Assembly: GCA_039000375.1 (NCBI GenBank)
Contig: JAWBTS010000001.1
Span: 1 to 43,162 of the forward strand
Length of the DNA: 43,162 nucleotides
Reading direction: 5' to 3'
Origin: Candidatus Aenigmatarchaeota archaeon
GTDB taxonomy: Archaea; Aenigmatarchaeota; Aenigmatarchaeia; GW2011-AR5; JAHLMP01
Shown here piece by piece: positions 1 through 43,162 of this stretch. The position numbers and the translations under genes were made by a program. Every line of letters begins with the position of its first letter. The first letter of the stretch is position 1. The notes under the pieces are model-generated. The model had not been told where the DNA came from. It worked only from the letters and a program-made list of their open reading frames with translations, and ran no database searches.

Positions 1-1
1 A

Positions 2-622
2 TTATATCAGTCATATGGATTTCCATTAGAGCTTATAAAAGAAATAGCAAAAGAAAGGAATATAGTTGTAGATGAAAAAGGATTTAAAGAAGAATATAAA
101 AAACATCAAGAAATAAGTAGAACTGCTTCAAAAGGAATGTTTAAGGGAGGTTTGCTAGATTCCAGCGAAATTTCAAAGAAGTATCATACTGCAACACACT
201 TGTTACATCAAGCTTTGAGAGACGTTTTGGGTAATCATGTAAGACAAATGGGAAGTAATATAACTCCAGAAAGGTTAAGATTTGATTTTACTCATGACAA
301 AAAGTTGACAAAAGAAGAAATAGAAATGATTGAAAAGATCGTTAACGAAAAGATAAGAGAAGGCTTAGAGGTAAAACGTATTGACATGCCATTAGAAGAA
401 GCTAAAAAGATAGGCGCATTAGGTTTTTTTGAAGATAAATATGGTGATATAGTCTCTGTTTATATGATAGGAGATTACTCAAAAGAAATCTGTGGAGGGC
501 CACACGTAGATAACACTTCTAAGTTGGGAGTTTTTAAAATAATAAAAGAAGAGGGTGTTGCAGCTGGGATAAGAAGAATAAAGGCAATTTTGATTCAAGA
601 GGAAGAATCTAACAAAAAATAG
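2..622 (+). CDS. alaS: Alanyl-tRNA synthetase, C-terminal part (5' end cut by window edge)
   Basis: Frame 2 is open from the window edge ([28 protein letters not shown], AlaRS mid-domain). It runs into the editing/tRNA-SAD domain with zinc motifs HxxxH (HTATHLLH) and CxxxH (CGGPH). The stop follows directly after this domain. Confidence 0.85.
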
Positions 623-627
623 AAAAA

Positions 628-927
628 TTATCCAAAAAGCGATGAAAGTGCTGCTGCAGCTTCTTCTGCCTTCTTTTCTACTTCCTCTTCCTTTTTCTCT
701 TCCTTTACTTCTTTAGTAGTTTGCGATGCTTCTGCACTAGCTGCTACAGGAAAACTTACATTTCTGATTGCTTCATCTATGTTAACTCCTTCTAACGCTG
801 CAACCAAAGCTTTTATTTGAGCTTCGTCAACATTTTCTTCTACAGCTTTTGCAATCTTTTTCAAATTTTCTTCATTTATCTCTTTTTTTGCCGAATGAAG
901 TAATAATGCTGCATATATCATATTCAT
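628..927 (-). CDS. rpl12: Ribosomal stalk protein P1 (aP1/L12e)
   Basis: [23 protein letters not shown]-terminal domain, Ala/Glu/Lys-rich hinge, and conserved C-terminal tail ending LSSLFG. The ORF track starts at a TTG (936); the first ATG at 927 is used here. Confidence 0.85.
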
Positions 928-1028
928 TTTTATCAACTCATGATAAGCGTTTATTACATCAAAAACATCGAAAATTTAAATACTTTTCTTTGATTAATAT
1001 AAAAGATAAAATTCTAAGATGAGTGAAA

Positions 1029-2066
1029 TTACAACTTAAGCTTTCTTCTTAACTTTACATAAATTCCATAATCGATATATTCTTTTCTGTTTAAGTAATA
1101 GCTTGTTAATGGAGCAAGATTTCTCTTTTCTTCTATCTTTTCTTTAACAATAATCGAGAATGAGTCAGAACCAGCTCCACTGCCATAGGAAGTTAGTAAT
1201 ATTCTTTCATTAGGTTTTGCGACATCTAAAACATTACAAAGTCCTAGAAGAGAAGAACCGGAATAAGTATTTCCTATATTTCTTACAATTTCCAAACTTT
1301 TTTCTAATTTTTCTTTAGGAATTCCTAGCTCTTTAGCGGCCTTTAAAGGAAATTTTCCATTAGGCATATGAAAAACTACATAGTCAAAGTCATTCGGAGT
1401 AAAGCCTGTAGCTTCAAAAAGATTTTTTGTAGCAGCTATTACATGTTTAAAATACGCTGGCTCTCCAGTAAACCTTCCTGCATGCTTAGGATAAAATTCT
1501 CCTTCTACTCTAAAAAAATCTGGAGTATCTGTAGCGAAGCTTGTAGTTGCTTCTATTTTGGCTAAAGCTTCTTTTTCATCCCCAAGTATAAATGCTGCAC
1601 CTCCAGAACCTGCGGTGAACTCTAAAGCATCACCCGGCCTCGATTGAGCACAGTCAGCGCCTATTGCCAAGCCATATCTTATCATTTCAGCTTTTATCAT
1701 TGCATAGCAAATTTGCATAGCAGCAGTCCCAGCTTTACACGCAAATTCTAGATCTGCACAAAATAGGTTTTGCGAAGCTCCTATTGCTTCAGCAATTGTA
1801 GTTCCACTTGGCTTTACAACATATGGATGCGACTCTGAACCAACAAATATAGCTGTAATTTCATTAGGATTTATCTGAGCTCTTTTCAGAGCATTTTTAG
1901 CAGCTTCTACTCCAATCGTTACAGTGTCTTCGTCTATATCAGCAACAGATTTTTCATTCACACCTAGTTGAGGAACCTCTCCTCCCCATATTCTTGCAAT
2001 CTCCTCCACTTTTATTCTATATTTTGGAATATAAGCTCCATAGCCTACTATTCCAACCTCTTTCAT
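1029..2066 (-). CDS. Hydroxymethylglutaryl-CoA synthase (archaeal type, thiolase-fold condensing enzyme)
   Basis: 345 aa. [14 protein letters not shown] start, catalytic Cys context ([11 protein letters not shown]), FHMPNGKF and SYGSGAGS motifs typical of archaeal HMGCS. GGTGG Shine-Dalgarno-like motif just upstream on the minus strand. Confidence 0.8.
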
Positions 2067-2307
2067 TTTCCCACCATTTAGTTTAGGTAGTTTTTAAGCA
2101 GTATGAGATAATGTTACTACAAAATAGAAATTAAATAATTTAAATATTTACCAACTAAAATTTACTTATTGACGAAATAAAATTCTACTGATTATAAGTT
2201 TTGGTGAATAGAGTAAGAATGAAACCTAGGTGTTTGATAACTATAGAGTAATAATTTTATATACAAAAAATAAACAACTTAAATTTAAGAATTATATTGA
2301 TAAAGAT

Positions 2308-3408
2308 ATGAAAAATCTTGAAATAAAAGAAAAAATGGCAATAGAATTTTTAAGAAACATAAAAGAAAAAGATATAATAACAACGATATTTCATAACGAC
2401 ACAGACGGTATTTGCAGCTGCGTTCTAATAAATAAATTTTTAAAAGAAAGGATAGGAAAACCGAGTGATATAATAATTTCGCAGCCGATGCCACTTACTA
2501 AAACATTAATACAAAGAATCAAACTATCGATCCCGACAAAAATAATAGTGTTAGATTTAGCTATAGATCAAGAGAAAAATCTATGTAGAAGATTGGAAGG
2601 AATAAGTGAAACTTTAGTAATAGATCATCATCAAATAACAAATATGATAAATTTCAAAAAAATTATATATTATAACCCTCTTATCGAAAAGGATGTTTAT
2701 CAATCTGCATCTTATCTAACATATAAGCTATGTTCAAAAATAATAGATATGAAAAATTATTTATGGATTTCCCTTATAGGAATAGCTGGAGATTATAATA
2801 TAAACGATTCTTTGGACTTGATAGAAGAAGGAAAAAATATTTACTCTGATCTTCTCCAGGAAGATGGAGAAAAAAGTTTCATCAATTCTATATTTGGTAG
2901 GGCTAGCGATATGATAACTGCAATGAGAGCTTCCCACATATCTTCAGAAAAGATCGCAAAAATTATAGAGAGTATGGAAAGCATAGTAGAAATAAATCAA
3001 AGAAGAGATATGATAGAATATTATGAAAAGGTACAGAGCGAAGTAGCAGGCATACTTGCAAGTGTAAAAAGTAATGCAGAAATAAATGAAAATATATTAT
3101 TTTATGAGATTAAATCAAAATATAATTTACGATCAGTAATTTCTACAAAGCTTTCAGAACTCTATACCAATAAGATAATATTCGTGTGGGAAGTAAGTAG
3201 AAACAAAGTAAAATTCTCAGTAAGAAATAAAAACAATAATATAGACCTAGCTAAGTTATTAAAAGAAGTTAGTAAAGATTTTAGAACAGCAATAACTGGT
3301 GGTCATAAGCTAGCTGCCGGCGGTTCAATAAGTATAGATGAGTTTAATTTATTTAAAGAAAAAATAAAGGAATTTATCTCGAGAGAAAATTTAGTAAAAT
3401 TAAGCTAA
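2308..3408 (+). CDS. DHH/DHHA1-family phosphoesterase (RecJ/NrnA-like)
   Basis: DHH motifs HNDTDGICS and IDHHQ, and DHHA1 motif GGHKLAAGG near the C-terminus. The ORF track starts at a GTG (2230); the first ATG (MKNLEIKEK) at 2308 is preferred. Confidence 0.7.
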   Translation: MKNLEIKEKMAIEFLRNIKEKDIITTIFHNDTDGICSCVLINKFLKERIGKPSDIIISQPMPLTKTLIQRIKLSIPTKIIVLDLAIDQEKNLCRRLEGISETLVIDHHQITNMINFKKIIYYNPLIEKDVYQSASYLTYKLCSKIIDMKNYLWISLIGIAGDYNINDSLDLIEEGKNIYSDLLQEDGEKSFINSIFGRASDMITAMRASHISSEKIAKIIESMESIVEINQRRDMIEYYEKVQSEVAGILASVKSNAEINENILFYEIKSKYNLRSVISTKLSELYTNKIIFVWEVSRNKVKFSVRNKNNNIDLAKLLKEVSKDFRTAITGGHKLAAGGSISIDEFNLFKEKIKEFISRENLVKLS

Positions 3409-3454
3409 AAGTTTTAACACAAATAGTTTTAATACAAATACCGCTTAAATAAAT

Positions 3455-4138
3455 TTACTCTTTATTTTTTATACCAACAACTAAAGCATGAGACTCTTCA
3501 TAAGGTTCTAGATTTACCATTTCTAAGATTTTATATCCGCTTTCTTCAAGTTTGTTTTTTTCATTTCTATATATAATTTCTGGATCTTTTGTAACATCTA
3601 TACTTCTCGATTTTATTGCTATAATTAGATATCCGCCTTTCTTAAGAAATATATCAGCATTTCTAATCGCAATTTCTATTTCGTCTGGTTGTGCTATATC
3701 ACAATAAACTATATCAACCTCTTCAACCCAGAAGTAATTGTTAGGTAATCTTGCGTCAGCAAATATAGGAACAATGTTTTCTCTTTTTTTAGCTAAATCT
3801 AAGAAGGAGTAAAACACACGTTCCGCAAACTCTACGCCGTATATTATTCCATCGCTACTTATTATATCGCTTATATGGGAGCAAGTTGTTCCAGTAGAAA
3901 CACCCAAATATAAAATTTTACAACCTTTCTTAAAAGGAAAAGTTTTTAATCCATTTAGTATTGCTGCAGCTATTTTGCTTCTATATGGATCCCACTCTCT
4001 TAATTCTTCTGAGCTTTTTGTCACGTATTTAGTATAAAGTTTTTTTTCTTCATTATCAAAAAACACATTCTCAAATAATTCTATCAATCTTTTATCTTCT
4101 TTTTTATTTTTTTCTTTTACGCTTTCTTTCTTATCCAT
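3455..4138 (-). CDS. flpA: Fibrillarin-like rRNA/tRNA 2'-O-methyltransferase
   Basis: 227 aa. WDPYRSKIAAAI and SAM-binding KILYLGVSTGTTCSHISDI. Overlaps the upstream Nop5 gene by 8 nt (operon). Confidence 0.9.
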   Translation of the reverse strand: MDKKESVKEKNKKEDKRLIELFENVFFDNEEKKLYTKYVTKSSEELREWDPYRSKIAAAILNGLKTFPFKKGCKILYLGVSTGTTCSHISDIISSDGIIYGVEFAERVFYSFLDLAKKRENIVPIFADARLPNNYFWVEEVDIVYCDIAQPDEIEIAIRNADIFLKKGGYLIIAIKSRSIDVTKDPEIIYRNEKNKLEESGYKILEMVNLEPYEESHALVVGIKNKE

Positions 4139-5084
4139 TCTTTATCACTTTTGATATTTCTTCCTCCAATTCTTTTTTTAATCTTTCTCTTTCATCCCTT
4201 TGAGAATAGAAATCTATTTTTATTGCAAGAGATATCTTCGATGCTAAAATTCTTGCAATCTTTCCTCTATATTCTTTGGGAGCATTTTTTATATAAGGTG
4301 AATGATATATTATTCCATGTTTTGGAGGCTTTATCTTTTCACGATTTTTCAAATGTCTAAACAAAGCTTTTTCACTTCCTAATAACTGAATAGTCGAAGC
4401 ACTCATCCTTGCAAGATTTTTTAAAGAGCCAGCATGGGAAAGAAGCATTAACGCTATTTCTTCTCCGACCAAATAAGATAAATTTGGAGCAATATAATTT
4501 ATTTCTTCTTTTACATGGTTTTCAATTTTCTCTTTTACATTTTTGTAAAAATTTAAAAAATCTTCTAATTTACTTATTAATTCTTTATCTTTTTCACTAA
4601 TTTTTATTCCAAATTCTTCTTCTGATCTCGAACTTTTAATTTTGTTTAAAATCCTTTCTAGCTCTTCGTCACTCAACTTTGTAGTAGGGCTATAAAGCCA
4701 ACATAGTTCTTTGAATCTTTCTTTAAATGGTTGATAAAATTTTTCTAATGTTGTTAAAATATCATAAGCTCTTATTATTATTTTCTCTCTTTCTATTTTC
4801 ATTCTACTCTCGCTAAATTTTATTCCAAATTCTATTACGATCTTATTAAACTCTTTATCATCTTTAACTAGATTTTTTTCAATGGCGATTCTTCTAATAT
4901 TTTTTCTTCCGATACTTTTTGCAACGTCATTTTCTATAATCTCGTATCCAATATTTTTCAATTCATTTAAAACCTCATTTTTATCTGTTTTAAAATCCCT
5001 GAACAGTATTAATGAACCATTCTCATCAAGGGCAATATAACCAATAGGAAATAAGGCAAGGTAAGCTATTTTTTTATTTTTCAT
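4131..5084 (-). CDS. nop5: Nop5 (Nop56/58) C/D box sRNP core protein
   Basis: NOSIC/Nop domain signature HAGSLKNLARMSASTIQLLGSEKALFRHL...PKHGIIYHSPYI. Classic nop5-flpA gene pair. Confidence 0.85.
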   Translation of the reverse strand: MKNKKIAYLALFPIGYIALDENGSLILFRDFKTDKNEVLNELKNIGYEIIENDVAKSIGRKNIRRIAIEKNLVKDDKEFNKIVIEFGIKFSESRMKIEREKIIIRAYDILTTLEKFYQPFKERFKELCWLYSPTTKLSDEELERILNKIKSSRSEEEFGIKISEKDKELISKLEDFLNFYKNVKEKIENHVKEEINYIAPNLSYLVGEEIALMLLSHAGSLKNLARMSASTIQLLGSEKALFRHLKNREKIKPPKHGIIYHSPYIKNAPKEYRGKIARILASKISLAIKIDFYSQRDERERLKKELEEEISKVIKNG

Positions 5085-5161
5085 AAAGATTAAAATCTAA
5101 TTAATTGTTTTATTGTTATCGGTAAATATTTATTTTGCCTATTTGATAAATTTTAAGATAA

Positions 5162-5169
5162 TTTAAATA
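5162..5169 (+). promoter_or_regulatory. TATA-box-like element upstream of rps17e
   Basis: TTTAAATA matches the archaeal TTTAWATA consensus, about 40 nt upstream of the ATG at 5208. A GTGAT Shine-Dalgarno-like motif lies at 5197-5201. Confidence 0.35.
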
Positions 5170-5207
5170 TTTAATTGCGGTAGAAATTTTTATTTTAGTG
5201 ATCAAAA

Positions 5208-5414
5208 ATGGGAAGAATAAGATCTAAAGAAGTTAAAATGTTAGCTTTTCAATTGCTAGCAACAGGAAAATTTACAGATAACTTTGAAAAAAATAAGATT
5301 TTGTTAAACGAGATTAAGCTTTCGTTAACAAAAAGAATGAGAAATAAGGTTGCAGGATATATAACTAGATTAGTTAAGAATGCTCAAAAGCCAAAAGTTG
5401 AGACAAAAGAATAA
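5208..5414 (+). CDS. rps17e: Ribosomal protein eS17
   Basis: 68 aa, MGRIRSKEVKMLAFQLL... resembles the conserved eS17 N-terminus (MGRVRTK-type). Confidence 0.85.
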   Translation: MGRIRSKEVKMLAFQLLATGKFTDNFEKNKILLNEIKLSLTKRMRNKVAGYITRLVKNAQKPKVETKE

Positions 5415-5489
5415 ATAGGATCTCATTTTCTCAGACGTTATGGATAATCAACTTCAATAGATTTTTTATTATTCGGTAAAACAAAAAGC

Positions 5490-5497
5490 TTTATATA
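5490..5497 (+). promoter_or_regulatory. TATA-box-like element upstream of the LTD-domain gene
   Basis: TTTATATA lies at -34 to -27 relative to the ATG at 5524, a spacing compatible with a leaderless or very short-leader transcript. Confidence 0.4.
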
Positions 5498-5523
5498 CAA
5501 AAACAAATATTAATTTAAAAATT

Positions 5524-6501
5524 ATGAGAGTTGCATTTATGCTTGCTAGTATAATAGCAAGCTTAGTGACAATTCCATTTATTTCTCAGCAATTAGATAA
5601 TAGCTATACGCCAACAGGGGCACTACTTTTGAATATTAATACAAGTGATGTATATGAAATACCAGGATATACAAAAAGCTTCGAAGGTCCAGAAAGAATA
5701 GAAAGAGAAATTCAAACACCATATGGAAAGTTTTATTTCTATATAAGTAGCGATGAAGTATTCCAAAAGCTTAGTAAAGGTGATAGCGAGATTATTGTAA
5801 AAAGTTCATCAAATTCTACGGAGTGGAGTATAAAAAATTCTGATATACTACTTTATGTTATTAAAACTCCTTCGAAAATTGTTGAGAGATGCGAATCAAA
5901 AAATGGTTATATAGAGCGTAGCATAGAGCTTGGTTCTATAAGCGAGAAGTACTATGGATTGCATTTTGATGATATGAATAAAAGCTGCGAAAAGACTAAA
6001 ACTATTTTACAATCTGAAGTAGAGAGAATGGAAGGAATGAAAAAACAAATGTTAAATATTCCACCAAAGGTTGTAATAAATGAATTTTTCATAAAGAGAA
6101 ACGAAAGCAACTACACCTATGAGCAATGGGTAGAATTGTATAACAACGAAGTTTTTAGCGTAAATCTAAGCACATGGAAATTAGAAACAAAGAAAAGTGA
6201 AAGCAACACAACTTATTATTGCGATCTCAATGGAATAACAATAGAAGCAAAAGGTTATGTAGTAATAAATTGTACAGATAAACTTGGATTAACAAAAGGA
6301 ATTATAATGCTTAAGAAAGATGATACAATAGTAGATCAGGTAACTTATGGAAGCTTTGACGATGGAATAAAAAGCGATAACGCTCCTAAACCAAGCGAAG
6401 ATAGAGCTGTAGGAAGATGTCCAAATGGAAGCGATAGCGATGTAGATATACTAGATTTTAAGGAAATGACTCCAACACCAGGAGACGAAAACATTTGTTG
6501 A
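5524..6501 (+). CDS. Membrane-anchored/secreted protein with C-terminal lamin-tail-domain (LTD)-like module
   Basis: Hydrophobic N-terminus (MRVAFMLASIIASLVTIPFI). The C-terminal region VVINEF...EQWVELYNNEVFSVNLSTWKL matches the LTD signature (INE...EWVELYN...L.GW.L). Several N-X-S/T sequons. Confidence 0.6.
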   Translation: MRVAFMLASIIASLVTIPFISQQLDNSYTPTGALLLNINTSDVYEIPGYTKSFEGPERIEREIQTPYGKFYFYISSDEVFQKLSKGDSEIIVKSSSNSTEWSIKNSDILLYVIKTPSKIVERCESKNGYIERSIELGSISEKYYGLHFDDMNKSCEKTKTILQSEVERMEGMKKQMLNIPPKVVINEFFIKRNESNYTYEQWVELYNNEVFSVNLSTWKLETKKSESNTTYYCDLNGITIEAKGYVVINCTDKLGLTKGIIMLKKDDTIVDQVTYGSFDDGIKSDNAPKPSEDRAVGRCPNGSDSDVDILDFKEMTPTPGDENIC

Positions 6502-6568
6502 ATTTCTATTTTCGTATTTTTTATTTTTATCAAAATTTTATATTTCTAATTTAAGAACATAAAAACTC

Positions 6569-7555
6569 TCAAAATAACAAATTCATAAAATATCCGAATA
6601 TTATACCAAAGATAATTGTCAAAGGTAATGTTAAAATCCAAGATATGAGAATTTCTGTTACTATTTCCCATCTAACACCAGAAATCCTTCTCGCAGCTCC
6701 AACACCAAATACTGAACTAGCATCTACATGAGTAGTAGAGACAGGAATACCAAATTGAGAAGCTAGTTGCAAAACATTTGCACCAGAGAAGTCTGAAATA
6801 AATCCTTGTTCAGGCGTTAGTTTTGTAATTCTCATTCCTAATGTTTTTATTATTCTCCATCCTCCATAAGCAACGCCAAGACCAGCAACTATCCCAACGC
6901 TTATTATTACCCAATACGGCACTATAACTTCTTTCCATCCATAATAAAGCATAAGAAGCATGAGTAACATTCCCATTGGTTTTTGGGCATCATTTCTTCC
7001 ATGACTAAATGAGAAATATGCGCTTGCAATTCTTTGAAGATTTATAAATATATATTTCATTTTCTTGGCAGGAAAGGATTGAAAGAGAAAATACACAGAT
7101 TTCATCATAATATAACCTCCTACGAACCCCAATACTGGAGCAATGATTATAGCCAAGAGAATTGGAATTAGCCCACGATAGTTTATAACATTAATATTTC
7201 TAGAAATTGCTAAGGAAGCTCCAATAAGAGCTCCGATCAATCCGTGTGTTTCACTTACAGGAATTCCAAATTTGTAACATATCAAACTCCAAGTTAAACA
7301 TCCAAGAATGGCTGAGGGCACTGTCACTAAGGAAATCATTTCAATAGAAACAATTCCTTTACCTATTGTTATTGCCACAGCAGTTCCTGTTAAAGCACCA
7401 ATAATTTCCATAATACTGGCAATAATTATTGCTTGTGTTGGAGAAAGAGACCTTGAACCTATTGCAGAGGCTATTGCTTGTGCAGCATCTGTAAAACCAG
7501 AAACGAATGCATATAAATAAATTAAAATTGCAGAAAACAAAAATAAAAAGTCCAT
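6569..7555 (-). CDS. Inorganic phosphate transporter, PiT (PHO4) family
   Basis: Polytopic membrane protein with duplicated PiT signatures GFTDAAQAIASAIGSR and HGRNDAQK. The ORF track starts at a GTG (7564); the ATG at 7555 is used. Confidence 0.8.
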   Translation of the reverse strand: MDFLFLFSAILIYLYAFVSGFTDAAQAIASAIGSRSLSPTQAIIIASIMEIIGALTGTAVAITIGKGIVSIEMISLVTVPSAILGCLTWSLICYKFGIPVSETHGLIGALIGASLAISRNINVINYRGLIPILLAIIIAPVLGFVGGYIMMKSVYFLFQSFPAKKMKYIFINLQRIASAYFSFSHGRNDAQKPMGMLLMLLMLYYGWKEVIVPYWVIISVGIVAGLGVAYGGWRIIKTLGMRITKLTPEQGFISDFSGANVLQLASQFGIPVSTTHVDASSVFGVGAARRISGVRWEIVTEILISWILTLPLTIIFGIIFGYFMNLLF

Positions 7556-7573
7556 AGTGATCACTGAAAAAAG

Positions 7574-8209
7574 CTAACTATACTTTATTCTAAGCGTACT
7601 AAATATAATGGCAAAATTCTCACATTTGTCCATAGTGTCTTCAAGCAATTGAAATATTTCTTTCCATTTCATTATTAAAAGTAAATTTCTTTTTGCAAAA
7701 GATGTTGTACCATTCATCAATTTTTTCAATATATCTCTATGTAGAATATCTCCTTTGTTTTCTAGTTCATGCAATTTTTCTATAATTATAATAAAATCTT
7801 TAGATTGAAATTTTCTCTCAGTTAAAATTAAAATACCTTTATGGATATTTTCAAAAGCTTCTTTAAGCAGATTAAAGAATTTGTTAAGTGCTTCATTGCT
7901 ACTTCTAATATTAAATATATAAAGACGATTTGCAATATGTTCCAAATTATCTATTATATCATCAAGGCTTTCAGTTAGAATTTTTATATCTTCTTTGTCT
8001 AAAGGCAGAATGAATATTTTTTCTATCTCTTCTGTTATATAATGAACAATATCATCTGCTTCACTTTCAATTCTTTTTAATTCTTTCCATCCGCTTTTTA
8101 TATTTCTTATATCTTTTAATATATCTTGAAAAGTTTTGCTAGACTCCTCTATAAGTAGTGATTGTTTTACTAAACCTTGAAATATTTTATTATTTTTTCT
8201 AACAAACAT
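7574..8209 (-). CDS. DUF47/PhoU-like putative phosphate transport regulator
   Basis: 211 aa, all-helical and charged. Lies immediately upstream of, and co-oriented with, the PiT gene, which is the usual PiT-DUF47 pairing. Confidence 0.65.
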   Translation of the reverse strand: MFVRKNNKIFQGLVKQSLLIEESSKTFQDILKDIRNIKSGWKELKRIESEADDIVHYITEEIEKIFILPLDKEDIKILTESLDDIIDNLEHIANRLYIFNIRSSNEALNKFFNLLKEAFENIHKGILILTERKFQSKDFIIIIEKLHELENKGDILHRDILKKLMNGTTSFAKRNLLLIMKWKEIFQLLEDTMDKCENFAIIFSTLRIKYS

Positions 8210-8232
8210 GGGAATATAAAATTATTTTGTCT

Positions 8233-9396
8233 TTAAAATCCAGCAAGCTTGAAACCAAGTTTTAATAAGGTTTTAACAAGCTTCAAATAATTTCCATGAG
8301 TAATATCATAAATGTCTTCGCCTTCCAATGCTTCGGCAAGCTTGTTTAATTGATCATCGCTAAGTTTTTCAACAATCTCACGAAGTTTTTCTATCTTTTT
8401 TAAGGTATTGCCACGGGACTTGTACCAAAGAGTATTATATTCTTTCAATATTTTTAAATCATTTTTATCTAATGCTTTCTTTATAACCTTTGCTGCTATC
8501 TCGCTTGCTGTCATAGCTTCTCCTATGCCGCCACCATGAATAGGATTTACTTGATGAGCAGCATCTCCAACTAATAATACATTTTCTTTAACCATATCTC
8601 TTAAGAATCCTCCAACCGGAATTGCACCACCTTTAACTTCTATTATACTACCTTTTCTCAATTCTTCACGTGAGGCTATAAATTTATCAAGATAATATCT
8701 CGCTCCTTTTTCGTTAGAGCCAACTATTCCGACGCCAACATTTGCTCTATTCTTTCCTTTTGGGAAAATCCAAACATATCCTCGAGGTGCCACTTCACTA
8801 CCAAGAAATATTTCAAGCTTTTTTTCATCTCTAAGCTTTATGTTTGCAAGTTCATATTCAAAACCAGAGTCAACTAAAAAAGGCGAGCAGGTAGTATTTA
8901 TTCCTGCCTTTTTTGCAATCATAGATTCTACTCCATCAGCTCCAACTATTATTTTTCCCTTTATCTCCATATCCTCTCCAACAATATTTGCTTTTATTCC
9001 AGTTATTTTTCCCTTCTCTTTTATCAAATCGTAAACATAAGACTTGGCTAGTATTTTTGCTCCCGCGTTTGAAGCTTCTATTGCTAACCATTTATCAAAC
9101 ATCTTTCTCTCCAAAACATATCCAAATCCTTTTACCTCTACAAATTTACCATTAGGTGCATAAATAAATGCGCCATCAATTTTTTGAGCGATGCAGAATG
9201 ATGGAAGTTTTAGATTCAATCTCTCTTCTATAGTTTTAGAAAACCCTTCTCCACATCTTACAGGAGTTCCTATCTCTTCGTTCCTATCTAATACAATAAC
9301 GTTCACTCCACTTTCTGCTAACCTTTTGGCGCACCAAGCTCCGGCCGGTCCGCAACCCACAATAATTACGTCCACTTCTTTATCTATTTTTATCAT
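8233..9396 (-). CDS. Geranylgeranyl reductase family flavoprotein (digeranylgeranylglycerophospholipid reductase-like)
   Basis: FAD fold VDVIIVGCGPAGAWCAKRLAESGVNVIVLDR and GDAAHQVNPIHGGGIGEAM. The start codon abuts the stop of the upstream ferredoxin. Confidence 0.8.
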   Translation of the reverse strand: MIKIDKEVDVIIVGCGPAGAWCAKRLAESGVNVIVLDRNEEIGTPVRCGEGFSKTIEERLNLKLPSFCIAQKIDGAFIYAPNGKFVEVKGFGYVLERKMFDKWLAIEASNAGAKILAKSYVYDLIKEKGKITGIKANIVGEDMEIKGKIIVGADGVESMIAKKAGINTTCSPFLVDSGFEYELANIKLRDEKKLEIFLGSEVAPRGYVWIFPKGKNRANVGVGIVGSNEKGARYYLDKFIASREELRKGSIIEVKGGAIPVGGFLRDMVKENVLLVGDAAHQVNPIHGGGIGEAMTASEIAAKVIKKALDKNDLKILKEYNTLWYKSRGNTLKKIEKLREIVEKLSDDQLNKLAEALEGEDIYDITHGNYLKLVKTLLKLGFKLAGF

Positions 9397-9582
9397 TTAA
9401 GCCCACCTAATAGCTTTTACAGGGCAGAAATTCGAGCATATTTTGCAACGCGTGCAACGATTTTCTATCCACTTAGGGCCTTCTTTGCTATACTCTAATG
9501 CTTGAACTGGACAAACTGCTACACAACCAAAGCAACGAATACATTTGTTTCTATCTATTAGGAGAATTTTTTCACTTGCCAT
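9397..9582 (-). CDS. 4Fe-4S ferredoxin (two Cys clusters), likely redox partner of the reductase
   Basis: 61 aa with CIRCFGCVAVCP and CTRCKICSNFCP motifs. Contiguous with the reductase gene. Confidence 0.75.
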   Translation of the reverse strand: MASEKILLIDRNKCIRCFGCVAVCPVQALEYSKEGPKWIENRCTRCKICSNFCPVKAIRWA

Positions 9583-9586
9583 TAAC

Positions 9587-9594
9587 TTTTATTT
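9587..9594 (+). promoter_or_regulatory. TATA-like element for bud32 (leaderless spacing)
   Basis: TTTTATTT at -30 to -23 from the ATG at 9617. Confidence 0.3.
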
Positions 9595-9604
9595 CTTTTT
9601 AAAA

Positions 9605-9612
9605 TATTTAAA
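9605..9612 (-). promoter_or_regulatory. TATA box for the ferredoxin/reductase operon (leaderless spacing)
   Basis: The minus strand reads TTTAAATA (consensus TTTAWATA) at -30 to -23 from the ferredoxin ATG at 9582. Confidence 0.45.
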
Positions 9613-9616
9613 AATT

Positions 9617-10255
9617 ATGAAAAATGAAAAAAGTTTTGAACAAAATAAAATCCTGCAAAGAGGGGCAGAAGCAATTATATATTTAGAAAACGAGAATATT
9701 GTAGTTAAAGATAGAATAAAAAAGAGTTATAGAATTAAAGAAATAGATGAGAAACTTAGAAGAATAAGAACGAAAAGAGAGGCAAAATTATTAAAGGTTG
9801 CTAGAGAGCTTGGAGTAAGAACTCCTAAAGTTATTAGTGCAGAAGAATATAAAATAAAAATGGAGTTTATTTACGGAAAAAAACTCAAGGATGTTCTTCA
9901 GAATCTTTCGAAAGAGAAAATTGAAGAGATTTTTAAAATTATAGCAAATTATATAGCACTTCTTCATTCAAAAGATATAATTCATGGAGATCTAACAACA
10001 TCAAATTTTATTTTAAAAGATGATGAAATATATCTAATAGATTTTGGCTTAGGCTTTTATTCAAGTAGGATCGAAGATAAGGCAACAGATTTATATTTAC
10101 TTTATCAATCGATAAAGTCAGCTCATTTTAATATTTTAAATGAAGCTTGGAATATCATTTTAAAAAAATATATAGAAAGTTATGAAAAGGCAGAGTTAGT
10201 TATAAAAAGATTAGGAGAGATAGAAAAAAGAGGAAGATATAGAGGTAGAGAATAA
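9617..10255 (+). CDS. bud32: Bud32/PRPK-type Kae1-associated kinase (KEOPS subunit)
   Basis: ILQRGAEAIIY...VVKDRIKKSYRIKEIDEKLRRIRTKREAKLL...IIHGDLTTSNFIL...IDFGL is the classic Bud32 pattern. The ORF track starts at a TTG (9545); the ATG at 9617 is used. Confidence 0.85.
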   Translation: MKNEKSFEQNKILQRGAEAIIYLENENIVVKDRIKKSYRIKEIDEKLRRIRTKREAKLLKVARELGVRTPKVISAEEYKIKMEFIYGKKLKDVLQNLSKEKIEEIFKIIANYIALLHSKDIIHGDLTTSNFILKDDEIYLIDFGLGFYSSRIEDKATDLYLLYQSIKSAHFNILNEAWNIILKKYIESYEKAELVIKRLGEIEKRGRYRGRE

Positions 10256-10668
10256 TGTCATCAAAGGCAAAACTTAAGGAGTTGCCCAAGTATGAAAAAG
10301 AAGAAGTAGAAAGACTTATAATAAAATTATTCAAAGAAGGAAAAAGGCCAAGTGAGATAGGCCATATTCTTAGAGATCAATACGGAATACCTAAGGTAAA
10401 GATGTATAACCTTTCTATTCGTGAAGTTATAAAAAAGCATATACCGGAAGAAAGGGAAAATGTTCCAGAAGATTTGTTTAATTTGTTAAAGAAAGCAGTA
10501 GTTATGTATAATCATCTTCAAAGAAATAAGAAAGATAAGAGATGTCGTCATGCTTTTCAACTTGTGGAATCGAAGATAAGAAGACTTGCCGAATATTACA
10601 TTAGGAAAGGAATACTTCCAAAAGATTGGGAATATTCCATAGAAAAGGCAAAGCTTATAGTAAAGTAG
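10255..10668 (+). CDS. rps15: Ribosomal protein uS15 (S15p/S13e)
   Basis: 137 aa. N-terminal S13e-type domain (EEVERLIIKLFKEGKRPSEIGHILRDQYGIPKVK) and C-terminal S15 helices. The start overlaps the bud32 stop by 1 nt (TAATG). Confidence 0.85.
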   Translation: MSSKAKLKELPKYEKEEVERLIIKLFKEGKRPSEIGHILRDQYGIPKVKMYNLSIREVIKKHIPEERENVPEDLFNLLKKAVVMYNHLQRNKKDKRCRHAFQLVESKIRRLAEYYIRKGILPKDWEYSIEKAKLIVK

Positions 10669-10998
10669 GAAATTTTCATTTATTTTTGATTTATTATTCG
10701 CATAAACTTTATAATTTATAAATTAGTTTTCTATTAAATCCAATAATAATTAATATCTCGGAAAATAGGCATCTGATAGCTAAAAATCTTTCAGCGCAAT
10801 AAAGGTTAATAACACTGAAAACAAAAATTTTTTACTATTTTGAAAAGCAAAATATCGTGAAAGATTAGAGCTATTAAGATTTTAGGAATTTGGCATTATA
10901 TTATAAGGAAAAGATAAAAATTAAGTTCAATATTTTATTTTGCTTTTTTATTTTTTCTTCTCATTATGTTTAAACTAAATCAAAGAAAATCGAAAAAT

Positions 10999-11325
10999 CT
11001 AATCCTTTATCTCTATTTCAATCTTTACATTTTTAGGTATTGTAATTCTAGTAATTTGTCTTAAAACTCTTGGGTTTGCAGATACATCTATCAATCTTTT
11101 ATGAATTCTTAGTTCCCATGTTTCCCAATTTCCTCCTCCGCCACCACGATGCATACCATCTCCACATGGAGTTCGCATAACAGGAACACGTAACCTTTTT
11201 GTTGGTAAGGATATTGGTCCAGAGATAGGTACACCTAGCTTTTCTGCAATAGTTTTTATTTCTTTACATATTTCATCAAGTTCTTTTGGAGATGTGCCTA
11301 TAAGTTTTATTCTTGCTTTTTGCAT
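10999..11325 (-). CDS. rps10: Ribosomal protein uS10
   Basis: MQKARIKLIGTSPKELDEIC...WELRIHKRLIDVSANPRVLRQITRITIPKNVKIEIE. The internal ATG at 11325 is used instead of the upstream ORF start. Contains a GGGGG run (11131-11145) in the extended loop. Confidence 0.9.
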   Translation of the reverse strand: MQKARIKLIGTSPKELDEICKEIKTIAEKLGVPISGPISLPTKRLRVPVMRTPCGDGMHRGGGGGNWETWELRIHKRLIDVSANPRVLRQITRITIPKNVKIEIEIKD

Positions 11326-11429
11326 ATCTATACTACCATTACAAAAATCATAAAATATAAAAATATAAAACAAAGATTTAAAGATTAAAATTATTTATTT
11401 ATTGCTTAACTTATATTTGGTTGATACTT

Positions 11430-13574
11430 ATGTTTGATGCAAAAACTTTAGAAAAGTTAATGGAAAAACAAGAAAATATAAGAGATATCTGTATAGCAGC
11501 CCATATAGATCATGGAAAGACAACTCTAACTGATAATCTTTTACTTGGCGCAGGAATGCTTGGAGAAGAGGTTGCTGGAAAAGCTTTATGGACAGATTTT
11601 GATAAGCAAGAACAAGAAAGAGGTATAACTATTTATGCAGCAAATGTAAGCATGGTTCATAAATATGAAGGGGAAGAGTACTTAATAAATTTAATAGATA
11701 CACCTGGCCACGTAGATTTTAGCGGAGATGTTACAAGAGCTATGAGAGCTGTAGACGGAGCAATAATTCTTGTTTGCGCCGTTGAAGGAGTAATGCCACA
11801 AACAGAAACTGTGGTTAGACAAGCTTTGAGGGAAAGAGTTAAACCGGTTCTTTTTATAAATAAGGTTGATAGATTGATAAGAGAATTAAAACTTACGCCG
11901 CAAGCAATGCAAGAAAGATTTACAAAGATAATAAACGATGTAAATAGATTAATACTTAAATATGCAGAAAAAGAATTTAGTGAAAAATGGCTTGTAAATG
12001 TAGAAAATGGTAGCGTTGCTTTTGGTTCTGCTTATAGAAAATGGGCTATTTCTGTACCTTTTATGAAAAAAACAGGAATAACATTTAAGGATATTATAGA
12101 GTATTGCTCACAAGAAAGAGATGATGAGCTTGCAAAAAAAGCACCTCTTCATAAAATTGTTTTGGATATGGTTATAAGACATCTTCCAAGCCCAAAAGAT
12201 GCACAAAAGTATAGAATAGATAAGATTTGGACAGGAGATAAGGAAAGTAAAATATATAAGGATATGGTTGAGTGTAATGTGAACGGAGAGCTCGCCGCTG
12301 TAGTTACAAAGTTGGTTCCAGATCCACATGCTGGAATGGTTGCTACTGCAAGAATATTTTCAGGAAGTATAAAAAAAGGACAACAAGTTTATCTAGTTGG
12401 AAAACAATTAGAAAAGAGGGTTCAACAAGTTCTTTTGTATAAAGGTCCACATTATATTCAGGTAGATGAAGTCAAAGCTGGAAATATAGTTGGCATAGTC
12501 GGTATTCCAGAGGCATTTTCTGGAGAAACAATAGCTTTACAGCCCATACCACCTTTTGAAGCAATAAAACATATATTTGAACCAGTAGTTACGAAATCTA
12601 TCGAGCCAAAGGATCCGAGAAATTTAACTAAGGTTATGGAATTTTTGAAACAAAAGAGTTGTGAAGATCCAACTTTAGTTGTAAGTATAAATGAAGAAAC
12701 AGGCGAATATCTTGTCTCTGGGTTGGGAGAACTTCATATAGATGCTAAAATAGAAAGACCTTTGAGGGATAGAGGAATCGAAATAGTTGCATCGCCACCT
12801 ATTGTAGTATATAGAGAAACTGTAGAAAAAGAATCTCCTATAATAGAAGGGAAATCTAGCAATAAACATAATAGATTTTATATCGTCGTAGAACCGCTTG
12901 AAAAAAGTGTTTATGATGCTTTGGCAGAAGGAAAAATCGAAGAAGGAATAGTAAAGAAGAAAGATTTTTGGAACATTCTTGTAGATTATGGAATGAATAA
13001 GGAGGATGCGAAAAATACAAAAAGTATATATAAGAGAAATGTTTTCATAGATGCGACAAAAGGGATTCAATATTTAAATGAGACTATTGAAATGATTCTA
13101 GATGCATTTGAAGAGGCTTGTAATGAAGGTCCTTTAGCAAAAGAGCCTTGCGCAGGATTAAAGGTTAAGTTAGTTGATGCTAAGCTTCATGAGGATGCTG
13201 TACATAGAGGACCAGCTCAAGTTATTCCTGCAGTAAAGTTTGCAATATATGAAGCTATGCTTCAAGCAAAACCAACGCTTTTAGAGCCTATACAGATAAT
13301 AAGAATAGATTTGCCAGAAGAATATATGGGAAGTGCAATAGATTTGATACAAAATAGAAGAGGACAGATATTGGATATGAAGAATGAATTAGGAACATGT
13401 ATCATAGAAGCAAAACTTCCTGTTGCCGAGATGTTCGGATTTGAAGCAGCACTAAAGTCTGCAACAAGCGGAAAAGGATTCTTCTCTCTTATAGACGTAA
13501 GTTTTGAAAAAATACCAGAAGAATTAAAGGAAATAACAATAAAAAAAATAAGGGAGAGAAAGAAGTTAGATTAA
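11430..13574 (+). CDS. fusA: Translation elongation factor aEF-2
   Basis: GTPase motifs AHIDHGKTTL, DTPGHVDF and NKVDR. Diphthamide-site context HEDAVHRGPAQV. The ORF track starts at a TTG (11421); the ATG at 11430 is used. Confidence 0.95.
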   Translation: MFDAKTLEKLMEKQENIRDICIAAHIDHGKTTLTDNLLLGAGMLGEEVAGKALWTDFDKQEQERGITIYAANVSMVHKYEGEEYLINLIDTPGHVDFSGDVTRAMRAVDGAIILVCAVEGVMPQTETVVRQALRERVKPVLFINKVDRLIRELKLTPQAMQERFTKIINDVNRLILKYAEKEFSEKWLVNVENGSVAFGSAYRKWAISVPFMKKTGITFKDIIEYCSQERDDELAKKAPLHKIVLDMVIRHLPSPKDAQKYRIDKIWTGDKESKIYKDMVECNVNGELAAVVTKLVPDPHAGMVATARIFSGSIKKGQQVYLVGKQLEKRVQQVLLYKGPHYIQVDEVKAGNIVGIVGIPEAFSGETIALQPIPPFEAIKHIFEPVVTKSIEPKDPRNLTKVMEFLKQKSCEDPTLVVSINEETGEYLVSGLGELHIDAKIERPLRDRGIEIVASPPIVVYRETVEKESPIIEGKSSNKHNRFYIVVEPLEKSVYDALAEGKIEEGIVKKKDFWNILVDYGMNKEDAKNTKSIYKRNVFIDATKGIQYLNETIEMILDAFEEACNEGPLAKEPCAGLKVKLVDAKLHEDAVHRGPAQVIPAVKFAIYEAMLQAKPTLLEPIQIIRIDLPEEYMGSAIDLIQNRRGQILDMKNELGTCIIEAKLPVAEMFGFEAALKSATSGKGFFSLIDVSFEKIPEELKEITIKKIRERKKLD

Positions 13575-13626
13575 AACAAGATATAAATTCTATAGTAAAA
13601 ATTTATATTAATTCATCTTAAAAATA

Positions 13627-13854
13627 ATGTGTATGATAAAATTTCATAGGTGTGATATTTGTAAAAGAAGATTTAGAGCAGATCAGGTAGGGAGAATTCA
13701 AATTGTAAAAAGATTGCAAAAAGGAAAAAAAGAATTTTGGTTATGTGCAACTTGCACAGAAAAAATATTTATAGAAAGAGTTAAAGATATCATTCCGAAT
13801 ATAGAAAAAGAAGGTGAATATGAAAAAGAAAAAGATGGTAAGGAAGAAACATAA
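13627..13854 (+). CDS. Small zinc-ribbon protein, function unknown
   Basis: 75 aa with CDIC...CATC Cys pairs and an acidic/lysine tail. Its 3' end overlaps the trpS start region. Confidence 0.4.
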   Translation: MCMIKFHRCDICKRRFRADQVGRIQIVKRLQKGKKEFWLCATCTEKIFIERVKDIIPNIEKEGEYEKEKDGKEET

Positions 13855-14989
13855 AAAAGATTTTGAAGTAACTCCGTGGAGCGTTGAAGGTAAAGTCGAT
13901 TACGATAGGCTAACAAAGGAATTTGGACTAAAATTAATAGATAATAAAATTTTAGAAAGAATAAAAAAGCATACAAATGAATTGCATCTTTTTCTAAGAA
14001 GAAAAATTTTCTTTGCTCACAGGGATTTAGACTGGATATTAGATAAATATGAACAAGGAGAAAAATTTTTCTTATATACAGGAAGAGGTCCATCAGGAAG
14101 AACTCATATAGGGCATATGATTCCATGGATATTTACGAAGTGGCTTCAAGATAAATTTGATTGTGAGTTATATTTTCAAATTACGGATGATGAAAAGTTT
14201 TTGATTAAAAAGCAAAGTTTTGAAGAGATAGAAAAAAATGTAGAAGAGAATCTTTTAGACATAGCAGCAATTGGTTTTAATCCAGAAAAAACATATATTA
14301 TTCAAAATACAAAGGACATAAAATTGTTATACAAGATAGCAATAAAAATTGCTCGCAATGTTACATACTCAACGGCAAGCGCGGTATTTGGTTTTAAAAA
14401 AGAATCTAATATTGGAATAATATTCTTTCCAGCATTGCAAGCTTCTCCATGCTTTCTTCCAAGTGTGTTAAATAAAAAGAATATACCATGCTTAATACCA
14501 GCTGCTGTAGATCAAGACCCTTATTGGCGTGGTATAGCTAGATACGTTGCGCCGAAATTAGGTTTTTATAAACCAGCACAAATTCATTCCAAACTTCTTC
14601 CTGGATTAAAGGGAGAGAAAATGTCATCTTCTGAGCCAGAAAGTTGTATATTCACAACAGATTCAGAAGATGATATTGAAAGAAAAGTTTGGAAAGCATT
14701 GACAGGAGGTCAGAAAAGTTTGAAAGAACAAAAGGAGAAAGGAGGAGACCCTGATATTTGCTTAGTTTATAAATATCTGTTTTACCTCTTTGAAGAAAAT
14801 GATGAAAAAATAGAAAAGATATATAATGAGTGCAAATCAGGAGAAAGATTTTGCGGTGATTGTAAGAAATATTTGGCAGATAAGATAAAGGAATTTTTAA
14901 GAGAACATAAGAAAAAGAGAAGTATGGTAAAAATAGAAGACTATAAAAAGAATTTAAATGTATTAGAAGAAAAGTTAAATAAGGGGTGA
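13820..14989 (+). CDS. trpS: Tryptophanyl-tRNA synthetase (archaeal/eukaryotic type)
   Basis: VTPWSVEGKVDYDRLTKEFG, HIGH-type motif GRTHIGHMIPW, and KMSKS-type motif GEKMSSSEP. The ORF track starts at a GTG (13814); the ATG at 13820 is used. Confidence 0.9.
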   Translation: MKKKKMVRKKHKKDFEVTPWSVEGKVDYDRLTKEFGLKLIDNKILERIKKHTNELHLFLRRKIFFAHRDLDWILDKYEQGEKFFLYTGRGPSGRTHIGHMIPWIFTKWLQDKFDCELYFQITDDEKFLIKKQSFEEIEKNVEENLLDIAAIGFNPEKTYIIQNTKDIKLLYKIAIKIARNVTYSTASAVFGFKKESNIGIIFFPALQASPCFLPSVLNKKNIPCLIPAAVDQDPYWRGIARYVAPKLGFYKPAQIHSKLLPGLKGEKMSSSEPESCIFTTDSEDDIERKVWKALTGGQKSLKEQKEKGGDPDICLVYKYLFYLFEENDEKIEKIYNECKSGERFCGDCKKYLADKIKEFLREHKKKRSMVKIEDYKKNLNVLEEKLNKG

Positions 14990-15012
14990 TAATAATTCTA
15001 GTTAAACATATA

Positions 15013-15432
15013 ATGAGAAAAAATGTATTTGTATTTTCAAAAAATGCTACCATAAAAGATGTTATAGATATAATGATAGAAAATAACATAGGTTCTGTAA
15101 TAATTCTCGAAAATGAAAAGGTTGTTGGAATAGTTACAGAAAGAGATTTGGTTACAAAGGTTTTAACAAAAGGGCTGGATTTAAATCTTCCAGTAAAAGA
15201 AATAATGAGCTCCCCTGTAATTACAATTTCTCCTAACGAAAGTGTAGAAAAAGCAGCAGAAATAATGACAGAAAATAAAATAAAAAAATTGCCAGTCGTT
15301 GAGAATGATAAACTTTTGGGTATAATAACTTTGACAGATATAGTTGCAAGCGGGGTAAAATTAGAGGAAGAAGTTTTGAAAGAACTTTCTAACTGGTTTC
15401 CAGTGAGGAAAACTGGAAAGGTGGCTGGATAA
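15013..15432 (+). CDS. CBS-domain pair protein
   Basis: Two CBS repeats (IGSVIILENEKVVGIVTERDL; IKKLPVVENDKLLGIITLTDI). The ORF track starts at a GTG (14986); the ATG at 15013 is used. Confidence 0.75.
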   Translation: MRKNVFVFSKNATIKDVIDIMIENNIGSVIILENEKVVGIVTERDLVTKVLTKGLDLNLPVKEIMSSPVITISPNESVEKAAEIMTENKIKKLPVVENDKLLGIITLTDIVASGVKLEEEVLKELSNWFPVRKTGKVAG

Positions 15433-15462
15433 CATATTTATAATTTTAATAAAATTTAGATT

Positions 15463-15825
15463 ATGATGATTTCTGATAAACAACTGATGAGAATTTCATT
15501 AATCATTACTATTTTAGGAATAATATTTCTTTCCATTTTTTCAATTTTAACAACTTATAAGGAAGTTAAGATAGACGAGATAGATTATAACATGATTGGT
15601 TATAAAATTAAAATTTTTGGGAGAGTTGCTAATGATCCAAAACTATCTAAAAATACTTTACTTTTCGTTCTTTCTGATGAGAACAACAATAAAATAAATG
15701 TTGTGATGTTTAACGTGAAAGAGATTTTTATAAGTAAGGGAAGCAGGATTTTAATTTTGGGTAGAGTTGGAGAGTACAACAATGAGCTTGAAATAATAGC
15801 AAGCAAGATAGAAGTTATAGAGTAG
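15463..15825 (+). CDS. Membrane-anchored OB-fold (tRNA_anti-like) protein
   Basis: N-terminal TM helix (ISLIITILGIIFLSIFSIL), then a beta-rich segment KIFGRVAN...LILGRVGEYNNELEIIASKIEVIE typical of small archaeal OB-fold proteins. Confidence 0.45.
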   Translation: MMISDKQLMRISLIITILGIIFLSIFSILTTYKEVKIDEIDYNMIGYKIKIFGRVANDPKLSKNTLLFVLSDENNNKINVVMFNVKEIFISKGSRILILGRVGEYNNELEIIASKIEVIE

Positions 15826-15829
15826 AAAA

Positions 15830-16885
15830 TTAGAATTTTTCTATTACTTCAAAATTACTAAGTTTTTTTATTCCATTTTTTATATAAACTACATTCTCTA
15901 TTCTACAACCAAAATTTTGAGTATAAATTGCAGGCTCTATAGTAAAGACCATACCATCTTTTAATTCTTCATCGCTATTCGGAGAGATATTTGGAAGTTC
16001 ATGAACCTCTAAGCCAATTCCATGACCAAGCGCATGCTTTAATTCATGCCCAGAAGAAATTTTGAGAAATTTATTTATACCTTTAAAAATTTCACTTATA
16101 TTTTTAGTGTATTTCATTAATTCAAGCGTTTTTACATAAGCTTTTCTAACAGATTCTATTATTTTTCTTTTTTTCTTGTTTAAATCTTCTAAAACGAAAG
16201 GGATTGTAACATCACAACAATATCCATCATATCTAATTCCAAAATCTACTATACAAAAATCCTTTATAATCTTTGAAGAATATGATGGTATAGGATGAAT
16301 CATTGCAGTTCTATTTCCACTTGTTACTATTGGATTAAATGCTAATGAAGCTTTATCATAGTTTGCGATAACACCCTTTATCATTTTTACTATTTCGTTT
16401 TCTTTAGTTTTTTTAGAGATATTTTCTTTTATCTCATTTATACATTCTTCTGCAATTTTACAAGAAATTTTTATTTTTCTTATTTCTTCATCACTTTTTA
16501 TTTCTCTAATTTTTGCTATTATCTTACTTATATTTACGAGCTTCTTTCCTTTTAGAAATTTTCTAAGAGACAGTGGAAAATTTTCTTCGTTTATTCCAAT
16601 AACCTTCGCTTCTTTTAAATTTTCTACTATATTTTCTTTGCTAATAGGATTTTTTGCTTTTAATATCTCAATATTCTTTTCTTTCAAGTCCTCTAAAAAA
16701 GATGTTATTAACTTTATTTTCTTATTTGATACTATCAATATACATGAGAAATCATATATTGGAGTTGAAATAAAATAATCGATATTTACCTCTCTAATAC
16801 TTTTTGTATTTATAAGAATTATTGCGTCCAAGTTTTCTTCTTTCATCAATAAATTGATTTTTTTCATTTTCTCATAGAGTGTCAT
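15830..16885 (-). CDS. M24-family Xaa-Pro aminopeptidase/dipeptidase
   Basis: Metal-ligand context HALGHGIGLEVHELP, MVFTIEPAIY and IENVVYI. Overlaps the 3' end of trm56 by 14 nt. Confidence 0.8.
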   Translation of the reverse strand: MTLYEKMKKINLLMKEENLDAIILINTKSIREVNIDYFISTPIYDFSCILIVSNKKIKLITSFLEDLKEKNIEILKAKNPISKENIVENLKEAKVIGINEENFPLSLRKFLKGKKLVNISKIIAKIREIKSDEEIRKIKISCKIAEECINEIKENISKKTKENEIVKMIKGVIANYDKASLAFNPIVTSGNRTAMIHPIPSYSSKIIKDFCIVDFGIRYDGYCCDVTIPFVLEDLNKKKRKIIESVRKAYVKTLELMKYTKNISEIFKGINKFLKISSGHELKHALGHGIGLEVHELPNISPNSDEELKDGMVFTIEPAIYTQNFGCRIENVVYIKNGIKKLSNFEVIEKF

Positions 16886-17423
16886 CTTTTATCACTTTTT
16901 TACCACGTTCACTTGGAATTACTCTTATTCTCGCGTTTTCGAATTCTCTATAAAGTTCCGCACCATCAAATATTCTATCTAAAAATATCGTAAGAGCTGC
17001 GATCTCACTATGCGGTTGGTTTGTTATAGCTATGTTGTAATCTGCTAACTCGTAAACTTCTCTAGGAACCTTCTCACTCCCTACTATTACTACGATATTT
17101 TTCTTATCTTTTATTTCATCTATTAAATTTTGTATTGGAATTCCATACATTGTTAAATGCACTACAGAATATTCTTTGTTCTTTAATTCTTTTAATAATG
17201 TTTTCCAATTTTCAGAATATTCTATTTGGAAATCTCCGCCCCATTTCTCAACGACTTTCTTTATCCTTTTTTCCAATTCCTCATCTTTATCTCCTGTGTA
17301 AAAACATTTTTTAGCAGAAAATGCTCTTGCAACTAAGATAACATGAGTTGTAACTCTTCTATCTCTATTCTTTCTATGAGAAAGTCTTAATACAATAACA
17401 TCTTTTTTTCCCTTATCATTCAT
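16872..17423 (-). CDS. trm56: tRNA (cytidine56-2'-O)-methyltransferase aTrm56 (SPOUT)
   Basis: VIVLRLSHRKNRDRRVTTHVILVARAFSA resembles the aTrm56 N-terminal signature (LRLGHR..RDKR.TTHV.L.ARAFGA). About 180 aa. Confidence 0.75.
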   Translation of the reverse strand: MNDKGKKDVIVLRLSHRKNRDRRVTTHVILVARAFSAKKCFYTGDKDEELEKRIKKVVEKWGGDFQIEYSENWKTLLKELKNKEYSVVHLTMYGIPIQNLIDEIKDKKNIVVIVGSEKVPREVYELADYNIAITNQPHSEIAALTIFLDRIFDGAELYREFENARIRVIPSERGKKVIKDDTL

Positions 17424-17464
17424 TTTGCCTCTCTAAGCATATCTAACTCTCAAATAATAAAAAG

Positions 17465-18079
17465 TTATTTAAGAAAGCATATCACATAAAAAAATTTATT
17501 TTCACCTACTTTTACATTTCTTATTATTTTAATTTCTCTTATCTTTTTTCTATATTTAGATCTTCTAAATAATTTCATAACTGTTGTTATACTCCAGCTT
17601 CTCGTTGTATATGGCATACCTTCTATAAATCTTTTCTCATATTTTTTTCTACCCTCTCTAAAATCAATCACAACTATTCTTTTCGATACTCTTAGCATTT
17701 CATCAATAGCTAAGCTAGCACCAAAAAGAAGATTGTTCTTATTTTCTCCTACAGAGGCTATTGTATTTCCAAGACAAATGCAACAATCTACAGTAGAGTC
17801 TTTGAATGGTAATGCTCTAGCATCCCCTAAAATATAGAATGCGTTACACATTTTTTTAGCTTCTTTTATCATATTCAAAGAAAAGTCCAAACCGATCACA
17901 AAAAAATTTTTCTGTTTCAGGAATCTTACATGCCTTCCAGCTCCACAGCCAACATCTATTATTGAATTAGCAAAGTTAGAAATCTCATTTAGCATCTTTT
18001 TTTCATGTGGAAAAAGACCCTTTCCATACCATCTTTTCTTTGCATATATGCTAGCTATATTTTCCCATTCTATTCTCAT
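17465..18079 (-). CDS. Class I SAM-dependent methyltransferase
   Basis: Motif I IIDVGCGAGRHVRFL followed by VIGLDFS. Substrate unknown. Confidence 0.7.
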   Translation of the reverse strand: MRIEWENIASIYAKKRWYGKGLFPHEKKMLNEISNFANSIIDVGCGAGRHVRFLKQKNFFVIGLDFSLNMIKEAKKMCNAFYILGDARALPFKDSTVDCCICLGNTIASVGENKNNLLFGASLAIDEMLRVSKRIVVIDFREGRKKYEKRFIEGMPYTTRSWSITTVMKLFRRSKYRKKIREIKIIRNVKVGENKFFYVICFLK

Positions 18080-18125
18080 TTGATTTTAAATTAAAAAATA
18101 AAACATAAAAATAGCCCCGCTCGGA

Positions 18126-18136
18126 TTCTCGAAAAA
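18126..18136 (-). other. 11-nt T-loop (59/60) intron of tRNA-Gln
   Basis: The T region is UUCGAA-UUUUUCGAGAA-U. UUCG pairs 4/4 with CGAG, and both strands carry an AA|U bulge. Removal restores UUCGAAU. Confidence 0.7.
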
Positions 18137-18157
18137 TTCGAACCGAGGTCTTCGGCT

Positions 18158-18199
18158 TTCTTCGTTAGCTCATCTTTTTTCGCATCTTTGGATTAATCT
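18158..18199 (-). other. Canonical 37/38 intron of tRNA-Gln (42 nt)
   Basis: CUUU (32-35) pairs with GAAG at the intron 3' end. The 3-nt bulges GG|A and AA|A flank this 4-bp helix (bulge-helix-bulge). Confidence 0.75.
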
Positions 18200-18261
18200 C
18201 CAAAGGCCGATATGCTTGACCGCTACACCACGGGGCTTTATATTTTATTCATTTATTTAAG

Positions 18262-18271
18262 ATTTATAATA
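18262..18271. promoter_or_regulatory. Shared palindromic TATA element between tRNA-Gln and thrS
   Basis: ATTTATAAT: the minus strand reads TTATAAAT at -32 to -25 from tRNA position +1, and the plus strand reads TTTATAAT at -30 to -23 from the thrS ATG (18294). Confidence 0.35.
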
Positions 18272-18293
18272 TTTTCGCAAGATTAACAATTTT

Positions 18294-20180
18294 ATGAAAA
18301 TACTTTTGATACATGCAGACTTCATAGAATATGAAGCAAAAGAAAAGGCAATTGAGCAAGCAGAAAAATTGGAAAAAAGTTTTGAAAAAGTTGACGAATG
18401 TTTAGTTGTTTTTATTGCTGTAGAAAAATATGATGAAAAAAATGTTGATCAGGTTGTAGAAAATTTGTTTGAAGAGATAGATAAAGTAGCATCTCAGCTT
18501 GGTGTTAAGAGAATAGTTTTATATCCTTATGCTCATCTAAGCAGCGAGTTGGCTTCCTCAGAAATTGCGATAAAAATCTTAAAAAGCGCAGAAGATAAAC
18601 TAAGAGAAAAATATGAAGTTTTTCGGGCTCCTTTCGGATGGTATAAAAGCTTTCAAATAAAGTGTAAAGGGCATCCTCTCTCAGAACTTTCTAGAGAAAT
18701 TAGAGTAGAGGAGGTTTCAGAAGCACTTAAAAAAGAAGAGAAATTAAAATCAGAGTGGTATATAATAGAGCCAAATGGAAATTTACACAAAATAGAATTA
18801 AAAGACGGAGAAATAGTTGGATTTGATTTCAGCTCTTACAAGAGGTTAGAAAAGTTTTCTAGATACGAGATGGCAAAATCAAGAAAAGTTGTCGAAGAAC
18901 CACCACACATAAAGCTTATGAGAAGATTGGAGCTTGTAGATTATGAACCAGCAAGCGATCCAGGAAATTTAAGATATTTACCAAAAGGAAGGTTAATTAA
19001 GTCTTTGATAGAAGATTATGTAACTATAAAAACAAAAGAGTATGGAGCAATGGAAGTAGAAACACCTATAATGTATGATTATGAACATCCGGCATTAAAA
19101 GATTATTTGAATAGATTTCCAGCAAGACAATATAAAATCCAAACACCAAATAAAAAGGTTTTCTTAAGATTTGCCGCATGCTTTGGTCAATTTCTTTTAG
19201 CGAAAGATATGATACTTTCCTATAAGAATTTGCCAATGAAATTATACGAACTTACTAAATATAGTTTTAGAGTAGAACAGAGGGGAGAGCTTGCTGGTTT
19301 AAGAAGATTAAGAACTTTTACAATGCCAGATTGTCACGCTTTTTGCAGAGATATGGAAGAAGCAAAAGAGGAAATTAAAAAGAGATTTGATCTTGCAATT
19401 AATCTCCAAGAAAAATTTGAAATAGGAAAAGAATATCTTGAACTTGCTATAAGAGTTACTAAAGATTTTTTTGAGAATAATAAAGATTTTATCAAAAGCT
19501 TTGTAGAATTTTGGGGAAAACCAGCACTTCTAGAGATTTGGGAAAAACAATTTTTCTATTTCGTCTTTAAATATGAGTTAAATTTTGTAGATGCATTAGA
19601 CAAAGCAGCAGCATTAACAACAGATCAGATTGATGTAGAAAACGCTAAAAGATATGGAATTCAGTTCATAGATTCAGATGGAAGTAAGAAGTATCCTATA
19701 ATATTACACTTATCTCCTAGTGGAGCAGTTGAACGTGTTATTTATGCTATTCTCGAAAAGGCTTATATGGAAAAAAGAGAGAATAAGTTACCGACAATAC
19801 CACTTTGGCTAGCGCCAACTCAAGTAAGAATTTGCTGTGTAAGCAATAATTTCGTAAAAGATGCTGAAATTTTGGCTAATGAACTTGAAAAAAATAAAAT
19901 AAGGGTAGATATAGACGATAGAGATTTAACAATAGCGAAAAAGATAAGAGAGGCAGAAATGGAATGGACGCCTATAATAATAGTTTTTGGTGAGAAAGAA
20001 AGAAAAGAATTCCCAAATAGGTTATCAGTAAGAATAAGAACCAAAGAGGGAGATGTTATAAAAGATATGTCCTTAGAAGAAATTATTAAATATATAAAAG
20101 AGAGGACAGAAGAATTTCCTTTCAAACAATTACCTCTAGATAAATTCTTGTCAAAAAGACCAATATTTTACTCAAAGTGA
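18294..20180 (+). CDS. thrS: Threonyl-tRNA synthetase with archaea-specific N-terminal editing domain
   Basis: MKILLIHADFIEYEAKEKA (archaeal editing-domain start), class II catalytic core (FRVEQRGELAGLRRLRTFTMPDCH), and a C-terminal anticodon-binding domain. Confidence 0.92.
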   Translation: MKILLIHADFIEYEAKEKAIEQAEKLEKSFEKVDECLVVFIAVEKYDEKNVDQVVENLFEEIDKVASQLGVKRIVLYPYAHLSSELASSEIAIKILKSAEDKLREKYEVFRAPFGWYKSFQIKCKGHPLSELSREIRVEEVSEALKKEEKLKSEWYIIEPNGNLHKIELKDGEIVGFDFSSYKRLEKFSRYEMAKSRKVVEEPPHIKLMRRLELVDYEPASDPGNLRYLPKGRLIKSLIEDYVTIKTKEYGAMEVETPIMYDYEHPALKDYLNRFPARQYKIQTPNKKVFLRFAACFGQFLLAKDMILSYKNLPMKLYELTKYSFRVEQRGELAGLRRLRTFTMPDCHAFCRDMEEAKEEIKKRFDLAINLQEKFEIGKEYLELAIRVTKDFFENNKDFIKSFVEFWGKPALLEIWEKQFFYFVFKYELNFVDALDKAAALTTDQIDVENAKRYGIQFIDSDGSKKYPIILHLSPSGAVERVIYAILEKAYMEKRENKLPTIPLWLAPTQVRICCVSNNFVKDAEILANELEKNKIRVDIDDRDLTIAKKIREAEMEWTPIIIVFGEKERKEFPNRLSVRIRTKEGDVIKDMSLEEIIKYIKERTEEFPFKQLPLDKFLSKRPIFYSK

Positions 20181-20197
20181 ATATATTGGAGAAAATT

Positions 20198-20515
20198 ATG
20201 GAAAAGATAGAAATAAGAAAAATAAATAAATCAGACATAGATGAAATTTTGTCTTTAGAAGCCAGATTTCCACCAAAATCAAGAGAGATGATGACAAAAG
20301 AAAAGATAGAGGAAATGTTATCAAAAAATCCAGAAGCATGTTTAATAGCAGAAGAAAACCATAAAATAGTAGGAGCTATTTTCGGAGAACCGAAAAGAGA
20401 AGGATGTAAAATAGTCTCTCTCATAATAGATTTAGATAAAATTGGCGAAGATATTTCTTCAAAACTGATAAAAGAATTGTTGGATAGAACAAAATCAAAA
20501 AACATTATAAAATGA
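20198..20515 (+). CDS. Short GNAT-like acetyltransferase-related protein (degenerate motif A)
   Basis: IEIRKINKSDIDEILSLE...CLIAEENHKIVGAIFG resembles a GNAT N-terminal half. The Q/RxxGxG/A motif is not intact and the protein is only about 105 aa. The alternative GTG at 20177 overlaps the thrS stop. Confidence 0.35.
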   Translation: MEKIEIRKINKSDIDEILSLEARFPPKSREMMTKEKIEEMLSKNPEACLIAEENHKIVGAIFGEPKREGCKIVSLIIDLDKIGEDISSKLIKELLDRTKSKNIIK

Positions 20516-20523
20516 ACTAGTTT

Positions 20524-21492
20524 TTATACTTTGTACTGATATCTAAATTCTTCCTCTTCCTTTCTTATTTTTTCTTTTATTTTCTTTACTATTTGTTTCA
20601 TTTTAATTTTTATTATAAACCATATAGAAAATCTTCTTCTAAAGGAATATCTATAAGGTACTTTTCTCATCCTTTTCTCATATATATAATAAACAATCAG
20701 AATTATAATTAAAATAAAGATCGGCGCAACAAAGAATAGGATTCCTATTTCCAATGAAAAACTATCGGCAAATACTATAGTTTCGAATTCATTAATTATA
20801 TCCTTTTTGACTCTCTTATTAACAGAAAGTATAATTGAAATCTCCTTTCCTTTCTCAACAGAAGATGAGAAAAACAAAATCTTTGGATCATCTTCCAATA
20901 TTCTTATTCTTTCGTTTGTTATTATACCAATCTCTTTAGCTGTGTTTGCAAAACCTTTTGGAATAAATTGATAAATTATAAGATTGTTTATTTTTTTACT
21001 ACCATTATACGAAATTGTAATGGTTAAATTTGTGTTATTTTCTATATAAAGCTCATATCTAATACTAATATTATCTATTATTTTTTCTGTCGTTTTTTTA
21101 GCTTTATTTTCATCAAACTTTGAAAATTTCTTTAAATATTCTTTAATTTCATCTATTACTTTATTTGTTTTATTTAGATCTAGTACAACATTTCTCAATT
21201 CTACTTCACGAAGAAGAATAGTCGTCGTAGTTGTAGTAGTTATAGTCGTAGTTGTAGTAGTTATTGTAGTAGTTGTCGTTGTTTTAGGAATAGTTGTTGT
21301 GGTATTTGTTTCTTCCGGAATTGTCGTAGTTGTTGTTACGGTCATTCCATAAAGACCGGTAACAATATGCTTCGAAGCATTTGTAAAGTTCATATTAATG
21401 CTCAAATTTCCTATGACCTCGCAGAAGGCCGAATTAACGAATGCAACTAAAAAAACTATAAAATATATTTTAAAAAGATATTTTGCTTTCAT
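20524..21492 (-). CDS. Secreted, C-terminally membrane-anchored Thr-rich (mucin-like) surface protein
   Basis: Signal-like N-terminus, a 41-residue tract that is almost pure Thr, a globular region with sequons, a C-terminal TM helix (ILFFVAPIFILIIILIVYYIY) and a basic tail. Confidence 0.6.
   Translation of the reverse strand: MKAKYLFKIYFIVFLVAFVNSAFCEVIGNLSINMNFTNASKHIVTGLYGMTVTTTTTIPEETNTTTTIPKTTTTTTITTTTTTITTTTTTTILLREVELRNVVLDLNKTNKVIDEIKEYLKKFSKFDENKAKKTTEKIIDNISIRYELYIENNTNLTITISYNGSKKINNLIIYQFIPKGFANTAKEIGIITNERIRILEDDPKILFFSSSVEKGKEISIILSVNKRVKKDIINEFETIVFADSFSLEIGILFFVAPIFILIIILIVYYIYEKRMRKVPYRYSFRRRFSIWFIIKIKMKQIVKKIKEKIRKEEEEFRYQYKV
21220..21342 (-). repeat. Low-complexity poly-threonine coding tract
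   Basis: Imperfect tandem ACN codon repeats encoding TVTTTTTIPEETNTTTTIPKTTTTTTITTTTTTITTTTTTT. Confidence 0.8.
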
Positions 21493-21516
21493 CTTCTAAA
21501 AACACCGTTCTAATAC

Positions 21517-22902
21517 TTATCCAATGAAAGGAATAGACCTAAATAGCATACTATAAGTTGTCCACCAATCACTTGCAATAGGAGTTCCTTTAGGGATTAT
21601 CATTTTTAATATTAAAGTATAATTTCTATTTTCTGTTAGATTTAACCTTATACCTCTATTTATGTTATATTCATTTGTTACGTTAAAGGCATTACTCTCA
21701 TTTCCACTAAGCCACATGCTTGCATAGTATGTAGCGTTATCTCCCGTTCCATTAGTTATTGGTATAATTGCGTTCTTGCTGTCAGATCTCCAATCATTCA
21801 TTTTGAACTGCAAAAGTCCAGAAGCATTTGCATTTCCTATTATTGTAAAGTTGAATAACCAATAGTCGCTTCCATTAACTATTGCTATGTTTTTCATTAC
21901 TCCGATATTTGTAATATTAAATAATTGCCTTATAAATAGCGTTGTTTCGCTTCCATTAACATCTGTAGAAACATCGCTCAAATTATCTCCATATATTTTA
22001 GAGTTAAAAGTAAAATTGCCTTCATCTTTTGTAGTATTCAAAGAAATATTTATAATAGAGAGTTTTATTCCTGCTTGTGACGTTATATTTATCTTGCAAA
22101 TATCGCTGCAATTTAAGTTACAAAGGTCTGTGCAAGAAGAGAATGTAGCGGTTGTATTATCACTTTTAGTTATCACAAATTTAATATTGCTAGGAACTAT
22201 TGAAAAGTTTGATGGAACCTCTAAAATTATACTTCTTATATCATCTTTTCCACTAGAATTTATTATATAAACTATTTCTTGCTCTTTAACATTTGTATCT
22301 ACATATCTTGGTAATAGCTTTGCACTTGCATGTAAGTCTTGAATTTGAGTAAAATTAGAAGAGAAATATCGAGAAGTTTGGTTATATATCTGTCCATTCA
22401 AAAAAGAGATTGTAATATTTGTGGCATTTGTTATCAAAGAATCATTTGTTAAAAATAAAGAAACATTTATAGGAGTAATCACACTTCTATTTATTTCATA
22501 AACTATTAGAATTGTTTTATTTTCATTATTAGAAATTGTGAAATTAGAAATCGTGACATTGGTTCTATTAATATCGTTGCTAACATTCCACCTAGAGCTA
22601 CAGCCAAGTTTTTGAGATTCGTTTATAGTTGAGTTATAAATGCAAACAACGAGATTAGTTATGCTTGCATTCAAAGTTTCGTTTGTAGAGTTAAAATTAA
22701 TTATTATATTCGTTATCTTAATAGTTTCATTACTAGTTTCATTTCTACTTAAAGTCAAATTGAGCATTGTAATGTTGCCTCCAGTATTGACATAAGGCGG
22801 AAGATCAACTCTATTACTTGTCACGTTTAAATTAGCACCATAGCTTATTCTATAAAGGACGAGTGAAATTAAAATAAAAATTAATATTGTTTTGATTTTC
22901 AT
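21517..22902 (-). CDS. Secreted protein extremely rich in N-glycosylation sequons (candidate surface/S-layer-like glycoprotein)
   Basis: Signal peptide MKIKTILIFILISLVLYRISYGA. About 42 N-X-S/T sequons in 461 aa by hand count. Beta-rich composition with no recognised family motif. Confidence 0.65.
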   Translation of the reverse strand: MKIKTILIFILISLVLYRISYGANLNVTSNRVDLPPYVNTGGNITMLNLTLSRNETSNETIKITNIIINFNSTNETLNASITNLVVCIYNSTINESQKLGCSSRWNVSNDINRTNVTISNFTISNNENKTILIVYEINRSVITPINVSLFLTNDSLITNATNITISFLNGQIYNQTSRYFSSNFTQIQDLHASAKLLPRYVDTNVKEQEIVYIINSSGKDDIRSIILEVPSNFSIVPSNIKFVITKSDNTTATFSSCTDLCNLNCSDICKINITSQAGIKLSIINISLNTTKDEGNFTFNSKIYGDNLSDVSTDVNGSETTLFIRQLFNITNIGVMKNIAIVNGSDYWLFNFTIIGNANASGLLQFKMNDWRSDSKNAIIPITNGTGDNATYYASMWLSGNESNAFNVTNEYNINRGIRLNLTENRNYTLILKMIIPKGTPIASDWWTTYSMLFRSIPFIG

Positions 22903-23049
22903 GAATATAACTTTAGATAAAATATTTATTTAAGCATTTATTTTATTTGACAATGAGGCTTAGACCAACTTTATATAGATATTTACTATAATTTTCAACC
23001 CCTACTTGCTTTTATATTCCACAAGTGAGGGAATTAAAATCCTTTCACA

Positions 23050-23149
23050 TGCCCCCGGTGAGATTCTCTCTTTTACATATCGAATAGTTTCGAACTCACG
23101 ACCCCCAGCTTAGGAGGCTGGTGCTCTATCCAAACTGAGCTACGGGGGC
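23050..23149 (-). tRNA. tRNA-Arg (CCU) with a T-loop intron
   Basis: GCCCCCG-UA-GCUC-AGUUUGGAUA-GAGC-A-CCAGC-CUCCUAA-GCUGG-GGGUC-GUGAG...CUCAC-CGGGGGC-A. 100 nt = 75 mature + 25. No encoded CCA. Confidence 0.88.
23064..23088 (-). other. 25-nt T-loop (59/60) intron of tRNA-Arg
   Basis: UUCGAA-ACUAUUCGAUAUGUAAAAGAGAGAA-U. UUCG pairs with AGAG (3 of 4 including G-U), with bulges AA|A and AA|U. Removal restores UUCGAAU. Confidence 0.7.
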
Positions 23150-23251
23150 TTTCTAATTTTTTGCTGTCTTAATTTCTTTTGTAGCTACAAAGTTTAAAAA
23201 ATCCGTATTCATATATAGTTTATAAAAAATATAATGATGAAGATGATCTGA

Positions 23252-23992
23252 ATGGAGTTGTTTTTTATAATTTTTAGCACTCTTATAGTGAGTTTAATCT
23301 CTTTAGTTGGTATTTTCTTCATTTTATTAAAGGAAAAAACAATGAATAGGGTCTTATTGTTTTTTATTTCTTTATCTGCAGGAGCTCTTTTATCAGGAGC
23401 TTTCTTTCATCTTCTACCAGAAGCGATACACGAAGAAAACGGCAAATTAATGGAAATATTTTTTTACTTTGTTTTTGGCTACATTTTATTTCTATTTTTA
23501 GAAAAGATTATAAAATGGAGACACTGCCACGATTATAAATGCAAAATTCATTCTTTTGGATATATGAACTTAATTGGAGATATTTTACACAATTTCATCG
23601 ATGGCGTTGTTATAGCTTCTTCTTTTCTCGTTAATTCGAATTTTGGTTTTCTTACAACTTTTTTAATTATATTACATGAAATACCGCAGGAATTAGGAGA
23701 TTTTGGCGTTCTTATTTATTCTGGTTTTGAAGTGAAAAGAGCAATATTTTTGAACTTTCTCACAGCATTCACCTGTATTTTAGGCGGAGTTGCTGGTTAT
23801 TATTTTCTCGGAATATTTATATCTTTCATTCCAATTTTTCTTTCTATAGCTGCAGGTGGTTTTCTTTATATTTCTTCCTCTGATCTGATTCCAATAATCA
23901 GAGAAAAAACTAAAATAAAGGATTTCATAAATAATTTTTTGATATTTATTTTCGGAATAATCTTAATATATCTATTAGGGATTTTAGAGTGA
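23252..23992 (+). CDS. ZIP-family divalent metal transporter (ZupT-like)
   Basis: Polytopic protein with the signature helices HNFIDGVVIASSF and LHEIPQELGDFGVL. Confidence 0.8.
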   Translation: MELFFIIFSTLIVSLISLVGIFFILLKEKTMNRVLLFFISLSAGALLSGAFFHLLPEAIHEENGKLMEIFFYFVFGYILFLFLEKIIKWRHCHDYKCKIHSFGYMNLIGDILHNFIDGVVIASSFLVNSNFGFLTTFLIILHEIPQELGDFGVLIYSGFEVKRAIFLNFLTAFTCILGGVAGYYFLGIFISFIPIFLSIAAGGFLYISSSDLIPIIREKTKIKDFINNFLIFIFGIILIYLLGILE

Positions 23993-24003
23993 AACACCTT
24001 ATC

Positions 24004-24693
24004 TTACTCAAATCCATATTTTCCTTTAAGCTCAACAAAGATGCAACCACCTAAATCTTTGAAAGAGTTTTTCTTCTTATCATATAAAATAAGTCTTTGA
24101 GAAAACCTCTTTCCAATAGGGGCAATAAGTTTTCCATCATCTTTTAATTGTTCAATTAATGGTGGAGGTATTTTTGGGCAAGCAGCAGTGATTATGCATC
24201 TATCGTAAGGGGCTTCTTTCTCATAACCAAGTCCACCATCCCCGTGGATTATTTCTACATTTTTTATATTCAACTTATTCAAATTTTCTTTAGCAAAATC
24301 AACAAGCTCCTTTTCTATTTCAATAGTAAAAACCTTTCCAGGATAAACTATACTTCCTATTAGTGCAGCATTCCAACCGCTTCCTGCGCCAACCTCGAGA
24401 ACTTTTTGATTTTTTTGTAAATCCAAATTTTCTAACATTATCGCAACTATACTTGGCTGCGAAATAGTTTGACCCTTTAATGTTGGGAGAGGAGTATCTA
24501 CATAAGCATAAGATTTATCTTTCAAAAATAGGTGTCGAGGAACATTTAAGAAAGCTTTTCTAACTTTCTCACTCTTTATTGCTCCGATGTTTGTCAAATA
24601 ATCTACAAAAATTTTGTTCTTTTCGTATAGTTTTTTGTCATTATTTGTAATTATCTCTTTTCTATCACTATTGTTCAAAAAATTCGATGTCAT
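24004..24693 (-). CDS. pcm: Protein-L-isoaspartate O-methyltransferase
   Basis: GQTISQPSIVAIMLENLDL, SAM motif KVLEVGAGSGWNAALI, and LIAPIG near the C-terminus. Confidence 0.88.
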   Translation of the reverse strand: MTSNFLNNSDRKEIITNNDKKLYEKNKIFVDYLTNIGAIKSEKVRKAFLNVPRHLFLKDKSYAYVDTPLPTLKGQTISQPSIVAIMLENLDLQKNQKVLEVGAGSGWNAALIGSIVYPGKVFTIEIEKELVDFAKENLNKLNIKNVEIIHGDGGLGYEKEAPYDRCIITAACPKIPPPLIEQLKDDGKLIAPIGKRFSQRLILYDKKKNSFKDLGGCIFVELKGKYGFE

Positions 24694-24694
24694 A

Positions 24695-27421
24695 CTAATT
24701 ATATTTTATAATTATTTTTCCTCCACATTTGCAAAGTCCATTAAGAGGTATAACTTTATAAATTTTATTGCATTTTTCACATATAAAATTTTCCAAACCT
24801 TCTAATATATTTATTTTCGGGACGCTATCAACTAAGCTTTTTGGACAATCACCTTCTTTACTTTCATGATTTTCTTCTCTATTTTTTACCTTTTCTTCGT
24901 TTTTTTCAGATTTTGAGAATATCAGATCTTTTATTGTGCTTTGTGTCGCACTTTGAATTAATTCTCCCTTTGAAACTCCAATTACTTTTAATATTCTTTC
25001 TATTGGCGGAAGGATTTGACTTGTAATATAATAATTCGAGTCAATTGGAAGGTTATGTTCTTTCGCATACTCTAAACTTTCTGCTCTTTTTGATAACATT
25101 CCGGTACCCGCAACTATGACGAAACTTATTCTATCTCCTATTCTTGGAGGATTTTCAGGATGCCTTTCCATCATTTTCTTCGCAACTTCTATGTGCGGTA
25201 GAACACCTTTATAAGATGAAGGAGGTTTTGTCAAACCTTTAACTATTGCTAACTTTTCTAAAGGTATTTCATTTTTTCTCAATTTTTGTATTATCATTTT
25301 AACATAATTAACCACTTCATTTATGTCATCTTTCTTAAGAACGAGTTCGATAACTTTACCTGTAACCTCTTCAACAAGCTCGCACCAATCGCGGCGAACA
25401 GTTTCTATACCTTTCATATCAATATAATCTTTCCATTCGCTATCACTAGGTTCAAAAGCCCAGCCGGCATACCTCTTTTTTGTAAGTATTATAAAGCTCT
25501 TGTATATCTTTTCAAATTTCAATTCTAAACATCCTGGCAAAATCTCTGTAACAAACTTAGAAACCTCTTCTCCGACTTTTTTCGCTTCTTCTAGGTCAGT
25601 AATATCCGTTTCTAGGAATACTGAATCTGTATCTGCATAGATCACTTTGTACGGGAAGTTACTCTCAATTATATTTTTTGTTTTTGCCAAGTTTTCTCTC
25701 CCGATTGCCGTTATAGCGTTTGCGATATCAAGCATATATAATCTTGCCATTAAAAATCCAGTATATCCATAGAAGCTATTAGCCATAGTTTTTATTGCAA
25801 GCTGCATGTAATCTAGAATCTTCTTTCTTTCACCTTTAGCATTTTTCAACTCTTTTTTTATTTCTTTTCTTTTTTTCATCAATCCTTCTAATATAGATGG
25901 CATAACTCCATGATATATAGAAGCATCAACAAACTTTGCTTTTGTCGGAGTTTCAATAATCTTTTTCGGAGATTCTTTTTCATCTAGTATGATTGTGTCA
26001 GGAGAAATGTTATAGGTTTGTATTATGCTAGGATATAGAGATGTAAAATCAAGAACAAGAATACATCTATTTTTGTACAGACCTTTTTTTGGTTCGAGAA
26101 CCGTAGCTCCTATTAGTCCATACTTTTCTCTTTCTAAAGTTCTTCTATGGATTTCCTCTTTTGATGGCTTGCAAGGCATTAATAAGTTTCTTTTCTTAAA
26201 TTCATGAAGCATTCTTATTTCAACTCTTATGGCTTGACCACCAAATGTATCTTGAAGTAATAGCCCAGAAATCTTTGATAGTTCAAAGAATTTTTCTATA
26301 AGACCCTTTTCCAAAACCAATTTTAAAGCTAATTCCGCATCTTTTTTAGAATATAGTATAAACTTTTTCAGTTTTTCTTCATCTCCATTCCAATACTTTT
26401 CCATTTCTTTATATTTTATTTCAATTTTCTCCTCTCCAAGAAGTTCTTTCGCAACAGTATTTAGATCATATCTCTTAAATCTCATCCAAGGATCTTTTCT
26501 TATTATTTGGTAAGGATCGAATACAATTCTTCCAGGGATGTCACATTCTTCTACACCACCAAACTTTCTTATCACCGCAGGCTTTAGTGAGCATCTTCCT
26601 ATATTTTGTGGAAGTTTATTAATCTTCAATCTTTCTATAATGAAAGGAAGGTCAAAATTGTTTATGTTATAGCCCACTATTATATCCGGATCGTACTCAT
26701 CTATTATTTCCAAAAACTTTTTTAGCATTTCTTCTTCATTTTCAAAATTCATAATGTTTACTTCGCTATTAGGTCTTACATTCTTTGTCAATAACACGAC
26801 AGAGTCTTTTCCTTTCATTGGCGGATTGAAGACAAGGGAAATCATTATTATCGGACATTCCTTAGGTTCAAGAGGTTTTGAATAATCTTTTGGAAGAACC
26901 TCGATATCAATTGCAAGATACTTAAGTTTACAATTTTCTTCTTTTTCAATTAAATTTATTTTATCGCCAATTATTTTATACGAAGGTACCTTTACCGTAG
27001 TTGTAGGCGAACTTGTAGCTTCTACTTCTATCCATCTCATACCCATTATTCCAAAGTCTACCATAAATCTATATTTAAAAAGTATATCAGCTTCGTAAAC
27101 CTTTTTTACAAATGGCTGTTGTTCTAACATGTCTCTTAACTTACTAACTTCTCCAGGTGATGATAGAGTAATCTTTAGCACATCTATTGGTTCTTTGTGA
27201 TAGCCAATAGCTTCAAATTTTTTTTCCTTTTCTATTTTTACAACGTTTTCCTTCTCACCTAAGAATTCTTTTATTTTTTCTTCATCTCCAGCCACATAGA
27301 AATAAGGCAAGAAGCCTTCATAAAATAAGCAAACTGCCTCATTCTTTTCATTTTTTCCAAATATTCTTATAATAGGCTTATTATTTTGTATATAATCGCA
27401 GTCAAGAACTTGTACAATCAT
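24695..27421 (-). CDS. polB: Family B DNA polymerase with C-terminal Cys4 ribbon extension
   Basis: Exo motifs LAIDIEV, YNINNFDLPFI and YSKKDAEL. Pol motifs DFTSLYPSII, KTMANSFYGYTG and YADTDSVF. At 908 aa its length argues against an intein. The last ~73 aa are an extra charged linker plus CEKC-x13-CKC. Confidence 0.95.
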   Translation of the reverse strand: MIVQVLDCDYIQNNKPIIRIFGKNEKNEAVCLFYEGFLPYFYVAGDEEKIKEFLGEKENVVKIEKEKKFEAIGYHKEPIDVLKITLSSPGEVSKLRDMLEQQPFVKKVYEADILFKYRFMVDFGIMGMRWIEVEATSSPTTTVKVPSYKIIGDKINLIEKEENCKLKYLAIDIEVLPKDYSKPLEPKECPIIMISLVFNPPMKGKDSVVLLTKNVRPNSEVNIMNFENEEEMLKKFLEIIDEYDPDIIVGYNINNFDLPFIIERLKINKLPQNIGRCSLKPAVIRKFGGVEECDIPGRIVFDPYQIIRKDPWMRFKRYDLNTVAKELLGEEKIEIKYKEMEKYWNGDEEKLKKFILYSKKDAELALKLVLEKGLIEKFFELSKISGLLLQDTFGGQAIRVEIRMLHEFKKRNLLMPCKPSKEEIHRRTLEREKYGLIGATVLEPKKGLYKNRCILVLDFTSLYPSIIQTYNISPDTIILDEKESPKKIIETPTKAKFVDASIYHGVMPSILEGLMKKRKEIKKELKNAKGERKKILDYMQLAIKTMANSFYGYTGFLMARLYMLDIANAITAIGRENLAKTKNIIESNFPYKVIYADTDSVFLETDITDLEEAKKVGEEVSKFVTEILPGCLELKFEKIYKSFIILTKKRYAGWAFEPSDSEWKDYIDMKGIETVRRDWCELVEEVTGKVIELVLKKDDINEVVNYVKMIIQKLRKNEIPLEKLAIVKGLTKPPSSYKGVLPHIEVAKKMMERHPENPPRIGDRISFVIVAGTGMLSKRAESLEYAKEHNLPIDSNYYITSQILPPIERILKVIGVSKGELIQSATQSTIKDLIFSKSEKNEEKVKNREENHESKEGDCPKSLVDSVPKINILEGLENFICEKCNKIYKVIPLNGLCKCGGKIIIKYN

Positions 27422-27516
27422 ACAAAGGTTATTTTATCTCTTAATATTTAATTATTTTTTATTCTCGTTTTCAAACCACTAAAAAATAAAACACTTCTTG
27501 AGCAAGAAATTAATTT

Positions 27517-29202
27517 TTATTCTTCAGATTCTTTTATAATCTTCATTAGTCTTTCTCTTTCTTTATAAAACATTTCGACGTATTTCGCAACTTTAGAAAT
27601 AGATCTTATGTTATTTTTTATAAGCCAGTCTAACACAAGCTTTCTTTGCTCTATATCTCTATAAATTTCTCTTAGTGATATACCTCTATCTATTGATATC
27701 TTATTCAATACCCAAGAATAGCCTTTGAATTCTATTTTGTCTTCTGCAGGAATCCACACAAATGATCTAATTGCATTTGCATTTCCCGTTGTTTTATCTA
27801 TATTTTGGATTTCTAAAACTTCTTTTATTCTTCTTGCACTTTTTCCTTTTTCTTTTGCATGTATCATTATGATAACAATATCTAATATTTCTATTAAGTA
27901 AGGCGAAAGTTCTATAGGAGGAGATTCCAACCTCTTTATCATATCTTCTAGGCTTGCTGCATGCATAGTAGCAAAAGAAGGGTGCCCAGAGGCCATGCCT
28001 TGAAACATTACATAAGCCTCTTTACCTCTTATTTCTCCAACGACAAGATAATCCGGATTTTGTCTAAAGCTTTCTCTAAGAAGATCAAACATTGTAATTT
28101 CTCCTATTCCAGATGCACCGAAAGCAGGACGAGCCACGCCAGGAATCCAATGTTCATGTGGTAGCATCAGTTCTCGAGTATCTTCTATAGAAACTATCTT
28201 AGCTTCGTAAGGTATAAAAACAGATATAGCATTAAGTAGAGATGTTTTTCCTGTAGATGTGCCACCACAAATCATTATGTTTCTTTTAGCTTCTATTACA
28301 TACCATAGATAAGCCATAAGCTCAGAAGATGCTGTATTAAGCATAATTAAGTCTATCGGAGATAATGGTTCTTCTTTGAATTTTCTTATTGAGAAAGTCG
28401 GGCCCCTTGTTGTAACATCACCAGTAAGTGTTGCTTGTACTCTCGAACCATCTGGCAAACTACCGTCGAGTAAAGGTTCAGCATAACTAATGTAGCGATC
28501 GCATCTTTCAGCAAGTTTTACTACAAATTCTCTCAACTTTTCAATATCGTTATATACTATATTAGTTTTTATCGATCCAAGTTTTTGATGAACAACATAT
28601 ACAGGAAGATTTATACCATCTACGCCTATATCTTCGATAAAAGGGTCATTCATTAATGGTTCTATCTCATTTAACCCCACAAAATCTCTATATATATAAT
28701 ACATTATTTTCAGATACTCTCTTTTAGATATTTTTATTCCATATTGGGACAAAAGATTTTGAACCTTTTCTTCTAAAAACTCTATCATCTTTTCTTTATT
28801 TTTTATTGCTGTTGGAGAAACATCTATTATTTGAGTTAATCCTCTTTTTATCTTTTCTATTATTTCCTTTTCATTTTCATACAATGGTGGCTCTATTACA
28901 TTATATATCAAATTTCCTGAGATAGGATCCTTTCTTATCAAAGCAAAAGCATATGGGTATATCAGCGGATATCTGATTGGTGGTTGCATCGAAGTTATTA
29001 TAGGCCTTTTTTCTGTGAATATTTTAAATTTTGGAAATTCATAAGAGGATTCGAATCTCTTGAACTTCTCTACTTTTTCTTTCTCAGGTCTCATTAATTT
29101 AAGTAAGAGAGATGCTCTCGTCTCTTTAACTATTTTTTCTTCACTATCAGCTTTTTTCTTCTTCGAGAAAATTCTTTTTAATTTTTCTAACATAAAAATC
29201 AT
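27517..29202 (-). CDS. FlaI/PilB-type (type II/IV secretion family) assembly ATPase
   Basis: Walker A ICGGTSTGKTSLLNA, Walker B/Asp box PDYLVVGEIRGKEAYV, His box ATMHA. 561 aa with an archaeal FlaI-like N-terminal domain. Confidence 0.85.
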   Translation of the reverse strand: MIFMLEKLKRIFSKKKKADSEEKIVKETRASLLLKLMRPEKEKVEKFKRFESSYEFPKFKIFTEKRPIITSMQPPIRYPLIYPYAFALIRKDPISGNLIYNVIEPPLYENEKEIIEKIKRGLTQIIDVSPTAIKNKEKMIEFLEEKVQNLLSQYGIKISKREYLKIMYYIYRDFVGLNEIEPLMNDPFIEDIGVDGINLPVYVVHQKLGSIKTNIVYNDIEKLREFVVKLAERCDRYISYAEPLLDGSLPDGSRVQATLTGDVTTRGPTFSIRKFKEEPLSPIDLIMLNTASSELMAYLWYVIEAKRNIMICGGTSTGKTSLLNAISVFIPYEAKIVSIEDTRELMLPHEHWIPGVARPAFGASGIGEITMFDLLRESFRQNPDYLVVGEIRGKEAYVMFQGMASGHPSFATMHAASLEDMIKRLESPPIELSPYLIEILDIVIIMIHAKEKGKSARRIKEVLEIQNIDKTTGNANAIRSFVWIPAEDKIEFKGYSWVLNKISIDRGISLREIYRDIEQRKLVLDWLIKNNIRSISKVAKYVEMFYKERERLMKIIKESEE

Positions 29203-29222
29203 ATCTAAAAGTAGTTTCGAAA

Positions 29223-29498
29223 TTACTCTTCTCTCATTGGTCTACTTTTTCTACTTTTTCCTATCTTTACTATGCCTCTATGCCTTGCACATTGCACACA
29301 AACATAGATTTTTCTTTTTAATGGTATTGTCTTTATTTCCATCTCTTTTTTTAGATAAGGATCCGAAATTCCAAAAGATTTATATATTGCTATCGTTTTG
29401 TATCTCGGAACGAGCTTTTTACAAAATCCACAACTTATATATTTTTCCTTTCCTCTTGTTCCTGTATGCTTGTAAATTCTTTTATAAGGTGCTGCCAT
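29223..29498 (-). CDS. rps26e: Ribosomal protein eS26
   Basis: 91 aa, ISCGFCKKLVPRYKTI...YVCVQCARHRGIVKIGKSRKSR matches the eS26 pattern (C..C..vPkdKAi ... YCvSCAiH..vV). Confidence 0.8.
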   Translation of the reverse strand: MAAPYKRIYKHTGTRGKEKYISCGFCKKLVPRYKTIAIYKSFGISDPYLKKEMEIKTIPLKRKIYVCVQCARHRGIVKIGKSRKSRPMREE

Positions 29499-29563
29499 AA
29501 AAATAAGATTATTACAAAACCATATAAATCTTATAATTTAGTTATAACAATCAAGTTTGTAAT

Positions 29564-29872
29564 TTAAATTAAAAGATTAAGAGCAAAGAAAATAGAAAAG
29601 CCAATAATTCCTGCTAGTATACTATTTAAAATGCCTTCGCTTTTGTTGAATATTACAGAAATTAAAATCCACATAAAGAGATCCGTCACAACTAATGGAA
29701 AGACTCGAAAAAAGTAATATAAAAATTGTGAGAGATAAAGAAAATAGAGAAATAAAATTATTGTAGATAAGATTATATTTTTGGCTCCAGTCTTTCTAAT
29801 TATAATGTAATTTCCTAACGTAACCGAGGAGAAGACAGTTAAAAGATATTTTATTGTTGTAAAGTAAAGCAT
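29564..29872 (-). CDS. Small polytopic membrane protein, unknown function
   Basis: 102 aa with three to four hydrophobic helices and no recognisable motif. Confidence 0.35.
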   Translation of the reverse strand: MLYFTTIKYLLTVFSSVTLGNYIIIRKTGAKNIILSTIILFLYFLYLSQFLYYFFRVFPLVVTDLFMWILISVIFNKSEGILNSILAGIIGFSIFFALNLLI

Positions 29873-29963
29873 ATCATCAACTCTTATACTTAGACAATTT
29901 TATCTCGAAGATAATTCTGAATAATTTTTTAAATCTTTCTATGATTTAATAATTTATATTAGA

Positions 29964-29971
29964 TTTAAAAT
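29964..29971 (+). promoter_or_regulatory. TATA-like element upstream of the thermosome gene
   Basis: TTTAAAAT about 40 nt upstream of the ATG (30005). AGGTGA Shine-Dalgarno-like motif at 29993-29998. Confidence 0.3.
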
Positions 29972-30004
29972 ATCTTTCCTTCCAACTTTATTAGGTGAGA
30001 TTAC

Positions 30005-31633
30005 ATGAATGGCGGTTTAGTTCAACCTATATTAGTATTGCCAGAGGGTACAATAAGACAGACTGGCAAGGATGCACAAAGAAGAAATATAGAAGCAGCA
30101 AAAGCAATAGCAGATGCAGTAAGAACTACTTTAGGGCCAAGAGGAATGGATAAAATGTTAATATCGAGCATAGGGGATGTAATAATAACAAATGATGGAG
30201 CAACAATATTGGATGAAATGGAAATAGAACATCCAGCAGCAAAGATGATGGTAGAAATAGCAAAAACGCAAGAAGAAGAGGTTGGTGATGGAACAACTAC
30301 TGCAGTAGTTATTGCTGGAGAACTATTGAAAAAGGCAGAAGAGCTACTCGAACAGAATTTACATCCAATAACAATTGCAAAAGGATTTAGAATGGCAGCA
30401 ACAAAATCACTGGAAATATTAGATAAGATTGCAGAAAAGGTAACAATAGACGATGTAGAACTTTTAGAGAAGATTGCAATGACAGCAATGACCGGAAAGA
30501 GCGGAGAATCAGCAAAAGAGAGCTTAGCAAAGCTTGCTGTAGAAGCAGTAAATTCTGTTGCTGAGAAGATTGGAGAAAAAGTAGTGATAAACAAAGATGA
30601 TATAAAGATAGAAAAGAAGCAGGGAGGCAGTTTAGATGATACAAGATTAATAAAAGGTATAGTAATTGATAAGGAAGCTGCACATCCCAATATGCCAAAA
30701 AGAATTGAAAAAGCAAAGATATTACTCGTAGAGAGTGCTTTAGAAATAAAATCAACAGAAACAGAGGCAAAGATAGAGATAACCTCACCAGAGAAGATGC
30801 AAGAATTCTTGCAACAAGAAACAAAGATGTTAAAAGAGATAGCTGAAAAAGTTATTAAAACAGGATGTAATGTCGTTTTCTGTCAGAAAGGAATCGATGA
30901 CTTAGTACTACATTATCTAGCGAAGAATAAAGTTTTAGCTGTAAGAAGAGTAAAGGAAAGCGATATGAGCAAGCTGGCTAAAGCAACGGGAGCAACAATT
31001 ATAAGTAACTTGGACGAAGTAAGTGAAAGCGACTTGGGTTACGCTGGCCTGGTAGAAGAAAGAAAGATTGCTGGCGAATCAATGATCTTTGTAGAGAATT
31101 GCAAAAATCCAAAGTCGGTTACTATACTAATAAGAGGAGGTACAGAGCACGTAGTCGATGAAGCTAAGAGAGCAATGGAAGACGCTGTTTTAGGTGTTAT
31201 CTCAGCAATAGAAGGAGGAAAATACGTAGTAGGCGGTGGAGCAATAGAGATAGAATTGGCACTAAGATTAAGAGAATATGCACAATCAGTTGGAGGAAGG
31301 GAGCAATTAGGAATTACTAAGTTCGCAGAAGCTTTAGAGATAATTCCAAAAACATTAGCAGAGAGCGCAGGAATGGATCCTATTGATGTGGTAGTAGAGC
31401 TAATTTCTCAGCATGGAAAAGGAAACAAATACATGGGAGTAGATGTTATACACACTAAGATAGAGGATATGAAGAAACTAGGAGTTATAGAGCCTTTGAA
31501 AATAAAAACACAAGCAATAAAGTCTGCAGCAGAAGCTACAGAAATGATTCTAAGAATAGATGATGTTATAGCGGCATCTAAGTCAGGTTCAAAGTCATCT
31601 GAAAAGTTCGGCAAAGAAGAACCAGAGTACTAA
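30005..31633 (+). CDS. ths: Thermosome subunit (group II chaperonin)
   Basis: [38 protein letters not shown] and a C-terminal charged tail. 542 aa. Confidence 0.95.
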
Positions 31634-31667
31634 TTTTTATTTTTTATTTTCTATTTTTCAAATTTTT
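31634..31667 (+). terminator. Oligo-T rich stretch after the thermosome gene
   Basis: TTTTTATTTTTTATTTTCTATTTTTCAAATTTTT lies directly after the stop codon. Archaeal termination commonly uses oligo-T tracts. Confidence 0.3.
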
Positions 31668-31701
31668 GTAGATATTTTTTTCAACTATTTTGAATACAAA
31701 C

Positions 31702-32178
31702 TCAACTGAATACAACCTCAATAAAATCTCCAACATAATGTGATAAAACAATTACTATCAATGCAATAATCAAATGTTCGATGACAACCTTATATGGTTT
31801 TTTATTCTGCTCTATTGAAATATTATAGCTGAAGATTCCTATTAAAGAAAATCCCCAAACTATACATGCTATAATAGCAAAAGATAAAGGAAATATTAGT
31901 ATAGGAATCGCAAATGTTAATGCAAAAATAAATTTTGCAATAAACGTTACTATAGTAGCTTCCCATATCTCTTTTTGTGTGTGCTTATTTTCAGATTCTT
32001 CTGATATATGTATTCCAAGAGCATCAGAGAGCGCATCGGCAATAGCTATTGTTAATATGCCTCCTATTATAACTAATTTAGAATGAGTACCAGAATGTAA
32101 CCCAATTATTAATCCAAGTGTTGTTATAATTCCAGAAGTAAGACCAAAACTAAGTCCTGTTTTAATCGAGTGTCTCAT
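31702..32178 (-). CDS. VIT1/CCC1-like (DUF125) small integral membrane protein
   Basis: GLSFGLTSGIITTLGLIIGL...IAIADALSDALGIHISEESE, followed by three more helices. Resembles the membrane domain of VIT-family proteins. Confidence 0.5.
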   Translation of the reverse strand: MRHSIKTGLSFGLTSGIITTLGLIIGLHSGTHSKLVIIGGILTIAIADALSDALGIHISEESENKHTQKEIWEATIVTFIAKFIFALTFAIPILIFPLSFAIIACIVWGFSLIGIFSYNISIEQNKKPYKVVIEHLIIALIVIVLSHYVGDFIEVVFS

Positions 32179-32259
32179 TAATAGTTTTTTGTTTTCACAA
32201 TTATTTATAATTAGTTTTATGTTTTATTAGATTTCTTTAATAAAATGGGCCCGAGGAGA

Positions 32260-32278
32260 TTTTCAAAGCTTAATAAAT
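32260..32278 (-). other. 19-nt T-loop (59/60) intron of the Pro-like tRNA
   Basis: UUCAAA-AUUUAUUAAGCUUUGAAAA-U. UUCA pairs 4/4 with UGAA, with bulges AA|A and AA|U. Removal restores UUCAAAU. Confidence 0.7.
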
Positions 32279-32303
32279 TTTGAACTCCTGTCTCGAGCTC
32301 CCT

Positions 32304-32315
32304 TTAAGCTCGGTT
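32304..32315 (-). other. 12-nt mini-intron in the anticodon loop (33/34) of the Pro-like tRNA
   Basis: AACCGAGCUUAA: GAGC (28-31) pairs with the intron GCUU, with bulges CU|A and AA|A, and UCC pairs with GGG as the outer helix. The product loop is CUAGGGA. Confidence 0.5.
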
Positions 32316-32430
32316 AGGCTCGGATCCTAGACCAAGCTAGACGACGGGCCCAATTTAAATTTATGATGGACTCATATTAAGTTTATAAATATATCTATGG
32401 TTTATTATTTAATAAGTTGGGTGTGATAAA

Positions 32431-32598
32431 ATGGTAACGGTATTAAAAGATAAATGTATTGGTTGCGGAGCTTGTGCAGCAATATGCCCTGAAGGTTTTG
32501 AATTAAAAAAAGGAAAATCTCATGTTAAGAACTCTAAAGCAAAGTGTATAAAAGAGGCAGCCGCTTCTTGTCCTGTAGGAGCCATTGTATTAGATTAA
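32431..32598 (+). CDS. Small monocluster-type ferredoxin (55 aa; below the ORF-track cutoff)
   Basis: Hand translation: MVTVLKDKCIGCGACAAICPEGFELKKGKSHVKNSKAKCIKEAAASCPVGAIVLD. It has CxxCxxCxxxCP plus a distal C...CP, followed by an oligo-T tract. Confidence 0.7.
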   Translation: MVTVLKDKCIGCGACAAICPEGFELKKGKSHVKNSKAKCIKEAAASCPVGAIVLD

Positions 32599-32675
32599 TT
32601 TTTTTTCTTTATTTTATTTTCGACTCTTTTGGTTGCGATGACATTTTTTGTAGTAATCTCAATTCAGGGTTATGA

Positions 32676-32691
32676 TTTAAAAATTTAAAAT
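32676..32691 (+). promoter_or_regulatory. Tandem TATA-like elements upstream of the rps13 operon
   Basis: TTTAAAAATTTAAAAT lies 35-50 nt upstream of the ATG (32726). GGTGA Shine-Dalgarno-like motif at 32716-32720. Confidence 0.3.
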
Positions 32692-32725
32692 AATATTAGA
32701 ATTCTTAATTGTATTTGGTGAATAC

Positions 32726-33241
32726 ATGGCAGAAAAAGAGAAAATTGTTGGAAAAGAGGAAAAAGATGAAAAAGGAATCGTAAGAATAGTAGGATTTGAT
32801 ATAGATGCCTCTCTATCTGTTATAAATGGTCTTAGAAGAATAAAGGGAATAAGTTTTATGTTTGCAAATGCCATTTGCAAAAAACTTGGGATTAACCCAA
32901 GAATGAAAATAGGAGAATTGAGCGAAGAAAAGATAAAAGAAATGGAAAATTTCATAAAAAATCCAAAAGATATTCCAACATGGCTTTTAAATAGAAGAAA
33001 AGATTTAACAACAGGAAAGGACATTCACTTAACTGGAGGAGATTTAGATTTGAAAATAAAAGAAGATATCGAGTTTTTGAAAAAGATAAGAGCTTATCGT
33101 GGTATTCGTCATGAAATGGGATTACCTGTTAGAGGACAAAGAACTGGTGGAAAGAGTTTTAGAAAAGGAAAGACTATAGGAGTAATAAAGAAGAAAGAAG
33201 CACAAAAATCATCTAAAAAAGAAAAAAGTGAAAAGAAGTAG
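32726..33241 (+). CDS. rps13: Ribosomal protein uS13
   Basis: IVRIVGFDIDASLSVINGLRRIKGISFMFANAICKKLGI...YRGIRHEMGLPVRGQRT. Confidence 0.9.
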   Translation: MAEKEKIVGKEEKDEKGIVRIVGFDIDASLSVINGLRRIKGISFMFANAICKKLGINPRMKIGELSEEKIKEMENFIKNPKDIPTWLLNRRKDLTTGKDIHLTGGDLDLKIKEDIEFLKKIRAYRGIRHEMGLPVRGQRTGGKSFRKGKTIGVIKKKEAQKSSKKEKSEKK

Positions 33242-33249
33242 GTGATTAT

Positions 33250-33720
33250 ATGGGACATCCTAGAAAATTAAAAAAGAAATATAAATCACCTAAAAAACCT
33301 TTTAAAAATTTGGAAGAAGAGAGAAAGCTATTAAAAGAATATGGACTAAAGAAAAAGAGAGAAATTTGGCGTGCTGAAGCAGAATTAAAAAAGATTAGAA
33401 GAAGAGCTATGAACTTGAATGCAATAAAAGATAAAGAAGAAGAGAAAAAGTTAATAGAAAAATTAAGAAAAATGGGACTTGAAGTTAATTCACTTGATGA
33501 TATTTTAAAATTGGAAGTTAAAGATTTGCTCGAAAGAAGATTGCAAACAATTGTTTATAGAAAAGGTTTAAGTAAGAGTATAAAGCATGCTCGCCAACTA
33601 ATAGTTCATGGCAAAGTAAAGATAAATGGAAGAAAGGTTCCATTTCCAGGTTTTATAGTTCCGAAAGATTTGGAAGATAAAATAGTTGTAGTCTCAAAAG
33701 AGGTGGGTAGCAATGAGTAA
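33250..33720 (+). CDS. rps4: Ribosomal protein uS4
   Basis: [18 protein letters not shown]... and the S4 RNA-binding domain [41 protein letters not shown] Shine-Dalgarno motif at 33241-33246. Confidence 0.9.
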
Positions 33721-34105
33721 AAAGATAAGATGGGGAATAGCGCACATATATTCCTCTATAAATAATACGATAGTTCATATAACAGATATCACCGGAAGCC
33801 AGACAATAGCAAGATTCAGTGGAGGGCAATTTACAGATAAAGATAGATTGAAAGGAAAAGCATATCCTGCAATGAAAGCAGCAAGAAAAGCAGCTGAATT
33901 AGCGATTGCAGCAGGCATTACTGGTTTACATATAAGAGTTAGAGGTCAAGGTGGTAATAAAAGCATATTACCAGGTGAAGGAGCTCAGCCTGCGATAAGA
34001 ACATTGGCAAGAAGTGGGTTAAAGATAGGAAGAATAGAGGATGTGACACCAATTCCTACAGATCATTGTAGAAAGAAAGGTGGAAGAAGAGGAAGAAGGG
34101 TATAA
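33713..34105 (+). CDS. rps11: Ribosomal protein uS11
   Basis: [22 protein letters not shown]...[12 protein letters not shown]...[40 protein letters not shown]. Overlaps rps4 by 8 nt. Confidence 0.92.
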
Positions 34106-34158
34106 AAATTTAGAATTTATATTTAATCAAGATAATCAATACTTTGAGGCGAATTTTG

Positions 34159-34767
34159 ATGGATGTAAAAATTATTGAAGAAAATGACAGAAAAATAAAA
34201 TTTTCTATAAGCGGAATTGGAAGTGCCTTAGCAAATTCTTTAAGAAGAGTTATGATGTCTGAGATACCAACATTAGCTATAGATAAAGTTGAATTCTATC
34301 AAAATTCTTCAGGACTTTTCGATGAGGTCATAGCTCATCGTTTGGGCTTGATACCACTAAAATTTAATCCAAAAAAATATAATCTAAAATCAGAATGTAA
34401 ATGTAAAGGAAAAGGTTGTAGCCTCTGCGAAGTTAAATTAAGCTTTGATACAAAAAATCTTACAGAAGAGAGCGATTATACAGTAACTTCTAAAGATTTA
34501 GAGTCAGAAGATCCAGAAGTAAAGCCACTCTATGATGATATTCCAATAGTCGAACTTCTAAAAGGTCAGAAACTAAAATTTGTTGCAACAGCAAGATTAG
34601 GATTAGGAAAAGAGCATGCCAAATGGCAAGGAGCTATAGTAGGTATTGAGGAAAAGAAAGACGAATTTATTTTTGATGTAGAATCCGCTTGTGGTCTAAC
34701 AGCAAGAGAGGTTTTAGAAACAGCAATAAAAGTTTTAGAAAATAAAATAAAAAACTTTAAGATATAA
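34159..34767 (+). CDS. rpoD: DNA-directed RNA polymerase subunit D (Rpo3)
   Basis: FSISGIGSALANSLRRVMMSEIPTLAIDKVEFYQNSSGLFDEVIAHRLGLIPL, a Cys cluster CKCKGKGCSLC, and KWQ near the C-terminus. The ORF track starts at a TTG (34144); the ATG at 34159 is used. Confidence 0.88.
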   Translation: MDVKIIEENDRKIKFSISGIGSALANSLRRVMMSEIPTLAIDKVEFYQNSSGLFDEVIAHRLGLIPLKFNPKKYNLKSECKCKGKGCSLCEVKLSFDTKNLTEESDYTVTSKDLESEDPEVKPLYDDIPIVELLKGQKLKFVATARLGLGKEHAKWQGAIVGIEEKKDEFIFDVESACGLTAREVLETAIKVLENKIKNFKI

Positions 34768-34805
34768 AAATTCTTATTATTTTGCAGGGGTAGCCAAGTG
34801 GTCAA

Positions 34806-34816
34806 ATCTTGACCAA
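34806..34816 (+). other. 11-nt D-loop intron of tRNA-Leu
   Basis: GGUC-AA|A-UCUU-GACC-AA|A: a 4-bp helix GGUC/GACC with two AA|A bulges. Removal gives the standard Leu D-loop AAGUGGUCAAA. Confidence 0.65.
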
Positions 34817-34832
34817 AGGCGCAGGACTTAAG

Positions 34833-34879
34833 TTTAAAACTTAAGTTATGATCGCTGCTTGCGAGATGATTTTTGAGAT
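34833..34879 (+). other. Canonical 37/38 intron of tRNA-Leu (47 nt)
   Basis: CUUA (32-35) pairs with UGAG at the intron 3' end, with bulges AG|U and AU|A. Confidence 0.75.
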
Positions 34880-35483
34880 ATCCTGTGGCTTAGTGCCTTC
34901 CTGGGTTCGAATCCCAGCCCCTGCATACACTTTAGGTATTAAAGCTTTTCGGTTATACCCATCTTCAGTAGAATTTCTAACTGGAAATTTTAAGGAAGTT
35001 AACTGAATTCTTTACTCTCATCTTTCTCTAGAGCTTAATACTTGAAAATGTTATTTTGCATAAAATATTGGTGAAAAATATAAAATTTATTTATTCCTTT
35101 TATTTCCTTTCACTCTTTTCTCATACTGCCTAACTAATAAGCAAAGTGTTTGCACAAAACTTCAAGCTTTCTTGTCTAGATACTCCTATATTAAGTCTAA
35201 AGAAGTTCTATACATCGTTATCGTCATGGTTCTTAAACTTAAGAAGCGGTTTTGTTCAACTTTGAATTTGAAAATTCTCTTATTTTCTACGGGAAACTAG
35301 AAAGGTATTAGCCTTATGATTTTTGACAAGTAAAGCTGAATGAGTATTTGATTAATTTTCTGAATAACTAATTTACTTTTTCAAAATATCTTTTTATAGA
35401 AATGTGTTACCTGAATATTACCTTTTTTGGCATTTTATTATTCAAATGATAGGAAAACTTGTTAAAAAGTTTTAATCTTTGTT

Positions 35484-35786
35484 TTATTCGTAAAAAGACT
35501 TACACAACTTTACTTGTTTCTTAATTGTGTTAATGAATTTTTTGAAAAGTTTTATTTCTTTAGCTATACCATAAAATGCTATTAGACTCCAAACTATGTT
35601 TAAAGTAGCCGGAGGATAAGCACCATTAGCAATCGCATTAATTGCAATACATATTCCTCCGAATAAATTCATAGCATGATAAATCTTAGATTCTCTATCC
35701 AATTTCTTGCTGGTAATGAGAAAATAAGCTAATAGAATCATAGCCATTCCTGTCCATCCAATTATTTCAATGGATATACTACTCAT
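35484..35786 (-). CDS. Small three-helix membrane protein, family uncertain
   Basis: 100 aa with three hydrophobic helices (IGWTGMAMILLAYFLI; NLFGGICIAINAI; LNIVWSLIAFYGI). Flanked by 558-nt and 361-nt non-coding gaps. Confidence 0.45.
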   Translation of the reverse strand: MSSISIEIIGWTGMAMILLAYFLITSKKLDRESKIYHAMNLFGGICIAINAIANGAYPPATLNIVWSLIAFYGIAKEIKLFKKFINTIKKQVKLCKSFYE

Positions 35787-36147
35787 AATTTAGTTTATGC
35801 AAGAATTTATTATAAAAGATTTATTTTAATAGCCACATAGGGAAGAGAGTAAGGCAATTGGAGTTATTACAAACATACATTACTTATTTTCTTGGTCGGA
35901 AAAATTTATATATGAAAATAAGAATGGAATTAAATTCCTTACTTTGAGTTTATTAGTTTTAGATGATTTATTATAAATTTATTTAGTTTAAGCCAAGCTC
36001 TTTTGTGAAATTTAAACAGATTTTTTAGTCTTGAAATATCGAGCTATTTAATTGCTTTAGAAGAATTTTCTGTAGATAGTTTAGTGTTTTTTTCACGGAG
36101 TTAACTTATAATAATTTAATTCGATATTCAAAATTTTAAATAAACTC

Positions 36148-37083
36148 TTATTTTTGTTTTATAACAAAATTGATATAGTAAGAAGTTTGAAAAGCAAGTA
36201 CTAGTAAAAATGCTAGTACATCGGCTATATAATAAATTAACAATGGAGATAAATAACCTATAGAAGAGATTATAATAATCACAAAAAGGAAAATTAACAC
36301 AGAGAAAGACCAAACTAACGATATTTCAACAAAATTCTCTTTAAGATATTTGAGTGATTTTTTAATAGTAAAAATAAGATTTTGTTCTGTTAACATAATC
36401 TCTTGCAATATGAAAATAAAAATAAATTTTATTAATATTAAAAAAATGGTTGATAACATAAAAGCATTAGATATTAGACTAGAAAGACAATAAGGATCAT
36501 TAATTATGCACAAATCGATTAAGTTTTCAGGTATTTGAATTATAGGTTTTCCGAACATACTTAAAGAATCTAAAATTAAAATTACATAATTTAATTGTAC
36601 GTTGAACTTCTCTAATTTATCTACATTGTTTATATTTTTGTTCATAGAAAATAAATAAACTATGTTTGAAGTCATGGAAAGAAAATTTAATATCACAACT
36701 AAAAATCCTACTAAAACTAATTTTCTAAATTTTTTACTTGCGGTTTTGATTGAGGAAGTTATGCTAACTTTTTCTCTTCGTTGAAAGGATAGAATAGAGT
36801 TAATTAAAGCACCTATTAGCACTAAATTTAGAATAAAAAATATTACAGACATCAAGACTATTAAATAAATTATAGTAAATAATAACTCTGTATCAAAAAC
36901 TTTGATATCAAATATCAAATCAAATAGAAATAAAGATAAAATCTTACCCCATGAAATAGCTAATGGTAGTTGAGCTAAAAGAAATAGAAAATAAAAAGTA
37001 ATGCCTATTTTCGAAATAGCAAATTTTATACTTAACTTTAATGACGACTTAATTTTTTCAATATTTTTCTTCACCAATCTCAC
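36148..37083 (-). CDS. Polytopic membrane protein, orphan
   Basis: 311 aa with at least six hydrophobic helices. No ATG near the 5' end (GTG/TTG start). Overlaps the upstream gene by 26 nt. Confidence 0.45.
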   Translation of the reverse strand: MRLVKKNIEKIKSSLKLSIKFAISKIGITFYFLFLLAQLPLAISWGKILSLFLFDLIFDIKVFDTELLFTIIYLIVLMSVIFFILNLVLIGALINSILSFQRREKVSITSSIKTASKKFRKLVLVGFLVVILNFLSMTSNIVYLFSMNKNINNVDKLEKFNVQLNYVILILDSLSMFGKPIIQIPENLIDLCIINDPYCLSSLISNAFMLSTIFLILIKFIFIFILQEIMLTEQNLIFTIKKSLKYLKENFVEISLVWSFSVLIFLFVIIIISSIGYLSPLLIYYIADVLAFLLVLAFQTSYYINFVIKQK

Positions 37084-38077
37084 CCATAATATTTTCTTTC
37101 ATACACAGTGCAAGCATGGCATGAGTAGTTATAACAAATTTTATTGATTTTATTGATAGAGAAATTGATCGTGGTTCGTAGCAAGGTAGGTTCAAGTTCT
37201 TTAAATCTTCAAATACCTTTTTATTACATTCATCTACGCTTTTCATAATAACACTATAATATAATTTTAGATATGGATTTTTGATGTTCGGCAAATTCTC
37301 ACTAAGATATCTCTCTATGTTTTGAGCACCTATTAAAGGTAAATATTGAGCACAATATTGAATATCTAGCTTAGTAAAGTTTATCTCTTTTATTAAACTA
37401 CTTGATTTAGCTTCTATTTCATCTAGTGCTTTTATTGAACATTTATGATATCTTTCTTTCTTCTCTGAAATATTTATCTGTGACATATTGCTTGTACAGT
37501 TTTCAAAGTACGAAGAAAGCCAATTATCTGACCATACTACTAATAAAGATTGTAATCCAGTAAATTGAGGTATTAGTAGAATTTTGTCAAAATTTTCATC
37601 AATTCTTTCCAAATCTTTCATTGAAGTAGTAATTCCATAAATAATGCTTAGATATGATAAATGTTGCGAATATTTCATTAAATTTGAGTGGGCTATCTGT
37701 GGAGCAGTGATTTTGCAATTCTCTTTATCAATTTCTGATAAAGAACAAACTCGATCTTCAAAAAAGTTATCTTTTCTAATTTCCATATAAACCTTATCTA
37801 AAATAGAAGTTAGAGTAGTGATTGTATTTTCCTTTCTTGGAACTTCTACTACCCCAAAGCTTTTTTCTATTTCTTTCAAGATTTCTTCTTCATGTGATTT
37901 TAAAAAGTTTTCAAACCAAAATTCTATACGAGTTTTCTGTTGAGCAGAAAACTTTTTTATAAGTTCAGATTCAATAAAAGTGGCTTGTATATATAAATAT
38001 AAAAAAGAAGATAAAACTCCAAAAATTATAACACTCACAAAAATAAAAATTATTGTAGCAAATTTCTTAATATTCAT
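37058..38077 (-). CDS. N-terminally anchored, Cys-containing helical protein, orphan
   Basis: 339 aa. A TM anchor (FATIIFIFVSVIIFGVLSSFLYLYI), then a helical, charged ectodomain with about 10 Cys. No recognised motif. Confidence 0.5.
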   Translation of the reverse strand: MNIKKFATIIFIFVSVIIFGVLSSFLYLYIQATFIESELIKKFSAQQKTRIEFWFENFLKSHEEEILKEIEKSFGVVEVPRKENTITTLTSILDKVYMEIRKDNFFEDRVCSLSEIDKENCKITAPQIAHSNLMKYSQHLSYLSIIYGITTSMKDLERIDENFDKILLIPQFTGLQSLLVVWSDNWLSSYFENCTSNMSQINISEKKERYHKCSIKALDEIEAKSSSLIKEINFTKLDIQYCAQYLPLIGAQNIERYLSENLPNIKNPYLKLYYSVIMKSVDECNKKVFEDLKNLNLPCYEPRSISLSIKSIKFVITTHAMLALCMKENIMGEIGEEKY

Positions 38078-38246
38078 TTTATTTTAATATATTCTCCTAA
38101 AATATAAAAGATTAAGGATTTTACAAACTAAAAGATTTGTTGTCTTATTTTGTCAAATGTTATATACCTAATTTTCTGTGCAGTGTAGAAATTATAATGC
38201 GACGTGTTGAGAATATTTTAAAACTTTTATTAAAAAATTAAACGAT

Positions 38247-38543
38247 ATGCGTAGCGAGAATGAAAAAAAGAAAGATAAGAGTATAGAAAAATTGTTAAAG
38301 AAGATAAAGCCAAAGAAAGATGTAGAAGTTAATATTTACAAACTTGAAAAGCTTTGTAATGATGGGGATGTTGTTATTGTGCCAGGAAGGGTTCTTGGTA
38401 GCGGCGAAATTACTAAAAAGCTCACGGTTTATGCTCTCGGATTTTCGAAACCTGCTAAGGAGAAAATAATTCTTGCAGGTGGTAAAGCTTTAAAACTCAA
38501 AGAATTAAAAGAAAAGGTAAAAGGAATGAAGATAATAAAGTAG
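38247..38543 (+). CDS. rpl18e: Ribosomal protein eL18 (L18e)
   Basis: VVIVPGRVLGSGEITKKLTVYALGFSKPAKEKIILAGGKALKLKEL matches the L18e core. A short 98-aa version. Confidence 0.8.
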   Translation: MRSENEKKKDKSIEKLLKKIKPKKDVEVNIYKLEKLCNDGDVVIVPGRVLGSGEITKKLTVYALGFSKPAKEKIILAGGKALKLKELKEKVKGMKIIK

Positions 38544-38571
38544 CGTGTTGGTAAAAATTAGATATAAAGTG

Positions 38572-38988
38572 ATGAAGATGCTGGTTATAGACGCTGATGG
38601 TGCAGTTTTAGGAAGACTATCGTCTTTCGTAGCAAAAAAATTGTTAGAAGGAGAAGAGGTTCATATAATAAATGCAGAAAAGGCAATAATTACAGGAGAC
38701 CCAAAAGTAGTTTTAGAAAAGTATCTAGATAGAATAGGAAGAGGAAATCCTCATCACGGGCCTTTCTTTCCAAGACAACCGCATAGAATATTAAGAAGAG
38801 CTATTAGAGGAATGCTTCCATACAAAAAGGCAAAAGGAAGAAATGCATTAAAAAGGTTAAAGGTTTATGTTGGCGTGCCTGAAGTTCTTAAAGATAAAGA
38901 AGCAATAAAAATGAAAGAAAAAAAGAAGTGTAAATATATAACACTATTAGAATTGTCAAAATTGATTGGTGGATGGAAAGAAACTTAG
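38572..38988 (+). CDS. rpl13: Ribosomal protein uL13
   Basis: LVIDADGAVLGRLSSFVAKKLLEGEEVHIINAEKAIITG...ILRRAIRGMLPYKKAKGRNALKRLKVY. The ORF track starts at a GTG (38545); the ATG at 38572 is used. Confidence 0.9.
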   Translation: MKMLVIDADGAVLGRLSSFVAKKLLEGEEVHIINAEKAIITGDPKVVLEKYLDRIGRGNPHHGPFFPRQPHRILRRAIRGMLPYKKAKGRNALKRLKVYVGVPEVLKDKEAIKMKEKKKCKYITLLELSKLIGGWKET

Positions 38989-38997
38989 GGTGTTAAA

Positions 38998-39408
38998 ATG
39001 AAAAAATCAAAGATTATAATTCATGCAGTAGGAAAAAGAAAGAGAGCAATAGCTAGAGCGACATTAAGAGAAGGTAGTGGAAGAATACGAATAAATAAAG
39101 TTCCACTTGAGCTTTATCGTCCTAAATATGCAAAACTTAGAATAGAAGAGCCATTAATCTTAGCTAAGGATTTTGTTAAAAACGTTGATATAGATGTAAA
39201 TGTTAAAGGAGGCGGAGTTTTTGGACAAGTGGATGCGATTCGAGTAGCTATTTGTAATGCTTTAGTAAAGTTTAACAAAAATCTTAAAAAATTATTTTTA
39301 TCTTTTGATCGCTCCTTGCTTGTTAGCGATCCTAGAAGAACAGAGCCTCATAAACCAAGTCGTTCTAGTGCAGGTCCAAGAAGAAAGAAGCAGCAAAGCA
39401 AGAGATAA
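38998..39408 (+). CDS. rps9: Ribosomal protein uS9
   Basis: AVGKRKRAIARATLREGSGRIRINK...VKGGGVFGQVDAIRVAICNAL...DPRRTEPHKPSRSSAGPRRKKQQSKR. Confidence 0.92.
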   Translation: MKKSKIIIHAVGKRKRAIARATLREGSGRIRINKVPLELYRPKYAKLRIEEPLILAKDFVKNVDIDVNVKGGGVFGQVDAIRVAICNALVKFNKNLKKLFLSFDRSLLVSDPRRTEPHKPSRSSAGPRRKKQQSKR

Positions 39409-39517
39409 TCATTATTCTAAAGAAAGCAAGAGATAATTATTTTTCTTTTGCAAATTATTTCTCACTCTCAACTTTAATTCCTCCAATATTAAAAATTACG
39501 TAAATATATTAATTAAT

Positions 39518-39841
39518 ATGAATTTTTTTGTTAAGGGAGCGCTAATAATTTTAACAATATTTGTAGCATTATTTATAATAGGAATTCTGACAGGAGAAAG
39601 GTGTTATGAAATAGGAGCTTGTAAAGAATGTTGGATAGTAGATGACGCAAAAGATCAGTATAATTCATTAATCGACCTAATAACTTGTGCATGTAAAGAA
39701 GCTAAAGAGAGATATTTTCAAGATAGCGAGATAAACTACAGGATAGAGTTTATTTATGAAAGCTTAATGCAAAATAGAGCTAAAGCAAGTGCAGAGCAGA
39801 TATGTAATGGAGAAGTACCTTTAGTAAAATATGAAGATTAG
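39518..39841 (+). CDS. Small secreted/anchored Cys-rich protein with pilin-like (class III) signal
   Basis: MNFFVKG|ALIILTIFVALFIIGIL (a KG-A cleavage-type motif followed by a hydrophobic helix), then CYEIGACKECW...CACKE...C (7 Cys). Confidence 0.45.
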   Translation: MNFFVKGALIILTIFVALFIIGILTGERCYEIGACKECWIVDDAKDQYNSLIDLITCACKEAKERYFQDSEINYRIEFIYESLMQNRAKASAEQICNGEVPLVKYED

Positions 39842-39915
39842 AGACTCTGGCAAATTTCGAATAAATCTAGATAAATTTTAAATTTATTATAACTATTTAT
39901 TTTTCTGAAATAAAA

Positions 39916-40025
39916 GCCTCGGTAGCTCAACGGTAGAGCGTCTGACTTGTATCTGATATTTTGATCTTTGAAAGAGATGAAAGAAAGATATCAGAAGGTT
40001 GAGGGTTCGAATCCCTCCCGAGGCT
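39916..40025 (+). tRNA. tRNA-Thr (UGU) with canonical intron
   Basis: GCCUCGG-UA-GCUC-AACGGUA-GAGC-G-UCUGA-CUUGUA[38 nt]A-UCAGA-AGGUU-GAGGG-UUCGAAU-CCCUC-CCGAGGC-U. 110 nt = 72 + 38. Confidence 0.88.
39952..39989 (+). other. Canonical 37/38 intron of tRNA-Thr (38 nt)
   Basis: The intron starts with a copy of the 5' anticodon stem (UCUGAUAU) that can pair with AUAUCAGA at its 3' end. Bulges UA|U and AU|A. Confidence 0.7.
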
Positions 40026-40029
40026 TATA

Positions 40030-40458
40030 TTATTTTTTCTTATTCATTTTTTCAAGAATCTCGTCAATTTTTCTTTTTAGTTCGTCCAAATTCTCATAAA
40101 CGATTAATTTTATTTTTGGATTTCCAGCAATCATGGCAGAAAGTTTTCTTTCAGAATTTTTATCATATAAGCAAATTATTTTCTTGTTCATTCCTTCTGC
40201 TATGCCTATTTCATAACCAACACCGAGAGATGGAAGAGAAACTTCAGCAACTAATAGATCTGCCTCCTCTAACAATCTCATATCTCTTTCATAAATTTCA
40301 TTATCTGGTATAGAATACTCACCTAGTGCTGTAAGCTTATCATCAGAAACATGCTCAGTTAGTACATTACCATATATTTTTAGATGGGATATTATTTTTC
40401 TATAAATTTCTTTGTATTCTCTTCCACCTCTTATAGCTCCTGCAAAATATATCTTCAT
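40030..40458 (-). CDS. Nucleoside 2-deoxyribosyltransferase-fold protein, DNPH1/Rcl-like dNMP N-glycosidase
   Basis: MKIYFAGAIRGGREYKEIY resembles the Rcl/DNPH1 N-terminal signature (YF.GSIRGGR). EVSLPSLGVGYEIG matches the conserved catalytic Glu region. 142 aa. Confidence 0.75.
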   Translation of the reverse strand: MKIYFAGAIRGGREYKEIYRKIISHLKIYGNVLTEHVSDDKLTALGEYSIPDNEIYERDMRLLEEADLLVAEVSLPSLGVGYEIGIAEGMNKKIICLYDKNSERKLSAMIAGNPKIKLIVYENLDELKRKIDEILEKMNKKK

Positions 40459-40483
40459 AGTAAAAATTTAGTCTTTAATCTTT

Positions 40484-41917
40484 TTAATGATTTAACTTAT
40501 ATCTTACTTTTTCCTTTACAATTTTATTTTTACATCCAATTTTCATTCTTGAGAAAAAGCCAGGATATTCGGTATGTATCGGGAATAGTATTTTAGGGTT
40601 TATCGTCTTTACTACATAGAGCAAGTCCTCTTCAGAGGCATGTCCAGAGCAATGGATTTGATATTTTGCAAGATTAAAATGTCTTAACCAATTGTCCATT
40701 CTTTTCTCGCTTATCTCCATTTCTTCATTTATAGCTTCAGAAAGAGAATGAATATATACGCTTCCGCTATTAGGCCTTATATCTATAAGATTGTTAAAAG
40801 AGTAGAAATTTAGAACTATCATATATTTTCTTTGATTATTTCTTATCTCTTCAGCTGTTATTATGTTTTTATAATTCAATCTATTTTTTATAAACTTATA
40901 TCCGCTATAATCTTCATCACTATAAGTTCCTGTTCCAAGTTTTGGCTTAAATATAGCGATGTTTTCATCTTGTATGCTCGGAACTTCCAATTCTTTGTGT
41001 TTATGATATCTTTCTAAAAAGCATGCGTGTCTAAATGATATAACAAGCTTTCTTTCTACCTCTTTTGCTATTTTGAAGAATGTTCTAAACCTATCAGCAT
41101 CTTTAAAATTAAAATCTACTATTAATGCTTCTTTTGTATTTCTTGCCACTTCACTGGCTCTCTCGTAAACAATTTTCTCGCTAGGAAGATTTTCTTCTCT
41201 TCTTTTTATATTTGTGCCTTCTATTATCAATGCAATTGGCTTTTCTTTTGAAACGAAGTCTATAAATTCTTGAGTATAGTTTGCATTTGTTCCATGTAAG
41301 CGAAAATCTCCAGTATATGCTATCGCTCCTTCTGAAGTGTAAATAATAAAAGCAGAAGCACCCGGAATAGAGTGATCAACATAAAAAGGAATTATTTCCA
41401 AACTCCCTATTTTATATTTTTCTTTGTTTTTAAAGACTATAAACTTTCTTTCAATAGGTTGCTTATTATAATCCTTTCTAAAAAGAGGCCTTTCCTTAAA
41501 ATTTAAAATCTCATTCTCAATATCTCTTTGCGATTGTTCTTCCATTGCTTCTAGAACAGATTTTGTTATTTCGCTACAATATATAGGAATATCTTTATGA
41601 AGAAAGCTTATGTAATTTGCGTGATCAGCATGCGCATGAGAAAGAAGCACAGCATCTACTTCTCTTTCTTCTGGCTCTCTTCCCAGATGCTTTAACAAAT
41701 CTTCTCTATAAATTCCTTTTATATCAGGAAGCAACCCCATTTCTAAAAAATCTCCTATACCATTAGCTACTCTTGGTGTTAAAAACTCCTCGAAAAACAT
41801 TGATCTACGAGAGAAGCTAATTCCAAAATCAAGAAAGACTTTTGTGTCTTTATCTTCAATAAGAATCTTGTTTCCTCCTATTTCTTTTACTCCTCCATAA
41901 AATGTTAAGAAAACCAT
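40484..41917 (-). CDS. Metallo-beta-lactamase/beta-CASP ribonuclease (archaeal RNase J-like)
   Basis: FYGGVKEIGGNKILIEDKDTKVFLDFGISF, HxHxDH motif LLSHAHADHANY, and a C-terminal HCSGHAS/PIHTE. The ORF track starts at a TTG (41950); the ATG at 41917 is used. Confidence 0.75.
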   Translation of the reverse strand: MVFLTFYGGVKEIGGNKILIEDKDTKVFLDFGISFSRRSMFFEEFLTPRVANGIGDFLEMGLLPDIKGIYREDLLKHLGREPEEREVDAVLLSHAHADHANYISFLHKDIPIYCSEITKSVLEAMEEQSQRDIENEILNFKERPLFRKDYNKQPIERKFIVFKNKEKYKIGSLEIIPFYVDHSIPGASAFIIYTSEGAIAYTGDFRLHGTNANYTQEFIDFVSKEKPIALIIEGTNIKRREENLPSEKIVYERASEVARNTKEALIVDFNFKDADRFRTFFKIAKEVERKLVISFRHACFLERYHKHKELEVPSIQDENIAIFKPKLGTGTYSDEDYSGYKFIKNRLNYKNIITAEEIRNNQRKYMIVLNFYSFNNLIDIRPNSGSVYIHSLSEAINEEMEISEKRMDNWLRHFNLAKYQIHCSGHASEEDLLYVVKTINPKILFPIHTEYPGFFSRMKIGCKNKIVKEKVRYKLNH

Positions 41918-41960
41918 AATGAAAATTAATAAAAATAGAAATAAAAACAATCAAATAATG

Positions 41961-42485
41961 TTAGCTTGTTGGGTATTTAGTTGCCCCTCCCCCTCCTGGA
42001 GGCTGCTTTTCTTCTTTCTTTGTTACAAAGTTTATTGCAAAAACTATTAGAAATACCATAAAGAGTATTCCTATTACATCGCTGCTTAATCTGACACCCT
42101 CTATTACTGACCCGCCTATTACAAACAATAATATAAGCCCTATTATTACTATTGCTATAATCCACTCTGTCTTTGATACGTCTGGAACCAAGCCAAATAC
42201 TGCAAAGAAGAGCATAATCATTAATGCTACTGCTATTATCATTGAAGAAGCTCCAAACAATCCTATAAAGAATGCTCCTATATTGCTATATGCTGTAATG
42301 AAAAACGCTATCGCTAATGCTATTAGACCATTAACTCTTTTGTCCATCTTTGTTTTCTCGCTTATTGCACTCAAAAGCCCATAAACAAGCGCAAACACTA
42401 GCAACCATGGTAAAACGAAGCCATAAAAGCCCATTCTATTTAGATTCTCTACTAAAGTCCCTAATATTCCAAGTTCTCCTACCAT
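41961..42485 (-). CDS. Polytopic membrane protein with Pro/Gly C-terminal tail, unknown function
   Basis: 174 aa with five hydrophobic helices, ending KKEEKQPPGGGGATKYPTS. Confidence 0.5.
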   Translation of the reverse strand: MVGELGILGTLVENLNRMGFYGFVLPWLLVFALVYGLLSAISEKTKMDKRVNGLIALAIAFFITAYSNIGAFFIGLFGASSMIIAVALMIMLFFAVFGLVPDVSKTEWIIAIVIIGLILLFVIGGSVIEGVRLSSDVIGILFMVFLIVFAINFVTKKEEKQPPGGGGATKYPTS

Positions 42486-42560
42486 ATAAACACCACTATA
42501 ATTAACTAACTACCAGTGAATATTTAAATATTTAAAAAATGGAAAAGAAACATAATTTTA

Positions 42561-42677
42561 ATGGAAAGAGAAACTGTAAGAACGATAATGTGGATAGCGA
42601 TAGTTCTTGCAATTTTAGCATTGCTAATAGGAATAGTTTATTTATTTACAGGAAAGTTCATAAAATTTGAGATATGA
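42561..42677 (+). CDS. Mini single-pass membrane protein (38 aa, unannotated in ORF track)
   Basis: Hand translation: MERETVRTIMWIAIVLAILALLIGIVYLFTGKFIKFEI. First of four same-strand small hydrophobic ORFs. Confidence 0.3.
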   Translation: MERETVRTIMWIAIVLAILALLIGIVYLFTGKFIKFEI

Positions 42678-42696
42678 ATAAAAAGATGTGAAGAAC

Positions 42697-42816
42697 ATGA
42701 AAAATTCGTTTAAAGGTTTTGAATGGTGGTCTTTATTCGCTGTGATTATGGTCATACTTATAACTATGGTACTGCTTTTATTTTTTTCAAAGCTTGGTGA
42801 ATTTTTTTCAAGATAA
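42697..42816 (+). CDS. Mini membrane protein with pilin-like signal (39 aa, unannotated in ORF track)
   Basis: Hand translation: MKNSFKG|FEWWSLFAVIMVILITMVLLLFFSKLGEFFSR. A basic N-terminus, then KG, then a hydrophobic helix. Confidence 0.35.
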   Translation: MKNSFKGFEWWSLFAVIMVILITMVLLLFFSKLGEFFSR

Positions 42817-42825
42817 TGATAATCT

Positions 42826-43044
42826 ATGATTAAAGACAATCTTGGAGCCGTTTCGGGTTTAACGCTTTTGCTAGTAATAATTCTTGGAATAATATTTTTG
42901 CTTGTTGTGTTAACAGTATTAGGACAATTTAATGAAAATGTTTGTGTAATATGTAGATGGATTTGCTCACCACTTGCAAAGATGATAAATGGAATAATAC
43001 CATTTTTTGATCCAATAAATTGCAATGCTTGCGGCGTTTGCTAA
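42826..43044 (+). CDS. Pilin-like signal protein with Cys-rich C-terminus
   Basis: MIKDNLG|AVSGLTLLLVIILGIIFLLVVL resembles archaeal class III signals (G-AVSP-type). The C-terminus is CVICRWICSPLAKMINGIIPFFDPINCNACGVC (7 Cys). Confidence 0.45.
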   Translation: MIKDNLGAVSGLTLLLVIILGIIFLLVVLTVLGQFNENVCVICRWICSPLAKMINGIIPFFDPINCNACGVC

Positions 43045-43048
43045 GTCG

Positions 43049-43162
43049 ATGACTATGAAAAAAAGATATAAAGGGCAATTGGGACACGAACAAGTTTTTA
43101 ATATAATTGTAAAGATAATAATACCTTTGCTTATTGTTTTTGGAGGAATATTCTCGCTGATA
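43049..43162 (+). CDS. Type IV pilin-like protein, 5' part (runs off window)
   Basis: Hand translation: MTMKKRYKG|QLGHEQVFNIIVKIIIPLLIVFGGIFSLI. A basic stretch, KG-Q cleavage-type motif, Glu at +5, then a hydrophobic helix. Confidence 0.5.
   Translation, partial: MTMKKRYKGQLGHEQVFNIIVKIIIPLLIVFGGIFSLI

Follow-up and report, generated by a model that had tools for sequence, protein, structure and literature searches.

Near-minimal introns in the tRNA genes of a hot-spring aenigmatarchaeon, with putative methylation-guide modules in three of them

Introduction

Short introns at unusual positions in archaeal tRNA genes have been described in some detail. The epsilon2 endonuclease of ARMAN-2 cleaves in vitro a 13-nt intron at 59/60 that has the relaxed bulge-helix-loop (hBH) motif (PMC3239211), and 59/60, 20/21, 22/23 and 30/31 are listed among the non-canonical sites (PMC4090602). 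In DPANN archaea, alpha4-type enzymes with an 'L3' loop are associated with heavy tRNA gene disruption (PMC5829648). An initial annotation of the DNA analyzed here had named alpha2-beta2 and epsilon2 enzymes as the broad-specificity endonucleases; these belong in that group, but the DPANN alpha4 enzymes indicate that they are not its sole members.

The window analyzed is a stretch of 43,162 nt from a hot-spring DPANN archaeon (Aenigmatarchaeota). It can be said with high confidence that each of its five tRNA genes contains one or two short archaeal introns of the protein-spliced kind. Such introns are already known; what marks this window is their very high density and near-minimal size.

Results

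The window has five detectable tRNA genes and no more. The tRNA-Gln(UUG) gene (18112-18237, minus strand; 126 nt, 73 nt spliced) was established by manual parsing, by an ARAGORN call of tRNA-Gln(ttg) after in-silico splicing and by our own tRNA finder. The others are tRNA-Arg(CCU) (23050-23149, minus; 100 nt, 75 nt spliced), tRNA-Pro(AGG) (32246-32351, minus; 106 nt, 75 nt spliced), the class II tRNA-Leu(UAA) (34784-34925, plus; 142 nt, 84 nt spliced) and tRNA-Thr(UGU) (39916-40025, plus; 110 nt, 72 nt spliced; 65.3 bits in Rfam). The tRNA-Pro has A34 at the wobble position, for which ARMAN-4/5 provide a precedent (PMC3239211). ARAGORN with default settings found no tRNA in the window, and in intron mode it called Thr alone correctly; Rfam returned two tRNAs when held to its gathering threshold and three when E<=10 was allowed. 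Once the eight insertions (205 nt in sum) were removed in silico, ARAGORN called all five tRNAs as perfect canonical cloverleaves. Our finder, which requires a 7-bp acceptor stem, a T stem and UUCRA, retrieved the same five and nothing else credible. All five gene identities and all eight insertion positions in the initial annotation were correct.

The eight insertions are very probably tRNA introns of the archaeal endonuclease type, in the relaxed hBH class. Each occupies the one register in which both cuts follow a 4-bp helix at a distance of 2 nt on its 3' side. In the bulge-helix-bulge (BHB) register the central helix H has 30 of 32 possible pairs, compared to 17.0 +/- 2.5 with shuffled introns, and none of 5000 shuffles reached 30. 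Six introns have a complete H (4/4), and those of Arg and Thr at 37/38 and 59/60 have one mismatch (Thr and Arg, respectively; 3/4). The outer helix h measures 5-7 bp in six. The inner helix h' has only 0-2 bp in all eight introns, so the 5' 'bulge' belongs to a loop; the h' of the strict motif is absent throughout and, with this second outer helix missing, the motifs are relaxed hBH rather than strict BHB. The bare pattern of a complete H with h of at least 2 is frequent, and it carries weight solely because it coincides with the positions whose removal restores a tRNA. RNAfold misses H in the 37/38 introns of Gln, Leu and Thr, in the 33/34 intron of Pro and in the Arg T-loop intron, five of eight in all, and favors stronger helices that compete with it.

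The 3' bulge is AA|N in six of eight introns, compared to about 16-18% expected from composition (P ~4e-4 to 7e-4), and AU|A in the remaining two. The geometry, the statistics and the comparative evidence below uphold the proposal of eight endonuclease-type introns built on one template (four exon nucleotides, NN|N, a loop, the 4-nt complement, AA|N). Two details of that proposal require revision: the design is the hBH form of the BHB motif, and AA is a preference (6/8 here and 11/18 among DPANN T-loop introns). The 11-nt introns, which had been placed close to the minimum size, are indeed near-minimal but do not mark the floor, since 10-nt introns occur in a neighboring gene and in other lineages. 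The neighboring gene is a tRNA-Gln(CUG) about 1.6 kb beyond the left edge of the window (L085), with a 10-nt T-loop intron and UGGA as the intron strand (H') of H.

Three genes have an insertion at 59/60 in the T-loop. Gln intron 2 (18126-18136, minus; 11 nt, UUUUUCGAGAA) pairs UUCG with CGAG (4/4; h=5, the T stem) and has AA|U in both bulges; RNAfold predicts this helix, and pairing is always preserved in the paralogue and orthologues, with H' as UGGA, UGAA, UGAG or CGAA. The Arg intron (23064-23088, minus; 25 nt; bulges AA|A and AA|U) has H of UUC(G)/(A)GAG, three pairs plus a G.A mismatch (3/4), and h=5; in the related locus L001 about 11 of 25 positions are changed, yet H is still UUC/GAA and the exons are identical. 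Pro intron 2 (32260-32278, minus; 19 nt; bulges AA|A and AA|U) has H of UUCA/UGAA (4/4) and h=5, with RNAfold pair probabilities of 0.9-0.99. It is 20 nt long in L001 and 31 nt in L209, and UGAA-AA is retained in both.

Pro intron 1 at 33/34 (32304-32315, minus; 12 nt, AACCGAGCUUAA) uses the 5' strand of the anticodon stem for H (GAGC/GCUU, 4/4; h=3; bulges CU|A and AA|A). In L001 and L209 its loop alone is altered (AAUUGA, AUUUAA), and GCUU-AA is retained. This intron resembles a tandem duplication. Leu intron 1 (34806-34816, plus; 11 nt) lies on the 3' side of the D-loop at about 21/22, in a register that is ambiguous within AAA. Its H (GGUC/GACC, 4/4; h=1; 3' bulge AA|A) includes G18 and G19 and has an RNAfold probability of 1.0. 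It is the least canonical of the eight, as a 4x3 internal loop replaces the bulge beside the D stem.

Three longer introns are found at 37/38. Gln intron 1 (18158-18199, minus; 42 nt; bulges GG|A and AA|A) has H of CUUU/GAAG (4/4) and h=5, and H is retained as CUUU/AAAG in the orthologues L163 and L190. Leu intron 2 (34833-34879, plus; 47 nt; bulges AG|U and AU|A) has H of CUUA/UGAG (4/4) and h=7; its length is 50 nt in L209, where H' is UAAG, and 35 nt in L210, where H' is UGAG. A CUUAAG in Leu is a palindrome. The Thr intron (39952-39989, plus; 38 nt; bulges UA|U and AU|A) has H of CUU(G)/(A)AAG (3/4) and h=5; its counterparts in L209 and L210 are 36 and 44 nt long.

The initial annotation was silent on the strong helices that compete with the BHB inside these three introns. 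Guides combined with K-turns are the reading that suits them best: with lower confidence than for the introns themselves, each 37/38 intron may hold one box C'/D'-like guide module, built on a single K-turn or K-loop and directed at U34 or U39. The putative modules share a conserved guide, a D'-like NNGA box and an AUGA-NN strand that may form a K-turn or K-loop. In Gln intron 1 (18168-18192, minus) the candidate guide UCCAAAGAU is followed by a D'-like GCGA, a spacer and AUGAGC, and nucleotide 5 upstream of D' pairs with U34 (18203); the blocks CCAAAGAUGCGA and AUGAGC are retained in L163 and L190, where the remainder of the intron is variable. In Leu intron 2 (34838-34871, plus) the putative guide AACUUAAGUU and D' AUGA adjoin a C-stem hairpin (UCGC-UGCUU-GCGA) and L1-3 of GAU, GA and UU, with nucleotide 5 pairing U34 (34829). 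Relatives of this module have D' UUGA, with partner AA in L209 and partner GA in L210, where a loop replaces the hairpin. The Thr candidate (39952-39982, plus) has the guide UCUGAUAUU, D' UUGA, a C-stem hairpin (UCUU-UGA-AAGA) and L1-3 of GAU, GA and AA, and nucleotide 5 pairs with U39 of exon 2 (39991); its guide, UUGA and AUGA(A/U)A are retained in L209 and L210, with a different spacer.

It is a serious possibility, a little short of an even chance, that these helices are mere stable structure or traces of intron origin (local duplications, hairpins) without guide function, and that their likeness to K-turns is chance in A/U-rich sequence. The boxes are off consensus (D' GCGA, AUGA or UUGA vs CUGA; C' AUGAGC, AUGAUU or AUGAAA vs UGAUGA), each intron has a single K-turn, and the guides span 7-10 bp. 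The module detector was written after the pattern had been noticed, and beyond this lineage its yield was near background (14/96 vs about 5/96 in shuffles). The window yielded no canonical full-length C/D sRNA, and the apparent duplication in Pro and the palindrome in Leu also count in favor of this reading. However, one architecture recurs in all three long introns, the fifth-nucleotide rule points to 34, 34 and 39, and only about 0.03% of shuffled introns match. Across eight sequences no change is seen in the guide, in the GA of D' or in AUGA, while the spacer alternates between hairpin and loop, and the two pairs flanking the G.A pairs covary (UA, GC, AU; UA, CG, UG, U.U). Moreover, in Pyrococcus a C/D guide is known to target position 34 of tRNA-Leu(UAA). 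The window also encodes fibrillarin at 3455-4138 (minus; PF01269, E=2.5e-79) and Nop5 at 4131-5084 (minus; PF01798, E=1.2e-49), which form the methyltransferase core of box C/D RNPs, and L7Ae lies just past its right edge (L081 2335-2676).

Discussion

The comparison with related genomes argues for excision of the insertions: mature tRNAs are identical while introns vary in length, sequence and presence, and the helix covaries. Between the window and L001 there are 2 changes in 306 exon nt and about 17 in 153 intron columns, every intron change lying outside H or preserving its pairing. In L209 and L210 mature Leu, Thr and Pro are identical or near-identical, the introns differ, and in-silico splicing likewise restores canonical tRNAs. 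The Leu D-loop intron is 12 nt in L209 (GGUC/GAUC) and absent in L210, where the mature D-loop is identical; a new 12-nt Leu T-loop intron also occurs in these loci, and L210 Thr has an additional 13-nt intron at 30/31 (CGUC/GACG, AA|A). Of 120 metagenomic tRNA-Gln T arms sharing the stem, 109 have no insert and 11 have one of 10-29 nt at the same place, with H' of CGAG, UGAA, UGAG, CGAA or CGCA, all of which except CGCA fully pair with UUCG.

It is therefore very unlikely that the short insertions of 10-13 nt in the T-loop and D-loop stay in and yield mature tRNAs with enlarged loops and an extra hairpin. Excision was not visible in the RNA runs examined, the hairpins are thermodynamically stable, and very small introns are hard to distinguish from expansion segments by sequence alone. 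Yet retained insertions would ruin the T-loop of 7 nt and tie up U54-R57 or G18-G19, which form the D/T elbow, and they come and go among close relatives as described above. Their loops are free in length and sequence, with only the splice-motif helix and bulge retained, and the 13-nt equivalent in ARMAN-2 is cut in vitro (PMC3239211).

That the five genes are decaying pseudogenes with functional copies elsewhere is highly improbable. The sequence seen amounts to about 60 kb of a genome of about 1 Mb, and the Pro anticodon AGG is unusual for Archaea. Against this, the exons are under strong purifying selection, as the L001 comparison indicates, mature Leu and Thr are identical in lineages with 80-93% S9 identity, stems are intact in all five tRNAs, and the L210 Leu T stem has compensatory changes. 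Furthermore, all six tRNAs of the organism seen so far are interrupted, as are most in the phylum. It is hardly credible that the tRNA regions are chimeric or mis-assembled through an artefact of assembly or binning: the source is a metagenome-assembled genome and one related record has masked stretches, but interrupted genes that match exactly or nearly so are present in six or more independent assemblies (the same sequences in L001, L002, L081-L084 and L209) and in Logan contigs from different runs.

Read as introns, the insertions share one motif in the pre-tRNA. H joins the last four exon nucleotides ahead of the 5' splice site to four intron nucleotides that lie just ahead of the 3' splice site. 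A 3-nt bulge on the 3' strand, in most cases AA|N, separates H from an existing tRNA helix (the T stem, the anticodon stem or part of one), and on the 5' strand the splice site lies 2 nt into a loop. In T-loop and D-loop introns the exon strand is the universally conserved U54-U55-C56-R57 or G18-G19. This use of conserved nucleotides explains why 59/60 is a recurrent site, and the 59/60 design does recur across DPANN loci. Among 18 distinct T-loop introns from these loci, H is 88.9% paired, and changes at position 57 are matched by its partner (A-U x5, G-C x5, G-U x1). Of about 79 tRNA candidates in DPANN loci 60 exceed 92 nt, whereas genes in non-DPANN loci are 72-75 nt.

A broad-specificity EndA would presumably cleave both sites, and RtcB with archease would then ligate the exons. 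The 59/60 introns resemble the ARMAN-2 intron that was cut in vitro. An archease gene lies about 4 kb past the right edge of the window (L081); a search of the window and of about 1.25 Mb of other loci did not turn up EndA. Three metatranscriptomes of the same study had 0-1 reads over 8.4 kb, and other RNA runs contained only unspliced or related contigs, with no exon joints. The initial annotation correctly placed aTrm56, the tRNA C56 2'-O-methyltransferase, at 16872-17423 (minus; PF01994, E=3.5e-52), and its target C56 pairs with G in H of every T-loop intron (C56:G, 18/18). Splicing would probably have to precede both the modification of the T-loop and D-loop (Cm56 by aTrm56, Psi55 and others) and the formation of the D/T elbow.

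Finally, the putative guide modules in the 37/38 introns are a new element of this analysis. To our knowledge, intronic box C/D guides were previously known for tRNA-Trp only. The tRNA-Trp guide methylates exactly positions 34 and 39, and the targets predicted here are U34 in Gln and Leu and U39 in Thr. Judged from these pairings, the 37/38 introns of Gln, Leu and Thr look like built-in guides that would methylate their own anticodon arm.

Interrupted tRNA genes of the window

The window encodes five tRNA genes, for tRNA-Gln(UUG), tRNA-Arg(CCU), tRNA-Pro(AGG), tRNA-Leu(UAA) and tRNA-Thr(UGU). All five genes and their eight insertions were read out of G+C-rich intergenic islands. The insertions lie at 37/38 and 59/60 in tRNA-Gln, at 59/60 in tRNA-Arg, at 33/34 and 59/60 in tRNA-Pro, in the D-loop and at 37/38 in tRNA-Leu, and at 37/38 in tRNA-Thr. 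Once these 205 nt are removed in silico, ARAGORN assigns the five genes to Gln(UUG), Arg(CCU), Pro(AGG), Leu(UAA) and Thr(UGU) and draws a canonical cloverleaf for every one. The spliced forms of four orthologues are likewise called. With in silico splicing, the anticodon loop and the T-loop are back to 7 nt and the D-loop is standard, the behavior that defines archaeal introns removed by the splicing endonuclease. The initial annotation had described five interrupted genes with eight insertions at these places, and manual reading, verification of the coordinates and ARAGORN after splicing all confirm it.

The unspliced genes are largely invisible to standard tools. ARAGORN with default settings found none of the five in the window (0/5), and Rfam found two of the five at the gathering threshold and three at E<=10. 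A purpose-built finder, which requires a 7-bp acceptor stem with an adjacent 5-bp T stem and UUCRA after the 5' T-stem strand, recovered the same five genes from the window and no other credible one. Every detectable tRNA gene of the window is therefore interrupted. The intron mode of ARAGORN was tried as a classifier of introns across the phylum and rejected, because it assigns the wrong isotype and intron position in multi-intron genes. The two-intron tRNA-Leu was called tRNA-Pro in the window and tRNA-His in the orthologues from the related loci L001 and L002. Because of these mis-assignments, geometry statistics resting on intron-mode calls were discarded.

The anticodon of the proline gene (32246-32351) was settled by enumerating all 12-nt deletions in search of other anticodons. 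U33 and a loop of 7 nt result from the joint CU/AGGGA alone, which makes AGG the anticodon. An A34 in tRNA-Pro, rare among Archaea, is kept in L001, L002 and L209, and the only precedent found for an archaeal tRNA-Pro(AGG) is that of ARMAN-4/5 (PMC3239211). For decoding, A34 could be unmodified or converted to inosine.

Splice motif of the introns

The boundaries of the insertions are repetitive, and one to five registers per insertion yield an identical mature tRNA. Exactly one register per insertion sets both cuts 2 nt 3' of a 4-bp central helix (H), on opposite strands. H pairs exon nucleotides upstream of the 5' site with intron nucleotides (H') upstream of the 3' site, with 4/4 pairs in six introns and 3/4 in two. 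The total of 30 pairs out of 32 compares with 17.0 +/- 2.5 in shuffled introns that were given an equal choice of register, and 0 of 5000 shuffles reached 30. [quoted passage not shown] The pattern of H carries evidential weight only because it coincides with positions that restore a tRNA.

The outer helix is the T stem or the anticodon stem, 5-7 bp, in six introns. In the Pro 33/34 intron, h has 3 bp and H is built on the 5' strand of the anticodon stem. In the Leu D-loop intron, h is reduced to 1 bp, effectively no outer helix, and an internal loop of 4x3 takes the place of a bulge. The inner helix (h') has 0-2 bp in all eight introns and 0 in five. The introns thus differ from the strict hBHBh' motif, which classical alpha4 and alpha'2 EndAs cut and in which two 3-nt bulges are flanked on both sides and both h and h' have at least 2 bp. 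Because h' is absent throughout (0-2 bp), the motif is the relaxed hBH/BHL, a form cut by broad-specificity EndAs, with h, a 3' bulge, H and a 5' site in a loop; the ARMAN-2 intron is laid out alike. The 3' bulge is AA/N in six of the eight introns, above compositional expectation. Across DPANN, 11 of 18 T-loop introns have an AA 3' bulge, indicating a preference and not a rule. RNAfold predicts H for the Gln T-loop, Pro T-loop and Leu D-loop introns. Its folds of the Arg T-loop, Pro 33/34 and all three 37/38 introns lack H, with stronger competing helices. The earlier proposal of eight introns with a shared, AA-bulged minimal BHB design is supported as an interpretation, with the motif class corrected to relaxed hBH/BHL.

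Intron gain and loss among relatives

Comparison with relatives indicates that structure is conserved in these introns and sequence is not. Between the window and L001, a related locus with 97% thermosome identity, the exons differ at 2/306 positions and the introns at ~17/153. The intron changes fall in loops or keep the pairing of H. In a set of 18 distinct T-loop introns of DPANN loci, 88.9% of the H positions are paired, the C56:G pair never changes and R57 covaries with the nucleotide opposite (five A-U, five G-C), as expected if the relaxed hBH/BHL structure is maintained.

In a metagenome scan of the tRNA-Gln T arm, 109 of 120 sequences had an ordinary 7-nt loop and 11 of 120 had an insert of 10, 11, 22, 28 or 29 nt at the same site. 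The H' variants of the eleven inserts are CGAG, UGAA, UGAG, CGAA and CGCA, and all but CGCA pair with UUCG. A second glutamine gene, tRNA-Gln(CUG), lies at 13146-13228 (minus) of L085, the locus to the left, ~1.6 kb from window position 1. Its anticodon loop is uninterrupted, and its T-loop holds a 10-nt intron, UUUUUGGAAA, whose H' differs from that of the Gln(UUG) intron at three of four positions and still pairs with UUCG at all four. The two 11-nt introns of the window had been regarded as close to the smallest size of a BHB, a statement that this 10-nt intron corrects. The gene is also the sixth interrupted one of six tRNA genes seen in this organism.

More distant orthologues were reached via S9 homologues, in L209 (93% S9 identity) and L210 (80%). 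After in silico splicing, their mature Leu, Thr and Pro tRNAs are identical or nearly so to those of the window. L209 has the Leu D-loop intron in a 12-nt form with GGUC/GAUC, where the window has GACC in place of GAUC, and L210 lacks it. The L210 tRNA-Leu gene (9041-9171) instead has a 12-nt intron at 59/60, and the L210 tRNA-Thr gene (10769-10897) has gained an extra 13-nt intron at 30/31, with CGUC/GACG and the bulge AA/A. The Pro T-loop intron of L209 is 31 nt long and retains UGAA-AA. The gains and losses in L210, at 80% S9 identity, indicate that mini-introns turn over quickly at several sites in one family.

Within 32304-32325, the Pro 33/34 intron resembles a tandem duplication of the preceding exon sequence, CCGAGCCUAA followed by CCGAGCUUAA. 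In the Gln T-loop intron, part of the T-loop seems to be repeated. These resemblances hint that mini-introns may arise by local duplication, which would create the complement for H automatically.

Intron density and known systems

The heavy disruption is a property of the phylum and its DPANN neighbors and not of the window. The 80 thermosome loci contain ~79 real tRNA candidates; 60 of these exceed 92 nt and 17 carry inserts of 10-79 nt in the T-loop. The tRNA genes of non-DPANN loci (ANME, Methanosarcinales, Bathyarchaeia) are 72-75 nt. The density of eight introns in five genes, or nine in six with L085, amounts to ~1.5-1.6 per gene in a small sample from one genome. Small as the sample is, this density equals the highest on record, that of Pyrobaculum calidifontis with 71 introns in 46 tRNA genes (PMC8450103).

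The basic phenomenon is already known; what is notable here is density, minimal size and visible turnover. Non-canonical sites, including 20/21, 22/23, 30/31 and 59/60, and hBH/HBh' motifs are established in Crenarchaeota and Nanoarchaeota (PMC4090602). The closest precedent is ARMAN-2 (Ca. Micrarchaeum), also of DPANN, whose pre-tRNA-Cys(GCA) has a 13-nt hBH/BHL intron at 59/60 that is cut in vitro by the epsilon2 endonuclease (PMC3239211). The two share the 59/60 site, the T stem as outer helix, the 3' bulge, a 4-bp T-loop helix and a 5' site in a loop. With 10-12 nt against 13 nt, the present introns are shorter, and they belong to Aenigmatarchaeota and occur at far higher density (eight introns in five genes); cleavage is predicted for them and shown in ARMAN-2. 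ARMAN tRNAs with two T-loop introns have also been described (PMC3239211). Thermoproteales, P. calidifontis among them, likewise have multi-intron tRNA genes, including a tRNA-Pro with three introns in Pyrobaculum islandicum (PMC8450103, PMC4090602). As in the present family, one gene can hold several introns, non-canonical sites are used, the BHB motifs are relaxed and introns are gained and lost rapidly. However, they belong to the TACK lineage and use an alpha2beta2 EndA with a Crenarchaea-specific loop, and their introns are usually longer and form families spread by transposition. Cyanidioschyzon merolae and nucleomorph tRNA genes also contain several very short introns per gene, of 3-24 nt, in the D- and T-arms (PMC4090602, PMC9602550), but their enzymes and lineages are eukaryotic and their splice motifs only partly BHB-like. 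The searchable literature holds no survey of tRNA introns for the Aenigmatarchaeota lineage.

Splicing endonuclease and RNA reads

Kaneta et al. linked alpha4-type EndAs with an L3 loop, found in several DPANN lineages, to increased tRNA disruption; the tRNA sets of DPANN were often incompletely predicted, and Aenigmatarchaeota were not among the genomes (PMC5829648). The initial annotation had associated such introns with broad-specificity EndAs of the alpha2-beta2 and epsilon2 types. Its reading of the insertions as endonuclease-type introns is supported, and its enzyme types are to be corrected. The relaxed motif would call for an EndA with a specificity loop (CSL/L1, ASL/L2 or L3). Pfam detected no EndA in the window and none was found in 10-kb extensions of it. 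With a query validated against PDB 1A79, phmmer and hmmsearch gave no match in the fetched loci (L001-L088, ~1.25 Mb). Two protein-database searches returned thousands of EndAs, none attributable to this organism; the DPANN EndAs among them were only single-unit enzymes, named Nanoarchaeota or Woesearchaeota. Several single-unit DPANN homologues (P0095, P0096, P0099, P0064 and P0066) have a lysine-rich N-terminal extension of 20-40 residues that is absent from other EndA homologues. This extension could be an added RNA-binding tail tied to a broad substrate range.

In the three large metatranscriptomes of the study holding this genome, 0, 0 and 1 reads fell on 8.4 kb. Other RNA runs (X22-X24) contained only contigs of relatives or unspliced sequence, with no splice joints.

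Order of tRNA maturation

In every T-loop intron, C56, the target of aTrm56 (16872-17423), is paired within H, and in the Leu D-loop intron G18 and G19 are paired. Elbow formation and the methylation of C56 to Cm56 by aTrm56 would have to await splicing, because U54-R57 and G18-G19, which are conserved more strongly than any other tRNA nucleotides, form half of the splice helix. In C. merolae, Pus4 leaves U55 unmodified in pre-tRNAs with a T-arm intron, and formation of Psi55 is blocked (PMC9602550), which supports T-loop modification after splicing. By inference, T-loop modification and elbow formation would follow splicing here too.

Source of the DNA and gene surroundings

The window is A+T-rich (~30% G+C) and archaeal, and its DNA was found in hot-spring metagenome runs. 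Its archaeal genes include ThrRS with an archaeal editing domain, aTrm56, family-B DNA polymerase, thermosome, EF-2, fibrillarin and Nop5, and a ribosomal and RNA polymerase cluster, S13-S4-S11-RpoD-L18e-L13-S9. Two hot-spring MAGs, one of them labelled Aenigmatarchaeota (DRTY-6_2_bin_201), encode proteins with 100% and 97% identity to the thermosome; after these top two matches come dozens more Aenigmatarchaeota loci at 60-84% identity. A 136-kb contig of GCA_039000285.1 overlaps the right-hand part of the window, with an exact match over a 1-kb test stretch and agreeing gene order.

The locus to the right, L081, which overlaps the window (exact 1-kb match), encodes L7Ae (2335-2676) and archease, the RtcB cofactor (6218-6658), beyond the right edge of the window, both at less than 10 kb from it. 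Archease bears on exon ligation and L7Ae on the K-turn proposal discussed below. ProRS and Trm112 are also encoded less than 10 kb beyond the right edge.

An insertion of ~3.2 kb (34926-38100) lies directly 3' of tRNA-Leu, between rpoD and L18e-L13-S9, where L001 has ~134 bp. It contains three minus-strand ORFs, of 100 aa (PF26604, PHROG of unknown function), 311 aa and 339 aa, and no family match was found for the latter two. A search for att-like repeats of at least 10 nt found none, PADLOC gave no match, and the only PHROG match is the one of unknown function. The insertion may represent either an integrated element of small size or an island at a tRNA gene that is specific to the strain. 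At the equivalent place, the related locus L212 has a HepT/NTase toxin-antitoxin pair. Directly after the discriminator base of tRNA-Arg, at 23025-23049 (minus), is an imperfect hairpin, GUGAAAGGAUUUUAAUUCCCUCAC, which may be a processing or terminator element.

Putative methylation guides in the 37/38 introns

The helices that compete with H in the 37/38 introns follow a common layout. Each of the three 37/38 introns has a complement of the anticodon arm followed immediately by an NNGA box: GCGA in Gln, AUGA in Leu and UUGA in Thr. [quoted passage not shown] The two GA dinucleotides are able to form tandem sheared pairs, giving a K-turn in Leu and Thr or a K-loop in Gln. Both the tandem G.A/A.G pairs and the flanking 3b.3n and 4b.4n pairs of such a turn can be drawn. 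The Leu and Thr modules have a 4-bp C stem and a 3-nt L1-L3, GAU. The guide duplexes have 7-11 bp. In the window as in L163, L190, L209 and L210, the partner of the fifth nucleotide upstream of the box is U34 for Gln and Leu or U39 for Thr, as the fifth-nucleotide rule of a guide requires. All three proteins of a box C/D guide complex are encoded, fibrillarin and Nop5 in the window (3455-5084, Pfam search) and L7Ae in L081.

These features suggest that the 37/38 introns of Gln(UUG), Leu(UAA) and Thr(UGU) may be 35-50-nt box C'/D'-type guides for 2'-O-methylation before splicing, of U34 in Gln and Leu and of U39 in Thr, a proposal to which we give an even chance. Each mini-guide, with one K-turn or K-loop and one guide, would direct fibrillarin to its own pre-tRNA. 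Methylation could occur in cis, or in trans, either between pre-tRNAs or by introns that have been excised and circularised. The guide duplex and H draw on the same nucleotides and exclude each other, so if the proposal is true the fold must switch and methylation must precede splicing; in L210 Leu the guide duplex and H even overlap. The pre-tRNA would be methylated, refold from a 'methylation' fold to a 'splicing' fold, and then be spliced.

The pattern of conservation is consistent with this proposal. GA and AUGA are invariant in 8/8 modules. The 4n:4b pair is UA in five of the eight modules, GC in two and AU in one, and the 3n:3b pair is UA, CG, UG or U.U. In the Gln orthologues of L163 and L190, CCAAAGAUGCGA and AUGAGC are kept and the remaining intron varies. 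The Leu orthologues keep the guide, NUGA and AUGA, with a spacer that is a hairpin in two and a loop in one, and a flanking pair changes from A:U to U:A. The Thr orthologues keep UCUGAUAUU-UUGA and AUGA(A/U)A over three different spacers. Between the window and L001, the Leu and Thr introns have one substitution each, and both lie in the apical loop that closes the putative C stem. When introns were shuffled, a module with an exon target appeared in 0.2-0.9% of trials and one aimed at 34 or 39 in ~0.03%, as counted by a detector written after the pattern had been seen. Its rules (the K-turn, the fifth-nucleotide rule and positions 34 and 39) come from textbook knowledge of box C/D guides.

Other features argue against methylation guides. 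A box C/D RNA has two box pairs, C/D and C'/D', with the consensus RUGAUGA and CUGA, and each intron here has one motif. The module boxes are degenerate (GCGA, AUGA, UUGA; AUGAGC, AUGAUU, AUGAAA), there is one K-turn per intron, and the guides are short. Rfam gave no C/D match on the introns, and no convincing second (terminal C/D) K-turn was found in the long introns. Outside this lineage, matches of the module detector were near background. A regex search for a canonical full C/D sRNA found none in the window. A stretch at 32630-32693, between a 55-aa ferredoxin gene (32432-32598) and S13, has a weak Rfam match to a C/D snoRNA family (22.5 bits, gathering score 50), with a C-box-like GCGAUGA, an AUGAUU motif and no clear D box.

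The closest known counterpart of such guides is the box C/D guide in the pre-tRNA-Trp intron of Haloferax volcanii and at least 29 other Archaea, which directs Cm34 and Um39 before splicing (PMC2584109, PMC11408192, PMC7994747). An intron-embedded C/D guide has been reported for tRNA-Trp only and called 'unique' (PMC2584109, PMC11408192). The putative guides resemble it in the 37/38 site, in complementarity to the anticodon arm spanning the exon-intron junctions, in the targets 34 and 39, in the mutual exclusion of guide duplex and BHB, and in the presence of genes for fibrillarin, Nop5 and L7Ae. The tRNA-Trp guide, however, is ~100 nt long with full C, D', C' and D boxes and two guides, whereas the introns here are 35-50 nt, in Gln, Leu and Thr, with one K-turn or K-loop, one guide and degenerate boxes, and are predicted only. 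Trans-acting C/D sRNAs of Pyrococcus target position 34 of tRNA-Leu(UAA), tRNA-Leu(CAA), tRNA-Met and tRNA-Trp (PMC7994747). The guide logic is the same and the wobble ribose of tRNA-Leu-UAA is a predicted target here as well, but the Pyrococcus sRNAs are free-standing with two box pairs, and here the guide would lie within the intron of its own target.

Implications

Crenarchaeota, Euryarchaeota and Thaumarchaeota supplied the training set for the BHB models of tRNAscan-SE 2.0 (PMC8450103). Given this training set, and because ARAGORN misses all and Rfam two or three of the genes described here, 'missing' tRNAs in DPANN genomes, and with them the tRNA criterion of MAG quality grading, are likely to be artefacts of intron load. 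The tRNA counts by which the quality of DPANN MAGs is graded are likely underestimates, judging from the window and loci L001-L080.

The introns of 10-13 nt gained and lost among close relatives, at 30/31, in the D-loop and at 59/60, form a clean natural series. Such a series could define the smallest substrate of the splicing endonuclease and how such introns arise.

Finally, putative single-K-turn guides in introns of tRNAs other than tRNA-Trp are what would be new. If the proposal is true, intron-encoded guides extend from tRNA-Trp, with its full-size C/D RNA, to other tRNAs, and a natural half-size guide exists, so that one K-turn would suffice in nature for a guide of the C/D type. These introns would have a function: in a symbiont with a reduced genome, some tRNA introns would then persist because they carry a guide for ribose methylation of the wobble position or position 39.

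Follow-up and report, generated by a model that had tools for sequence, protein, structure and literature searches.

A probable tRNA-Pro(AGG) gene with two short introns, conserved across a clade of Aenigmatarchaeota-like archaea

Archaeal tRNA genes with multiple or non-canonical introns of the bulge-helix-bulge (BHB) type (hBH, HBh', and BHL forms in the Thermoproteales, Nanoarchaeota, ARMAN, and other DPANN archaea) are the comparison class for the gene described here. Their introns lie outside position 37/38, including at position 59/60, and several can occur within one gene (PMC4090602; PMC5829648). Position 59/60 is thus an established non-canonical site of archaeal tRNA introns (PMC4090602), and relaxed bulge-helix-loop motifs are known from lineages with broad-specificity endonucleases, the DPANN archaea included (PMC5829648). 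The present gene resembles this class in its intron positions and number, in a relaxed 4-bp helix with 3-nt bulges or a loop, and in being missed by standard tRNA finders. It differs in that one intron separates U33 from the wobble nucleotide, with position 34 inside the 3' bulge, in that this intron has only 12 nt and lacks an inner helix, and in its Aenigmatarchaeota-like lineage.

The second set of relevant systems concerns the anticodon. Reviews describe Archaea as a domain without any ANN anticodon and without a known A34 deaminase (PMC8007984), and a recent survey of GtRNAdb reports only three ANN predictions among 10,517 archaeal tRNAs (bioRxiv 10.64898/2026.05.15.725136). An earlier note on the DNA analyzed here had likewise described archaea as devoid of A34 tRNAs and of the A34 deaminase, which agrees with the literature (PMC8007984; PMC11066159; bioRxiv 10.64898/2026.05.15.725136). 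The eukaryotic tRNA-Pro(AGG), read as IGG via ADAT2/ADAT3, shares the encoded anticodon and G37 with the gene described here but belongs to another domain in which ADAT is present, whereas archaea have no known A34 deaminase (PMC8007984). In E. coli, unmodified tRNA(AGG) reads CCU about as well as CCC, and every proline-box codon was decoded by an orthogonal tRNA(AGG) (PMC11066159); a Salmonella mutant A34 proline tRNA also read CCU and CCC about equally, as summarized in that paper (Chen et al. 2002, cited in PMC11066159). As described there, these two cases show the same anticodon working without inosine, so that an A34 proline tRNA needs no deaminase, but they are laboratory mutants or engineered bacterial tRNAs whereas the present gene is natural, conserved, and archaeal. 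Natural unmodified A34 tRNAs of reduced genomes, such as Mycoplasma tRNA-Thr(AGU) and yeast mitochondrial tRNA-Arg(ACG), and the rare bacterial non-Arg A34 tRNAs of the Leuconostoc/Oenococcus group likewise serve four-fold boxes in small A+T-rich genomes; these are bacterial or organellar and their genes are intron-free, unlike the gene studied here. The three archaeal ANN predictions in GtRNAdb are also A34 tRNAs of four-fold boxes; the present gene, for its part, is conserved with signs of selection across a clade and is absent from standard predictions.

The gene lies in a stretch of 43,162 nt (the window) from an archaeal contig. The host is a DPANN archaeon, Aenigmatarchaeota-like by most source labels, and the isolate names of the metagenome-assembled genomes (MAGs) suggest a hot-spring origin. 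The window has ~30% G+C and carries core genes for a thermosome, S13-S4-S11-RpoD, EF-2, a family B DNA polymerase, fibrillarin/Nop5, and aTrm56. Four sizeable ORFs (20122–20505, 21517–22902, 36148–36852, and 37058–38077) had no Pfam match at E ≤ 1e-5.

The whole gene spans 106 nt on the minus strand (32246–32351), with G1 at 32351, the discriminator A73 at 32246, and no encoded CCA. Read on the minus strand, its 5' part is GGGCCCG UC GUCU AGCUUGGUCUA GGAU C CGAGC [CUAACCGAGCUUAAAGGGA] GCUCG AGAC and its 3' part is AGGAG [UUCAAAAUUUAUUAAGCUUUGAAAAU] CUCCU CGGGCCC A. The cloverleaf (7-bp acceptor stem, 4-bp D-stem, 5-bp anticodon stem, and 5-bp T-stem) is fully pairable, with standard pairs in all of eight distinct orthologous sequences, and the tRNA hallmarks U8, the D-loop GG (G18-G19), U33, and a purine at position 37 (G37) are present, as is UUCAAAU once an insert is removed from the T-loop. 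The earlier observation that the CGAGC/GCUCG anticodon stem encloses 19 nt instead of 7 agrees with the minus-strand reading. The T-stem AGGAG/CUCCU encloses 26 nt rather than 7, and the gene accordingly contains two inserts, 12 nt in the anticodon loop and 19 nt in the T-loop, of which the latter was absent from the earlier note.

These inserts divide the gene into three exons on the minus strand. Exon 1 (32316–32351, gene positions 1–36) holds the 5' strand of the acceptor stem, the D-arm, CGAGC, C32, and U33, and varies among the eight orthologs only at C4/U4 (compensated at position 69) and at D-loop positions 20a and 20b. It is followed at tRNA position 33/34 by the 12-nt mini-intron AACCGAGCUUAA (32304–32315). 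Exon 2 (32279–32303, gene positions 49–73) is invariant in all eight and contains A34 to A38, GCUCG, the variable loop AGAC, the T-stem strand AGGAG, and T-loop positions 54–59 (UUCAAA); the equally invariant anticodon A34-G35-G36 of the spliced tRNA is encoded at 32301–32303. The 19-nt T-loop intron AUUUAUUAAGCUUUGAAAA (32260–32278) interrupts position 59/60, and exon 3 (32246–32259) supplies U60, the 3' strand of the T-stem (CUCCU), the 3' strand of the acceptor stem (CGGGCCC), and A73, with no variation save G69/A69, which compensates C4/U4 in two orthologs (L058 and L059).

A TATA-like box, TTTATAAA (32382–32389, minus strand), ends 31 nt upstream of G1 and is a possible archaeal promoter, although such a box is a weak signal in a genome of 30% G+C. 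The element ATATTTATAAA is kept upstream of the gene in the orthologs, and the ortholog in the L039 genome has another TATA-like box ~27–35 nt upstream. A 21-nt indel upstream of the tRNA (window 32352–32400 compared with L039 2150–2230) displaces the conserved ATATTTATAAA element, the end of which lies ~30 nt from G1 in the window versus ~9 nt in most orthologs; most orthologs also have a second TATA-like box farther upstream than ATATTTATAAA. From these sequences, promoter usage may differ between lineages. Directly 3' of A73, the T-rich tract TTTTATT (32239–32245, minus strand) is a possible terminator, again a weak indication in an A+T-rich genome; the tract is kept in L039 and L058 and less so in other orthologs.

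Standard tools did not detect the gene. ARAGORN reported no tRNA in the whole window, and Rfam model RF00005 gave no match at the gene, even when a slice of 300 nt was searched at E ≤ 10; both misses are likely due to the two inserts acting together. When the T-loop insert was deleted, ARAGORN called a tRNA-Pro(agg) with a 12-nt intron, aaccgagcttaa, the same intron as in the model proposed from the sequence in the earlier note. The window contains five tRNA genes, all of them interrupted and three with two inserts: tRNA-Gln(UUG) (18112–18237, minus strand) with a canonical intron and an 11-nt T-loop insert, tRNA-Arg(CCU) (23050–23149, minus strand) with a 25-nt T-loop insert, tRNA-Pro(AGG) with inserts at 33/34 and 59/60, tRNA-Leu(UAA) (34784–34925, plus strand) with an 11-nt D-loop insert and a canonical intron, and tRNA-Thr(UGU) (39916–40025, plus strand) with a canonical intron only. 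ARAGORN found none of the five, and Rfam recovered two at the gathering score and three in E-value mode. An assembly artefact is ruled out because a look-up found the identical 106 nt in four other assemblies (three NCBI MAGs and one JGI metagenome); identical copies were found again in scans of a genome collection and of metagenomes, the metagenome scan returning only the known JGI contig.

The position of the anticodon depends on which 12 nt are removed from the anticodon loop. All contiguous 12-nt deletions were enumerated again, and every product that keeps C32-U33 has A34 (loops CUAGGGA, CUAAGGA, and CUAACNN), as claimed previously. The excision preferred in the earlier note (32304–32315, leaving CUAGGGA and the anticodon AGG) is the sole reading that is invariant across the eight distinct orthologous sequences. 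The helix on which it was based also exists: the exonic strand GAGC (tRNA positions 28–31; 32318–32321, minus strand) pairs with the intronic GCUU (32306–32309), flanked by the bulges CU|A and AA|A and an outer UCC/GGG helix, and this arrangement is pairable in all eight orthologs, the four GAGC/GCUU pairs being standard in each. Within the 3' bulge AA|A, A34 (32303) occupies the third position. The intron begins with one nucleotide of the 5' bulge, continues through a loop of 5 nt and the 4-nt strand GCUU of the helix, and ends with two nucleotides of the 3' bulge. With the inner helix missing, the 5' site falls within a loop of 8 nt, and by its sequence the motif is of the relaxed bulge-helix-bulge or bulge-helix-loop type.

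Comparison of the orthologs shows where the insert tolerates change. All eight sequences follow the pattern CU|A-NNNNA-GCUU-AA|A with a constant length of 12 nt, and the loop versions ACCGA, AUUGA, CCUAA, CCUGA, UUUAA, AUUAA, and AUCGA occur among them. The variable sites are only the four loop positions 38–41; the strand GCUU, A37 of the 5' bulge, and both A residues that the intron adds to the 3' bulge are invariant, so that the two 3-nt bulges, A34, and the outer UCC/GGG pairs are the same in every sequence. By our own arithmetic, the chance that four variable sites out of 12 all fall within the 5-nt loop is 5/495. The pairs of the splicing-motif helix never vary among the eight sequences and therefore show zero covariation, one strand being exonic, so that support for the model comes from the pattern of conservation and not from covariation.

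The T-loop insert has the same type of structure. The loop reads UUCAAA|AUUUAUUAAGCUUUGAAAA|U, and excision at 59/60 restores UUCAAAU. Its motif consists of the helix UUCA/UGAA with bulges AA|A and AA|U and is fully pairable in the eight sequences; the outer helix next to the 3' bulge is the T-stem itself. The insert is 15–31 nt long in the orthologs and its interior varies freely while the helix is kept (L058 has UGGA, which gives a U-G pair).

The splicing rule was calibrated within the lineage by the sequence of the neighboring tRNA-Leu(UAA). The resemblance of the 12-nt insert to the 11-nt mini-introns of tRNA-Gln and tRNA-Leu, pointed out in the earlier note, is real, as both can be read in the same form; the D-loop insert of tRNA-Leu is GGUC AA|A UCUU GACC AA|A. 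Applied to tRNA-Leu, the cleavage rule predicts GGUCAA|AGGC, and the insert-free outgroup reads exactly GGTCAAAGGC. The orthologs without those 11 nt are found in two outgroup contigs, L055 (5004–5134) and L052, where the tRNA-Leu instead carries an insert of 12 nt in its T-loop, together with a canonical intron that is shorter. Such differences imply that mini-introns were gained and lost between sister lineages; in the sister lineages L052–L056, S13 is ~70% identical.

Under this rule the archaeal splicing endonuclease would cut 2 nt past either end of the 4-bp helix, with RtcB as the expected ligase. The 12-nt intron at 33/34 would be defined by GAGC/GCUU and the 19-nt intron at 59/60 by UUCA/UGAA, and ligation would yield a 75-nt tRNA-Pro(AGG) with the loop C32-U33-A34-G35-G36-G37-A38. 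The cleavage sites given here are those predicted by the rule from the sequence. Pfam scans of 40 of the 46 ORFs in the window did not find a gene for the endonuclease EndA.

The insert might be removed otherwise than by the bulge-helix rule, or be retained, giving another anticodon or an oversized loop. The energetics lend this idea some weight: the splicing conformer forms in competition with the anticodon stem, lies ~4 kcal/mol above the cloverleaf in ViennaRNA energies, and is not the minimum-energy fold; moreover, the inner helix is absent, the 5' site falls in a loop, and the junction is a predicted one. The energies also leave the register of the outer UCC/GGG helix ambiguous, with a bulge of either 3 or 4 nt. 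Other junctions nevertheless fare worse. A canonical 37/38 intron would place the anticodon on insert positions that differ between orthologs, and junctions there or within positions 38–41 give ortholog-variable anticodons (AAC, AAU, ACC, AUU, and others). A stem formed with the second CCGAGC copy (10-nt intron, 9-nt loop) fails because this copy is not conserved, reading CCUAAGC in L049, UUUAAGC in L051, and AUUAAGC in L058. A shifted stem that places GGG at 34–36 was rejected by inspection, as it would entail a mismatched C:A pair, the loss of a D-stem pair, and a variable loop of 3 nt. In all 7-nt loops that retain U33, the next base is A34, and the bulge-helix rule also yields the outgroup tRNA-Leu sequence that lacks the insert. 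Processing by another route is therefore very improbable, and the option of an unrecognized processing route raised in the earlier note found no support.

The two copies of CCGAGC form a direct repeat (window 32313–32323 and 32303–32313, gene positions 29–34 and 39–44) that is confined to the species of the window. It dominates the minimum-energy fold of the window's sequence, and this alternative fold of -43 kcal/mol would trap the pre-tRNA.

In an energy comparison, a G at position 34 would favor a competing register with a 2-nt bulge. This hints, as a speculation from modeled energies, at a constraint of the intron on the wobble base; in this idea, A34 is kept because the wobble base sits in the splice-site bulge, so that the intron constrains the anticodon.

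The orthologs came from a scan of a genome collection with the 5' half of the tRNA and from look-ups of contigs carrying S13 homologues (81–92% identical to that of the window), which together yielded seven further distinct sequences (L039/L046–48, L049, L050, L051, L058, L059, and L060). Every member of the clade shares the neighborhood of a thermosome gene, a VIT1-like gene, the tRNA, a ferredoxin gene, and S13-S4-S11-RpoD, and this synteny holds in at least seven lineages across that range of S13 identity. The exons are identical to those of the window at 72–75 of 75 positions (96–100%) in all orthologs, compared with 8–11 of 12 for the 12-nt insert and identities down to ~50–60% for the 80-nt flanks in the more distant orthologs. 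The sole exon changes are at the two variable D-loop positions and C4:G69 to U4:A69 in L058 and L059, which is compensatory within the acceptor stem, no other stem change being seen; all 25 pairs of the acceptor, D, anticodon, and T stems and the T-loop helix are standard in eight out of eight distinct orthologs. Over 7.9 kb, the L039 genome shares 86.8% identity with the window, and its tRNA exons are identical at 75 of 75 positions, all four differences lying inside the two inserts.

From these sequence comparisons, the tRNA is under purifying selection and is not a decaying copy. The gene might still be regarded as a redundant or decaying tRNA copy or as a tRNA-like element with a non-translational role, since archaeal A34 tRNAs are extremely rare (three out of 10,517 in GtRNAdb) and standard finders miss this one. 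Against this stand the conservation of the exons relative to the diverging flanks and insert interiors, the compensatory acceptor-stem change, the invariant length and splice-motif nucleotides of the 12-nt intron, and the synteny across at least seven lineages, and we consider such an explanation highly unlikely. The decaying gene that the earlier note had listed among three options is excluded by the purifying selection together with the compensatory stem change, leaving unusual decoding by an A34 tRNA in an archaeon as the one option that remains.

The genome-collection scan with the 5' half matched one ortholog (L039), the intron-free tRNA-Pro(CGG) of L010, which is an unrelated archaeon, and numerous Thermoproteota genes for tRNA-Val and tRNA-Pro; in each of the collection's two clade genomes, this 5'-half pattern matched the one gene and no paralog. 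The 5' 28 nt (GGGCCCGUNGUCUAG..UGGU..AGGAU) are common to tRNA-Val and tRNA-Pro genes of many Thermoproteota (L006–L045), and several of these genes carry introns at various positions. In more distant S13 lineages, the syntenic spot held no tRNA from which an ancestral anticodon could be read. The closest S13 homologues are mostly labeled Aenigmatarchaeota, while one MAG with the identical 106 nt is labeled Candidatus Pacearchaeota. The sampled 7.9 kb of L009 (JAWAMY010000002.1, Pacearchaeota label) and L039 (JAHLMP010000001.1, Aenigmatarchaeota label) are ~87% identical, and at least one of the two phylum labels is probably wrong.

Archaeal ProRS and Trm5 recognize determinants of proline identity to which G35, G36, G37, A73, and G1:C72 conform. 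The proline-like product proposed in the earlier note (loop CUAGGGA with A73) was recovered, and all five of these features are present and invariant. The closest intron-free relative found, the tRNA-Pro(CGG) of L010, has the same body. The best explanation of the locus, as judged from its sequence, is probably a functional tRNA-Pro(AGG) that is spliced at both 33/34 and 59/60; its expression, charging, modification state, and codon range are likewise inferred from the sequence.

The tRNA would insert proline at CCU, its cognate and the second most used proline codon in the window, and would probably also read the very rare CCC. Proline codons in the 46 ORFs of the window number 158 CCU, 5 CCC, 185 CCA, and 45 CCG, so that CCC makes up 5 out of 393, and U/(U+C) is 0.97 for proline versus 0.84 for the other four-fold boxes (Fisher p = 7e-7, window). 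The comparison of CCU with CCC use suggested in the earlier note thus shows a depletion of CCC within the window, but CCC was also rare in outgroup loci that lack the gene at the syntenic spot (small samples with too few codons), and for this reason the codon bias is only suggestive.

A34 is genomically encoded and conserved; the known ability of unmodified tRNA(AGG) to decode proline codons well makes an unmodified A34 more likely than inosine. The same gene and splicing could also be combined with conversion of A34 to inosine by an unrecognized archaeal enzyme, such as an acquired TadA-like protein or another protein of the cytidine-deaminase fold, in which case IGG would read CCU, CCC, and CCA as in eukaryotes. 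Encoded A34 tRNAs nearly always co-occur with TadA/ADAT in bacteria and eukaryotes, and the A is strictly conserved in eight out of eight orthologs, both of which speak for inosine. On the other hand, an A34 deaminase is not known from archaea (PMC8007984), the pairing of I with C leaves the near absence of CCC unexplained, and unmodified AGG is already functional in bacteria. The ORFs of the 43-kb window contained neither an H/CAE...PCxxC motif nor similarity to TadA, and Pfam scans of 40 of the 46 ORFs found no deaminase, which counts only weakly against inosine given that 43 kb is a small part of a much larger genome. Deamination is, on balance, unlikely, and an unmodified A34 in tRNA-Pro(AGG) is preferred. 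A more far-reaching proposal, that the clade swapped its G34 proline tRNA for the A34 tRNA as the only reader of CCU and CCC, with inosine supplied by an unrecognized archaeal deaminase, is doubtful at best; if true, it would represent the first I34 wobble system in Archaea.

Multi-intron archaeal tRNAs with relaxed BHB motifs are already known, as are A34 proline tRNAs in eukaryotes (as IGG) and in bacterial mutants. A natural A34 tRNA conserved across an archaeal clade appears to be new, and a prior report of this gene was not found in the literature. A34 tRNAs of this kind escape routine annotation, and detection artefacts may account in part for the 'missing' tRNAs of DPANN MAGs and for their apparent anticodon rules. 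An A34 tRNA-Pro kept by clear purifying selection over a genus-level clade offers a natural system for asking why A34 is avoided: whether unmodified A34 is tolerated in the strong (G/C-rich) proline box, or whether there is an archaeal I34.
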